A stretch of 45,841 nt of DNA from a virus: the IMG/VR virus record IMGVR_UViG_3300005614_000017, positions 1-45,841 of that record. One strand, written 5' to 3'. A program made the position numbers and the translations under genes. Within the stretch, counting starts at the first letter, position 1, and the number at the start of each line of letters is the position of its first letter. Under the pieces are notes generated by a model. It searched no databases and was not told where the DNA came from. It saw only the letters and a list, made by a program, of their open reading frames with translations. This document shows, piece by piece, positions 1 to 45,841 of the stretch.

Positions 1-100
1 GGCGGGACAGAAAGCCGGCGGACGCGGCGGCGCTGTCAGCTTCTTTCATGGCTCGGAAGTCGCGTGGTGGACCAATGCGCCCGACCATTTCGCATCGTCT
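1..100. repeat. Terminal direct repeat, left copy (identical to 45742-45841); marks circular closure or terminal redundancy
   Basis: Both ends read base by base: ggcgggacagaaagccggcg...ccgaccatttcgcatcgtct occurs at both termini, 100/100 identical. Confidence 0.97.
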
Positions 101-1297
101 GTGCAGTCCGTCGACGAAGTTAAGGGTGTATGGGGCGTTCTATGGCGCGAGCCTGCGAAGCCTCTGCCATTTGAGAAAGGGATTGGCACGATCGAGGGTT
201 GGGTAAAGCCGCCTTCCGAAATCTGGCTGGAAACAACGTCCGCCGGCCCTGTCGGCGAATTCTACAAGCGCTATAACGACGCCATGAAGGGCATCGGCCG
301 CTATCGCGCCGTGTTCGTGCCATGGACCGTTCAGAAAGAATATTATGAGGGTGGAGATTTCGTACCGTTTCAGGAAGCCGAAGAGGAAGGCGAACTTTCC
401 GAAGCCGAATATCAGGAATTGCACGGACTTTCGAATGGTCAAATGCTTTGGCGTCGAGCGAAGATCCATGAACTTGGTTCTGTCAGCATGTTCCGCCAAG
501 AATATCCAATCGACGTCACCGAAGCTTTTGCGGCGGCCGATATCGAGGGCGTGTATATCAAGCCGGCGATCGTCCTGCGCGCCCGCAAGCGCAAGATGGA
601 TGAACCCGACGCGCCGCTGATATTTGGAATAGATCCGGCTGGAGCTGGCGGCGATCGGTTCGCAGTGGCAATGCGTCGTGGCGACATGATCACGAAAATC
701 AAGCATAGGCTCAAACTCGAACATGACGACGCGGTGGCCTGGATCAGCGGCCTAATTGACGAATTCAATCCTGATCTTGTCTGCATTGATCGCGGCAATA
801 TTGGTGCGAACATTATTTCATCTCTTCGTGCGCTTAGTCCGCATTATCGCGAAGTCATCAAGGGCATTGACTTCGGCGGCACATCGAAATTCAAGCAAGC
901 GCACCCCAAGCGCGCCGGACCATTCAATGTTCGAGCGGAGATTTATCAGAAATTCCGACAATTCATGATCGACGGCGGCAAGATCCCGGACGATGATGAC
1001 CTAGCCTCCGATTGCAGCGGTCCGAAAACAAAGTACCGACCGAACAATGACTGGTTGCTTGAAAGCAAGCAGCAGATGAAGGACCGTGGCATTCGTAGCT
1101 CTGATCTATCAGACGCTTGTGCACTGACTTTTGCCGTTGAGAAGCATTTCGAGACGTGGAATAAGGCCCGCAAGCCAACGAGTTGGGGCCAGGGTTCATC
1201 GCCTGAAATGGTTCGCGTGCATTCGCCCGGCATCGGTGATAATGACGGGTTTTGGGAAGTGAACGTGAGCGGCAGCGACACGGGCTGGATGGCGTAA
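2..1297 (+). CDS. terL: Terminase large subunit, C-terminal (nuclease) part; 5' partial in this window
   Basis: The frame is open from nt 2, so the GTG listed at 101 is an internal Val. It continues the open-ended ORF 45260-45841 across the repeat (...FFHGSEVAWWTNAPDHFASS|VQSVDEV...). The joined product is about 592 aa. It sits directly upstream of the portal, and FGIDPAGAGGDRFA / CIDRGNIG acidic motifs fit an RNaseH-like terminase nuclease. Confidence 0.85.
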   Translation, partial: AGQKAGGRGGAVSFFHGSEVAWWTNAPDHFASSVQSVDEVKGVWGVLWREPAKPLPFEKGIGTIEGWVKPPSEIWLETTSAGPVGEFYKRYNDAMKGIGRYRAVFVPWTVQKEYYEGGDFVPFQEAEEEGELSEAEYQELHGLSNGQMLWRRAKIHELGSVSMFRQEYPIDVTEAFAAADIEGVYIKPAIVLRARKRKMDEPDAPLIFGIDPAGAGGDRFAVAMRRGDMITKIKHRLKLEHDDAVAWISGLIDEFNPDLVCIDRGNIGANIISSLRALSPHYREVIKGIDFGGTSKFKQAHPKRAGPFNVRAEIYQKFRQFMIDGGKIPDDDDLASDCSGPKTKYRPNNDWLLESKQQMKDRGIRSSDLSDACALTFAVEKHFETWNKARKPTSWGQGSSPEMVRVHSPGIGDNDGFWEVNVSGSDTGWMA

Positions 1298-1312
1298 TTT
1301 AAGGGGTGCGAG

Positions 1313-3523
1313 ATGGCCGGTTTTCGGGACACGATGGCGCTGGATTACGAAGCCAAGAAAAAGGTGACGAAAGTCCCTTCCGGCTTCGACAGTATCCAGG
1401 ATTTTCTGCAGGACATGCGGCAGAAATATGAGTGGGGCTACTCCTTCAACGAGCACAATATCGTGGCGGGCCGCGACGATGCAAAATTCGTTGTCGGCAA
1501 GCAATGGGACCCCGTTGTCGAGCAAGCCCGGAAAAATCAGCGCAAGCCGACACTGACCTTCAACCGCCTTGTGGCCTTTCTGGCGCAGATCGTCGGCAAC
1601 CGCCTCATGAACGAGACGGAAATTCGCGTTCTACCGAACAAGGGCGGCACGAAAGCTATCGCGAATATCCGCGAAGGCATTATTCGAATGATTTTCCAGC
1701 ACTCGAACGCGAATTTCGCTCGCGACGAGGCGTACAAATATCAGGTGATCGGCGGCCAGGGCGCTTACACGCTCAATATTGATTATGCCAGCGACGACGT
1801 GTTCGAGCAGGATATCATGCTGTCTTCGATCACGGACCCTTACGCTGCCGTGTTCGATCCCCTTGGCATCGAGCCCTCGGGTAAAGATTGTCAGTGGGGT
1901 TTCGTCGGCGACGACATTCCGCAGCAGGAATATAAGTACCGCTACCCTTGGGCCTCGGAAACGAGTTTCATGGATAGCAGGACGTGGAACCAGTCGGGAT
2001 TTTGGCTAGGCGATGACACGATCCGCATCGTGCGTTACTGGCGCATGGTGACGGAAGGCTACAAGACGCTTTGTCTGTATCAGGACGGTAGCGTGCACGA
2101 CGTCTCCGATATGGAGGAATATGAATATGCTCCGTTCGCGGAAACGCGCTCGGACGGCTCATTCTATACGCGCGACGTGCCGAACCGTTTTGCGCGCCTG
2201 TACGTTTGCTCTGGTGCAGAAATTTTAGAAGGGCCATTCGACTATCCGATTTCCTCGATCCCGATTTATCGCGTTGCCGGCTGGGAAGTGAACGATGGCG
2301 AGCGCATCCATCGTTGGGGCCTTATTCGCTTCCTGAAAGATCCGCAGCGCCTTCACAATTATTGGCGTTCGACGATCGCGGAACAGCTTGTCGCGGCACC
2401 CCGCAATAAGTGGGTGACGACACCGGATGCCGTGAAAGGTCATGAAGCGAAATGGCGCCGTGCGCCGACATCGGATGATCCTTTCCTCTATTACAATGAC
2501 GGCGAGACGCCACCGACGCACATTCCGCCGCCTGCACTCGATAGCGCTCTGATTGCGGAAGCTGGATCGTCGACACAGGATCTCAAGGATATTTCGAATA
2601 TCCACGAAGCCGCCTTGGGTGCGCCGTCGAATGAGGTTTCTGGTGTCGCAATTCAAAATCGTCAGATGGTGACGGACGTCGGCACCTACATTTACGAAGA
2701 TCGTTTGCGGATGGCGGATGAGCGTTGCGCCGAAAATTGCAACGAGCTTATTCCCTTTGTTTTCGATACGAAACGTCTTGTCGCCGTCATGGGTCGCGAT
2801 GATCAGATTGTCCAAGAAACGATCAACGATCCGTCCGATCCGAATTCTGACGTCACAGTCGGAAAATATCAGACGACCGTGACTGTTGGCCCGGCGTCTG
2901 CGACGAAGCGCACGCGCGCTCTTGAAGCCATGTTGACGTTCGTCAATGCAGCGCCCGAGACGGCGCAAATTGTCATGGATCTTATCGCAGAAGCTCAAGA
3001 TTGGCCGCAGTCGGTTGAATTTGTCCGCCGCTTCCGCATGATGCTGCCGCCTGGAATTATTCCGGAAGACCAGATGACGCCGCAGGAGCTGCAGATGCAG
3101 CAGCAGAAGGCACAGCAGGATCAGATGCAGCAGCAGATTGCCGCAGCCGGCGCACAGGCCGATATCTCGCTCAAGGCGCAGAAGGCGGCCGAAGCCGAAA
3201 GCCGTGCGCATCTTTCGATCGCGCAGGCCTACAAGGCGATCATGGATGCGAATGCCCGCACGGAAGACGTCGACGGCAAGAACCGCGAGCGTGGCGTCAA
3301 AACGGCCATGGGCATTCTCGATCAGCATAATAAAGTGATCGATGCTGATCACGAACATGACAAAGATATGGGCCATGTGTTGCCTGTTGCAGAACAGACA
3401 GCCATAGCCGATAACGCTCTTAAGGCGTCCAATACGGCGCTGAATTTTGCCAAGGCAAAGCAAATTCAGGATACGCCACCGCCTCAACCTCAAGTGCCTG
3501 GGAACGACGAAGGAGATGACTAA
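1313..3523 (+). CDS. Portal protein (P22-type), with Q-rich C-terminal coiled region
   Basis: 736 aa with AAGGGG RBS. The N-terminal region (GRDDAKFVVGKQWDPVVEQARKNQRKPTLTFNRL) is typical of portals. It lies between terL and the scaffold gene. The C-terminus has PQELQMQQQKAQQDQMQQQ. Confidence 0.88.
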   Translation: MAGFRDTMALDYEAKKKVTKVPSGFDSIQDFLQDMRQKYEWGYSFNEHNIVAGRDDAKFVVGKQWDPVVEQARKNQRKPTLTFNRLVAFLAQIVGNRLMNETEIRVLPNKGGTKAIANIREGIIRMIFQHSNANFARDEAYKYQVIGGQGAYTLNIDYASDDVFEQDIMLSSITDPYAAVFDPLGIEPSGKDCQWGFVGDDIPQQEYKYRYPWASETSFMDSRTWNQSGFWLGDDTIRIVRYWRMVTEGYKTLCLYQDGSVHDVSDMEEYEYAPFAETRSDGSFYTRDVPNRFARLYVCSGAEILEGPFDYPISSIPIYRVAGWEVNDGERIHRWGLIRFLKDPQRLHNYWRSTIAEQLVAAPRNKWVTTPDAVKGHEAKWRRAPTSDDPFLYYNDGETPPTHIPPPALDSALIAEAGSSTQDLKDISNIHEAALGAPSNEVSGVAIQNRQMVTDVGTYIYEDRLRMADERCAENCNELIPFVFDTKRLVAVMGRDDQIVQETINDPSDPNSDVTVGKYQTTVTVGPASATKRTRALEAMLTFVNAAPETAQIVMDLIAEAQDWPQSVEFVRRFRMMLPPGIIPEDQMTPQELQMQQQKAQQDQMQQQIAAAGAQADISLKAQKAAEAESRAHLSIAQAYKAIMDANARTEDVDGKNRERGVKTAMGILDQHNKVIDADHEHDKDMGHVLPVAEQTAIADNALKASNTALNFAKAKQIQDTPPPQPQVPGNDEGDD

Positions 3524-4533
3524 TGAATATTGGTGACGATCGCAGCGACTTCGACGCGCATTTCGAAGATATGGCCGGTTCCGGCGAAGTCGAAGTGGGC
3601 GATACCAACGCCGCGCCGAGCAAGGATGAGGCTGACGACAAGCAACCGCCCAAGCGCCCGCTGTCTGGCGCCGCCAAGGCCGCGCAGGAAGCCAAGCAGG
3701 CCCGCGAAGCTGCCGCTGCTAGCGCTGACGAGCAGGGCGATCCGGAGGATGGCGGCGAGGATGACGAGCAGGGCGATCCGGAGGACGGCGAAGAGCAGCC
3801 TAAGCGCAAGACGCCTTCGCAGCGCATTCAGGAGCTGACGCGCCGAAACCGCGAATATGAGCGGCGTTTCGAGCGGCTTGAGGCGGAGCTTGCCGCCTCG
3901 AAAAATCCCTCTGGACAGCAGCCGGAGAAGCAGGATAAATATGCTGCTATCGGTACGCCGCCCGATCCCAACGATCAGGCCAAGTATCCCCTCGGGCATC
4001 TCGACGAGAAATACGTCGAAGATGCGATCGATTATCGCGTCAAGAAAGTCGCGATCGATCAAGCCGACGCGGCCCTGCAACGTCAGCAGGAACAGCGCCA
4101 AACCGAAACGCTCGAAGCTCAACAGCGCGAATTGCTGCAGAAGGTTGATACCCTGCAGAAAAAGGGCGCGGAGCTTTTTGACGACTACGAAGAACGTGTC
4201 GTCGAGACGGCCAAGCGCGGCGAATGGAAGCTCCAGCAGCCGACATTCGAAGCCGCCAGCGAAGTCGAGAACGGCGCTGAAATTCTGTCCAATCTGGCAG
4301 ACGATCCCGACGAAGCCGAGCGCGTTTCGAAATTGTCGCCTCGTCAGCAGATCCTTTACGTAGAAGCCGAAAACGAAAAAATTTCGGCCAAGCGCAAGGG
4401 ACGGACCAAGCCGGGAGCAGGCGCCCCGCCAAAGACCAACACGCGCGGCGCCAATTCCAGTCATCGCATCAATCCCGCCACCGATAATCTCGACGATTTC
4501 GAGAAAGCTTGGGAACAGGACGCGAAAAAGTAG
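3523..4533 (+). CDS. Scaffolding protein (acidic, coiled-coil)
   Basis: TAATG overlap with the portal stop and GAAGGAG RBS. The protein is highly charged, with heptad-like E/K/Q/L-rich stretches. It lies between portal and coat, as in P22. Confidence 0.65.
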   Translation: MNIGDDRSDFDAHFEDMAGSGEVEVGDTNAAPSKDEADDKQPPKRPLSGAAKAAQEAKQAREAAAASADEQGDPEDGGEDDEQGDPEDGEEQPKRKTPSQRIQELTRRNREYERRFERLEAELAASKNPSGQQPEKQDKYAAIGTPPDPNDQAKYPLGHLDEKYVEDAIDYRVKKVAIDQADAALQRQQEQRQTETLEAQQRELLQKVDTLQKKGAELFDDYEERVVETAKRGEWKLQQPTFEAASEVENGAEILSNLADDPDEAERVSKLSPRQQILYVEAENEKISAKRKGRTKPGAGAPPKTNTRGANSSHRINPATDNLDDFEKAWEQDAKK

Positions 4534-4587
4534 TTTCCGCCGCGAGGGATTTCCCCGACCGGCTTTTTGCAAGGAAGGGGAAATCCC

Positions 4588-5904
4588 ATGGGTGCCGTTA
4601 CCGTCGAACAGCAGAAGCTCGTCCTCAACGCCTTTGCGATGGTGTTGCAGAATAATCTCGTATCCGCCCAAGTCGTTTCGTGGAACGAAATGGACGGCGA
4701 GATGGATGATCGCAACGGCCTGCAGGTCCTCGAACAGGTCACGCCGCGTTTCAACATCACGCGCACTGAGCAGGGCGTGAAGGATCTTTCCGGCGGCACC
4801 GATGGCGTCGTTTTCGGTTCCGAGCTGTTCGCCGTCACCGGCACCTTCAACGCCAACATGGGTTGGGGCGATTTCGTCAAAATCCAGTCGATCGGCGATG
4901 CCCGTGAGAGCAAGGCGCTGCTTGGCGCCGCTACGTCGCTGGCGGAAAAGATCGACGCCTACATTCTCGCCGCCTGCGTCTACGCCTCGAACAACTGGAC
5001 CGGCACGCCGGGCAACCCGATCGTCACCTATGACGACGCGGCGGGCGGCTATACGCGTCTCAAGGAAGAGGGCGTCGACGATAGCGATCTCGCTTACGTC
5101 TTCAATTTCTTCGACAAGCAGAAGCTCGGCAACAACGTCGTCTACAATATCACGGGCGGCCAGCCGCTTCCGGCCGGCACCTACCGCCGTGGCTTTCAGG
5201 GCGAAATTGGCGGCGTCAACACGCTGTTCACGCAGCAGCTTCCGGTTCTGACGACGGGTTCACGTTCGGCGACTGCCGGCACTGTCACCAATGCGAATTC
5301 CAACGTGAATTACGCGGCGGTGGCGAAGGCGGGAACCGTCAACGGCCTTCGCCTCACGCAGACGCTTGTCGTCGGCAATCTCGGCGCGAATGCGTCTGTC
5401 GAGGCCGGCGCCGTTTTCACCATGGCCGGCGTTTTTGCCTACGACCAGCGCAAGCAGGCCCTGGTCAATCCGGCCCGTCTGCAGCAGTTTACCGTTGTCA
5501 ATGCGGTGACGGCGGACGGCACGGGCGCTGCGACCCTGACGATTTTTCCGGCACTGATCGTTCCGGGCTCCGGCACGGGCGACAATATCAACATCAATAC
5601 GGCTCATGCGACCGTCAACGCCGCTCCGGCGGCCGGCGCTCTCATGACCTTCGTCGGCGCTGCGTCGACCAGCTATGGCCCGCGCCTGCTGATCCAGAAG
5701 GACGCCATGGTCGTCAACACCGTGCCGCTCATTCTGCCGGCTTCGGACACGTCCATGCGCCGCAAGCTGTCGAAGATCCCGCTGACTGTCCGCATGTGGC
5801 AGCATTCGGACTTCAATACCGGCGTGCATGGTGTCCGGTTCGACGTCGCGATGAACATCAACGTCCGTGAGCGGCGCCGCCTGACGCGCGTGAACGGCAG
5901 CTAA
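4588..5904 (+). CDS. Major capsid protein, P22 coat-like
   Basis: ATG at 4588 is preceded by AAGGAAGGGG; the track start at 4567 is a TTG. Segments resemble P22 gp5 from memory (FQGEIGGVNTLFTQQLPVLTTGS; AVFTMAGVFAY; LLIQKDAMVVNTVPLILPAS). A strong terminator follows. Confidence 0.85.
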   Translation: MGAVTVEQQKLVLNAFAMVLQNNLVSAQVVSWNEMDGEMDDRNGLQVLEQVTPRFNITRTEQGVKDLSGGTDGVVFGSELFAVTGTFNANMGWGDFVKIQSIGDARESKALLGAATSLAEKIDAYILAACVYASNNWTGTPGNPIVTYDDAAGGYTRLKEEGVDDSDLAYVFNFFDKQKLGNNVVYNITGGQPLPAGTYRRGFQGEIGGVNTLFTQQLPVLTTGSRSATAGTVTNANSNVNYAAVAKAGTVNGLRLTQTLVVGNLGANASVEAGAVFTMAGVFAYDQRKQALVNPARLQQFTVVNAVTADGTGAATLTIFPALIVPGSGTGDNININTAHATVNAAPAAGALMTFVGAASTSYGPRLLIQKDAMVVNTVPLILPASDTSMRRKLSKIPLTVRMWQHSDFNTGVHGVRFDVAMNINVRERRRLTRVNGS

Positions 5905-5948
5905 GTCAACCGCCAGGACACGGCTTTATCTCCGGCCGTGGGTTGAGA

Positions 5949-5996
5949 GGCACCCCATCCCGTCCACCCGCGCGGGGTGGGGTGCTTTCGTTTTCG
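5949..5996 (+). terminator. Rho-independent terminator after the coat gene
   Basis: GCACCCCA (5950-5957) pairs with TGGGGTGC (5978-5985), followed by TTTCGTTTTC. Confidence 0.75.
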
Positions 5997-6013
5997 CAGG
6001 AAGGAATTTTGCC

Positions 6014-6838
6014 ATGGCCGTAAATCCCAACACGCCGGTTCTTCCGACCCGCGCCACGAATAATGAGCGCGGCTACATCAACATCGATGTCCAGGCGGCA
6101 GATCCCAACGACCCGACGCCTTCCGGATCGAGCGCGAAGGCTCTCGGCGTTTTCATCGCTGGCGTCCTTGATCCTACCACAGGGGCAATTAATCCGGCTC
6201 CGAGTAGTTCGCCGACAGGCGGAAGCATGGTGCAAGGCAATGTAGCCTCGGGAACGGCTGACAGCGGCAATCCGGTGAAAGTGGGCGCAGTCTACAACAT
6301 AACAGCGCCAACATACGCGACAGGTCAGCGCACTGATTTGCAAGCGGATAATACGGGAAATATTAAAATTACCCCGTATGCCGGAACTTCGCCATTGATA
6401 TTCAATGGGGCGCTTACTGATGCGCAAAGTAACACGATCGTCGGAAATGGCGTAACTCCAACACGGCCGGCGAAATGGAATGGCACGACCTGGGATCGCG
6501 ATCGTAAGCCCAACATCAAATCCCGCATCACGTCCACGGCTGCAGGCGGCTCGCCGACGAACGTCAAGACGACGGCAGGCGATCTTGTCGGCTTTTGGGG
6601 CCAGAACGGGGCCGCGATCACGTATCTGCAGATTTACGACAAGGCCAGTGCGCCGGTCGTCGGCACTGATACGCCGATCGCGACTTATCCGATCCCGGCG
6701 AATGCCACGTTCAATCAGGGAATTTCCGGCGGCCTGTATCTGGCAAACGGCGTTTCCTATGCTTTTACCACGGACGCCGCAGGAACGACGGGCGCAGCGG
6801 CTGCTGCCGTCACGGCTTTTGCGCTGTTCGCAGCCTAA
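6014..6838 (+). CDS. Hypothetical virion-associated protein (A/G/T-rich)
   Basis: 274-aa ORF with AGGAAGGA RBS, first gene after the coat terminator. No motif recognised. Confidence 0.6.
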   Translation: MAVNPNTPVLPTRATNNERGYINIDVQAADPNDPTPSGSSAKALGVFIAGVLDPTTGAINPAPSSSPTGGSMVQGNVASGTADSGNPVKVGAVYNITAPTYATGQRTDLQADNTGNIKITPYAGTSPLIFNGALTDAQSNTIVGNGVTPTRPAKWNGTTWDRDRKPNIKSRITSTAAGGSPTNVKTTAGDLVGFWGQNGAAITYLQIYDKASAPVVGTDTPIATYPIPANATFNQGISGGLYLANGVSYAFTTDAAGTTGAAAAAVTAFALFAA

Positions 6839-6850
6839 GGGAGAAATATC

Positions 6851-7234
6851 ATGGCTCTGTGGCATTTTCTCAAAGACGACGCCGGATTTTCCTGGGAAGA
6901 AAATGGCGATATCGTCAGCAGCTTTGACGACGGGCTTGCCTTCATTCCCGGCGAGGACGGTTTCGATCGTTCGGCCGCCGACCAGAAGGCGGCGAGCCTG
7001 GGTGCCGGCGTGACGGCAGAATATACCGGCACTCCCAACTATGCCGCTCGAATCGAGCAAGAGCAGGCGACTGCCGCAGCCAATGCGGAAATCGACGCTA
7101 TGCTCAATCCGCCCGATCCGCTGCAGCAGGCGCGAGACGCAATCAATGCGAAATACGATGCACTGCTTGCGGCGGCACCGGATCGCAGTGCCGATATCGA
7201 GCGTTTGCGTACCGCAGAGTTGGAGAACCTGTAA
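6851..7234 (+). CDS. Hypothetical protein (structural block)
   Basis: 127-aa ORF. The RBS context AAGGGAGAAATATCATG is nearly identical to the one at 9996-10011. Confidence 0.55.
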   Translation: MALWHFLKDDAGFSWEENGDIVSSFDDGLAFIPGEDGFDRSAADQKAASLGAGVTAEYTGTPNYAARIEQEQATAAANAEIDAMLNPPDPLQQARDAINAKYDALLAAAPDRSADIERLRTAELENL

Positions 7235-7264
7235 ATTCATCAATCAGCGGGGCGGAGACGTTGT

Positions 7265-7591
7265 ATGGCTTGGTTTTCATCTACCCCGATGATTGCAGAT
7301 ATTCTTTCTCGCTTCACGCCTGCTTCCGGAGCGAATATTCAAATTCCGGCAGGTGTGACTTTGTGCATTATCGATAATGCGACACTGCTTGCAGTGCTGA
7401 CTGTCACTTTTCCGCCGAACCCTATCGACGGGCAGAGATTGATTATTGCGGCAAGCGCCGCGATCACGCTCATGACCTGTGCCACGACGGACGGTTCGGC
7501 GATCAAAGGCCCGCTGGCGTCACTGGTGGCGAACGCTTATGCGCGGTATAGTTACGTCGCTGCCGCGAATGCGTGGTTTCGCACAGGCTAA
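7265..7591 (+). CDS. Hypothetical protein (structural block)
   Basis: 108-aa ORF with GGAGA RBS, co-oriented and tightly spaced. Confidence 0.5.
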   Translation: MAWFSSTPMIADILSRFTPASGANIQIPAGVTLCIIDNATLLAVLTVTFPPNPIDGQRLIIAASAAITLMTCATTDGSAIKGPLASLVANAYARYSYVAAANAWFRTG

Positions 7592-7604
7592 AAGGAGGCT
7601 GGAA

Positions 7605-7934
7605 ATGGAAGACAAGACGCTCGCCGATCCCAAGGCGAACAAGAATTGGCCGGCATGGCGCTATGGGCCGGACGGCAAGAGCGGCATTTTCGATCGCGAA
7701 GAGGACGTGCCGACCGGATGGACGGACCATCCCGACAACGTCGGCAAGACGGAGGCCGAAAAGCCGTCGACCAACGCTGACGGCGAGGAAATCGACAATT
7801 TCGGCGTGACGTGGAATGCCGACGTCAACACGCCGGACAAGAGCAAGACGAAGGGCGGCCTTTGGAAGCTGCTGCCCGGCAAGTCGCGTCCGGCGCCGGC
7901 CGAAGGTTTCCCGAAAGAGACTTTCGATCTTTAA
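7605..7934 (+). CDS. Hypothetical protein ending in ...ETFDL
   Basis: ATG at 7605 is preceded by AAAGGAGG; the track start at 7479 overlaps the previous gene. 109 aa, C-terminus FPKETFDL. Confidence 0.6.
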   Translation: MEDKTLADPKANKNWPAWRYGPDGKSGIFDREEDVPTGWTDHPDNVGKTEAEKPSTNADGEEIDNFGVTWNADVNTPDKSKTKGGLWKLLPGKSRPAPAEGFPKETFDL

Positions 7935-7959
7935 TTTCTGACGACAGGGGAGAGCTTCC

Positions 7960-8739
7960 GTGACTTTGGTATCTGACATCATCGTCCAGGCATTTCGCGA
8001 GAATAATATCTTGCCGCTTGGAAAGACGCCGACGGATGCGCAAAACACGGAAGCTCTTATCCTGTACAATGCGAATTTGAACAGTTTTTACGGAACGGAT
8101 GTCGGCGAGCATTTACAGGATTGGCCGCTTGGCGATTTCGGCCTCGATCCGGAAAATCCTCTCACGTCCTATTATCCGCTTTTCGATTATAGGTGCGTGC
8201 AAGGTCCGCGCATCAACTCGCGCCTGATCGCGACCAATCCACAAGCTATGTCAGTCGATTTTCCGTCTCGGGCTCAAGACGGCGCGCGCATGGCGATTAT
8301 CGATCCCTACGGCCGGCTGGCGAGCGCTCCTGTGACGCTCAACGGCAACGGACGGACGATCGAAGGCGCACCGACGCAGCTCATCAATACGGACAGTCAG
8401 CGGACGGTATGGATGTATCGAGCTGATCGCGGCGACTGGATGAAAATTTCACAGCTTACGCTAGCGGATGAAAATCCTTTTCCGCTCGAATTTGATCAAC
8501 TCATCTGGTGCCGTTTGGCCTTGAGGCTCAATCCGCGTTTCGGCCGCGCCATGGATGATCAGACGCGCGAAGTTCTTTCCGTCCTGAGCAGGGATTTCAA
8601 GGCGCGCTACATCAACTCTCAGCCGCTCGAACGTGATCAGGATATCGCGTGGCCGTTCATGAGCCGTCAGGGCTACGATACGGAGCGTGCTTTCACGTCG
8701 ACGCCGGCTTTCAATCGAGGGGACCCTTTCAGTGGTTGA
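7960..8739 (+). CDS. Hypothetical structural protein in the position of a P22 gp4-type head-completion/tail adaptor
   Basis: GTG start with GGGGAGAG RBS, 259 aa. The assignment rests on gene order only. Confidence 0.45.
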   Translation: MTLVSDIIVQAFRENNILPLGKTPTDAQNTEALILYNANLNSFYGTDVGEHLQDWPLGDFGLDPENPLTSYYPLFDYRCVQGPRINSRLIATNPQAMSVDFPSRAQDGARMAIIDPYGRLASAPVTLNGNGRTIEGAPTQLINTDSQRTVWMYRADRGDWMKISQLTLADENPFPLEFDQLIWCRLALRLNPRFGRAMDDQTREVLSVLSRDFKARYINSQPLERDQDIAWPFMSRQGYDTERAFTSTPAFNRGDPFSG

Positions 8740-9997
8740 TATTCCTCTCGGCCGCGCTGACTATGACCGTCGTGTCGCCAAGGAAGCGCGCATTCAGACA
8801 CGAAATCGCTTTTTCGAGCAGAACCCTGTTCTGAACGATCAGCAGACTGCACTTATTTCACGCCCCGGCATGAAGCGATATTTGTATGTTGGCGATGGCC
8901 CGATCCGCGCCGTCTATTCGCAGCCGGGCGACTTCAATGAAGCGCTTTTCGTAGTCAGCGGCACGGAATGGTATCGCGTCGATACAGACGGAACCGTGAC
9001 GCTGCTGATTGGCGGCCTCAACCCATCCGGCTCGCCCTCCATGGCCGCGACAGGAACGATTGGCGACGGAGTGAATGCCACGCCGGAATATCTTTTCATG
9101 GCAGATGGGCGCGATCTTTATCTGTACATGGAAAATTCCTACGCGATCGGCACTGTCTCAGGAACGCCTGCGAACGGCTATACGATCACACTTGGGACGA
9201 TCCATTATCAGTTTACGAACGCCAGCGTTGATGCCGGCACACCTGACGGAAGCGCTGCTCATCCTTGGCTAGTGGCCTTGGGAGCCAATGCTGCAGCGGC
9301 ATGGACGAATTTTGGCAACGCTGTTTCTGCGACAGGCATTGGCGGAACGGATTATTCGACGGCGCTTGCCGCAAATCCGGATGCACAGAAAATTGCGACA
9401 GGCGCGACGGCTGTCACCGTTCGAGCAAACACGGCTGGCGCGATCGGTGATATTACATCGACCAGCACAGGCGCCAATATCGCCTGGACGAATGCGACCT
9501 TGACGGGTGGCGGGACGCCGCAAGTGACGCAAGTCGAGATGCCCAACGATGTTGGAGCGATTTCTGTCGGCTATATCGCTTCATATGTCGTCGTGATCCC
9601 GGCACAGGTAACGGACTTCAACGGCCGATTTTATTGGATCGAGCCTGGAGAGACGACCGTCGATCCTCTCGATTTTGCCACGGCCGAACGCGCGCCAGAT
9701 CCGGTTTTTGCCGTTGTCGTGTTTGGGGACCAATTTTGGTTGCCGGGATCGAACACGACAGAAGTCTGGTATTTTACCGGAAATATTGATGCACCTGTCC
9801 AGAGACTGCAAGGCGTGGCCTTTGATCGAGGGACGTGGGAAGGTACGGCCATACAGGTCAAGGAAAGCATGATCATCGTGGACAGTGATGGAGGCGTTTT
9901 TCAGATCGCAGGAGGCCTTAACAGGATCTCAAATCCGTCGATCGAAGAACGCATTCGCAAGGCTATTGCATATCAGTCTTTCCGAAATATGCTTTAA
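8732..9997 (+). CDS. Putative P22 gp10-like tail hub / packaged-DNA stabilisation protein
   Basis: GTG at 8732 overlaps the upstream stop, with GAGGGGA upstream; the alternative start is GTG 8687. The N-terminal pattern (RPGMKRYLYVGDGPIRAVYS...ALFVVSGTEWYRVDTDGT) resembles gp10 from memory, and gene order agrees. Confidence 0.5.
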   Translation: MVDIPLGRADYDRRVAKEARIQTRNRFFEQNPVLNDQQTALISRPGMKRYLYVGDGPIRAVYSQPGDFNEALFVVSGTEWYRVDTDGTVTLLIGGLNPSGSPSMAATGTIGDGVNATPEYLFMADGRDLYLYMENSYAIGTVSGTPANGYTITLGTIHYQFTNASVDAGTPDGSAAHPWLVALGANAAAAWTNFGNAVSATGIGGTDYSTALAANPDAQKIATGATAVTVRANTAGAIGDITSTSTGANIAWTNATLTGGGTPQVTQVEMPNDVGAISVGYIASYVVVIPAQVTDFNGRFYWIEPGETTVDPLDFATAERAPDPVFAVVVFGDQFWLPGSNTTEVWYFTGNIDAPVQRLQGVAFDRGTWEGTAIQVKESMIIVDSDGGVFQIAGGLNRISNPSIEERIRKAIAYQSFRNML

Positions 9998-10008
9998 GGG
10001 GAAATATC

Positions 10009-11079
10009 ATGTCGATCGATTTTTGCGACAATTTTACCGTTTATGGCGGTAATACCGCATTCCTGACGAACGGCATGTATGCATCCGCCGTCGAGCAGGC
10101 GACTGTCGTCTTTGCTTTGAGCGTCGATCCTGACGGCCTGTCCGGAGGTCGCGTTCTACACTGGCAGAGCCCGACAGATAACGGCGTAAATGTATTTTGC
10201 CGTTGCGTACTCGATACCCCTCATGAAAAAGTCGGTATGGCTCTTCGCCAATGGCTTTCGCAATTGCCTTTCAGCGGCGTTCGGCCGGCGCCGATGTCCT
10301 GGCGCGATGCCTCAAACAATCGTCTCGCTTTTGTGAGCGTTTCGACGACGGGCCAGCTCATGTTTACCAACGTCGGTTCCGGCGTGACATATACGACTGT
10401 TGGTCCCGTCATTTCGGCGAATGGCTGGTGGCATATCGAAGCGATGATCGATGTTTCGGACGGCTCTTTTGACGTGCGTGTCGAAGGACTTTCTGTCCTT
10501 TCCGGCACGGGTGAAAATTTCGGAGCTAATCCTGTTGCGCAGACGGCATTCGAGCAGATTGGCGGCGGTGGCGGATGGGATGTTTTTATCAAGGATTTTG
10601 TGCGCTGGAACGGAGACGGCGCGCACAACAACGATTTCCTCGGGACGGTGATTGTCGCTCTTCTCAATCCGACTGCCGACGTCGCCCTGAATTGGACGCC
10701 GACACCGGGCGGCAGCGCAGGCGCCATGATCTTGTCGAATATTCCTCCGCAGGACGGCGTGCAGTATATCGACGCACCGAACCCGCCACCGGCCGCTTAC
10801 GTAGCTTCTATGTCGGATCTTTCTCCTGACGTGACTAGCGTAAAGGCTGTCATGACGATGGTGCGCGCGCAAAAGCTTGACGGCGGCGATGCCAGTTTGC
10901 AAACGGGTATTATTTCCTCGCCTCTCGCGGCGCCGGCAACGGTCCTGGGAGCCAATCGCCCGATTACGGTTGCGCCAACATACTGGCACGATATTTTCGA
11001 GACAGACCCCAAGACGGGCGCCCCCTGGCTTCCGAGCGCCGTGAACGCGGCTAACATGCAAATCAACAGGACGACCTAA
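10009..11079 (+). CDS. Hypothetical tail/virion protein
   Basis: 356-aa ORF with AAGGGGAAATATCATG RBS context, in the structural block. Confidence 0.6.
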   Translation: MSIDFCDNFTVYGGNTAFLTNGMYASAVEQATVVFALSVDPDGLSGGRVLHWQSPTDNGVNVFCRCVLDTPHEKVGMALRQWLSQLPFSGVRPAPMSWRDASNNRLAFVSVSTTGQLMFTNVGSGVTYTTVGPVISANGWWHIEAMIDVSDGSFDVRVEGLSVLSGTGENFGANPVAQTAFEQIGGGGGWDVFIKDFVRWNGDGAHNNDFLGTVIVALLNPTADVALNWTPTPGGSAGAMILSNIPPQDGVQYIDAPNPPPAAYVASMSDLSPDVTSVKAVMTMVRAQKLDGGDASLQTGIISSPLAAPATVLGANRPITVAPTYWHDIFETDPKTGAPWLPSAVNAANMQINRTT

Positions 11080-11080
11080 T

Positions 11081-11926
11081 ATGGCCGTTTCAGTAGGCAT
11101 CAATGCGGACCAAGGTTTTATCCTTGCGACCGTCCATCAATCGGCCGAACATGCGCATGTCGGTCAATTTTTTGCGCTTGCGCCGTTCAATGTTCCTTCG
11201 AAGAATGTAGCAGCGACACAAGCCGTATTTTCCATGACTGTGCGCTCGATCCATTCTGTTCGTGCGACACAGGCAAGTCAGTTTGTTGTCTGCAAAGGGC
11301 GCACGCAAAATCCGAATATTCGCGTATTTACATTCACGCTCGATGGACATGATTTTTATGTCCTTCGTCTCGGTGACACTGAAACGCTCATTTACGACGT
11401 TTATTCGCAGCAATGGATTGAATGGACGTCGAAGGATCTTCCGTTCTGGCGCGCGAACGTTGGCTGCAATTGGATCGGCGCACAGCAGCTTGCCTATCAA
11501 TACGGCTCTGACGTCGTTGTCGGTGACGATGTATGGGGGCTGCTTTATTTTCTGTCGCCAGAGCAGCCATACGACGACAGTCCTGATTATCTGAACCCTG
11601 CGCAACAGCTCGAATTTGAGCGTATTGTCATGGGGCAGATCATGGCAAACGGCCGGGAAGCTTTTCCTTGCTATGTCATGTTTTTGAGCGGGGATAATTA
11701 TGGCTTTTCTGCAAATGATTTTACGCCTTTCGTTCGTCTCGATTATTCTGACGATCAAGGCCAGAATTTCGACAGTGCCGATACAATCACTGCGCAGCCG
11801 GATACCGACGATTTCGACTATCGCTGGTATTCTCTTGGTCAAATCACAAATCCGGGCCGCCTTTTCCGTATCGTCGATAACGGAATTCTGACCCGGATTG
11901 ACAGTTTGCAGATGAACGATGAGTGA
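11081..11926 (+). CDS. Hypothetical tail/virion protein
   Basis: 281-aa ORF starting 1 nt after the previous stop. Confidence 0.6.
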
Positions 11927-12863
11927 CGACCGCTCCAATATCTCGCCGCTGCCGAGTAATCAGAAAATCGTCAACAACGATGGTACGCCGACGCTGTTCA
12001 TGATGCGTTGGGCGCAGCAGCGTTCGATTGATATTTCCCAAGGTATTACAGTCGAGCAGGCGACGGCCTTGATCGATCAATGGGCCGCGAACAGAAAAAT
12101 TAATACGACGACCGGCGAGTTAACTGGCGGCGGCGATCTCTCGGCCGATCTCACCCTTGGCCTTGCCGATACTGCCGTCGCCCCAGGCAGCTACACGAAT
12201 GCGAATATTACGGTCGACCAGAAAGGTCGCGTGACGGCAGCAGCGAACGGCTCTGGCGGTGGCGGCGGCGCGCCTTGGTGGCTGCAACCTCCTGCTGCTG
12301 CGAGTTTGTCGCTGGAAAGCGGCGTCGCGACGCAGCTCACGCTTGCCGACGATACTGATGCGGGTTTGTTGATTGATGGCGGCGCAGCGTCTGGAAGTGA
12401 TAATATTCGTGGAGCATATCGGACGCTTACGACGCCAACGGGAGATTGGGATTTTAAGGTTCGTCTGGACGTTATTTTAACGACGGCTAACTTTTCGTAT
12501 TTTGGGCTCTATATACATGACGGAATTGGCGGACGTATTGTTACGTTCAAGCAAGACAACACGCAAGCAGTTACGAATGATCGATTTAATAGCCTTAATA
12601 GCTTCTCAGGAGGCGCTACCGTAGGATATCAGCTATTTAATCGACCTATTCAATGGTTTCGTCTTACTAAAGTTGGTGGAAATATATCATATTATCTTAG
12701 TGCGGAAGGTAAGCAATGGGCACTGTTCGGCACTGAATCGATTACAGCATTTCTTGCAAATCCGCCCAACCGCGTAGGTATATTTTTCGGATATAACCGT
12801 TCGGGTACGCCAAATCTCGTAGGCTCCTGCCCGTATTTTTCGTTGACGGGTTCTGCCGTCTAA
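11919..12863 (+). CDS. Tail fibre / receptor-binding protein with a compositionally distinct C-terminal domain
   Basis: It overlaps the upstream gene by 8 nt. It carries a fibre-type motif ([43 protein letters not shown]). The C-terminal ~150 aa look like a jelly-roll/lectin fold and are encoded by DNA of about 37-47% GC. Confidence 0.6.
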
Positions 12864-12866
12864 GCC

Positions 12867-12894
12867 TTGACACGCCCTTCTGATTTCCGATAAA
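12867..12894 (+). promoter_or_regulatory. Candidate sigma70-type promoter (TTGACA-N16-GATAAA)
   Basis: TTGACA at 12867-12872 and GATAAA at 12889-12894, in the 112-nt gap after the fibre gene. Confidence 0.35.
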
Positions 12895-12975
12895 CCCTCG
12901 ACCAGCTCCCGCCGCCTGTGTGCGCCAATCCTATAGCCCCGCCGGGAATGCAGGGCATCCAGGGTTCAAAAGGCC

Positions 12976-13371
12976 ATGCAGGGGCAGGATTTCATCATTT
13001 CAGCGATCGACAATAGTCCGCTTAATCGCGGCATGTCAGGCGCTGCTATTCTCGACGATCCTGAAAATCATGTGATCGTCAGCGGTGAGGATATCTCACT
13101 ATTCGTAGGTGACGGATCAACGTCCTACGAAGTCCACTTCATCTATAAATCAAAAGGTCGTGAGGCGATTAAGGCGTCTCGCGCCGCTCTTGGTGAAATG
13201 TTCAAAGACGGTCTTGCCGACCTGATCTTTGGCCTTACGCCTTTGCATCTGCGCCACGCCCGAATGCATGCCAGACTAATCGGCGGCCGGAGCGGTGGCA
13301 TCCGTCAAACTGATAATGGGCCATGCGAACTGTTTGTCATGTCTCGCGAAATGTGGAAAGGTTCAAACTGA
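12976..13371 (+). CDS. Hypothetical protein, possibly N4 gp49 / Sf6 gp66-family-like
   Basis: 131-aa ORF. The segment GREAIKASRAALGEMF...IFGLTPLHLRHARMHARLIGG recalls that family from memory only. The RBS is weak. Confidence 0.45.
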   Translation: MQGQDFIISAIDNSPLNRGMSGAAILDDPENHVIVSGEDISLFVGDGSTSYEVHFIYKSKGREAIKASRAALGEMFKDGLADLIFGLTPLHLRHARMHARLIGGRSGGIRQTDNGPCELFVMSREMWKGSN

Positions 13372-14054
13372 TGTCGTTCCTGTCGCCGAAGCCGGCAAAG
13401 TCGTCCTCGACGTCTGGCAACGTCAATAACGCCTATATTAAATCTGCTTATGGCGGCCAGATCGGTCAAGGAACCGGCGCAAATAATATCCTGTCAACTC
13501 TACTGACGGGTCAAGGCGACACGGCGGGCGCGCAACAGGGCTATAACAATTATCTACAGAACGCCGGCTATGCTGGCGCGATGAAGCAATTGTCCCAAAA
13601 TCTGACAGGTCAGGGAGCTGCGTCGGGTCTTCTCAATTCGGGATCGACGACCAAGGCGCTGGGCAATTACGGTACGCAACTCAACAGCCAATATTACAAC
13701 AACTATCTGCAGCAGCTTTCCGGCCTGTCCGGGCTCGGGCTCCAGGCTGGCGGCCTCGTCGCCAATACCGGGCAGACGTCGAATAGCACTAGCTCAGGTG
13801 CGAGCCCGTCCACCCTTGGCTCGATCGCATCGACTGTGGGCGGCATCGCCTCGATCTTTTCCGACCGTCGACTTAAGACGGCAATCCGGAAGCTCGGAGA
13901 ATTTACAGACGGGCTCGGAAAATATTCCTTCCGCTACAAGTGGGGCGGCCCACGATACGTTGGGGTCATGGCCGATGAAGTGGCGAAACTCCGTCCGTGG
14001 GCGCTCGGGCCTGTCGTCGACGGTTTCGCGACCGTGAATTACGGAGCGCTGTAA
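13371..14054 (+). CDS. Q/N/G/S-rich protein with C-terminal S74-type intramolecular chaperone (auto-cleaving) domain
   Basis: ATG at 13371 shares one nucleotide with the upstream TGA stop (CTGATG). The hallmark motif is SIFSDRRLKTAIRKL, followed by YSFRYKWGGPRYVGVMADEV. Confidence 0.7.
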   Translation: MSFLSPKPAKSSSTSGNVNNAYIKSAYGGQIGQGTGANNILSTLLTGQGDTAGAQQGYNNYLQNAGYAGAMKQLSQNLTGQGAASGLLNSGSTTKALGNYGTQLNSQYYNNYLQQLSGLSGLGLQAGGLVANTGQTSNSTSSGASPSTLGSIASTVGGIASIFSDRRLKTAIRKLGEFTDGLGKYSFRYKWGGPRYVGVMADEVAKLRPWALGPVVDGFATVNYGAL

Positions 14055-14055
14055 T

Positions 14056-15558
14056 ATGGCTAGCAGCTTCGATCAGCTTTTTCCGTCCCTCGCCAATCCG
14101 GGAAATCTCGGCACGGCTCCCTACGATCCAGCACAGAGCGCATATTCACTTGGCATGCCGCAACAGCAGAATACAACCAACGTTCTGCAGACGCTTAATT
14201 CCGATATGGGCAATATGCAGCCTTCGCCGGCCGTGCAGGCTCCCGACGCCAGCGGTGGTAATTATCTGCAGCCGCAACAGCTCCCCGACGAGAGTGCGCC
14301 GGGCGGTAATATGCCTCGCAAGCGTTTGTCGCTGGTCGACACGATTGGCCGGATCTCTGACGTCTTGGCGAATGTAGGCGGCGCTCCGCAGCAATATCAG
14401 CCGTATCTTGATCAGCGCGTCAAGACTGCACAGGATCAGCAGGCCAGCGCGCTCGACAATCAGGCGAAGCAGGCCGATATTCGCCAGACGGGCGTCGCTA
14501 CCCAGGTCGCGCAGAACGGCATTGTCGGACAGTTTGCCAACGGTGTGAAAGCGGCAATCGCGGGCGGTGCTGATCCGCATCAAGCAATTGCGGCGACTGC
14601 GCAGGCCCTGAATGTGCCTCCGAACGTGGCGGCACTGTTCGGACAGCAGTACGATAAAAATCCGGCAATTCTGGACGCTTTTTCAGCGACGGACCCGAAC
14701 AAGGAAATTTACGGCACTCAGCCGATTTGGTTCACAGATCCGGCCACAGGGAAACAAGTCCTCGGGCAAGTCTCGAACAAGGGAAATTTCAAGCAAGTCG
14801 ATAGCGGTGGCCTCACGCCGGCTGACACGATCAAGACGGATAATTACGGCAACGTCTTGGTGACGCGAGGCGCCCATAGCGCTGCGCCGATCACAAGCCG
14901 TGTTATTCAGGGCAAGCTTGGCATGGATGAAGTCGCGACTGGCACGGACGCCAATGGCTCGCCGACGAAAGTTGCCGCCCTTCCCGGATCGACAGGCGCA
15001 CTCAATCAGCAGAAAACGCAAGGTGAGATTGCGAAAAATGCCGCACAGACGGCAGCGATTGATGCAAAAACTAACGGACCGAAATTGACTAAGGATGCGA
15101 CAAGCGCGCTTCGTTCTCTCGACAATATCGAGGCCGGATTTTCCGATCTTGATAAAATGCATGCGCTCGCCGGGCAGGACTTCGGTCTCGGCCGCACTGC
15201 GCTTGGTAATGAAGTCGGCGCATATTTCGGAAACTCTGCAGCGCAGAAACGGCTGGAAATCGCCAAGAATGTCAATTTGCTGCAGCAACAGCTTCTTAAA
15301 GCTCTTCCGGCAAGTGCAACTCGTTCGGTGACGGAGCAAAAAATTCTTTCGGCGAGCTTGCCTGATCCGAATAAGATGACGCTCAGCACAGCTCGCACGG
15401 TCATTAATCAGCTTCGGCAGGATTTCCTTGCCGGCGTTCAAGCAGCGGACGCTCCGCAAGCTGTGCCTGGGCAAGCTTCGCCGCGAACGATCAAGGCACC
15501 CGCTCAACCGCCCGTGGCTACAGTGCCTGGCGGCTGGAAAATTTCGGTGGTGAAATAA
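14056..15558 (+). CDS. Putative internal virion / ejection protein
   Basis: 500-aa Q/A-rich ORF between the S74 protein and the SLT protein. The assignment is by position. Confidence 0.55.
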   Translation: MASSFDQLFPSLANPGNLGTAPYDPAQSAYSLGMPQQQNTTNVLQTLNSDMGNMQPSPAVQAPDASGGNYLQPQQLPDESAPGGNMPRKRLSLVDTIGRISDVLANVGGAPQQYQPYLDQRVKTAQDQQASALDNQAKQADIRQTGVATQVAQNGIVGQFANGVKAAIAGGADPHQAIAATAQALNVPPNVAALFGQQYDKNPAILDAFSATDPNKEIYGTQPIWFTDPATGKQVLGQVSNKGNFKQVDSGGLTPADTIKTDNYGNVLVTRGAHSAAPITSRVIQGKLGMDEVATGTDANGSPTKVAALPGSTGALNQQKTQGEIAKNAAQTAAIDAKTNGPKLTKDATSALRSLDNIEAGFSDLDKMHALAGQDFGLGRTALGNEVGAYFGNSAAQKRLEIAKNVNLLQQQLLKALPASATRSVTEQKILSASLPDPNKMTLSTARTVINQLRQDFLAGVQAADAPQAVPGQASPRTIKAPAQPPVATVPGGWKISVVK

Positions 15559-15559
15559 A

Positions 15560-18454
15560 ATGCCAAAGTATCGCATTCAGACGCCAGACGGAAAAACTTT
15601 GCTGTATGACGTGCCGGACGGCGTAACTGCCGCCCAGGCCCTTGCGCATGCGCAGCAAAATTATAAGCCGCCGATGACGTCGGCAACCCGAAAAACTCCG
15701 GCAGTTCCTGTGCAAACTCGGCAGCAGGGCGTGCAGCAAGCAGCGCGTAATGCGCAGCCGGCACAGGACGGCGGCTTCTTCTCTGGCCTCAAGGATTTTG
15801 CTGCGTCTGCAGAAGCCGGCGCCAGTAAGGCACTTTACGGCATTCCCGATCGCGTCAAGGCTGCGCTGGACTATTACGGGCCGAAAGTCGGCGTCACGCC
15901 ACAAATGGCTCAACAGGGCTATGGCACGGAAAATTTCGGCAAAGGCAAAAGCTATCAAGATCAGCTCGCACTTGAACGGGCTGCAACGAATCAGCAGGCC
16001 AATCGCAGCGTTGCGGGTAATGTCCTCGGCACTGTCGCTTCCTCGATCGCGTCGGGCAGTGCGGAAGCTGCAGGCCTGAAAGCGGCCGGAGCCCGTCTTG
16101 CTGCGTCGAGCGGAAAAGTTGCACGCGGGGCCGGAAACGTGTTGCAGGCTTTGACGGATTTCAAGCGCGGGCAACCTGTAAGAAATGTCGGACGTGCTGC
16201 AGTCGTCGGCGGCGCGACAGGCGCGGCGCAGGCGGCAGGGCAGGGCGAAAGCCCGACTGTCGGCGCAGTGGCAGGCGCGGCAACGGCAGGCACTTTGCAA
16301 GGCCTCGGCACGGCTGCGAAGAAATTTCTTGTGCAGCCTGCAGCCGATATTCTTGGCCTTTCCAATGCCGGAAGCTATCTCAAGCGCTTCACGAACGCGA
16401 CGACGGCACAAATGCAGCAGCGTTTGGATGCTTTTCGTCAGCAGACGGGCGCAGAGCCTACGCTGTTCGAGCTGCTTCCGCTTGCTGACCGCAATAAACT
16501 GATTTCGAACACGGTTGCCGGCCGCGACCCTATCGTCGATCAGGTATCGAACGCGATCAAGGCGCGTGGGGCGAATGTCGGGCCGGAAATGCAGGATGTC
16601 GTCAACGCTGCGACAGGTCCGCAGAAAATTTTGACGCAACGTCAAATGGTGCGGGATCTTGCGACGGCGCGAGGCGGTGCGAACAGTCAACCTGTCGGGG
16701 ATCGCGGGGACGCCGCTTTGGCTTATCGCGCCTCGAACAGTCCGACCGATATGCAGACGTTTCGTCGAACGGAAGCCAATCTTATTATGGCGCCGCATGA
16801 CAATGCGCCCGTGGTGGATAATCTTGACGATCTTCTACCGCAGCATCCTGTCGCCAATACCGCGCCGGCCCGGCAAGTCCCTGTGACGAACCCGGAAACC
16901 GGACAGCCTTTGCTCGATCAGAATAATCAGCCCGTCATGCGGACTATTCCGGGCCAGACGACTTATTCCATGACGGAAAGTGATCCGGAAGTTTCGGCCG
17001 CTATTCGTTCGGTGAGCGGTTCGCTGCGTCGACGCCTGCAGGACGGTCAGCCGATCACCGTACAAGACGTGACAAATATGATTTCCGATCTTGGCGACGA
17101 TGCAGCGAAGGGCGGCATTGACGGCCGGAACGCAGCCAATGCGATCGACCATTTGACGGGCGTGCTGCAGCAGAACGTGCCGGACGCTGCCGATGCGGCT
17201 GCACGGATGCGACAGGCTTTTGCAGCGCGATCGCGCATGATTGAAGGAATGCAGGCAGGCAATAAGGGCGCACTGCGCGATGACATCCAAGTCGGCACCA
17301 ATCAGCGCCAGGGGCAGCTTGTGCGCAATGCGTTCGATAGCGAGGAAGGCGTTGCCGGTCGTCAGGTTGGGCAAACGAATGCCTTGAATTCGGATCTCTC
17401 GACGACACCCAACAAGGCTCTCGCGACCACAATCGACATTGCCCGCGGAGGCCAGCCTGCACTTGCTGAAAATCTCGGGCAAAATGCGGCTGACCAGATT
17501 TCTCAGGCGGCTGGTGCACAGGCGAACAGCGCAGAAGCGTTGACGTCTGCCATGCGCTCGGCACAGAGCGGCCAAGGTAATGCCCTTTCTCCGGAAGATC
17601 TTGCTGGTGGCCTCTTGGCCTTGAGCCCCCATACTTTCGCCACGACGAAAGCGAAATTTATTAAAAATCTAGCTAACCATGTTTTTTTACCTGAAAATAA
17701 GGCAAGTCAGCTTGCGGATATGCTTTTTTCGCAAGATCCTCGCCAGACGCAGCTTGCAGTAAATTTGCTCAATCGCACGGACCAAGGCAAAGGGCTTCTG
17801 CAGTCGCTGAATATCGGGAATATCGTCGCGCCTCAACTGGCGCCGGATGCCTCTCCGCAGCCTGAGTTGCAGCAGGGTTCGGCACCGACTGAAACGCTCG
17901 GAATTCCGCCACAAACGGATGATTCGCAGCAGGGTTCGGCACCGCCCCAGGAACCGCAATCTGTGACGCCCGCGAGTGGCTATACGCTAATGTCGGCGCC
18001 CGGACCGGTCGATCCGTCGCAATCGCAATATATGCCGGCTCTGCAGCATATTTACGATAATGACGATCCGCAATTTCTGGATTTCGTCAACAAGCATCAA
18101 CAGCAGGAAAGCGGCGGAAAGCAATTTGGCAAAGACGGACAGCCGATACGGTCGAAAGCCGGTGCAGTCGGCATCATGCAGCTTATGCCGGCGACGGCGA
18201 AGGAAGCGGCGGCGCGTGCTGGCGTCCCTTATGACCCGATCGCTCTGGAATATGATCCGGCCTATAATAAGTTGCTCGGGACCGTGCATGTCGCGCATCT
18301 GCTGAATAAGTATGGCGGCGATACACAGAAGGCGTCGGCGGCTTATAATGCCGGCGAAGGCGCTGTGGATCGAGCGCTCGACGCCAACGGAAATCTTGTT
18401 ATGGGTGCATTGCCGGCAGAGACGCAGGGCTATGTGCCGAACGTGGCCGGATAA
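15560..18454 (+). CDS. Large internal virion protein with C-terminal lytic transglycosylase (SLT) domain
   Basis: 964 aa. The C-terminus has QQESGGKQF...AGAVGIMQLMPATAKEAA...AAYNAGEGAV, matching the SLT E-S / GxMQ / YNAG motifs. Confidence 0.8.
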   Translation: MPKYRIQTPDGKTLLYDVPDGVTAAQALAHAQQNYKPPMTSATRKTPAVPVQTRQQGVQQAARNAQPAQDGGFFSGLKDFAASAEAGASKALYGIPDRVKAALDYYGPKVGVTPQMAQQGYGTENFGKGKSYQDQLALERAATNQQANRSVAGNVLGTVASSIASGSAEAAGLKAAGARLAASSGKVARGAGNVLQALTDFKRGQPVRNVGRAAVVGGATGAAQAAGQGESPTVGAVAGAATAGTLQGLGTAAKKFLVQPAADILGLSNAGSYLKRFTNATTAQMQQRLDAFRQQTGAEPTLFELLPLADRNKLISNTVAGRDPIVDQVSNAIKARGANVGPEMQDVVNAATGPQKILTQRQMVRDLATARGGANSQPVGDRGDAALAYRASNSPTDMQTFRRTEANLIMAPHDNAPVVDNLDDLLPQHPVANTAPARQVPVTNPETGQPLLDQNNQPVMRTIPGQTTYSMTESDPEVSAAIRSVSGSLRRRLQDGQPITVQDVTNMISDLGDDAAKGGIDGRNAANAIDHLTGVLQQNVPDAADAAARMRQAFAARSRMIEGMQAGNKGALRDDIQVGTNQRQGQLVRNAFDSEEGVAGRQVGQTNALNSDLSTTPNKALATTIDIARGGQPALAENLGQNAADQISQAAGAQANSAEALTSAMRSAQSGQGNALSPEDLAGGLLALSPHTFATTKAKFIKNLANHVFLPENKASQLADMLFSQDPRQTQLAVNLLNRTDQGKGLLQSLNIGNIVAPQLAPDASPQPELQQGSAPTETLGIPPQTDDSQQGSAPPQEPQSVTPASGYTLMSAPGPVDPSQSQYMPALQHIYDNDDPQFLDFVNKHQQQESGGKQFGKDGQPIRSKAGAVGIMQLMPATAKEAAARAGVPYDPIALEYDPAYNKLLGTVHVAHLLNKYGGDTQKASAAYNAGEGAVDRALDANGNLVMGALPAETQGYVPNVAG

Positions 18455-18467
18455 GAAAGGAGTTGAC

Positions 18468-18635
18468 ATGAATTTTTGTGCACTGATCGCTGCTGCCATT
18501 CAGCAGGCGCCGACGCCGGAAATCGCTGCGACGCTGCAGACGATCCATGACGAGGCTTGCCCGAAAGGCAGTACTGTCGAGCCGCAGTCTGGCGGTGGCG
18601 GCGGCAATACTCCGCCGACCGGAGGTCACGGCTAA
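18468..18635 (+). CDS. Small hypothetical protein (55 aa)
   Basis: ATG at 18468 is preceded by AAAGGAG; the track start at 18312 overlaps the SLT gene. Confidence 0.45.
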   Translation: MNFCALIAAAIQQAPTPEIAATLQTIHDEACPKGSTVEPQSGGGGGNTPPTGGHG

Positions 18636-19169
18636 ATGATCCCGGCTTGGACTGCCCTTATTGCTTGTGTCGTTGTGCTTGTCTCAGCGGCCTTTGATGC
18701 ACAGGAAGAACGTAAGCGCGTTTTTCCTGCATCGATAGCTCTTGCGCTCAACTGGATTTGGTTTCAGTCTGCGTTTTGGGGGCAGTTCAAGCCGGCTCAA
18801 CTCATATTCGACGCCTTTAAAACAAGCGTCGATCCGATCGAGCTTTGGGGAGCGGGAGACGCCATTACGGCGATTTACGTTTTTACCAAAGCGCATGATC
18901 GTATGTGGGGGATCAGTCTCGTCGCTCTCTACATAGTCCAAATCGTCCTACATGCGACCTATGAGGTAGGGATATTCGACTATCCTCTCTATAACGGATG
19001 GCTCGACTTTACCTTTATAGTCGAAGTTGCGTGCTTATTCGCCGGGAGTAACGGGTGTGGACAGGCATCCAATATTATTCGCTGCTTGTCTTATCGCCTT
19101 AATTTTGGCGGGGTGCTGCGCATGGGCGATACTCATCAATCGCCTTACGCAGTGGACAACACGCAATGA
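18636..19169 (+). CDS. Polytopic membrane protein (holin or accessory membrane protein candidate)
   Basis: 177 aa with several hydrophobic segments (WTALIACVVVLVSAAF; IALALNWIWFQSAFW; ISLVALYIVQIVL; FTFIVEVACLFAG). Confidence 0.55.
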   Translation: MIPAWTALIACVVVLVSAAFDAQEERKRVFPASIALALNWIWFQSAFWGQFKPAQLIFDAFKTSVDPIELWGAGDAITAIYVFTKAHDRMWGISLVALYIVQIVLHATYEVGIFDYPLYNGWLDFTFIVEVACLFAGSNGCGQASNIIRCLSYRLNFGGVLRMGDTHQSPYAVDNTQ

Positions 19170-19648
19170 CGACGCTTGCCGACCTGATCAAGCTTGTCCC
19201 GTTTGTGGCAGTGTCGAGTGCGATCACATGGGGCGCCTCGCTCTATCGATTTCGCATGACGCAAAATGAAAAACGAACAGAAAAAACTGACAGGCTGGAA
19301 ATTCACCGCGATAAGCTAACGTTCGAGCTTCTCGAAAATGCACGTACCGAAGCAGCAATTCTCCGATCAGAATTGGACGAGCTGCGCAAAGAGACGAACA
19401 CGCTCCGGAAACTCGAACGGCATTTTTACCATTTCCAGCAATCGCTTGATCATTTGGAAGCTTTGTTGACAGCAACGACGCCGGAGGTTCGGGCGGATGC
19501 GGAACGTAACGCCCGCGCTTTCCTCAATAGAATGCGTCGCATAAACGAAGCGGAAGGGACGATCGCGAACGAAGTGCAGCGCGCGCAATCCGCAACGGAA
19601 TTGGGAATAACTGTTTTTAAGGGGCCAGACGATGTTCACGAAATTTAA
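19166..19648 (+). CDS. Membrane-anchored coiled-coil protein
   Basis: ATGA overlap with the upstream gene. An N-terminal TM segment (LVPFVAVSSAITWGASLY) is followed by a charged helical region. Confidence 0.55.
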   Translation: MTTLADLIKLVPFVAVSSAITWGASLYRFRMTQNEKRTEKTDRLEIHRDKLTFELLENARTEAAILRSELDELRKETNTLRKLERHFYHFQQSLDHLEALLTATTPEVRADAERNARAFLNRMRRINEAEGTIANEVQRAQSATELGITVFKGPDDVHEI

Positions 19649-19907
19649 GGATTGGGCGGACACGAAATTCGTTCCGTCCTGGCGCATGTGGTGGAAGCTC
19701 TGGACCATGCACCTTGGCGTCCTGGCGGCAGCGCTCGCGACCTATCTCACGGCTGTCCCGAACGCCATGCGGGATGCGCTCGATTCACTGCCGCCGTTCC
19801 TGCGCGATAGCATTCCGGCGTGGATCGGGCCGCTGCTGTTCGTGCTGCTATTCGTGGCGCGCTTCTGGAACCAGACGAAAGGGAATGAGCATGACGGACG
19901 GCCCTGA
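19632..19907 (+). CDS. Holin/pinholin candidate
   Basis: 91 aa with two hydrophobic helices and a charged C-terminus. It lies immediately upstream of, and overlaps, the SAR endolysin gene. Confidence 0.45.
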   Translation: MFTKFKDWADTKFVPSWRMWWKLWTMHLGVLAAALATYLTAVPNAMRDALDSLPPFLRDSIPAWIGPLLFVLLFVARFWNQTKGNEHDGRP

Positions 19908-20415
19908 AATCGTCGTGACGGCACCCAAGCCGGCCGGGATCAAGCATGTTGCTGGCGGCGGCGCTGCAGCAGCTGTCATTGCCCTGGTGCTCGCCGTGGC
20001 GGCGCTCAAGCCCGACGAAGGAAAAGACAATGTCACGTACCTCGATCTGGCCGCCCTACCGACATACTGCTACGGTCATATGGATCGTAGCGCCAAAGTC
20101 GGAACTTTTCATTCGGATCGGGAATGTGACAGTCTACTTTCTGTAGACGCCAAAGAAAAGCTCGACGCCGTGCAGGCTTGTGTCCCGCAAATTGCCGGCA
20201 ATGCCTACGTCCTCGCGGCATCAACGCGCTTGGCCTTCAACATCGGCGCTCCAAAATTTTGCAGCTCGTCGATTGCAAGAAATTTCCGGGCTGGAAATCT
20301 TCGCGCCGGCTGCAACGGTTTTCCGGCTTGGCGGCTTGTTAATGGAAAAGTCATTCAAGGCCTCGTCAATCGCCGCAAGCGTGAGATGGCGCAATGCCTG
20401 CAAGGAGTTTCGTGA
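19891..20415 (+). CDS. SAR endolysin, T4/P21-type lysozyme (GH24)
   Basis: The catalytic spacing E-x8-D-x5-T is read directly in DEGKDNVTYLDLAALPTYCYGH. An N-terminal G/A-rich signal-anchor (VAGGGAAAAVIALVLAVAAL) is present. Start is ATG 19891 (GGGA 6 nt upstream) or 19885. Confidence 0.85.
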   Translation: MTDGPEIVVTAPKPAGIKHVAGGGAAAAVIALVLAVAALKPDEGKDNVTYLDLAALPTYCYGHMDRSAKVGTFHSDRECDSLLSVDAKEKLDAVQACVPQIAGNAYVLAASTRLAFNIGAPKFCSSSIARNFRAGNLRAGCNGFPAWRLVNGKVIQGLVNRRKREMAQCLQGVS

Positions 20416-21017
20416 TGTTCGGATTGTCCTGGCTCACTGACAAGCTCGCGGCTGGCATTGCCGGCTTTTTGCTCGTCTCGACGATCGCCCTCGGGATCGG
20501 GCTTGTCGCTACTCGAACGACGCTGCATTCCAGAACGCTTGAGCTTGCGGCCGAAAAGAGCGGACACGATGCCGATCGAAAGGCATGGGCGGCAGCAACG
20601 GCGACGGCACAGCTCCAAGACCAACAACACGCCGATACGGTGAAAACTGCCCAGGACAAGATTACGACGGAGAAAGCCGATGATCTATCGAAACAGCTTG
20701 CGGACGCTCGGGCTATTGCTGCCCGTTACGTCGCTTCTCATCGCGTGCAGCCATCCGCAGCCGCAGACAATCACGGCACTGGCAGGACATCGGATCTGCC
20801 CCCCGTTGCCGACACCTCCGTCAGCACTGACGGCGCCCCTACCCAGGCCGTCATTTCTGCAAACGACGTCGACGCCTGCACCCAAGCATATGTGACGGCG
20901 CAAGGCTGGCAAGATTGGTGGATTAAGGAAGCCAGCGTCGATCGCGGCTCGGGTAGCGGGGATCTCGCAACTTCCGATCCCGGAGATACCAGCCTCCCAA
21001 CAGCCCCACAAAAATAG
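20415..21017 (+). CDS. i-spanin (Rz-like)
   Basis: ATG shares one nucleotide with the endolysin TGA stop (GTGATG). It has an N-terminal TM segment (LAAGIAGFLLVSTIALGIGLVA), a helical periplasmic region, and contains the embedded lipoprotein ORF. Confidence 0.75.
   Translation: MFGLSWLTDKLAAGIAGFLLVSTIALGIGLVATRTTLHSRTLELAAEKSGHDADRKAWAAATATAQLQDQQHADTVKTAQDKITTEKADDLSKQLADARAIAARYVASHRVQPSAAADNHGTGRTSDLPPVADTSVSTDGAPTQAVISANDVDACTQAYVTAQGWQDWWIKEASVDRGSGSGDLATSDPGDTSLPTAPQK
20680..20895 (+). CDS. o-spanin (Rz1-like lipoprotein), fully embedded in the i-spanin gene in the +1 frame
   Basis: GGAGAAAG RBS. Signal peptide plus lipobox (LLLPVTSLLIAC|S). The mature part is proline-rich (PQPQ..CPPLPTPP..PLPRP). 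Confidence 0.75.
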   Translation: MIYRNSLRTLGLLLPVTSLLIACSHPQPQTITALAGHRICPPLPTPPSALTAPLPRPSFLQTTSTPAPKHM

Positions 21018-21118
21018 AGGATACCGTCCAAACGACGACGTGAATTATCCACCACATAGCATTCCCTCCAACAGTATTTTTTGGTACCAGAAAATTACCA
21101 ACGAAGAAAGGACGTAAT

Positions 21119-21583
21119 ATGTCGACCAATACGCAGAATGTCCCGATTGCGAGCGGCGCGACCGTCAAGGTTTCGGGCAATTCGATCGATGGCTTCAACG
21201 CGACCGCGACCGGCACTCTGTCGATCGTTCGGCCGGATGGCGTCACGCAGACAGTCAATATCACGCAGACCGGCTACAATTCGATTTCCGTGCCGATCAG
21301 CGCCAATATGACCGAACCGGGCGTCGGTACCGTCACTTCGTCGAGCGGCGCGGCCGGTACTCTGATCGTCGGCGGCGCGCCGGGCTTGGCGCTTTCCGCT
21401 GCTCCGACGACGTGCACTGTTGCTCAGCTTCCGGCGCCTGCGACGACTGACAAGGGCGTGCGTGCCGTCGTTTCCGATGCGAATGCCGCCTATACGACGG
21501 CGAACGTCGGTTCGACCGTTGCCGGCGGCGGCGCCAATACGGTGCCTGTCTGGAATAACGGCACCAACTGGATTATCGGCTAA
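21119..21583 (+). CDS. Hypothetical protein encoded after the lysis cassette (possible accessory fibre/receptor-binding protein)
   Basis: 154 aa with GAAAGGA RBS after a 101-nt gap. It is T/S/G/A-rich; the C-terminus is RAVVSDANAAYTTANVGSTVAGGGANTVPVWNNGTNWIIG. Confidence 0.55.
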   Translation: MSTNTQNVPIASGATVKVSGNSIDGFNATATGTLSIVRPDGVTQTVNITQTGYNSISVPISANMTEPGVGTVTSSSGAAGTLIVGGAPGLALSAAPTTCTVAQLPAPATTDKGVRAVVSDANAAYTTANVGSTVAGGGANTVPVWNNGTNWIIG

Positions 21584-21592
21584 TTGTTTCAA

Positions 21593-21645
21593 TGCCTTTT
21601 TGCATAGTCATATCCTCTTTTGAAATCTGACCATGCAAAAAGGCA
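21593..21645. terminator. Perfect 13-bp inverted repeat between the convergent blocks (candidate bidirectional terminator or protein-binding site)
   Basis: TGCCTTTTTGCAT (21593-21605) and ATGCAAAAAGGCA (21633-21645), separated by a 27-nt loop, in an AT-rich gap. Confidence 0.45.
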
Positions 21646-21720
21646 ACGAGACAAATTAAATCCGATTGCAAAGCATGCAAGTCCAACAGCTATAATATGC
21701 ATGTGAATGTTCCTTATCGG

Positions 21721-22182
21721 CTAACCGAATTTCTTGAGGTAAAGGGCAATGAGAAGAGCTTCGGCTTTTCCATTGTCCTTTACTCTTGCAAGATCGGAAG
21801 TCATTTTCGGAAATAGGCGTCGAGCTTCGGCCGACGTCTCTTTTTTATCTGACGAAACGCCCATCTTGCGTTTCCACAGAGCTGGCGAAGGCCAGTGAAT
21901 TACGGCGTTCGGGCAGGCAAGTAGGCAGATGCCGTGCACAAAGCCCAAAGTCTCGCCGAATTTGAAGGTAGACGAAACCCCCTGCTTTGGCATTGCCGAC
22001 ACGCTTTCGATCGCGATATCTTCCGGCTGCGCTTCCGATAGCGCAAACCACCAGGATCGAGCCCACTTCTGCCAGTCAGGTGCTTTGCCGGCAAACGGTA
22101 CGTCCAGGCACATAGTGCTGCCATCGGCATAGATGATACCTAAGCCGCCTGTCTGTCCGGGATCTATGCCGGCGACGGTCAT
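21721..22182 (-). CDS. RuvC-like Holliday junction resolvase
   Basis: N-terminus MTVAGIDPGQTGGLGII and IAIESVSAMPKQG are typical RuvC-fold acidic motifs. 153 aa, last gene of the leftward operon. Confidence 0.8.
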   Translation of the reverse strand: MTVAGIDPGQTGGLGIIYADGSTMCLDVPFAGKAPDWQKWARSWWFALSEAQPEDIAIESVSAMPKQGVSSTFKFGETLGFVHGICLLACPNAVIHWPSPALWKRKMGVSSDKKETSAEARRLFPKMTSDLARVKDNGKAEALLIALYLKKFG

Positions 22183-22370
22183 CGCTCGTTCAATTCCATT
22201 TTGGCGATATCTTCCCGCCCGTTCGGCACGAACATAATCTTAAATCCCGGCCGCGTCACGGACAGAACCATTTTACTTATGTCGCCAAGCCGATCTTGTT
22301 CGACGATCAAAGTCGCCAGCGTGCCAAGCGTCATGCGGGCGTCTCTAGAAAGGGCAGTCGGTCCCGGCAT
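22179..22370 (-). CDS. Small hypothetical protein
   Basis: 63-aa ORF with AAAGGA 8 nt upstream of ATG 22370. ATGA overlap with the downstream ruvC-like gene. Confidence 0.45.
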   Translation of the reverse strand: MPGPTALSRDARMTLGTLATLIVEQDRLGDISKMVLSVTRPGFKIMFVPNGREDIAKMELNER

Positions 22371-22923
22371 CGGAAGATCCTTTAAGGAAGGGCGCCAGCC
22401 AAGCCGGCGGAACGAAGAATGGAACGTCCAGTTCTATATCCGGACGTGGCGGCATCTCCATGAAGCCTTTCTGCACGAATAGCCAATATCGCTTGGTTTC
22501 GAGACTTTGAAAAGCCCTGCCAGGGCGTACATGCTGCAGCGTGCGGTTGATCTGTGCCGTTTCGGGCTTGACGTGCTGGACGCAGAGCGTCGTAGGACCG
22601 CAGGGACAATTGTGATCGACCTGTAGGCCGTCAATTTCGAAGCCGTGGATATGTTGTGCCGACCAGCGATGAGCAAGACACATTTCGCCTGTCTCGCTGT
22701 CATAGAAGCGCCCGTAAGGCTCACTATGTCCATGTCCTGTCGTTCGACCGCCGATCCACATAACGCATCCAGTAATCGGATCGAAAGCGCATTTCTCGGC
22801 GAAACGCTGCAGAGGTGTCTTTCCGTTGCGCTGATGATGCGGGATCTTGCGATAGTCTATTTTCGGTAACGCATCATGCTCTCGACTTCGGCTTTCACTC
22901 GCAACTTCCGCTCGCGTGCCCAC
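22345..22923 (-). CDS. HNH endonuclease (free-standing, homing-type)
   Basis: CVMWIGGRTTGHGH..YGRF...CLAHRWSAQHIHGFEIDGLQVDHNCPCGPTTLCVQHVKPETAQINR matches the HNH_3-type pattern. The only in-frame start overlaps the polymerase 3' end by 67 nt. Confidence 0.75.
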   Translation of the reverse strand: MGTRAEVASESRSREHDALPKIDYRKIPHHQRNGKTPLQRFAEKCAFDPITGCVMWIGGRTTGHGHSEPYGRFYDSETGEMCLAHRWSAQHIHGFEIDGLQVDHNCPCGPTTLCVQHVKPETAQINRTLQHVRPGRAFQSLETKRYWLFVQKGFMEMPPRPDIELDVPFFVPPAWLAPFLKGSSDAGTDCPF

Positions 22924-24908
22924 GGATCGATATCCTCCATAATTTGCTTGACCATTGGCACTAGCTCAGGCCGGTCAATTTCCTCAAAGACAAGCTCGTC
23001 GTGCACCTTGAAAATTGGTAACAGGCCTTCCTTGCGCGCTCGCTTCGCCGCCTCGATCATGAGGCAACGTGCGGAGCCCTGAATGCAGTCAGCCGTGATC
23101 ATGCCGTGCCATGCGAGATGCCGACGGAATTTCTTGCCCTGATAGGACATGAAGCTCCATCCAGGGACTTCGCATTGCCGGATCGGGTGCCAGTTCTGTT
23201 CGCGGCGCGGGCGATGATACCATATCTTGCGGCCGCTCGGGAGACGCATCGAAAGGAAGTCGCCTTCCAGCCGGAATTCGATCCCTTCATAACTGTGCGT
23301 GCGCTTCTGATCGTCCCAAACCGCGTCAACGCTGGCCTGATAGAGCCCGTACCAGAATTTCGGCACCAAAGGCGCGAATTCCGTCCTGTAGGATTTCACG
23401 GCGGTTTCAGCGAATTCGATCGGATGCTTGGGTGCGAAGCGTGCGCGGAAGCCGATCGAGCCGAGCCCGTAGCCGTTGCCAAGCGTCGAGCATTTGCCAA
23501 TCGTGCGCTCGAACACAAGCTTTTTGTTCACGGGCTTTTTGAAAATCAGTGAGGCGTTTTCGGAATAGACGTCAACGCCCATGTGCATTTGTTCGGCGCG
23601 GTCGTGCTGGCCGGCGAAGCTCCACAGGTTTTTCGCTTCCACACCCTGAAAGTCGCCGCTGACAATGATCTTGCCTTTTTCGGGAACGATGCACGATCGC
23701 AGCGAAGAGATGATCGCGGAGAAAATCTCATAGTGCCAATTCTCGCCGCCAGGATCGAGGCACCACAACCAACGGACTTCTTCGATGTCGCGCGTCATGA
23801 TCGCTTCGGCGAGGGTTTCGGCCGTCAGGTTGACGTTTCGGCCCTTCGCAGCGATGGCCTCTTGACGATCACTTATTTCGCCTCGGGGATAGTTTTGCAC
23901 CTGAATAAGACGGCCGGCGTCTCTGCCTGTCCGCGCGCCGTGATATTGTGTAGAATAACGCACTCGACCGTCGAAGTCGGATGCGCAATCAAGCATTCTT
24001 TGAAGCTTTGCAACAGAGCTGGATGCAAGCGCGCGTCGAAGGGACAGGGCTTCATAGACATGCTCCGGCAAAGGTTCGTCGAGAATATCAACGTCGAATT
24101 CGTCGTCCGGATCGAGGATCGCGTTGAGCGTCGCCTTTGTCATGTCAGACAGGCGGACGCCTTGCTCATTCACCCAATTCAGGACTTTTTCGCGCTGCGT
24201 CGGATTGAAGCCTGTCAGCTCCCGGAACCGCTGCGTCATCGGAATTCGGACTTGATCGAGAATGTGCATGCAGGCGTGCACGAATTCTACATCGATCCTA
24301 AGCCCACGCTGCTGCGTATACTGATCTAAAATCCACGTCTCGCGCTCAGACGGCCCAAGACCTAGCGTTGCGTGATAAAGCCCAAGCTGTGCTTCCACGT
24401 CGACGGCGCCATATTTATAGAGGCGATCGAGATTGAATTCGTTGTGATGCGACCAACCGCTCAGGCGATCGGGCTTGCACATTTTGAGCATGTGAGCGTG
24501 GCCTTCCATATCCTTTTGGACAGGAAGATCCAGGGCCGTGATAGCAGCGTCGAGGCCAAGCGGCAGGCCTTTCATGGCGCAAACGGCCATGGTATCGTGC
24601 CAGCGCTCGGGCGGCAGGGCAGGATAGCCGATCGGCTCCATATGAAAGTGCCACATAGCCTGCTCAAAGCCGGCATTGTGGCACAGGAAAATTACATCCG
24701 AATCGTTGCAAAGCGCCAGAAGCTCAGGGTCGAGCGCATGGATTTGCTTTTCGGAAAGTACGCGCGTCGGCTGGATTTTGCCGTTGTCGACAAGCTTGAG
24801 CTGCAGCGAAAGCATGAACGTCGAAAGATCGGAAGCGTATTTCCACGCTCCGACTTTGCGAAGATCGGCACGGCTCGCCGTCTCGAAATCAGCTTCGCAA
24901 TAGCGCAT
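22857..24908 (-). CDS. DNA polymerase, family A, with 3'-5' exonuclease domain
   Basis: Exonuclease motifs: YCEADFETAS, CHNAGFEQAMW, YGAVDVEAQ. Polymerase motifs: SGDFQGVEAKN, RTIGKCSTLGNGYGLG, KVHDELVFE. Start chosen at ATG 24908 (TAATG overlap with the upstream stop); the alternative is ATG 24944. Confidence 0.9.
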   Translation of the reverse strand: MRYCEADFETASRADLRKVGAWKYASDLSTFMLSLQLKLVDNGKIQPTRVLSEKQIHALDPELLALCNDSDVIFLCHNAGFEQAMWHFHMEPIGYPALPPERWHDTMAVCAMKGLPLGLDAAITALDLPVQKDMEGHAHMLKMCKPDRLSGWSHHNEFNLDRLYKYGAVDVEAQLGLYHATLGLGPSERETWILDQYTQQRGLRIDVEFVHACMHILDQVRIPMTQRFRELTGFNPTQREKVLNWVNEQGVRLSDMTKATLNAILDPDDEFDVDILDEPLPEHVYEALSLRRALASSSVAKLQRMLDCASDFDGRVRYSTQYHGARTGRDAGRLIQVQNYPRGEISDRQEAIAAKGRNVNLTAETLAEAIMTRDIEEVRWLWCLDPGGENWHYEIFSAIISSLRSCIVPEKGKIIVSGDFQGVEAKNLWSFAGQHDRAEQMHMGVDVYSENASLIFKKPVNKKLVFERTIGKCSTLGNGYGLGSIGFRARFAPKHPIEFAETAVKSYRTEFAPLVPKFWYGLYQASVDAVWDDQKRTHSYEGIEFRLEGDFLSMRLPSGRKIWYHRPRREQNWHPIRQCEVPGWSFMSYQGKKFRRHLAWHGMITADCIQGSARCLMIEAAKRARKEGLLPIFKVHDELVFEEIDRPELVPMVKQIMEDIDPWARERKLRVKAEVESMMRYRK

Positions 24909-25117
24909 TAGTCCAAACTCGTCCGCTTGACTGTAATCGTCCAATGCCCGACGAGATTTTCCGCGCTATCGCCGAGATAGAAGGAAAGCGAGCCGTCCGC
25001 GACGATTAAAAATCCCGGCAACTCCGTTAGTTGCAGGCTGGCATAATCCGCCATGATATCTGCGATCGAGCCGCCCAACTCTTGAAGCTGCCCGGGCTTG
25101 AGATTGTGCTTGCTCAT
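24908..25117 (-). CDS. Hypothetical protein
   Basis: 69 aa, with GGAGGA RBS embedded in the upstream gene end and TAATG coupling at both ends. Confidence 0.55.
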   Translation of the reverse strand: MSKHNLKPGQLQELGGSIADIMADYASLQLTELPGFLIVADGSLSFYLGDSAENLVGHWTITVKRTSLD

Positions 25118-25380
25118 TAGAATTCCTCCGTCCGAATTTCGCTCTTGATTTGTTCGAGCTTGCGGCGTGCGCGTCGGCCTTTCTCGCCGGGCATCTTAGT
25201 CCTCGCAAGCAGGTTGCGAAAATTCAAGGCTTCCCGCTCCTGATCGACGCGACCCCGATGCTTTATGGCACAGGTAGCGTGCTGTACACGCCAGCTATTA
25301 CCGAAGCGCTCGAAATGCCCGTCACCGGCCGGAACGAAGCTATTGCATCGGTAGCAGACACCGGGATAGCGATTTCTCAT
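25117..25380 (-). CDS. Hypothetical Cys/His-containing basic protein
   Basis: 87 aa with ATGA-type overlap upstream; contains CYRC...H..C. Confidence 0.55.
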   Translation of the reverse strand: MRNRYPGVCYRCNSFVPAGDGHFERFGNSWRVQHATCAIKHRGRVDQEREALNFRNLLARTKMPGEKGRRARRKLEQIKSEIRTEEF

Positions 25381-25679
25381 AGATCGTATTCCGGTGCGGG
25401 GTGTTTGGGCAGAGAACGCGGCTTAGGCGCTTTCGGCGATATGCCGACATCGCGCAACCATTCCTCGTTGCGAGCTGCGTGCGTGGCATCCCAGGCCGGC
25501 AGCGGACCAATCCAGCCGACGACCTTCAATCCCGTCGTCTGCCCGGAAAGATGATAGGTCCATTTGCCGCCCTTGAAAACCAGGACCATAGGGAAATAAT
25601 TTCCCGGCTGCGCCAGATAGGCCATAAAGCCCACGTAGAGGCCATCGAATTCCGGATCGCCGTCGCGCTCGATATTCAC
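25377..25679 (-). CDS. DUF551-like small protein, paralog of the 25676-26053 gene, ending ...PEYDL
   Basis: GTG start inside a GTGA overlap. It shares PMVLVFKGGKW...VGWIGPLP with the upstream paralog's PIVLLWWKGGW...YAGPLP. Confidence 0.6.
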   Translation of the reverse strand: MNIERDGDPEFDGLYVGFMAYLAQPGNYFPMVLVFKGGKWTYHLSGQTTGLKVVGWIGPLPAWDATHAARNEEWLRDVGISPKAPKPRSLPKHPAPEYDL

Positions 25680-26053
25680 AGGTCATACTCCTGCGTTTCG
25701 CCAAATCCCGGCTTCATGATTGTCTCAAGAGCCTTGGCAAGCGGCGTCTGTTCGGTTGCTGGTGCTTCCTGACTGACCCCGCGAGAAATCCAATCACCGT
25801 CGCCATCGCGCGAATAATTGTGTGACGGCAGCAGGCCGAAAAGGTCTGTGAGCTTGCCAGTAGGAAGCGGGCCGGCATAAGCGTGCGGCGGACGCGGAAA
25901 GCGCACGTTGCTTTCGTCGAAATGCCAGCCGCCTTTCCACCACAGCAGAACGATCGGCTTGGCGATTTCCGCCTTCACGTCATGCGATACGAAGCACAGA
26001 TACCGGCCTTCGGTCTTAGGGTTGTGCCGTGCCGGGATGATTTCGACGATCAT
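25676..26053 (-). CDS. DUF551-like small protein ending ...QEYDL
   Basis: 125 aa with ATGA overlap to the upstream gene. See the paralogy note for 25377-25679. Confidence 0.6.
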   Translation of the reverse strand: MIVEIIPARHNPKTEGRYLCFVSHDVKAEIAKPIVLLWWKGGWHFDESNVRFPRPPHAYAGPLPTGKLTDLFGLLPSHNYSRDGDGDWISRGVSQEAPATEQTPLAKALETIMKPGFGETQEYDL

Positions 26054-26238
26054 ATCAATTTCTCCATCATGCGATAGAGTGCGGCGCGTGAAGCAGCATA
26101 TTCCCGATCGATACGCTCATGCTCCAAAATGGCTGCTTCGCTGTCGTAGGGGACTGTACCTTCGAAAGCTTTGTCATCCACAGCTTGTTCGAAACGATTG
26201 AGCGCTCGGGTAAATGCTGCTTTCTGATGTCGCTGCAT
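26050..26238 (-). CDS. Small hypothetical protein (62 aa)
   Basis: ATG 26238 with GGGAGGG RBS; the longer track ORF (to 26589) overlaps the SSB gene and its terminator. Confidence 0.55.
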   Translation of the reverse strand: MQRHQKAAFTRALNRFEQAVDDKAFEGTVPYDSEAAILEHERIDREYAASRAALYRMMEKLI

Positions 26239-26250
26239 ATTTCCCTCCCA

Positions 26251-26303
26251 AGGAAATAACGGCGGCGAGGCTTCCGACAATCCCTGAGGATTTCCTCGCC
26301 GCC
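26251..26303 (-). terminator. Rho-independent terminator/attenuator after the SSB-like gene
   Basis: On the minus strand GGCGGCGAGG...CCTCGCCGCC forms a 10-bp stem (plus-strand 26261-26270 / 26294-26303) with an inner AATCC/GGATT stem, followed by GTTATTTCCTT. Confidence 0.65.
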
Positions 26304-26317
26304 GATCCCTTGCGGGA

Positions 26318-27043
26318 TTAGAATGCCGCCTGCACGTCCTCGGCAGTCGGAGCGCCGCCAGTCGGATCGAAATCCGAATATCCTGCCGCGAAGCTGCCGA
26401 ACACGTCGTTATTCGACGGGCCGGAGCCGCCAAGCTTGGCGTCCTTTTTGATGAAAAGGCAATTCTGGAGATACGCCGTGCAGCCGTCCTTGTCGTCGAG
26501 CTTCTTGCGACGGAAGCCCTTGATCGCGACGGACGGAACGACCCAGGCACCGGGGAAAAACAGCTCCTTGCCGGCGACAGCCCGGGCATGCTCTTCGTCG
26601 GGGATGTCGATCACCTTGCCCGCTTCCAAGCGTGCCAGCTCGATCGGGAATTTGGAATTCGCGATCAGGATGCCAGCGTAATCCTTGTAAAGATCCGCGC
26701 GCTGTGTGGCCTTCTCTCGGATCTTGAAGCGCTGGTCCTCGGACAGGGCCGGGTTCTGGCACTTGAATTCCGCCGTGGCGATTGCACGCTCACCGGCAGT
26801 CTTGCCCGACATGCAAGCGAGATAATAATCGGCCGGCGAAGTGAAACCGCCCGTCTCCGACTTGATCGCATTGACCATGACCGGAATGAGGGCGTCGAAG
26901 TCGACCTTGTCCAGGCCGAACGTGCCGCCAAAACGGGGCTCTGCTTGCGAACCGTCGTCGAGGCGCGGCGACGACTTGACTGCGATCGACGAATAAAGCG
27001 TGCGTGCCGGCTTCTGGCACACATAACGGAAAGTCTCGGCCAT
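26318..27043 (-). CDS. Putative ssDNA-binding protein, T7 gp2.5 / DUF2815-like
   Basis: ATG 27043 with GAAGGGAAA RBS, 241 aa. It sits next to the DUF2800-type nuclease as in known DUF2800-DUF2815-PolA modules. The tail is acidic and ends in an aromatic residue (...DFDPTGGAPTAEDVQAAF). Confidence 0.55.
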   Translation of the reverse strand: MAETFRYVCQKPARTLYSSIAVKSSPRLDDGSQAEPRFGGTFGLDKVDFDALIPVMVNAIKSETGGFTSPADYYLACMSGKTAGERAIATAEFKCQNPALSEDQRFKIREKATQRADLYKDYAGILIANSKFPIELARLEAGKVIDIPDEEHARAVAGKELFFPGAWVVPSVAIKGFRRKKLDDKDGCTAYLQNCLFIKKDAKLGGSGPSNNDVFGSFAAGYSDFDPTGGAPTAEDVQAAF

Positions 27044-27061
27044 GTTTATTTCCCTTCTTTC

Positions 27062-27114
27062 ACATAAAAGTTGACGTAAGAATTTCGATCTATCACGCGC
27101 CGCGCAAATGTCAA
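27062..27114 (-). promoter_or_regulatory. Candidate promoter (TTGACA-N16-TAGATC) plus conserved TTACGTCAACTTTTATGT box, copy A
   Basis: -35 at 27109-27114 (contains the TGA stop of the upstream gene), -10 at 27087-27092, and the 18-nt box at 27062-27079, 7 nt after the -10. Confidence 0.45.
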
Positions 27115-27311
27115 AGATCAAATCGTGGCGTTTTCTGCAGGCACTGCGCAAATACAGGACAGGTTATGCAATCGCGTTCAGCCTGAATATGAGGAAACCG
27201 CAAAGGGAAATCCCCAAAACACGAAGGCTTCGTCGGCGGTATCAATGAAAAAAGATACACAACCGAACCGACCGCAATGCCGATCAATGTGCCGTACAAA
27301 ATATTGTTCAT
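27111..27311 (-). CDS. Small membrane-anchored Cys-containing protein ending ...PRFDL
   Basis: 66 aa with an N-terminal TM segment (LYGTLIGIAVGSVVYLFSLI). The start lies in a GGTGAGATG junction. Confidence 0.55.
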   Translation of the reverse strand: MNNILYGTLIGIAVGSVVYLFSLIPPTKPSCFGDFPLRFPHIQAERDCITCPVFAQCLQKTPRFDL

Positions 27312-27312
27312 C

Positions 27313-27498
27313 TCACCGTTCCTTCGGCACTATCGCTTGTGGCAGATGATTTTCCGGCATTTCCGGATAACAATCGCAGTCTTGCCAATCGTTATGCCCG
27401 AAACTTCCGTCCCGGTAATATCCACGACCGATTGCCCGGAGATAAAATCCCTCACCCTTGCAGCGAGGGCACTTCGGATGATTTTTCGGATTAGGCAT
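27313..27498 (-). CDS. Small zinc-ribbon-like protein (61 aa)
   Basis: ATG 27498 lies in a GGTGAGATG junction. Contains CPRC...CDC. Confidence 0.55.
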   Translation of the reverse strand: MPNPKNHPKCPRCKGEGFYLRAIGRGYYRDGSFGHNDWQDCDCYPEMPENHLPQAIVPKER

Positions 27499-27499
27499 C

Positions 27500-27649
27500 T
27501 CACCAACCCTCTCTATCGAGCCTTGCACATTCTTCCTGCCACCATTCATGCTTGCAATGATCGCTACAGAATTGAAGCTGTTTGTCGTGATCTTCGACGC
27601 GGTTTTCTTCCGTCACCGGATTTCCGCACATATCGCATTCCGCGTCCAT
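27500..27649 (-). CDS. Small Cys/His-rich protein (49 aa)
   Basis: ATG 27649 lies in a GGTGAGATG junction. Sequence MDAECDMCGNPV...FCSDHCKHEWW. Confidence 0.5.
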   Translation of the reverse strand: MDAECDMCGNPVTEENRVEDHDKQLQFCSDHCKHEWWQEECARLDREGW

Positions 27650-27650
27650 C

Positions 27651-28886
27651 TCACCATCCCTGCTCTTCGGTGCCGGTTTCGAACGCGGCGAACACATGAG
27701 AATTTCCTTTGCGCTGTGCGGCTGGCCTCGGATCGTCCATCGGCGCCACGGACAGGCCAAAGCTCTCAGGCTTGTAGCCATATTCCAGCGCAAGCTCTTT
27801 TCCGCGCGTTGACAGCTTCTCAATCTGCGCAGGCGATTTAATTTTCGCCGGGTTGTAGGCTTTATCTTTGAAAGCCTCGACCAACACTGCGTCGGCGCCT
27901 GGACGCCACACGCGATTGACTTTTTTCTCGACAAGCTTGGCGTGCTTGAATTCCTCCGGCTTGGCGCTTGTCGTCAGGCGAGCATGCACGACGTTATCAA
28001 GCGCGTTCATGAATCGGCGCGCAGAGGCGCGCTTGGCGTAATAAGCGTCAAGTTCTGCGTTGGTGAGCATCATAATAAAATCCTCTTCGCCTTCCACGAA
28101 ATCCTCGAATGCGGTTTGCATCTTAGGACAGTCCAGAAGGACCGGGCAAAACTGGCACCAATCGCCATCGTGGAAATCCGCATCAGTGACGGAATTGACG
28201 TCACGATTGTAAAGCTCCCACATGCGCGGCAGCAGCGTTCCGTTGCCCCACTTGCGGATATTGCCGAATGTCTGCTCCCAAACTTCCGGCGCCTCGAAAA
28301 TGCCAAAGAAATTCGGCTGCACGATCGCCAGCGTCATCACGGCATCGTCGGGCGCTTCCATAAGCTCCGTGACGTGCATGATCAGCAGGAAGGAATAATA
28401 CAGGAGCTGCTCGTTATCGAGGACGTAGACGCCAACGCCTTCGCCATTCTTGTAGTCGACCAACCACGCTTTCGCGGTGAAATTGTCGAACACCCAATGG
28501 CCGAAATCGACAGTGCCTTTCAGCAACGGGTGCAGATGCGGCAGATGGATAGTCTGCTCGATCATCGTCCGGCCGTCAGGATTTTGATCCATGATGCGTT
28601 GGCAATGCGTCACATAGACGCTGACAGGATCTAGCTCGATCCCGTCCGGCCAGCCTGCAATCAGTCCCTCGAATTCTACGCCGATATACTCATAGGGTTC
28701 GCGACCGCTTGAAAGGCATGTCGATCCCAGCAGATGGGCGGCGTTACCGCGCTGCGCATATTCGGTCGTGATGTTTTCGAATGTGCCGGCTTCGATTTCC
28801 TTGCGATGCAGAAGGAAAGAGCCGTCACAATTCAGAAAGCGCTTAGCGCCCGATCCGCCTAGCGGCGAATGTTCTAGCTGATCCAT
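27651..28886 (-). CDS. PD-(D/E)XK / Cas4-like nuclease, DUF2800-type
   Basis: 411 aa. The N-terminus (HSPLGGSGAKRFLNCDGSF) and the C-terminal Cys cluster (DWCQFCPVLLDCP) fit the DUF2800 pattern from memory. GGGAGG RBS. Confidence 0.65.
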   Translation of the reverse strand: MDQLEHSPLGGSGAKRFLNCDGSFLLHRKEIEAGTFENITTEYAQRGNAAHLLGSTCLSSGREPYEYIGVEFEGLIAGWPDGIELDPVSVYVTHCQRIMDQNPDGRTMIEQTIHLPHLHPLLKGTVDFGHWVFDNFTAKAWLVDYKNGEGVGVYVLDNEQLLYYSFLLIMHVTELMEAPDDAVMTLAIVQPNFFGIFEAPEVWEQTFGNIRKWGNGTLLPRMWELYNRDVNSVTDADFHDGDWCQFCPVLLDCPKMQTAFEDFVEGEEDFIMMLTNAELDAYYAKRASARRFMNALDNVVHARLTTSAKPEEFKHAKLVEKKVNRVWRPGADAVLVEAFKDKAYNPAKIKSPAQIEKLSTRGKELALEYGYKPESFGLSVAPMDDPRPAAQRKGNSHVFAAFETGTEEQGW

Positions 28887-28902
28887 GCCAGCCTCCCAAG
28901 GA

Positions 28903-28956
28903 ACATAAAAGTTGACGTAAAGGTTGCCGGGATAACGCTCCCGGCCGGCGTGTCGA
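28903..28956 (-). promoter_or_regulatory. Candidate promoter (TCGACA-N16-TATCCC) plus conserved TTACGTCAACTTTTATGT box, copy B
   Basis: The box at 28903-28920 is identical over 18 nt to copy A. -10-like at 28929-28934 and -35-like at 28951-28956. Confidence 0.4.
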
Positions 28957-29003
28957 TAATCTCACTAATCGACAAATAGTGGTTCCGGCCACGGCCCGAA
29001 CGA

Positions 29004-29678
29004 TCACCCCTCGAAAGTGATCCCGGCCTTCTTTTCGAGGGCCTGAGCGAACGCCTCGCGGTTGGCCTCGGGGATATTGCGCGAGTGCGGCACTTCGCCC
29101 GCCGGGACGAATTGCGCGATCACTTCCTTGACCGGAGCCGGATCGCCGAGCTTCTGCGCTGCCTGATTGGTCAGCTTCGACAGATCCTCGACGGTCCACT
29201 TGCGCGCCGGAGCGGCGGGCGACGGCGAATTGCCCGCAGCGCGAGCGAACGCGGCGAATTCGTCATCCTCGTCAGCCGCAAGGGCCTGTGCAGTGCTGCC
29301 ATCGCTCGAACCCGTCGCAGTCGCAGAAGTGCCAGTGGGCTTGATAGCGTCCTCGCCCTCGCCCGGACCACGCGACAGGCCCGCCTTCATACGCCACAGG
29401 CCGCTCTTGACGATCGAGCCCGTATGACGCGCCGGATCGAAAGGGGTGCCGGCGGCGTCATGCGTCACGCCGTCCGAATTGGAATGAACGGCGGCAGTCG
29501 ACGTCGAAGCCGGGGCAGACACGTTGTTGGTGCCGCTTGCGGGCGAACCGCTCACGTCGGTGACCGGCGCCTTGGTCGTCTGTGCGATGGCATTGCCCGA
29601 CGCACCGCCAAGCAGGGCGCAGACGGCGAGATAGCTCGCGACCGGCACCGGCATCATGATGAAATCTTCGCTCTTCAT
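29004..29678 (-). CDS. Predicted secreted A/S/T/G-rich protein
   Basis: The N-terminus MKSEDFIMMPVPVASYLAVCALLGGASGNAIA|QT looks like a Sec signal peptide with an AxA site. A low-complexity middle is followed by a ~70-aa C-terminal domain. Confidence 0.55.
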   Translation of the reverse strand: MKSEDFIMMPVPVASYLAVCALLGGASGNAIAQTTKAPVTDVSGSPASGTNNVSAPASTSTAAVHSNSDGVTHDAAGTPFDPARHTGSIVKSGLWRMKAGLSRGPGEGEDAIKPTGTSATATGSSDGSTAQALAADEDDEFAAFARAAGNSPSPAAPARKWTVEDLSKLTNQAAQKLGDPAPVKEVIAQFVPAGEVPHSRNIPEANREAFAQALEKKAGITFEG

Positions 29679-31312
29679 TTCCGTTTCTCCTTCTCATCCA
29701 GGACTTTGAAAATGGTGTTGAGCTTCCGCAGTGACTTGACGAATATCTTTTCGCTGATCGACCCAGGGGCCACGAAAATATCCGCCATGACACTGCCGCG
29801 CTGTCCGATGCGATCGAGCCGGGCGACACCTTGCTCATTCTTTGAAGGGACCCAATCGGGTTCCCCCAAACCACACCGGGACGCGACATGCTGCAGTCCA
29901 TCAATACCTTCGCCGCCTGCCTGCAAATTGGCGATGAACACTCGTGTATTATCGTCTTTCACGAATTTATCAACAGCCGCTTGACGTTGCACGGCATTTT
30001 TTCCGCCATGAAGCATGACCGTCCCGAAACGGGCCAAACCAGCCTCATACAAATTCAGGACATTGAGATGCCAGCCGAACAGGACATATTTCTCATCTGA
30101 GCCGTCCAAAAAGTCTGCGACGTAATCGACAATCTGTGGCGCCATGGCTTGCCCCATGAGCCGGCGAGCCTCAGCGATATGGCCCAGCGTGACGATATCT
30201 TTTTTCGTCTGCACTTCCTCGATCGTCAGCCCAAGCATGCCTTCCGCCTCGATCGCGCTGGCAATCGCGCCTGTCTCTGCGACGGTAACAATCTGGAAGC
30301 GAGGAAGGTCCATTTGGGTCATCACGTCGGCTTTGAGATGCCGTGCCATAATGTGCACGCGCAGGCGGTTTTGCAGCTCTGATTCGAGCGACGTGCTTTC
30401 CATCTTGAATTTCTTGCCCTCGATCGTTTCGCCCTCGCCCTGCTTGTTGTATTTTTCCTTGAATTGATCCTCCGTCGCATAGTCGATCGCTTCCCAATCG
30501 AAGTGGCGGAAGAGGACGTAGCATTCACTCGGACGGTTTAGCAGCGGCGTGCCGGTCAACGCGACGTGGCGTTTGCAGTATGTCGCGATGCACGGGATCT
30601 TGTCTTCGCCGTGCTGGAATTCCTTGCGGCTGTTGCCCAAGATGGCGCGCGTCACGATCGCGTCGGCGTTTTTCATCTTATGAGCTTCGTCGCAAATCAG
30701 GACATCCCATTCATATTTGGCGATGGCCTTGATGATCGCGGGATTTCGGGCTGCTTCATAGCTGATCACCTGATAGTGCGCTGTTGGGTGAATTCCGTCC
30801 TTCACCTTGAGCATGACGTTGGCGCGCACGTTCGGGATTGTCGACCATTCGCGGATGCGCTCACCCCATTGCAGTCGCACCGACGCCGGCACGATGACCA
30901 GCACGCGGGTCGCTTCGAAATGGTTGCAGAAGGCAATCGATGTTGGAGTTTTTCCAAGGCCCGGCTGATCGGCATCAATGCCGCCGTCGTTCGCAATCAG
31001 ATAATCCAGCGTGCCGCGCTGATAGGCCCACAATTCTTTTCCAGGCGGCAGGCGCTTTGTGCCAACGCCGTCAAGTGCACGGCTGGCCTCGATCCGTCGA
31101 CGAAAGCCAGCGAGTAGCGGCTCCGATCCGTCGCCCAGGTCGCAAACGCCATAGGGATTGTTCGTAAACAATACGGCCCGTTCACGGTTACTCGCCGCCG
31201 TCGAATAGACAAGGCCACGGTACGCCATCGTCCGCAGGATTTCCTTTTTATCCTTGGGCGGCATTTCCAGAACGAAAAGCCCATCCTTGCCCTGGTAGAC
31301 TTTCGTGTTCAT
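29675..31312 (-). CDS. SNF2-family helicase
   Basis: Motifs DQPGLGKT, LICDEAHKMKN, LTGTPLLNRPSE, ANLQAGGEGIDGLQ and ARLDRIGQ. Confidence 0.88.
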   Translation of the reverse strand: MNTKVYQGKDGLFVLEMPPKDKKEILRTMAYRGLVYSTAASNRERAVLFTNNPYGVCDLGDGSEPLLAGFRRRIEASRALDGVGTKRLPPGKELWAYQRGTLDYLIANDGGIDADQPGLGKTPTSIAFCNHFEATRVLVIVPASVRLQWGERIREWSTIPNVRANVMLKVKDGIHPTAHYQVISYEAARNPAIIKAIAKYEWDVLICDEAHKMKNADAIVTRAILGNSRKEFQHGEDKIPCIATYCKRHVALTGTPLLNRPSECYVLFRHFDWEAIDYATEDQFKEKYNKQGEGETIEGKKFKMESTSLESELQNRLRVHIMARHLKADVMTQMDLPRFQIVTVAETGAIASAIEAEGMLGLTIEEVQTKKDIVTLGHIAEARRLMGQAMAPQIVDYVADFLDGSDEKYVLFGWHLNVLNLYEAGLARFGTVMLHGGKNAVQRQAAVDKFVKDDNTRVFIANLQAGGEGIDGLQHVASRCGLGEPDWVPSKNEQGVARLDRIGQRGSVMADIFVAPGSISEKIFVKSLRKLNTIFKVLDEKEKRK

Positions 31313-31488
31313 CGAAAATCCTTGATGAATTCGTCTAGTGGCTGAACCGACACTTCTAAGGAGCCGAATTCTTTTTCTGCTTCCGGATCGTAATGCGGAG
31401 ATGATTTAACCGGACAACGCTTATTGCATTGCGTCCAGGCATCGCCGCTAATCGCATCACATTTCGGGCATTTAAGGTAAACAGTCAC
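31309..31488 (-). CDS. Zinc-ribbon mini-protein (59 aa), absent from the ORF track
   Basis: Translated by hand: GTG start inside a CTGTGA overlap with the upstream stop, and an ATGA overlap with the SNF2 start. Sequence MTVYLKCPKCDAISGDAWTQCNKRCPVKSS...DEFIKDFR. Confidence 0.55.
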   Translation of the reverse strand: MTVYLKCPKCDAISGDAWTQCNKRCPVKSSPHYDPEAEKEFGSLEVSVQPLDEFIKDFR

Positions 31489-31841
31489 AGGTCGAATTCC
31501 TGCATAGGCTTTGCAGTCTCAGGTATCGCAACGCGCGGCAAATTTTCCGCAAGGCGCGCTGCTGCTTGGATCTGCAACGTCAAGCGCCCTAAAATCGCTT
31601 CACGGACCTCAGGTCCCCATTCGTCGAGCATGCCTTTGATGTCCGTCAGGCTCCATCCGCCAAACGACGCAGCAGCGATAATGCGCGCCATCGCCATTTG
31701 ATCGCTTGTGAATCGTCTGACATCGCCTGACGTCCTGGCAACCTCGCCAAACAAGCCTTTTTCTTCCCAAAGGCGGATGCCACGTTCCGACGTGCAGCCG
31801 GCAATCGCGATATCTTTGATCGAGTGATGGGCGTCAGCCAT
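31485..31841 (-). CDS. MerR-family transcriptional regulator ending ...QEFDL
   Basis: HSIKDIAIAGCTSERGIRLWEEKGLFGEVARTSGDVRRFTSDQMAMARII...GWSLTDIKGML fits the MerR winged-HTH pattern. Confidence 0.6.
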   Translation of the reverse strand: MADAHHSIKDIAIAGCTSERGIRLWEEKGLFGEVARTSGDVRRFTSDQMAMARIIAAASFGGWSLTDIKGMLDEWGPEVREAILGRLTLQIQAAARLAENLPRVAIPETAKPMQEFDL

Positions 31842-32692
31842 TATTTTTCCTTCCCGCTACGGGGCTGATCGAGGGCGGCGGTTTTTCTATCCCAATCACA
31901 CGGGATGTTGTTCGCCACGCACCAAGAGCAGGGTTTTTCACATTTTGAGTGCTTACGAGAAATCGCGGCGGTCAAAGCAGCGCGATAGGAACCCCATGCT
32001 TCGTCAACATGAGGCGCTCGGCGGCAATCATATGCTTCACCAGCGTTGAAGCCAGAATAAAACGCCTCCCGCAGCCCATCGGACGCAGGGGCGGCGAACC
32101 GCTTGCCAGCCTCAAACGCCGATGCGAGCGCACGGTCGAACGCGTTGTCTGCATCCGGATCAGCTTCGTATCGAGCCGCTATCTCGCCGAGAACCTTGAT
32201 GGGCTTCTCCCCACTTCCCGCCACGGCCGCAGCGGCGGCGACCCCGGAACCCTCCCCCGCATCGGAGAGGGCGGCGCGCACCCGCTTCTTGGCGGCCATC
32301 GCCTCACGGTGCATCCCAACGACATCGCCATGCAATGTGACGAGGTGCAAATCGCTTTCGGCTCGCTCCAACGCCGACCGCAGCCCATCGGACGCAGGGG
32401 TGTCGGACATCCGCGCGTCGCGGCGGTGCTTCGCGAAGGCTTGGACAATCTCGCGATGGTCCCAATCACCACGGCGCATAGCTGCGCGTATCGTCAGATT
32501 GCTAAATTCGGCATAGTGGTAGTTAGCCGCTGCCTCTCGATCCGCCTGCGCTATTTCCGGCTCGCCTTCGTCCTCCCCACTCCCCACCACGGATGCGGTG
32601 GCTTGTTCGGAGGCCCAGAGGATCACGTGCGGTTCCTCCACAGGCCCCTCCCCCTGCGTGACAACCTCGGGCGGGTTGGGATTAGTCGTCAT
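31841..32692 (-). CDS. Hypothetical protein with an internal PASDGLR duplication and a C-terminal Cys cluster
   Basis: 283 aa, with TAATG and ATGA couplings. It contains a 23-nt exact internal repeat. Confidence 0.6.
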   Translation of the reverse strand: MTTNPNPPEVVTQGEGPVEEPHVILWASEQATASVVGSGEDEGEPEIAQADREAAANYHYAEFSNLTIRAAMRRGDWDHREIVQAFAKHRRDARMSDTPASDGLRSALERAESDLHLVTLHGDVVGMHREAMAAKKRVRAALSDAGEGSGVAAAAAVAGSGEKPIKVLGEIAARYEADPDADNAFDRALASAFEAGKRFAAPASDGLREAFYSGFNAGEAYDCRRAPHVDEAWGSYRAALTAAISRKHSKCEKPCSWCVANNIPCDWDRKTAALDQPRSGKEK

Positions 32693-33144
32693 CGGAAAAA
32701 CTCCTCAAATTCACGCTGCGTCAGTGGCTGATTTTTCCAATGATGCAGCCGCTCGACAATGAAAAATTTCGCGTGACGTCCTGATCCGGGATGCAGGAAA
32801 GAAAACCCACCGCTGGCATTTTCGAGCATGGGCAGTCCGGCAAATTCCAGCTCATTGGCGAGGCGATTGGGAGATTTCTGCCCTCTCCATCGCGTCTCAA
32901 GCCCGAACAGCAAGGAAAGTGCCGGAATGATCGGCGCAAGCTCTTCTGCGTTATAGAACGGCCGGACGATCCAATACGGAAGCCATGCGCGTACGGCCTG
33001 CTTGTGGATATCGTCCGGCGCGCTCTTAGCCCATTCTTCCATGCCGTCGCGCCAGACTTGCACGACGCCAGGGCGGTTGCCGGTTTCCTTCATGCGTCGC
33101 ACGATATGCGCCGTGGGCGAATTCCAGAAACCGGCGCCGCTCAC
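32689..33144 (-). CDS. Hypothetical protein
   Basis: 151 aa with a GTG start in a GTGA overlap. Confidence 0.55.
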   Translation of the reverse strand: MSGAGFWNSPTAHIVRRMKETGNRPGVVQVWRDGMEEWAKSAPDDIHKQAVRAWLPYWIVRPFYNAEELAPIIPALSLLFGLETRWRGQKSPNRLANELEFAGLPMLENASGGFSFLHPGSGRHAKFFIVERLHHWKNQPLTQREFEEFFR

Positions 33145-33842
33145 TTCACGCGCTCCAAAAGCAAAATGACGGCATCCGTCAAAAGTTGACTTAGCGGGGT
33201 GTGATAATTTTGTTTGCTGATTTTCATCAACTCTTTGCGGAAACGTGCGGCATTTTCCTGAGCAACTTCGAGGTTCAATGCTTCTTTGAAAGCATCATAT
33301 CCCGTTCCATCTTTCGACTTCACGCCAGGGATATAATCCGCTTCGGCTACGTCAGCGTTCGTGCCGCGAAAAATTGCGTCGGTCTTGTCTCGCTGGTCTG
33401 CCACTCGCATATCTTCGTCGATATCAAGCCCATGCGCAAAACTGCCGTCCCAATCTGCGCGCTTCTGATTTTCTTCGCTGCGAACATCGGCCCATTGCTT
33501 TTCGAGCGACTTCCATTCGTCATATTGCGTCACATCGACGCCGAAAGAATGCAGCATGACATAGCGAGCCGCATTGTTGGCCTGCTCATGGCTTATGCCA
33601 ATGCTGTCCATGATCGGCATGGCAATATTGCAGTGCCAAGCCCATGCATAAGGCTTATCTGCTTGCATCTTTTCCATGAGCCCACGCATATTATGGACAG
33701 GCGTATCTTCCTTCAAGCCTTCCAACATCTTGTAGGTTTCCCAGGCTTCTTGCACGACACCGACAGACGGCCGGGCGTTGCACAGCCGCATAGCCGCCCT
33801 GAAACCGTCCGTGTAGGCATTCTTCTGAGCTTCGATATTCAT
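33141..33842 (-). CDS. Hypothetical protein
   Basis: ATG 33842 with GGGAGA RBS (MNIEAQKNAY...), 233 aa. Confidence 0.6.
   Translation of the reverse strand: MNIEAQKNAYTDGFRAAMRLCNARPSVGVVQEAWETYKMLEGLKEDTPVHNMRGLMEKMQADKPYAWAWHCNIAMPIMDSIGISHEQANNAARYVMLHSFGVDVTQYDEWKSLEKQWADVRSEENQKRADWDGSFAHGLDIDEDMRVADQRDKTDAIFRGTNADVAEADYIPGVKSKDGTGYDAFKEALNLEVAQENAARFRKELMKISKQNYHTPLSQLLTDAVILLLERVK
33178..33230 (-). promoter_or_regulatory. Candidate internal promoter (TTGATG-N18-TATCAC) plus TAAGTCAACTTTTGAC box, copy C
   Basis: The box at 33178-33193 lies 7 nt after the -10-like 33201-33206, inside the 3' end of the 33141-33842 gene. Confidence 0.35.
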
Positions 33843-33858
33843 TTCACGTCTCCCAAGG

Positions 33859-35742
33859 TTAAAGATCAAACTCAATCGTCGGAATTTTCCATTGCGTGTC
33901 TGTTGGCCTTAACCAATGCAAATCATGCGATTTAAGTTGCTTCTGTACTATGCTGCGATCGAGGCCATGGATGCGCATCAATTCCTGCACTAGCACCGCA
34001 TGAGACATTTCACCGCCATTCTGATTGAGGACTGCCGTGATTTCTTCGCGGCTGGCCCAATCGTAGCGGGATTTCTCAGGTCCTTTCTTTTCGGCCGGCG
34101 CCTTGTCGCTGTGCGCCAGGACGATGGACTGCCCGACTTCCTTGACCTTAAGATAGCGGCTATCGTCGCCTACGTCAGCATCTTTTTGCTTCCGCACCGT
34201 CAGGATTGTCCCGTCTTGAACCTTTTTGGTCGCGATGACGAAATCCATGTTGGCGAACAGGGCTGACGAACCACGCGCGCCCTTGCTTTCATCCTTGCCG
34301 CTGTGATGGATAACCAGCACAGTGCATTCATAATAGCGCGAAAGCTGTTCCATGAAATTGGTAATTTTCGTCATGTCATTGGCGGAATTTTCATCCAGGC
34401 CCGTATTCAGGCGTGTTGCCGTGTCGATCACAATCAGGGCGGGACGGGCTTTCAGCTCTGCCAAGTCAGCTTTGATGTTTTCCCATTCTTGAATATCATT
34501 GAATGACGGAACGAAATCGAGGATGAAAAATCTGTTGTCGCCGAGAAATTCAATTCCTTGCCATTCATTCCAGGCGGGCCAGCGTTTCTTTGCCGTGGCG
34601 TTCGGTCCCTCGCCTGCCAGGAATAGAACGTCATTCTTGACCGGCGGCGCACTCCATTGCCCGGATATGCCGTTGGCTAGGCATAATGCCCAGTCGAGTG
34701 CCACGAAACTCTTGTAGGAGCCTGAGGCGCCGTACAGCATGCCGATGCCATTTGCCGGTACATATCCAGGCAAGAGCCATTCAGGATCGCGGGCGTTTTC
34801 GGCATATTCGGAAAGGGATTTTACCTTACTGCGTCGATTTCTCTCAGCCGTTGGCGCCGTCAATTCTGGCGTCTCGACACCGACGAAATGGGCGAATGCA
34901 TCTGCGTTGCTCTGGAAACCTTTTACGCCGTCCTTATCCTCTGCATAATTTGCAGCGTTGCGGACGATCGTTTCTAATTCCCATTCGTCCCAAGCCGGTT
35001 GACAGTGCGGGTTCCAGATTTCCCACAGCATATCGAATGCCATGGCGGGAGAAATCGCCTTGTCAAGAATGCTGGCTGCAACTTGGAACGCGAGATTATT
35101 GCCGCCCTTGCCCTCGATCGAGACGCGGCCGGATTTGACATAGCCTTCCAGCAGATCCTTGGCCCAGGCGATATTTCGCGGCTGATCATGCTCGGGATTG
35201 CGGTCGAGGCCTAGTGTGTCCGTCTTTTTTCGCTCAGGAATAATTGCTGAGATACATGCGGGAAGCGTCTCAAGATTTCCGCCCGGAAGCTCGCTATAAG
35301 TGCCTGCGCTTGTTCTTGATCCGGGTAAGAGGATATAACCGCCAGAGACAATCTTTCCGTTGCGTCGAATTCCTCCGCGCGTATCAATGCCGTCAGCAAT
35401 TCGCGATGCGGTGCTAGGGCCTTCTCCGCGAAAGTAAATATGGAGACCGCCGCGAGGTGTCCTAACCTGAAATGCTCGCGCAACGGCTTCTCTAATGACC
35501 GGATCGCGTTCGAGGAGCTTGCCCCACCAGTCAAGGCCATTGGGATCAACATCAATGACGAAGAGCCCGCTAGGGCCCGTCGCAACGGCCCAATTGAAAT
35601 CCGGGTTGACACGTTGCCACCTTTCGATTTGCGCAGGATCATTGGTGGCCTCATGCCATCCGTGCTTAGTCGCCGGATCCTTGCCTCCAGGCACGACCGG
35701 GAAAACTTTAGCACCTTTGAGAATATCAGGGAGCGTTAGCAC
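33859..35742 (-). CDS. Bifunctional primase-polymerase (prim-pol) / RecA-like (AAA_25, RepA-type) helicase, ending ...IEFDL
   Basis: The N-terminus (VFPVVPGGKDPATKHGWHEAT...LFVIDVDPNG...TPRGGLHIYF) fits prim-pol. The C-terminus (GMLYGASGSYKSF...ALIVIDTATRL...VLVIHHSGKDESKGARGSSAL) fits the RecA-like domain. Confidence 0.85.
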   Translation of the reverse strand: MLTLPDILKGAKVFPVVPGGKDPATKHGWHEATNDPAQIERWQRVNPDFNWAVATGPSGLFVIDVDPNGLDWWGKLLERDPVIREAVARAFQVRTPRGGLHIYFRGEGPSTASRIADGIDTRGGIRRNGKIVSGGYILLPGSRTSAGTYSELPGGNLETLPACISAIIPERKKTDTLGLDRNPEHDQPRNIAWAKDLLEGYVKSGRVSIEGKGGNNLAFQVAASILDKAISPAMAFDMLWEIWNPHCQPAWDEWELETIVRNAANYAEDKDGVKGFQSNADAFAHFVGVETPELTAPTAERNRRSKVKSLSEYAENARDPEWLLPGYVPANGIGMLYGASGSYKSFVALDWALCLANGISGQWSAPPVKNDVLFLAGEGPNATAKKRWPAWNEWQGIEFLGDNRFFILDFVPSFNDIQEWENIKADLAELKARPALIVIDTATRLNTGLDENSANDMTKITNFMEQLSRYYECTVLVIHHSGKDESKGARGSSALFANMDFVIATKKVQDGTILTVRKQKDADVGDDSRYLKVKEVGQSIVLAHSDKAPAEKKGPEKSRYDWASREEITAVLNQNGGEMSHAVLVQELMRIHGLDRSIVQKQLKSHDLHWLRPTDTQWKIPTIEFDL

Positions 35743-35889
35743 TTGCGCTCAACCTGACATGCTGCTAGAGACATTCCCGCCACACTCCCGAACAACCCCC
35801 GCCGAACGCCTCGTTAGCCATCGCTAGCGGGGCGTTTTGCTTTGTGTGAATGAGCCGAAATCGCCACAATCCCGGCACCCAATTGCCTA

Positions 35890-35918
35890 GACCTATCGCA
35901 ACGCGAGGCGAAATGCAA
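35890..35918 (-). promoter_or_regulatory. Candidate promoter TTGCAT-N17-TAGGTC upstream of the primase gene
   Basis: -35 at 35913-35918, directly abutting the upstream TGA; -10 at 35890-35895. Confidence 0.3.
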
Positions 35919-36107
35919 TCAGCCCCGATCGCGGTTATTCAAGGGCCGTCCCGTTGCTGCACCGATGAAGCGTTCCCGGTCCATCCTGGGATTTTCCTCA
36001 CGCATCTCATCGGCGAAATGAACCGCTATGCGCTCCCGATCCTGCGAACTGACAGGCAGCTTGCGAATGATCGAAGCAATGCGGTTGAGTTGGGCAGCGT
36101 TGAACAC
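35919..36107 (-). CDS. Small hypothetical protein (62 aa)
   Basis: GTG 36107 with AAGGAG 5 nt upstream. Confidence 0.55.
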   Translation of the reverse strand: MFNAAQLNRIASIIRKLPVSSQDRERIAVHFADEMREENPRMDRERFIGAATGRPLNNRDRG

Positions 36108-36177
36108 AGTAGCTCCTTTCCAGCATTCCGGATCGAGAAGTCTACCAGACCAGCGCCCTTGTGTCTCGCCGGGATAC

Positions 36178-36309
36178 TTAATCTAAGGCACGATAATACC
36201 GCCAAGCCCCGCCGCGTGATTGCCTACGGAACAGGCTCGAATTCTCGAAGCCACCCAGCTCATACCATTCGCGCTTTGTGATGCGCTCTTTGCGAATTGT
36301 TTGTGCCAT
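36178..36309 (-). CDS. Possible mini-protein (43 aa), absent from the ORF track
   Basis: Hand translation: MAQTIRKERITKREWYELGGFENSSLFRRQSRGGAWRYYRALD, with TAATG coupling to the upstream stop. Confidence 0.35.
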   Translation of the reverse strand: MAQTIRKERITKREWYELGGFENSSLFRRQSRGGAWRYYRALD

Positions 36310-36584
36310 TACAAATCGTACTCCAAAAAGTTTGCGAGATAATGCGCTTGCATGAAAATCTTACAGCAAGCATCAAAAAAGGATATCCCGAGCATTTCCG
36401 CATAGATTTGAAAATCCCGGTGCTTTGCTGCTAGGTAATATTCTTTTCGTTCTGTGCGGCGCCATATCCATTTGGGCGGTTTGCGGTTTCTTTCGTCCGC
36501 TTCCTTAATCTCCTTTAAACTTTCTTTCAAAAGCTCTTTAGCGCCTCCGCGTGGCCTATAACCATTTGCATATTGCAGGGTCAT
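36309..36584 (-). CDS. Hypothetical protein ending ...LEYDL
   Basis: 91-aa ORF in the coupled early gene train. Confidence 0.55.
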   Translation of the reverse strand: MTLQYANGYRPRGGAKELLKESLKEIKEADERNRKPPKWIWRRTERKEYYLAAKHRDFQIYAEMLGISFFDACCKIFMQAHYLANFLEYDL

Positions 36585-36586
36585 TG

Positions 36587-36754
36587 TCAGGCCTCCGCAT
36601 TCAACGCATCGAGACGCTTTGCCAGATCCCGCAATTCGCGGCGTGCCAAAAGCTTGCCGGTGGACGTTCCCTGATCGAGCGTCAGGATAATCACTTCCAT
36701 GGCAAATTTCCAGTCAAGGCCCATGCCTTCGCGCGGTGCGATTTTATCGGACAT
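36587..36754 (-). CDS. Small hypothetical protein (55 aa)
   Basis: ATG 36754 lies 2 nt after the upstream stop (MSDKIAPREG...). Confidence 0.5.
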   Translation of the reverse strand: MSDKIAPREGMGLDWKFAMEVIILTLDQGTSTGKLLARRELRDLAKRLDALNAEA

Positions 36755-36756
36755 GA

Positions 36757-36948
36757 TCAACGCTCCCGATCGATGAGAAGCGAGCAAGCGCCGTATTGCG
36801 CGGCGATGGTTGCGGCGAAGGCAACAGCTTCCCGAAAATCGGCGATCCACCATCCGCGATGAGGACCGGCTCTTTCTTCCACGCTCCAAACTGCCGATAC
36901 GGTAGAACGGTTCATAAAGGAAAAATTGTCGGGCTTGATCGTGACCAT
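36757..36948 (-). CDS. Small hypothetical protein (63 aa)
   Basis: ATG 36948 is preceded by the conserved leader CGCTTTCAACGGAGCGATAAAA. Confidence 0.55.
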   Translation of the reverse strand: MVTIKPDNFSFMNRSTVSAVWSVEERAGPHRGWWIADFREAVAFAATIAAQYGACSLLIDRER

Positions 36949-36971
36949 TTTTATCGCTCCGTTGAAAGCGG

Positions 36972-37019
36972 TTGACTTATCGTCGAGCTGGCATCGCACG
37001 CCAGCGCGAAGGAAATCAA
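36972..37019 (-). repeat. 48-nt intergenic repeat, copy 1 (42/48 identical to 38045-38092), with CTGGC-N7-GCCAG hairpin
   Basis: Aligned by eye. The hairpin is at 36988-37004. The element begins on the minus strand with TTGATTTCC, whose TGA is the stop of the upstream gene. Confidence 0.8.
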
Positions 37020-37231
37020 CGAACATGAATGAGATGCAGCACAAGCCAATTTTTGCGAGGGAACGGAAGCCAGATTTGACGGCACCATATCTTTTCGCTT
37101 GCATAATTTGGCGACGTAATCCCTCCGAAACGCGGCGCATTAGCATAGACATGCTTATGCGGATACGCAATGAGCTGTAAGCTTCGAGCGCCCGATTGAT
37201 AGCTGAAAAGTTTTTTGGATTTTTCTAGCAC
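37016..37231 (-). CDS. Small hypothetical protein (71 aa)
   Basis: GTG 37231 was chosen because it follows the conserved leader CGCTTTCAATGGAGCGATAAA; the track start at 37279 is a TTG. Confidence 0.45.
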   Translation of the reverse strand: MLEKSKKLFSYQSGARSLQLIAYPHKHVYANAPRFGGITSPNYASEKIWCRQIWLPFPRKNWLVLHLIHVR

Positions 37232-37266
37232 TTTATCGCTCCATTGAAAGCGTTTCTGATAAACCT

Positions 37267-37295
37267 GACGTAACGTCAAAGATCAAATTTGTCAA
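37267..37295 (-). promoter_or_regulatory. Candidate promoter TTGACA-N17-TACGTC
   Basis: -35 at 37290-37295 lies inside the codons PVDK of the upstream gene; -10 at 37267-37272. It overlaps the 13-bp palindrome TGACGT-N-ACGTCA. Confidence 0.5.
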
Positions 37296-38031
37296 CAGGA
37301 TTTTTCAGATCCTGCAGAAATTTCAGCACAGGCTCATACTTCATTTTTATCTGATAGCCGATAAATCCCGCCATCTTGCTCAAGTCGCCATCGTACATTT
37401 CCTTGGCGCGCTCGATCAGTCCGGCCGGAATATCCAGCTTGGCAGGCTTGTCAGCTCCTGGCACGTTGTAGACGATCACGTTGCCGCCTTCTTCCTCAAT
37501 CGTCTCGAACCATCCCGCCAGAAATCCACGGTGGCGCAATTTGTTGAAGACCGTTGCGACGCCACGCGCTCGCTCTTGCATAATCGCGGCCGGCAGGCTC
37601 AATAGCACGCGCACGGCAAGGTAATTGTGCCTGACAGGCTTCTGAGCGTCCGTTATGGTCTTTTTCACCCATACGGCGAGCGAGGCCCAATCTGTCTGCG
37701 ATGCCTCATCGGTCATAGCGGCTTCGATCCGCACTTCTGCATTGCGCAAGATTTCATCCTTTCCAATCATTCCCAAGCTCTCGAATTCCTCCAAAAGCTT
37801 GGCATCCATTTCGAAAAGGAAATTGCGCTGATCATCACTTGCATATTTATAAATCCATGCGAGCGTGCCGGCGCTAACGCGATTGCGTCGGACGGATCGA
37901 GCAACCTTTTCGAATTCCGCGTCAACGTCCAATTCGCCTTCATCCAGCTCGATCCCGACATAATCGAAAATCTGCTGAATTTTCTTGCGGTCGACGCCAA
38001 ACTTGACGCTCAATTCCAGTGCGCTTGCCAT
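37276..38031 (-). CDS. Hypothetical early protein ending ...DKFDL
   Basis: 251-aa ORF downstream of repeat copy 2. Confidence 0.65.
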   Translation of the reverse strand: MASALELSVKFGVDRKKIQQIFDYVGIELDEGELDVDAEFEKVARSVRRNRVSAGTLAWIYKYASDDQRNFLFEMDAKLLEEFESLGMIGKDEILRNAEVRIEAAMTDEASQTDWASLAVWVKKTITDAQKPVRHNYLAVRVLLSLPAAIMQERARGVATVFNKLRHRGFLAGWFETIEEEGGNVIVYNVPGADKPAKLDIPAGLIERAKEMYDGDLSKMAGFIGYQIKMKYEPVLKFLQDLKNPVDKFDL

Positions 38032-38044
38032 GTTACAAATCCTA

Positions 38045-38092
38045 TTGACTTATCGTTGCCCTGGCATCGCACGCCAGAGCAAGGGAAATCAA
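38045..38092 (-). repeat. 48-nt intergenic repeat, copy 2, with CTGGC-N7-GCCAG hairpin
   Basis: See copy 1. The hairpin is at 38061-38077, and the TGA of the 38089 gene lies inside TTGATTTCC. Confidence 0.8.
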
Positions 38093-38277
38093 TCCTGGAT
38101 TGAAATTTCTTCAACCATAAAAATCGAAATATCGATGGACCTATTTAGGCCGCCTATTGAAAGTTTGACAGCTGCCCTTAAAGCTTCGGCCGATGTATTC
38201 CAACGTCCCTTCGACGTGACCGCGCTTTGCATGTCACCAGAACGTAGAGAAAATGTCCAATTATGTTCGATTTCCAT
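38089..38277 (-). CDS. Small hypothetical protein (62 aa)
   Basis: ATG 38277 with GGGAGA RBS and a TAATG overlap with the upstream mini-ORF. Confidence 0.5.
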   Translation of the reverse strand: MEIEHNWTFSLRSGDMQSAVTSKGRWNTSAEALRAAVKLSIGGLNRSIDISIFMVEEISIQD

Positions 38278-38429
38278 TAATTTTCTCCCGGCTTGTTGTG
38301 ATAAATACGGACGCCACGCGCTCGAACGATGACGCGATGAATGTTGCGGCGCGGTTCCGGATGCGATGGCGTCTCGAAGAAGCCAATGACGAGAATTATT
38401 CCCACATACAGCCAAATGTGATGGTGCAT
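38277..38429 (-). CDS. Possible membrane mini-protein (50 aa), absent from the ORF track
   Basis: Hand translation: MHHHIWLYVGIILVIGFFETPSHPEPRRNIHRVIVRARGVRIYHNKPGEN, with GAGGG upstream. Confidence 0.4.
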   Translation of the reverse strand: MHHHIWLYVGIILVIGFFETPSHPEPRRNIHRVIVRARGVRIYHNKPGEN

Positions 38430-38446
38430 CGCTCAAGCCCTCGCTT

Positions 38447-38650
38447 TCACAATTTTTTCATTTGTTCGGAAAGACGGTTAATGGCCGCAAAGAGCTGATT
38501 AGCCAATTGTTCTGGCGTCTGCTCAGGATATTCGTTTCCGTCTGAAAGCTTGATATTCAGGAAGAGCGCGCAAAGACGGACGCTATCCATTTCTTTCTTA
38601 GCTTCTGCTAGGATTTGGGCGCCGTTGCGCATTTGTTGCTCTAACAGCAT
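38447..38650 (-). CDS. Small hypothetical protein (67 aa)
   Basis: ATG 38650 with GGAGGG 6 nt upstream, in a TGAGATG junction. Confidence 0.55.
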   Translation of the reverse strand: MLLEQQMRNGAQILAEAKKEMDSVRLCALFLNIKLSDGNEYPEQTPEQLANQLFAAINRLSEQMKKL

Positions 38651-38651
38651 C

Positions 38652-38816
38652 TCAAGCCCTCCGAACGCAGTAGGAAAAGGACAGGCGCCCAAAACGCACG
38701 AACGTCAGGCCGCCGATACGGCGCCGGGAAATCTCACCGCGCTCGATCATGTCGAGGGTGCCCAATCCTGGCACCGTGATCAACGCATAGACCGTGATGA
38801 AAACGAGGATGTCCAT
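38652..38816 (-). CDS. Possible membrane mini-protein (54 aa), absent from the ORF track
   Basis: Hand translation: MDILVFITVYALITVPGLGTLDMIERGEISRRRIGGLTFVRFGRLSFSYCVRRA. It starts 3 nt after the upstream stop. Confidence 0.4.
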   Translation of the reverse strand: MDILVFITVYALITVPGLGTLDMIERGEISRRRIGGLTFVRFGRLSFSYCVRRA

Positions 38817-38819
38817 GGC

Positions 38820-39206
38820 TCAATATCCTCTCTCGGCTGCATTGTGAGCGCTGGAATAGCGCATAATAAGCATTCCGTGCGTCCAGCTAGCGCCGCCTGT
38901 CCGGTTGTGGCGCGTGCTGGCATAGGGATTTTCAGAATTGAATTCCGAATTATAGCCTCGCAGATACATGAGCGCTTGAACGCCGTTCGAAACTCGCGTT
39001 GCACAATCGAGCGTGCGCAAATAATTTTTCAGAAAGCCGTCATGCTTGCCGTTTGCAATGTCGCAAAGAAATTCGTTTGCGCTGAAAACATGCTCGTCCA
39101 TGTCAGCGAAAAGCTCGCGAAGCCATTCCACGTAATAAGCGCGTGCTGCAAAAAGCTTGGCCTCGCGAGACAGCTCATTGTGCCGATGATTGTTGCGCGT
39201 CCACAT
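38820..39206 (-). CDS. First early protein of the leftward operon (hypothetical)
   Basis: 128 aa. ATG 39206 is preceded by the conserved leader, downstream of the best sigma70-like promoter. Confidence 0.65.
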   Translation of the reverse strand: MWTRNNHRHNELSREAKLFAARAYYVEWLRELFADMDEHVFSANEFLCDIANGKHDGFLKNYLRTLDCATRVSNGVQALMYLRGYNSEFNSENPYASTRHNRTGGASWTHGMLIMRYSSAHNAAERGY

Positions 39207-39246
39207 ATTTTCGCTCCGTTGAAAGCGTTTCCGTCTTGATAAACCT

Positions 39247-39275
39247 TATGTAGCCTCAACATTCTAGAGTGTCAA
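39247..39275 (-). promoter_or_regulatory. Leftward early promoter, TTGACA-N17-TACATA
   Basis: A perfect -35 at 39270-39275 and -10 at 39247-39252, about 40 nt upstream of the first early gene. Confidence 0.6.
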
Positions 39276-39762
39276 CAGTTATTTTCTATATGGACCTTGA
39301 ACGATTTAGAATGGCAAGCTCTTGCAGTCTCGCTATGCGCGTGCGCGTTTATAGCTAAAGCTATGTCGTGCTTCGCCGCACGGCTCCAACGCTTCCCAGC
39401 GTGCCTTAGCGACTGCACTCCTAACTATCCCGACGCGCTCTTCAAAGACTGAGAAAAAATCTCAGAACATCAAAATATTTTAACGCTTTTTTAACCCCGT
39501 ACGATTAGAGTGATCTCGTCGGTGGCTTCTCGATATCCACCCTCGCCCCAAATCCACTCCCAATCATCGGAATAATTTAAATATGCGCGAAATTCCTCTC
39601 CCCGCCCGTCGCCGAGATGCCCAGGCTCTCGATTGGTCGAAATCCTTTTGGGCTCGAAAGGCTCTCGACGAAAAAGAATTGATCGAGCGCGTCGAAAAAG
39701 GCTTGACGGTATCGCCGATCTGACGTAACGAGAGGTTATCAATCAACGAAAGGAATTTCCCC

Positions 39763-39834
39763 ATGATGATCATCGCCACTCTCGCCGCTCTCGCCCTGGT
39801 TGGGGCTCTCGTATGGGCATGCATCGTTGCATGA
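39763..39834 (+). CDS. Possible 23-aa hydrophobic peptide
   Basis: AAAGGAA lies 7 nt upstream of the ATG. Sequence MMIIATLAALALVGALVWACIVA, within the divergent control region. Confidence 0.3.
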   Translation: MMIIATLAALALVGALVWACIVA

Positions 39835-40011
39835 CCCATGCGAAATCTGACGGACCGGCAGGTCTCGACGATGATTTTGCGTATTGCCAGACGTTAAAAT
39901 ATTTTTAAGCCCGTCCCGGTACCTTTTAGGATTTCAGCAGGACCCGGGGGCATGGTTCGAGGCGAGACGGGAGAGCCGGGCCTGGGGCTCGCACAGAATA
40001 AACATATTTTT

Positions 40012-40042
40012 TACATAACCCTCACCTAACGTCAACTTGACA
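40012..40042 (+). promoter_or_regulatory. Candidate rightward promoter region: TACATA, then the TAACGTCAACTTGACA box (copy D)
   Basis: TACATA at 40012-40017, and the box at 40027-40042, 9 nt later. The box contains the palindrome GTCAA-C-TTGAC. It lies upstream of the first rightward gene. Confidence 0.35.
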
Positions 40043-40175
40043 TTCTTGCCCACTATAGTAATCCCCGCCAAATGTTTAGATGGCACCGCGAACCCAAAGG
40101 CTCCGCCCTCGGCCAGCGAATATTGAGGGATTTGCGATGGGAGCATAGGCTCCGATTGATATGGAGGACACGAAC

Positions 40176-40397
40176 ATGAAGAAACGCCCTGCCACCCGAC
40201 GCTCGAACGTAACAGCCGCTGTCTACGACCCCGACAAGCGCACCCTAGACATCACCTTCCACAACGGACGAACCTACCGCTATCACGACGTCCCCGAAAA
40301 ACACGGCAACGGGATCATCGCCGCCGAAAGCCAGGGCTCCTATCTCCACCAGCATATCGCCAAGCATTTCGATTTTTCTGAATTGAAACCGGACTGA
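40176..40397 (+). CDS. KTSC domain protein
   Basis: ATG 40176 with GGAGGA 7 nt upstream. VTAAVYDPDKRTLDITFHNGRTYRYHDVPEKHGNGIIAAESQGSYLHQHI fits the KTSC pattern. Confidence 0.7.
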   Translation: MKKRPATRRSNVTAAVYDPDKRTLDITFHNGRTYRYHDVPEKHGNGIIAAESQGSYLHQHIAKHFDFSELKPD

Positions 40398-40587
40398 GGT
40401 CCCTGCAAATTCACAGACACGTCCCATTATGAGCCTGCGGCGCTCGATATCCCCTTTGCCGGCTTGTCGGGTGGCCTCTAAATCGGTAAAGTGATGTTGC
40501 AGGCCAAGATAGCGGTAATGTCCTTGTACCCGCCAGCTATGCAGCGGAAGGAAGCCTGCAAATTCCTTCAACCTAGGAGATAGCGGG

Positions 40588-41346
40588 ATGAGCCATTTCA
40601 TTGAACATGCAGAACGGGAGCTTGCGCTATACGGTTCGGAAGGCCTTTATGGCGAGGACACCGGCAAAGCCGTGATGGAGCTAGTCCGTATTTTCGACGG
40701 GCAGCACCATTCAGGCGGTTCCGCCATGGTCGTCAGCCAAATTTTTATGAAGTTGGCAGGTTATGGAATTCTCACTCCGATTACGGACGAACCGGATCAA
40801 TGGGTCGATCATGGCGCCGGTATGTTTCAGCACAAACGGCTAAGCTCTGTGTTCAAAGACCATTCGGGTGCTTACGATATTGGCGGAATAATTTTCCGCG
40901 AACCGGATGGCGCAACCTACACCAGCAAGGATAGCCGTGTTCCTGTGGAATTTCCTTACACTCAGGTTCGAAAAATTGTTGACGTAGACGAAGGAGGAAA
41001 ACCTGTGAAAAACGAAATCCATCCCGCGCCCGGTGAATTCACGCCGGCCGAAATCGTACAGGACAATATCCTGCATTTCTTCCACTACTCACATTTGCCG
41101 CCGACGTTGCAGGCGACGTCCTCCCGGTTCTGCGGCATGGCCCGCTTCATCGTCGACACCCTGCCGCAAAATCCGGAACGCATGGTCGCTCTGCGCAAGC
41201 TGCTGGAAGCGAAGGACGCGGCAGTCCGAGCCAACGTCGGGCCGAAAATCCGGCGAGACGATCACGGCACTCCGATCGAACATGAAATCGGTGAAGTGCA
41301 TTCGCCGCGCAACGACCCCGACAAGCCCTTGACTTTCGACGACTGA
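40588..41346 (+). CDS. Hypothetical protein (ends ...LTFDD)
   Basis: 252-aa ORF with TAGGAGA RBS. Confidence 0.65.
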   Translation: MSHFIEHAERELALYGSEGLYGEDTGKAVMELVRIFDGQHHSGGSAMVVSQIFMKLAGYGILTPITDEPDQWVDHGAGMFQHKRLSSVFKDHSGAYDIGGIIFREPDGATYTSKDSRVPVEFPYTQVRKIVDVDEGGKPVKNEIHPAPGEFTPAEIVQDNILHFFHYSHLPPTLQATSSRFCGMARFIVDTLPQNPERMVALRKLLEAKDAAVRANVGPKIRRDDHGTPIEHEIGEVHSPRNDPDKPLTFDD

Positions 41347-41404
41347 TCGACAATAATTGAAAAAGCAGAGTTGGTCCGCACTGCGCGCATTGGCGGAACC
41401 CTGG

Positions 41405-41440
41405 AAACCCCGTGATCGTTTAGGCGGTTGCGGGGTTTTT
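41405..41440 (+). terminator. Rho-independent terminator
   Basis: AAACCCCG (41405-41412) pairs with CGGGGTTT (41431-41438), followed by a T-run. Confidence 0.7.
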
Positions 41441-41456
41441 CTATGGAGCGACGATC

Positions 41457-41732
41457 ATGAAACCTACCAAGGACGAAGGCGGCGTGAAGGACGACGAGAA
41501 AACCAAGATCCTCGGCGCCCGCGACAATGCCACCAACGACGCGAAGGGTCAGGCCAAGGTCAACGCTGCCGCCGGCTCGAACCCCGTCGACGGCCAAAAG
41601 CAGATCCCGGCCGAAGACGTCGCCGATCGCGTCACGCACTCGCCTGAGGCCGCGCACGAAACCCAGCGGCAGGCCGAACAGCGCAAGGCGCAGGAAGATG
41701 CCGAGCTTGACGACGGTGGCTTCCCAGAGTAA
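41457..41732 (+). CDS. Hypothetical charged/disordered protein
   Basis: 91-aa ORF with GGAG upstream. Confidence 0.55.
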   Translation: MKPTKDEGGVKDDEKTKILGARDNATNDAKGQAKVNAAAGSNPVDGQKQIPAEDVADRVTHSPEAAHETQRQAEQRKAQEDAELDDGGFPE

Positions 41733-41761
41733 TCGGAAATTCCTCCCAAGGGGAATGAGGG

Positions 41762-41804
41762 AAGGGTCGTTGTGCCGCGCTGGTACAGCGGCCCTTTTCT
41801 TTTG
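41762..41804 (+). terminator. Possible terminator
   Basis: AAGGG...CCCTT outer stem and CGCTG/CAGCG inner stem, followed by TTTTCTTTTG. Confidence 0.35.
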
Positions 41805-41858
41805 TCTTGCATCGTTGATACCTTTGATACACGATCGCCGGCAATAGGGAGGACGATC

Positions 41859-42014
41859 ATGGCACGTGTCGACGATCTCAAGGCCAAGCTCAAAGCGAGT
41901 GAAGGCAAACCGGGACTTAATGTCCGGGCTCGCGCTCTGAGAAAGGAAATCGCCCGGCTCGAAAGCAAGTCAATTCCGACAGACGAAGAGTTGGATGCGG
42001 AAGAACAGAAATGA
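41859..42014 (+). CDS. Small coiled-coil protein (51 aa)
   Basis: ATG 41859 with GGGAGGA RBS (MARVDDLKAKLKAS...). Confidence 0.55.
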   Translation: MARVDDLKAKLKASEGKPGLNVRARALRKEIARLESKSIPTDEELDAEEQK

Positions 42015-42826
42015 TCGTCAATAAATTCACGCGCAAGACTTTCGCTAGTCTCGGCGACGACACGACCTTGACCCGGTTCGTGAAAATCAAAAGCACGGAC
42101 AGCCCCAAGCATCCGCGCAAATTCCAGCCTCGATTGGACGGCATCGGCGTGCCGGCATTCGTCGCACAAGGCCGCACCAAATTCCCTTCTCGCGTCCTGG
42201 CGGTGTCGGACCAGAATAGCGTCCTGCTGACGTCCGGCCATTCCAATGTAAAGATTGGCCGTGACGTCCGGTTCAAAGGTCTGCACCGAGGATATTGGAT
42301 TTACTATCTTTCGCTGGAAGAACGAAAGACTTGCCCGTCATCCTGTGCCAACTGGCAAAGTTGCTACGGCAATAATATGCCATTCGCTAAAAGAGTGAAC
42401 CATGACGATCCGGAATTCTTGCCGGCGCTCGAAAAGCAAATCGACGAGCTTTGCAAAAAGCGATACGGCGTCCTCCTTAGACTGCATCAGCTTGGAGATT
42501 TCTACTCTAGCACGTATGTGCACTTTTGGGATAGAATGCTCGACCGTCATCCCAACCTCGCAGTCTACGGCTATACCGCTCACGATCGCGACACGGTACT
42601 TGGGCGAGCAGTCGATAAACTCCATGACAAACATCAGCATCGTTGGATGATCCGGCATTCCAACCCCAAGGAATTCGGACCCATGTCAGCCGTGACAATC
42701 GGTAGCGCGGATGCTAAACCGGCCGGCAGCTTCATCTGCCCGGAACAGCTCGACAAGACGGCGTGCTGCGCGACATGTGGAGCGTGTTGGGCAACCACGA
42801 AACCGGTTGCCTTCCTCGAACACTAG
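42011..42826 (+). CDS. Cys-rich protein, possibly GP88-family-like
   Basis: 271 aa with ATGA overlap. It has CPSSCANWQSCYG and C-terminal ICPEQLDKTACCATCGACW clusters. The family call is from memory only. Confidence 0.45.
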   Translation: MIVNKFTRKTFASLGDDTTLTRFVKIKSTDSPKHPRKFQPRLDGIGVPAFVAQGRTKFPSRVLAVSDQNSVLLTSGHSNVKIGRDVRFKGLHRGYWIYYLSLEERKTCPSSCANWQSCYGNNMPFAKRVNHDDPEFLPALEKQIDELCKKRYGVLLRLHQLGDFYSSTYVHFWDRMLDRHPNLAVYGYTAHDRDTVLGRAVDKLHDKHQHRWMIRHSNPKEFGPMSAVTIGSADAKPAGSFICPEQLDKTACCATCGACWATTKPVAFLEH

Positions 42827-42836
42827 GAGGCGTGCA

Positions 42837-43064
42837 GTGCCGAAGAAAGGGAATTTCCTGGGAGGCGCTCTCCCCAAGCCGCCCAAGAATGCCGCGAGCG
42901 GTGGCGTCCCCGGTGATGCGACCCACGTGCGATCGCTCATGGCAAGCGGGCAGAAGGTGGCAGGCACGAAGATCGCAGCGGCGGCCGATAGCCCCCACGT
43001 CATGCCGACCAAGCATCCCGCCTCCACCTCGACGCGAACCGTCAAGACCACGGAAGGATTTTGA
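42837..43064 (+). CDS. Small hypothetical protein (75 aa)
   Basis: GTG 42837 lies 6 nt after AGGAGG (42825-42830). Confidence 0.5.
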   Translation: MPKKGNFLGGALPKPPKNAASGGVPGDATHVRSLMASGQKVAGTKIAAAADSPHVMPTKHPASTSTRTVKTTEGF

Positions 43065-43066
43065 TC

Positions 43067-43288
43067 ATGGCGAAGCTGACGACTTCCGGCCGCAAGGGCC
43101 TCTCGAAATCGACGTTCGGCCTGCCCGGTGAGCGGAAATATCCGATGCCCGACAAATCTCACGCCGCCAACGCGAAAGCGCGAGCGACGCAACAGGTCAA
43201 GGCCGGAAATCTTTCTCCATCCTCCAAAGCCAAGATCGACGCCAAGGCCAACCGCATCCTGGGCGGCAAAGGCGGAAAAAAGAAATAA
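43067..43288 (+). CDS. Small basic protein (73 aa)
   Basis: ATG 43067 (MAKLTTSGRKGLSKSTFGLPGERKYPMPDKSHAANAKARA...). Confidence 0.55.
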   Translation: MAKLTTSGRKGLSKSTFGLPGERKYPMPDKSHAANAKARATQQVKAGNLSPSSKAKIDAKANRILGGKGGKKK

Positions 43289-43315
43289 CTTCACGGCTAG
43301 AAAGCGGGTATTTTT

Positions 43316-43756
43316 ATGTCAAGGCAATGTCCAGATTGCGAATGTTGGCGGCCAGATAGCCAGCGCGTTTGCGACTGTAAAAAATCAATCGAGGAAAAGC
43401 CGGGCCTGACTTTGGTCGACCGCCTCGTAGCGCCGGAACCGCAAGGCACGATCGTCAGCAATATCAGGCCCAAGCCGGCTGAGGCTGGCGTCGTGCAGCT
43501 TCACAAGAGCAAGCCCGCGACGGATATTCCGGAAACGCTGCGCCGCATCGCGGATGAAATCGAGCGCGGAGAAAAGATGGAAGTCGTCACGACGGCTATC
43601 GTCATTCTCGGCCACACATACGACAAGCCGACGAAAGATAATCCGGAAGTTAGCAGTTTCCATGCGGAACATGAGCTGTTCGGCATCGGCCCGCGCGTCG
43701 ACCTGTTCACGATCCGTGGCCTCTTGTCTCACGCACTGATACGAATGGGAATGTGA
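43316..43756 (+). CDS. Hypothetical protein with N-terminal Cys motif
   Basis: 146 aa, containing CPDCECW...CDC. Confidence 0.55.
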   Translation: MSRQCPDCECWRPDSQRVCDCKKSIEEKPGLTLVDRLVAPEPQGTIVSNIRPKPAEAGVVQLHKSKPATDIPETLRRIADEIERGEKMEVVTTAIVILGHTYDKPTKDNPEVSSFHAEHELFGIGPRVDLFTIRGLLSHALIRMGM

Positions 43757-43759
43757 TCG

Positions 43760-44116
43760 ATGTCGGACAGCAAGGATCTTGTACCGGTAATTCCGGCTGA
43801 AATTGCGTCAAAACTTGCGAAGATTCCCATGATCAGCGCAGAGCAATATCAGCACGTTGGCCGATATGCCGGTGCCACGGTCATGCACGTTCATGAGACG
43901 ATTGGCGGGGCAGCACGGTTCGCTGCCTGGGCGGACCATAACCCCACCGATTTCTATACCAAGATCTTTCCCAAGATGATCAGCCGATCGCAACATGTCG
44001 ATATTTCTGGCACGCTGACGATTGACGATGCGATCAACCGGCTTGAGGCGCAGCGCGACGTGCCGGAAGCAGATTTTGCGGAATTTGAGGATATTCCTCA
44101 AGATTACGATTTATAA
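43760..44116 (+). CDS. Hypothetical protein ending ...QDYDL (one of two small-terminase candidates by position)
   Basis: 118-aa ORF upstream of terL. No diagnostic motif. Confidence 0.5.
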   Translation: MSDSKDLVPVIPAEIASKLAKIPMISAEQYQHVGRYAGATVMHVHETIGGAARFAAWADHNPTDFYTKIFPKMISRSQHVDISGTLTIDDAINRLEAQRDVPEADFAEFEDIPQDYDL

Positions 44117-44129
44117 GGGAGATAAGCGG

Positions 44130-44357
44130 GTGAAAATAGAGCATAAGGGCGTGACAATCACGCATAGAGGATCTTGCATAGAAATTTCTGCTCCCAACGG
44201 ACAAAACACTTTTCACGTCCTGATTGAAAAAGTAAATGTTTCAAATCCCGTCGTCATTGACGCAGCAATCGATACGATGCTGAATGCGATGACAAATAAT
44301 TTCAAGCATAGAGCCACGATTGCTCTTGCGAAATTTTTGCAGGAGAAAAAATCATGA
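44130..44357 (+). CDS. Small hypothetical protein (75 aa)
   Basis: GTG 44130 with AAGGGAGA RBS. Confidence 0.5.
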   Translation: MKIEHKGVTITHRGSCIEISAPNGQNTFHVLIEKVNVSNPVVIDAAIDTMLNAMTNNFKHRATIALAKFLQEKKS

Positions 44358-44626
44358 TCCCGGTGGACGGATGGCTCCCAATGGAGCAGGCGCCACGCAA
44401 CGGCGATATCGTGCGCGTGAAATTTCGCGAACACAACAAGCCGGACGGCGCCGTGCGCGTGGCCTATGCGCAATGGGGCTGCGACGACAAGGGCGAAAAT
44501 TGGGGTTGGCGCAAGCCGCTCACGACCGGCACGACGCAATATGCCGACGCCTGGATGCCAAACCAGGATTTCCTTGTTCGAGCGCAGAGCGCAGTTCCTG
44601 CCGCAAATATGGAGTTCGATCTATGA
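44354..44626 (+). CDS. DUF551-like small protein ending ...MEFDL
   Basis: ATGA overlap. Sequence WLPMEQAPRNGDIVRV...WGWRKPL...ADAWMP. Confidence 0.55.
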   Translation: MIPVDGWLPMEQAPRNGDIVRVKFREHNKPDGAVRVAYAQWGCDDKGENWGWRKPLTTGTTQYADAWMPNQDFLVRAQSAVPAANMEFDL

Positions 44627-45045
44627 GCATTTCCCGTGACCGGAAGGAAGCCGCCAAGCGTATCGGCCTTGAGCTTAAAAAGCGCTATAACGCGATGGTA
44701 ACGGCCGGCAATGATCCGGAGGAAGTTACGCTTCGCTCGATCGAGCTTGGAGCGCTGTTCAACGACAATATCGAATTCATCATTTGGGCGCTCTGCACGT
44801 TTGGAGGCCTCAATCCGCCTGCGCCGGAGAAAAAGACCAACACGGCGCCCGCGATCCCGAATTTTGCCACGGAATATCCGGAAACGTCGAAGCTCCCTGA
44901 ACTGCCGAATACTCTCACCGGCTTCAATCTGGAAGCGAAGCCTGCGACGGCCGGCACATGCATCTGCGATGACGCCAACGATGCGAATTTCGCCGGCCAC
45001 ATGACGTCTTGCCCTCGTTATCAGCATCTTATTCTTTCCGAATAA
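44623..45045 (+). CDS. Hypothetical protein
   Basis: ATG 44623 lies in an ATGA overlap (MSISRDRKEAAKR...), 140 aa. Confidence 0.55.
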   Translation: MSISRDRKEAAKRIGLELKKRYNAMVTAGNDPEEVTLRSIELGALFNDNIEFIIWALCTFGGLNPPAPEKKTNTAPAIPNFATEYPETSKLPELPNTLTGFNLEAKPATAGTCICDDANDANFAGHMTSCPRYQHLILSE

Positions 45046-45047
45046 CC

Positions 45048-45260
45048 ATGCCGAGGCGAAGGGGGAATTTTCGCGAAGCATTTTCTGCAGGAGATTGGAG
45101 ACGTGCCGAGCATGATCCAGTCTCCCAACAGGAAACGGGACGGGATGCAGTCGCAGCGGCAAGACAGTCGTGCAGACGTTTTCCGCATCTCGACCTTGAC
45201 ACGGAAATCATTCGCGAAAAAGCACGACGCGGCGTGAACATGACACTTGGGGCAAAGTGA
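45048..45260 (+). CDS. Small basic protein immediately upstream of terL (small-terminase candidate by position)
   Basis: ATG 45048. The TGA stop shares one nucleotide with the terL ATG (GTGATG). Confidence 0.45.
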   Translation: MPRRRGNFREAFSAGDWRRAEHDPVSQQETGRDAVAAARQSCRRFPHLDLDTEIIREKARRGVNMTLGAK

Positions 45261-45841
45261 TGGACTTCAATCTACAGCAAATCGCTGCCGACTATCAGAT
45301 TTCCGTGGATGAAGTCCGCGCCAGATATCTGGTTTTGACGGCTGCACGCTGGAAATCAGATTTCCGCATTTTTGCCAAGCAGGCTGTCCGCATTCGCACC
45401 AAGGCTGGCGATCTTGAGCCGCTTATTCTCAACGAAGCACAAACGATCCTGCACAACGCTGCCGAGAAAATGGCGCGCGAGGATCTTTGGGTTCGCCTCG
45501 CTGGCCTCAAAGGTCGACGGCAGGGATTTTCGACCTATGTCGCTGCACGCGGCTACTGGCGTGCTACACTTTGGGACCGGCAAAACATTTACATCCTTTC
45601 TCATGAAATGGATGCGTCGGGCAAGCTGTTCGACATGACGGCGCTCATGCAGGAAAAGCATCCGTTTCCGCCGCAAGTCGGTACAGACAACGCCAAAGAG
45701 CTGGATTTTCCCAAGCGCGGTTCGAGCTACAGCGTGGCGACGGCGGGACAGAAAGCCGGCGGACGCGGCGGCGCTGTCAGCTTCTTTCATGGCTCGGAAG
45801 TCGCGTGGTGGACCAATGCGCCCGACCATTTCGCATCGTCT
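45260..45841 (+). CDS. terL: Terminase large subunit, N-terminal (ATPase) part; runs off the window end and continues at nt 101
   Basis: ATG 45260. The 582-nt (194-codon) open frame has no stop before the window end. It contains the Walker-A-like LAGLKGRRQGFSTY. It is not in the ORF track because it is open-ended. Confidence 0.85.
   Translation, partial: MDFNLQQIAADYQISVDEVRARYLVLTAARWKSDFRIFAKQAVRIRTKAGDLEPLILNEAQTILHNAAEKMAREDLWVRLAGLKGRRQGFSTYVAARGYWRATLWDRQNIYILSHEMDASGKLFDMTALMQEKHPFPPQVGTDNAKELDFPKRGSSYSVATAGQKAGGRGGAVSFFHGSEVAWWTNAPDHFASS
45742..45841. repeat. Terminal direct repeat, right copy (identical to 1-100)
   Basis: See the left copy. Confidence 0.97.

Follow-up and report, generated by a model that had tools for sequence, protein, structure and literature searches.

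In phage T7, the helicase-primase gp4 and the single-stranded DNA-binding protein (SSB) gp2.5 dock on the family-A polymerase gp5 via acidic tails that end in Phe. The gp45 tail system of phage T4 couples replication with late transcription. In bacteria, the tip of SSB reads D-I-P-F and the tail of Pol IV V-L-G-L, and degradation signals, such as those of ssrA and MuA, are classically C-terminal with a free carboxylate. The T7 tails of gp2.5 and gp4 (DTDF) bind a basic patch at the front of the polymerase (PMC12339929). For phage Mu, late transcription with the host clamp is documented (PMC12867686).

The DNA analysed here (the window) comprises 45,841 nucleotides of the viral record IMGVR_UViG_3300005614_000017. 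About one in seven of the proteins of this uncultured phage ends in an aromatic residue or Leu followed by Asp-Leu (xDL). The reading that we favour, with a probability of roughly 0.5, is that the xDL tail is an expanded variant of the T7-type C-terminal docking tails, bringing many proteins to one candidate receptor. No published description of this motif was found in literature searches, in agreement with the initial annotation, which had not recognised it as a described phage motif.

Tailed proteins in the window

Ten products had been reported to end in [FY]DL, and translation at their coordinates confirms this for 10/10, with TAA or TGA as the stop. A six-frame scan that made no use of gene calls gave 11 open reading frames (ORFs) of at least 40 aa with this end, namely the ten and one extra. 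The extra ORF encodes 53 aa, lies antisense at 13143 and has a TAG stop; its [FY]DL is probably due to chance. The degenerate DNA pattern encoding [FY]DL occurs 14 times (both strands, any frame), with a stop directly after it in 11 cases. An independent gene call based on codon usage yielded 75 genes, ten of them tailed, and for three carriers the ENA gene calls on the source contig give identical lengths (627, 91 and 251 aa). With the window's own amino-acid composition, the probability of [FY]DL is 3.2e-4 per C-terminus; 0.024 tails are expected among 75 genes and ten are observed (binomial P(>=10) = 8e-24). The claim that their number is far beyond chance is upheld.

On the plus strand, g8 (7605-7934, 109 aa), in the structural block, ends in PKETFDL, with its F-D-L codons at 7923-7931 and its stop at 7932-7934. 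The product of the terminase-adjacent gene g71 (43760-44116, 118 aa), which lies shortly upstream of the terminase gene, is helical and ends in DIPQDYDL. In its AlphaFold2 model, residues 98-118 lack regular secondary structure except for a three-residue helical turn (mean pLDDT ~57), and a fold search with this protein gave no match. The third plus-strand carrier, g72 (44354-44626, 90 aa), ends in ANMEFDL.

The other carriers lie on the minus strand. Two of these, g32 (25377-25679, 100 aa, ending APEYDL) and g33 (25676-26053, 125 aa, ending ETQEYDL), are neighbours, the GTG start of g32 overlapping the stop of g33; since they are paralogues, the carriers are mostly, though not all, otherwise unrelated as had been stated. 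The membrane mini-protein g37 (27111-27311, 66 aa) has an N-terminal hydrophobic helix and four Cys and ends in TPRFDL. A MerR-type helix-turn-helix is found in g44 (31485-31841, 118 aa; Pfam MerR_1, E=1.8e-6), which ends in KPMQEFDL. The primase-helicase g48 (33859-35742, 627 aa; Prim-Pol and AAA_25 in Pfam) ends in WKIPTIEFDL, with just 2-3 residues between a conserved W-x-[IL]-P element and the tail. Finally, g51 (36309-36584, 91 aa) ends in NFLEYDL, its stop overlapping the start of g50 (TAATG), and g54 (37276-38031, 251 aa) ends in PVDKFDL. The label 'DUF551-like', applied earlier to some carriers, finds no support in the Pfam search.

The three core codons vary only synonymously or in the second base that distinguishes Phe from Tyr (TTC/TTT/TAC/TAT, GAT/GAC, CTT/CTA/CTG/TTG/TTA), which bears out the proposal that conservation is at the peptide level and not that of a DNA motif. 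Selection acts on the tail peptide.

Across the lineage, only D-L-COOH is invariant, preceded at -3 by Y, F, L or H. No residue is more frequent at -4 than Glu, yet just 46% of tails have it there; Q stands at -5 in 21%, and -6 is variable (A, P or K). The motif proposed initially, [E/x]-[F/Y]-D-L, thus stands as regards its DL end and is too narrow at -3 and too strong on Glu. In refined form, [Y/F/L/H]-D-L-COOH follows a linker rich in Pro, Ala and Lys, often with Glu in between. The lineage's tails show a 3 to 5.6 fold enrichment of Pro at -12, -10, -8, -7 and -6, and the Pro-containing linker noted in the window is thereby extended to the whole lineage. Glu is present at -4 in 80% of the tails where a downstream start codon overlaps, vs 13% and 52% in the other classes; because it tracks the overlapping start, the extended motif may in part reflect family membership or the needs of ribosome binding at the nucleotide level. 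Overall, the data support a short linear motif that is conserved as a peptide and sits on a flexible linker.

Spread of the tail and its limits

Relatives of this phage have 1,233 distinct predicted proteins, 187 of them with DL at the C-terminus. These belong to 33 of 372 sequence families, and the tail is mostly all-or-none within a family. All members of the primase-helicase family (16/16) end in [Y/F/H]DL. For the MerR-like protein, the tail is kept in 14/15 orthologues in a tblastn extension and in 16/16 gene-called family members, and it is present in divergent loci too (GFFDL in L168, EEWDL in L169). The single BLAST family that holds g32 and g33 is tailed in 10/10 members, that of g72 in 7/7 and that of g54 in 11/11 (9 LDL, 2 FDL); the sole orthologue found for g37 has an identical tail. 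In the g8 family, 45/63 members end in DL (32 LDL, 5 HDL, 4 IDL, 2 FDL), and g8 has a segment in common with g41 (29004-29678). Whether homologues keep the tail while their linkers diverge had been suggested as a check; YDL or FDL is present in 119/120 of the best database homologues of g71, with linkers that vary in length and sequence. Sporadic gains are seen in the portal (4/58), the SNF2 helicase (1/16) and the g66 family (4/25). By this distribution, the tail has been acquired independently by many families, and it is a portable tag that is conserved across the phage lineage.

This conservation has clear limits. Among cluster representatives of the primase-helicase, the tail is kept only at >=40% identity; representatives below ~40% end right after W-x-L-P, without DL. 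Every multi-tail locus recovered by a pattern scan of IMG/VR falls in this lineage. The nearest GenBank phage has no tails of the xDL type, and none were seen in outgroup phages whose coat protein is 54-59% identical; for several of these, the upstream sequence reaches the terminase region. The xDL tail belongs to a single phage clade and is not widespread among phages.

Sister lineages bear other shared tails. D-x-[S/E]-x-F is common to four to five proteins per locus in L172-L174; its bearers in L172, L173 and L174 are the primase, the SSB, a small protein and the g71 homologue, and in L172 also a methylase. The two tail types are linked by DYDLSQF, the end of the L172 homologue of g71. Both the primase (PEEF, SEEF) and the SSB (PGAF, NDEF) of L176 and L177 have acidic tails that end in Phe. 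The shared docking site inferred in the initial annotation fits this evolutionary context, in which sister primase-helicases have T7-type acidic Phe tails matched by those of their SSBs.

Candidate receptors and alternative readings

In an expanded T7-type arrangement, many otherwise unrelated phage proteins would bind one common pocket via the tail, the contacts being made by the C-terminal Leu with its free carboxylate, by the acidic residues and by the hydrophobic one at -3. The xDL tail would derive from the T7-like acidic, Phe-ended tails of the primase-helicase. In this clade, the tail of the primase-helicase would have changed to the xDL form, and the tag would then have spread to the MerR-like protein, the product of the terminase-adjacent gene, the membrane mini-protein, the structural-block protein and many small proteins. 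Its purpose would be to gather regulators and proteins that handle DNA at the phage replisome. The terminal Leu, in place of the Phe that is essential in T7, speaks against this reading. In addition, docking on a polymerase offers no obvious reason for a tail on the membrane mini-protein, on the structural-block protein, on a number of portals and on many small proteins.

We infer that the tail docks on a protein and that the receptor is phage-encoded. The replication module encodes a family-A polymerase, the primase-helicase and a gp2.5-like SSB. By elimination, the best guess for the receptor would be the polymerase, g29 (22857-24908, minus strand; Pfam DNA_pol_A), which has a basic C-terminal segment, RERKLRVKAEVESMMRYRK. 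No acidic or aromatic tail is present at the C-terminus of the family-A polymerases in any lineage examined. The basic residues R667, R670 and K672 and the stretch KKFRRH of g29 are specific to this lineage; stretches of the types KKFRRH and RERKxRxK...RYRK occur only in its polymerases, and the last 15 residues have a net charge of ~+5 relative to other lineages. Since these basic residues represent a single evolutionary event, they may be a phylogenetic coincidence. The SSB, g36 (26318-27043, minus strand; T7 gp2.5-like, phrog_112, E=2.8e-5), has the acidic, aromatic-ended tail EDVQAAF; orthologue tails include DDDVPF, DEEIPF and EAPAW, and the family ends in [DE]x[PA][FW], never in DL. The exonuclease, too, has an acidic, aromatic-ended tail of another kind, and some SNF2, portal and g8/g41-family members have xDL itself. 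Because the SSB of this lineage keeps a different, aromatic-ended tail, xDL may use another site or another receptor.

A wider version of docking, for which the odds are below even and which is offered tentatively, is a proteome-wide address system of these small P22-like phages, in which a lineage-specific C-terminal code recruits >10% of the proteins to a single phage-encoded hub. The code would be xDL here and D-x-S-x-F in the sister lineage; two further lineages, with [DE][DE]F or GAF, may represent the ancestral state. Were this so, the recruits would include the replicase, a regulator, a terminase-neighbour protein, a membrane anchor and sometimes the portal, besides many small proteins with possible targets in the host. 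A virus factory would physically couple replication with gene regulation and packaging, and code and receptor would co-evolve, insulating co-infecting relatives from each other.

The hub could instead belong to the host, probably a member of the Sphingomonadales: phage proteins would ride on, or compete for, a host platform such as the beta sliding clamp, a reader of the SSB tip or another component of replication or transcription, as do T4 clamp clients or Mu MuC. We regard this as unlikely. Clamp-binding motifs do show the same topology, with many proteins converging on one receptor, and Mu provides a precedent for use of the host clamp in late transcription. E-F-D-L (acid, hydrophobic, x, hydrophobic-COOH) resembles the D-I-P-F of the SSB tip and the V-L-G-L of Pol IV; sister-lineage tails such as DLSQF or DTSIF resemble QL[SD]LF, and the tailed DNA methylase of a sister lineage recalls clamp-tethered enzymes. 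However, clamp motifs are defined by a Gln that these tails do not conserve (Q at -5 in just 21%, -6 variable), and an invariant Asp at -2 with Glu commonest at -4 is unlike QL[SD]LF or QLxLxL; this mismatch disfavours the sliding clamp, named earlier as a candidate hub. The protein with most to gain from a clamp, the polymerase, is tail-free. Moreover, the clamp pocket is conserved across bacteria, yet the tail is restricted to a single clade and differs between sister lineages, a pattern more readily explained if the tail co-evolves with a partner that is phage-encoded and evolves fast.

As a C-terminal tag for degradation or for a chaperone, the tail would be recognised by a phage factor, an adaptor or a host AAA+ protease and would give common, timed turnover of mainly early proteins. 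The carriers are indeed mostly small proteins of the early minus-strand block of the gene call, and a tag that moves between unrelated proteins behaves as a degradation tag could. Nevertheless, Asp at -2 and Glu at -4 differ from the non-polar ends of the ssrA type, and neither a non-polar LAA-like nor a basic RRKKAI-like end of the ssrA/MuA type is present in the tail. The replicative primase-helicase, tailed in 16/16, and some portals would be poor targets for programmed destruction, and the orthologous tails of sister lineages match that of their SSB, as in the docking arrangement of T7. Degradation is a possible reading, less parsimonious than docking and quite improbable.

More improbable still is a localisation or assembly address modelled on encapsulin cargo peptides or the T4 capsid-targeting sequence, be it for packaging into the procapsid or at the portal with co-injection, or for a membrane or polar phage factory. 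Its basis is the tail on the g8 family (45/63), portals (4/58), the terminase-adjacent-gene product and the membrane mini-protein, a possible anchor. It would place a 627-aa hexameric helicase and ten protein species in a 45-kb P22-like head, which is hard to envisage; most carriers belong to the replication and early block, and the outgroups have no tails despite their 54-59% identical coat proteins.

That the tail is no peptide signal at all but a nucleotide or translational element at gene ends (ribosome binding, coupling or termination context) is suggested by the many stops that overlap the next start (ATGA, GTGA), by a GAR codon at -4 that can give GGAG or AGGA 8-9 nt upstream of it and by the excess of Glu at -4 in overlapping genes, yet this reading is largely refuted and of negligible probability, given the purely synonymous or F/Y variation of the three core codons, the survival of the core where the next gene is far away (g71 family, 119/120), the lack of enrichment of the DNA pattern elsewhere than before a stop (3 occurrences), and its failure to explain the Pro-rich linker and Leu codons from two codon families.

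Comparison with known systems

Formally, the tail resembles class II PDZ ligands and those of other readers of C-terminal peptides, in its order hydrophobic, x, hydrophobic-COOH and in its dependence on a free C-terminus. Known bacterial PDZ proteins are mostly periplasmic, and a scan of window proteins turned up neither a PDZ nor a TPR domain.

With the bacterial SSB tip (DDDIPF), the tail shares the order acidic, hydrophobic, x, hydrophobic-COOH on a disordered linker, and tip-like ends (DDDVPF, DEEIPF) occur in the window's own gp2.5-like SSB family. The two differ in that the tip is one tail with many receptors, whereas here many proteins have one tail; furthermore, the tip ends in IPF and the present tail in [FY]DL, which is not on the SSB and contains no P-F.

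Clamp clients (QL[SD]LF, QLxLxL; the gp45-binding tails of gp43, gp33 and gp55 in T4/RB69) likewise include unrelated proteins that address one pocket, with a short, often C-terminal peptide of hydrophobic and acidic residues. In the bacterial clamp motifs, a conserved Gln at position 1 is joined by hydrophobic residues at positions 2, 4 and 5 or 6. In the present motif, by contrast, Gln is not conserved, Asp is invariant at -2, and the occurrence is confined to one clade. Pfam and PHROGs searches gave no clamp gene among ~50 window proteins, which come mostly from outside the tail/lysis block (11081-21583).

The T7 system differs in its terminal Phe, as the end is here invariably Leu, with an aromatic residue or Leu at -3. 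It also has two tailed proteins, compared with ~10 carriers per genome and >30 families here, some of them without a role in replication, and the SSB of this lineage lacks the xDL tail. For the binding of T7 tails to basic patches of the polymerase, the counterpart in this phage would be the tail-free g29 with its lineage-specific basic residues. The likenesses are nevertheless extensive. Both phages have the same gene set of family-A polymerase, primase-helicase and gp2.5-like SSB; in both, several proteins are tailed alike, at the extreme C-terminus, with acidic residues, after a flexible segment; and, as in T7, the replicative helicase-primase bears the tail at its C-terminus (16/16). In the sister lineages (L172-L174, L176 and L177), primase and SSB have tails that are alike, as they are in T7.

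A tripeptide directly before the stop codon

Ten proteins of the window had been reported in the initial annotation to end in [FY]DL, and all ten translations (10/10) read as claimed, followed by a TAA or TGA stop. The carriers are g8 (7605-7934), g32 (25377-25679), g33 (25676-26053), g37 (27111-27311), the MerR-like protein g44 (31485-31841), the primase-helicase g48 (33859-35742), g51 (36309-36584), g54 (37276-38031), g71 (43760-44116) and g72 (44354-44626). An independent re-call of genes from codon usage gave 75 genes, again with the tail on 10, and three carriers have the same length in the gene calls of the source contig (ENA metagenome assembly ERZ27252105 k141_6362936, 45,882 bp). Computed with the amino-acid composition of the window itself, the chance of such an end is 3.2e-4 per C-terminus, with 0.024 expected and P(≥10) = 8e-24; the asserted excess is thus well beyond chance. 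A six-frame scan, independent of gene calls and limited to ORFs of 40 aa or more, found 11 with an [FY]DL end. The additional one (13143-13301, minus strand; 52-53 aa, PFDL end, TAG stop) lies opposite a structural gene and is probably a chance match rather than a gene.

Over both strands and all frames, the degenerate DNA pattern for [FY]DL occurs only 14 times, and in 11 of these a stop codon follows directly; the excess is therefore specific to the tripeptide followed by a stop. The codons differ just at synonymous sites and at the second base that separates F from Y, and the Leu codons come from both Leu codon families. The signal thus resides in the peptide, as originally proposed, and a DNA-level motif was rejected on the synonymous-only variation and the lack of pattern enrichment apart from stops. 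A possible hairpin downstream of 27111, made by tail-coding DNA and its inverted repeat, was not significant (z = +0.98). Internal [FY]DL is absent from the 75 predicted proteins of the window (4.4 expected), probably by chance; avoidance was rejected, the observed/expected ratio over 1,233 lineage proteins being 0.85, like that of control tripeptides.

Conservation and composition of the tail

Twelve IMG/VR loci were taken for comparison (primase-helicase 64-85% identical). The replication block is present in 11 of them, with 5-7 [FY]DL-ended ORFs in each, and two such ORFs occur in the twelfth locus, which is partial. An IMG/VR scan for CAGGARTTYGAYCTNTGA yielded 68 loci, and the same replication module is present in every locus with at least two tails. 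Clusters of QEFDL tails in other phage groups were sought among these 68 loci and rejected, all loci with at least two tails falling in the lineage of the window.

Individual families retain the tail to a high degree. Orthologues of the primase-helicase end in [FY]DL in 13/15 cases, the remaining two in EHDL; the tail is found in 14/15 orthologues of g44, 25/26 of g71, 5/5 of g72, 3/3 of g32 and 2/2 of g33, and those of g8 mostly end in L/I/H-DL. The expectation that homologues keep the tail while the linker diverges is borne out by g71: among its best 120 database homologues (59-97% identical), 119 end in YDL or FDL, and the linker varies in length and sequence. Of 1,233 distinct proteins predicted in the lineage, 187 have DL C-termini (74 YDL, 55 FDL, 43 LDL, 8 HDL), and the tail, in the wider form [YFLH]DL-COOH (xDL), is present in 33 of 372 families clustered after removal of the last eight residues. 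Most families are all-or-none; sporadic gains are seen in the portal (4/58), the SNF2 helicase (1/16) and the g66 family (4/25). Such a pattern is characteristic of a portable peptide tag under selection.

Example tails are DTQWKIPTIEFDL, ETAKPMQEFDL and FEDIPQDYDL. Across the lineage, positions -12 to -6 from the C-terminus are rich in Pro, Ala and Lys, position -5 is Q, P, L or M, position -4 is Glu in 46%, and position -3 is Y, F or L in 94%. Asp at -2 and Leu at -1 are fixed by the way in which the DL set was selected; since YEL, YDI and similar conservative replacements are absent among the common C-termini of the lineage, both residues are effectively invariant. The choice of F or Y per genome was considered as a sign of co-variation with a receptor and gave no usable signal, as most genomes mix both.

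Genome, host and other C-termini of the module

The window represents the whole genome, or almost the whole, of a P22-like phage that is uncultured. Among the structural genes are those for a P22-type portal and coat. The early block, on the minus strand, has genes for a family-A DNA polymerase (g29; 22857-24908), a DUF2800 nuclease, an SNF2 helicase, the MerR-like protein and the primase-helicase (Prim-Pol and AAA_25), and a T7 gp2.5-like SSB is also encoded (g36; 26318-27043, minus strand; phrog_112, E=2.8e-5). No close cultured relative was found, blastn being without a match and protein identity in tblastn at most ~36%; the isolate Sphingomonas segetis YJ09 has a 47.2-kb contig that is an outgroup relative. 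Coat relatives were located in five metagenome-assembled genomes, three of them Sphingomonadales (an uncultured Sphingomonadales bacterium, Erythrobacter and Porphyrobacter), and one relative encodes a GcrA-domain protein beside its g71 homologue. From these two observations, the host is probably an alphaproteobacterium; protein cluster names offered no usable host clues. Elsewhere in the window, a KTSC-domain protein (40176-40397, plus strand; E=2.6e-19) adjoins a 252-aa protein (40588-41346, plus strand) that matches the anti-Thoeris inhibitor Tad3 over its N-terminal half (E=5e-29) and whose C-terminus, ...LTFDD, is near the tail without being identical to it.

Other proteins of the module have distinct ends. 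Orthologues of the g36 SSB terminate in ..LDDDVPF or ..LDEEIPF, which resemble the bacterial SSB tip, or in ..EAPAW or ..VQAAF; judged by sequence, these make up a second kind of C-terminal tail within the module, distinct from the first. The DUF2800 nuclease (27651-28886, minus strand) has a conserved C-terminus E-x-x-G-[F/W] among its orthologues (EEQGW, EEAGF, EQMGF), which may be a third, candidate docking tail. The protein g41 (29004-29678, minus strand) is hydrophobic at the N-terminus, with a long stretch of low complexity after it, and shares with the tail-bearing g8 (plus strand) a homologous segment, approximately G-x-[TP]-[WF]-[ND]...G-[LG]-W-[KR]; its orthologues have a conserved AGI[ET]F[AE]G end in place of xDL. 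The 43-aa basic protein g50 (36178-36309, minus strand) is translationally coupled to g51 (TAATG) and is 77-79% identical in the two relatives compared (L013 and L070); the primase-helicase of L013 is only 55% identical. For g71, neither Pfam nor PHROGs gave a match, and a Foldseek search against viral structures with an AlphaFold2 model (mean pLDDT 63) returned nothing with E below 4; assignment as a small terminase subunit is unsupported.

Origin of the tail and its candidate partner

In a full HMMER search, [FY]DL ends were confined to the closest primase-helicase cluster representatives (40-49% identity); all more distant ones end a few residues past a conserved W-x-[LI]-P. Divergent tailed loci (L168-L170) have the same module, with tails (GGFDL, GGYDL, GFFDL, EEWDL) chiefly on the primase-helicase and the MerR-like protein. 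A sister lineage (L172-L174; primase 36% and portal 51% identical to those of the window) has a different common tail, D-x-[S/E]-x-F-COOH, which each locus has on four to five proteins: in 3/3 loci on the primase-helicase, a gp2.5/Enc34-like SSB, a small protein and the g71 homologue, and additionally on a DNA methylase in L172 (JGI 3300078222, a 38.4-kb contig). The g71 homologue of L172 ends in ...DYDLSQF, that is, YDL followed by SQF, and those of L173 and L174 end in ...EIDLEQF. Acidic, Phe-terminal tails are present on the primase (..PEEF, ..SEEF) and on the SSB (..PGAF, ..NDEF) in two more lineages, the same arrangement as in T7, where both proteins bear acidic tails ending in Phe. By analogy with this T7-like arrangement in related lineages, the xDL tail is most simply regarded as derived from a T7-type replisome docking tail, after which it would have spread to many other proteins.

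Docking on a host hub such as the sliding clamp has the right topology, many clients on one partner. The motif lacks the Gln that defines clamp binders, its Asp is invariant, and the tail is confined to one clade whose sister lineages have different tails, which argues for a quickly evolving partner. A degradation tag is possible, but fits poorly with tails on a replicative helicase and on portals, and with T7-like ancestry. A packaging or localisation address would account for the structural-block protein, the portals and the membrane mini-protein, but leaves the bulk of the carriers unexplained. A nucleotide-level or translational-coupling element is essentially excluded for the core tripeptide, though the ribosome-binding site of an overlapping downstream gene could have had some influence on Glu at -4. 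Among the tail genes of the lineage loci, this residue is present in 80% of tails where the stop overlaps the next start, versus 13% and 52% in the other classes, and its GAR codon often creates GGAG or AGGA 8-9 nt before the overlapping start (for example at 25676-25690); part of the extended motif may thus have a second role in ribosome binding, or else family membership may explain the correlation.

For a docking tail, the family-A polymerase is suggested as the receptor by elimination. Other conserved proteins of the module are tailed and so look like clients: the SSB and exonuclease of this lineage have other acidic, aromatic-ended tails, the SSB of the sister lineage bears the shared tail of that lineage, and xDL itself occurs on some SNF2, portal and g8/g41-family members. 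In every lineage examined, the polymerase is free of acidic or aromatic tails. No phage-encoded peptide-binding domain or clamp was recognised among the window proteins scanned, nor in PDB sequence searches with g36, g41 and the polymerase. In T7, a basic patch at the polymerase's front binds the gp2.5 tail and the gp4 tail peptide DTDF (PMC12339929); the polymerase of the window is too distant from solved structures for such a patch to be mapped by sequence. An alignment of 13 polymerases revealed lineage-specific basic residues (R667, R670, K672) and the stretch KKFRRH, and the last 15 residues have a net charge of about +5 relative to other lineages. The motifs KKFRRH and RERKxRxK...RYRK, at residues of about 595-607 and 661-683, are missing from polymerases of lineages with other tails. 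These basic residues represent one evolutionary event, and as a sign of a receptor they are only suggestive.

If the tails share one receptor, about ten function-unassigned proteins per genome would join one physical network, a 10-12-residue peptide would be a direct experimental handle for pulling down the hub, and replisome-centred recruitment in phages with family-A polymerases would reach well past helicase and SSB. Tabulating C-terminal k-mers per genome is a general method that could uncover codes of this kind elsewhere among phages. Eukaryotic viruses depend centrally on short linear motifs, which, to our knowledge, have barely been charted in phages. A literature search gave no description of this tail, in agreement with its initial designation as undescribed. 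C-terminal docking tails are already known from phage replisomes, the textbook cases involving two or three proteins (the tails of T7 gp4 and gp2.5, the clamp clients of T4); a Leu-terminal three-residue tag under strict selection on ~13% of a phage proteome, in more than 30 unrelated families and with other tags in sister lineages, is new to the literature searched.
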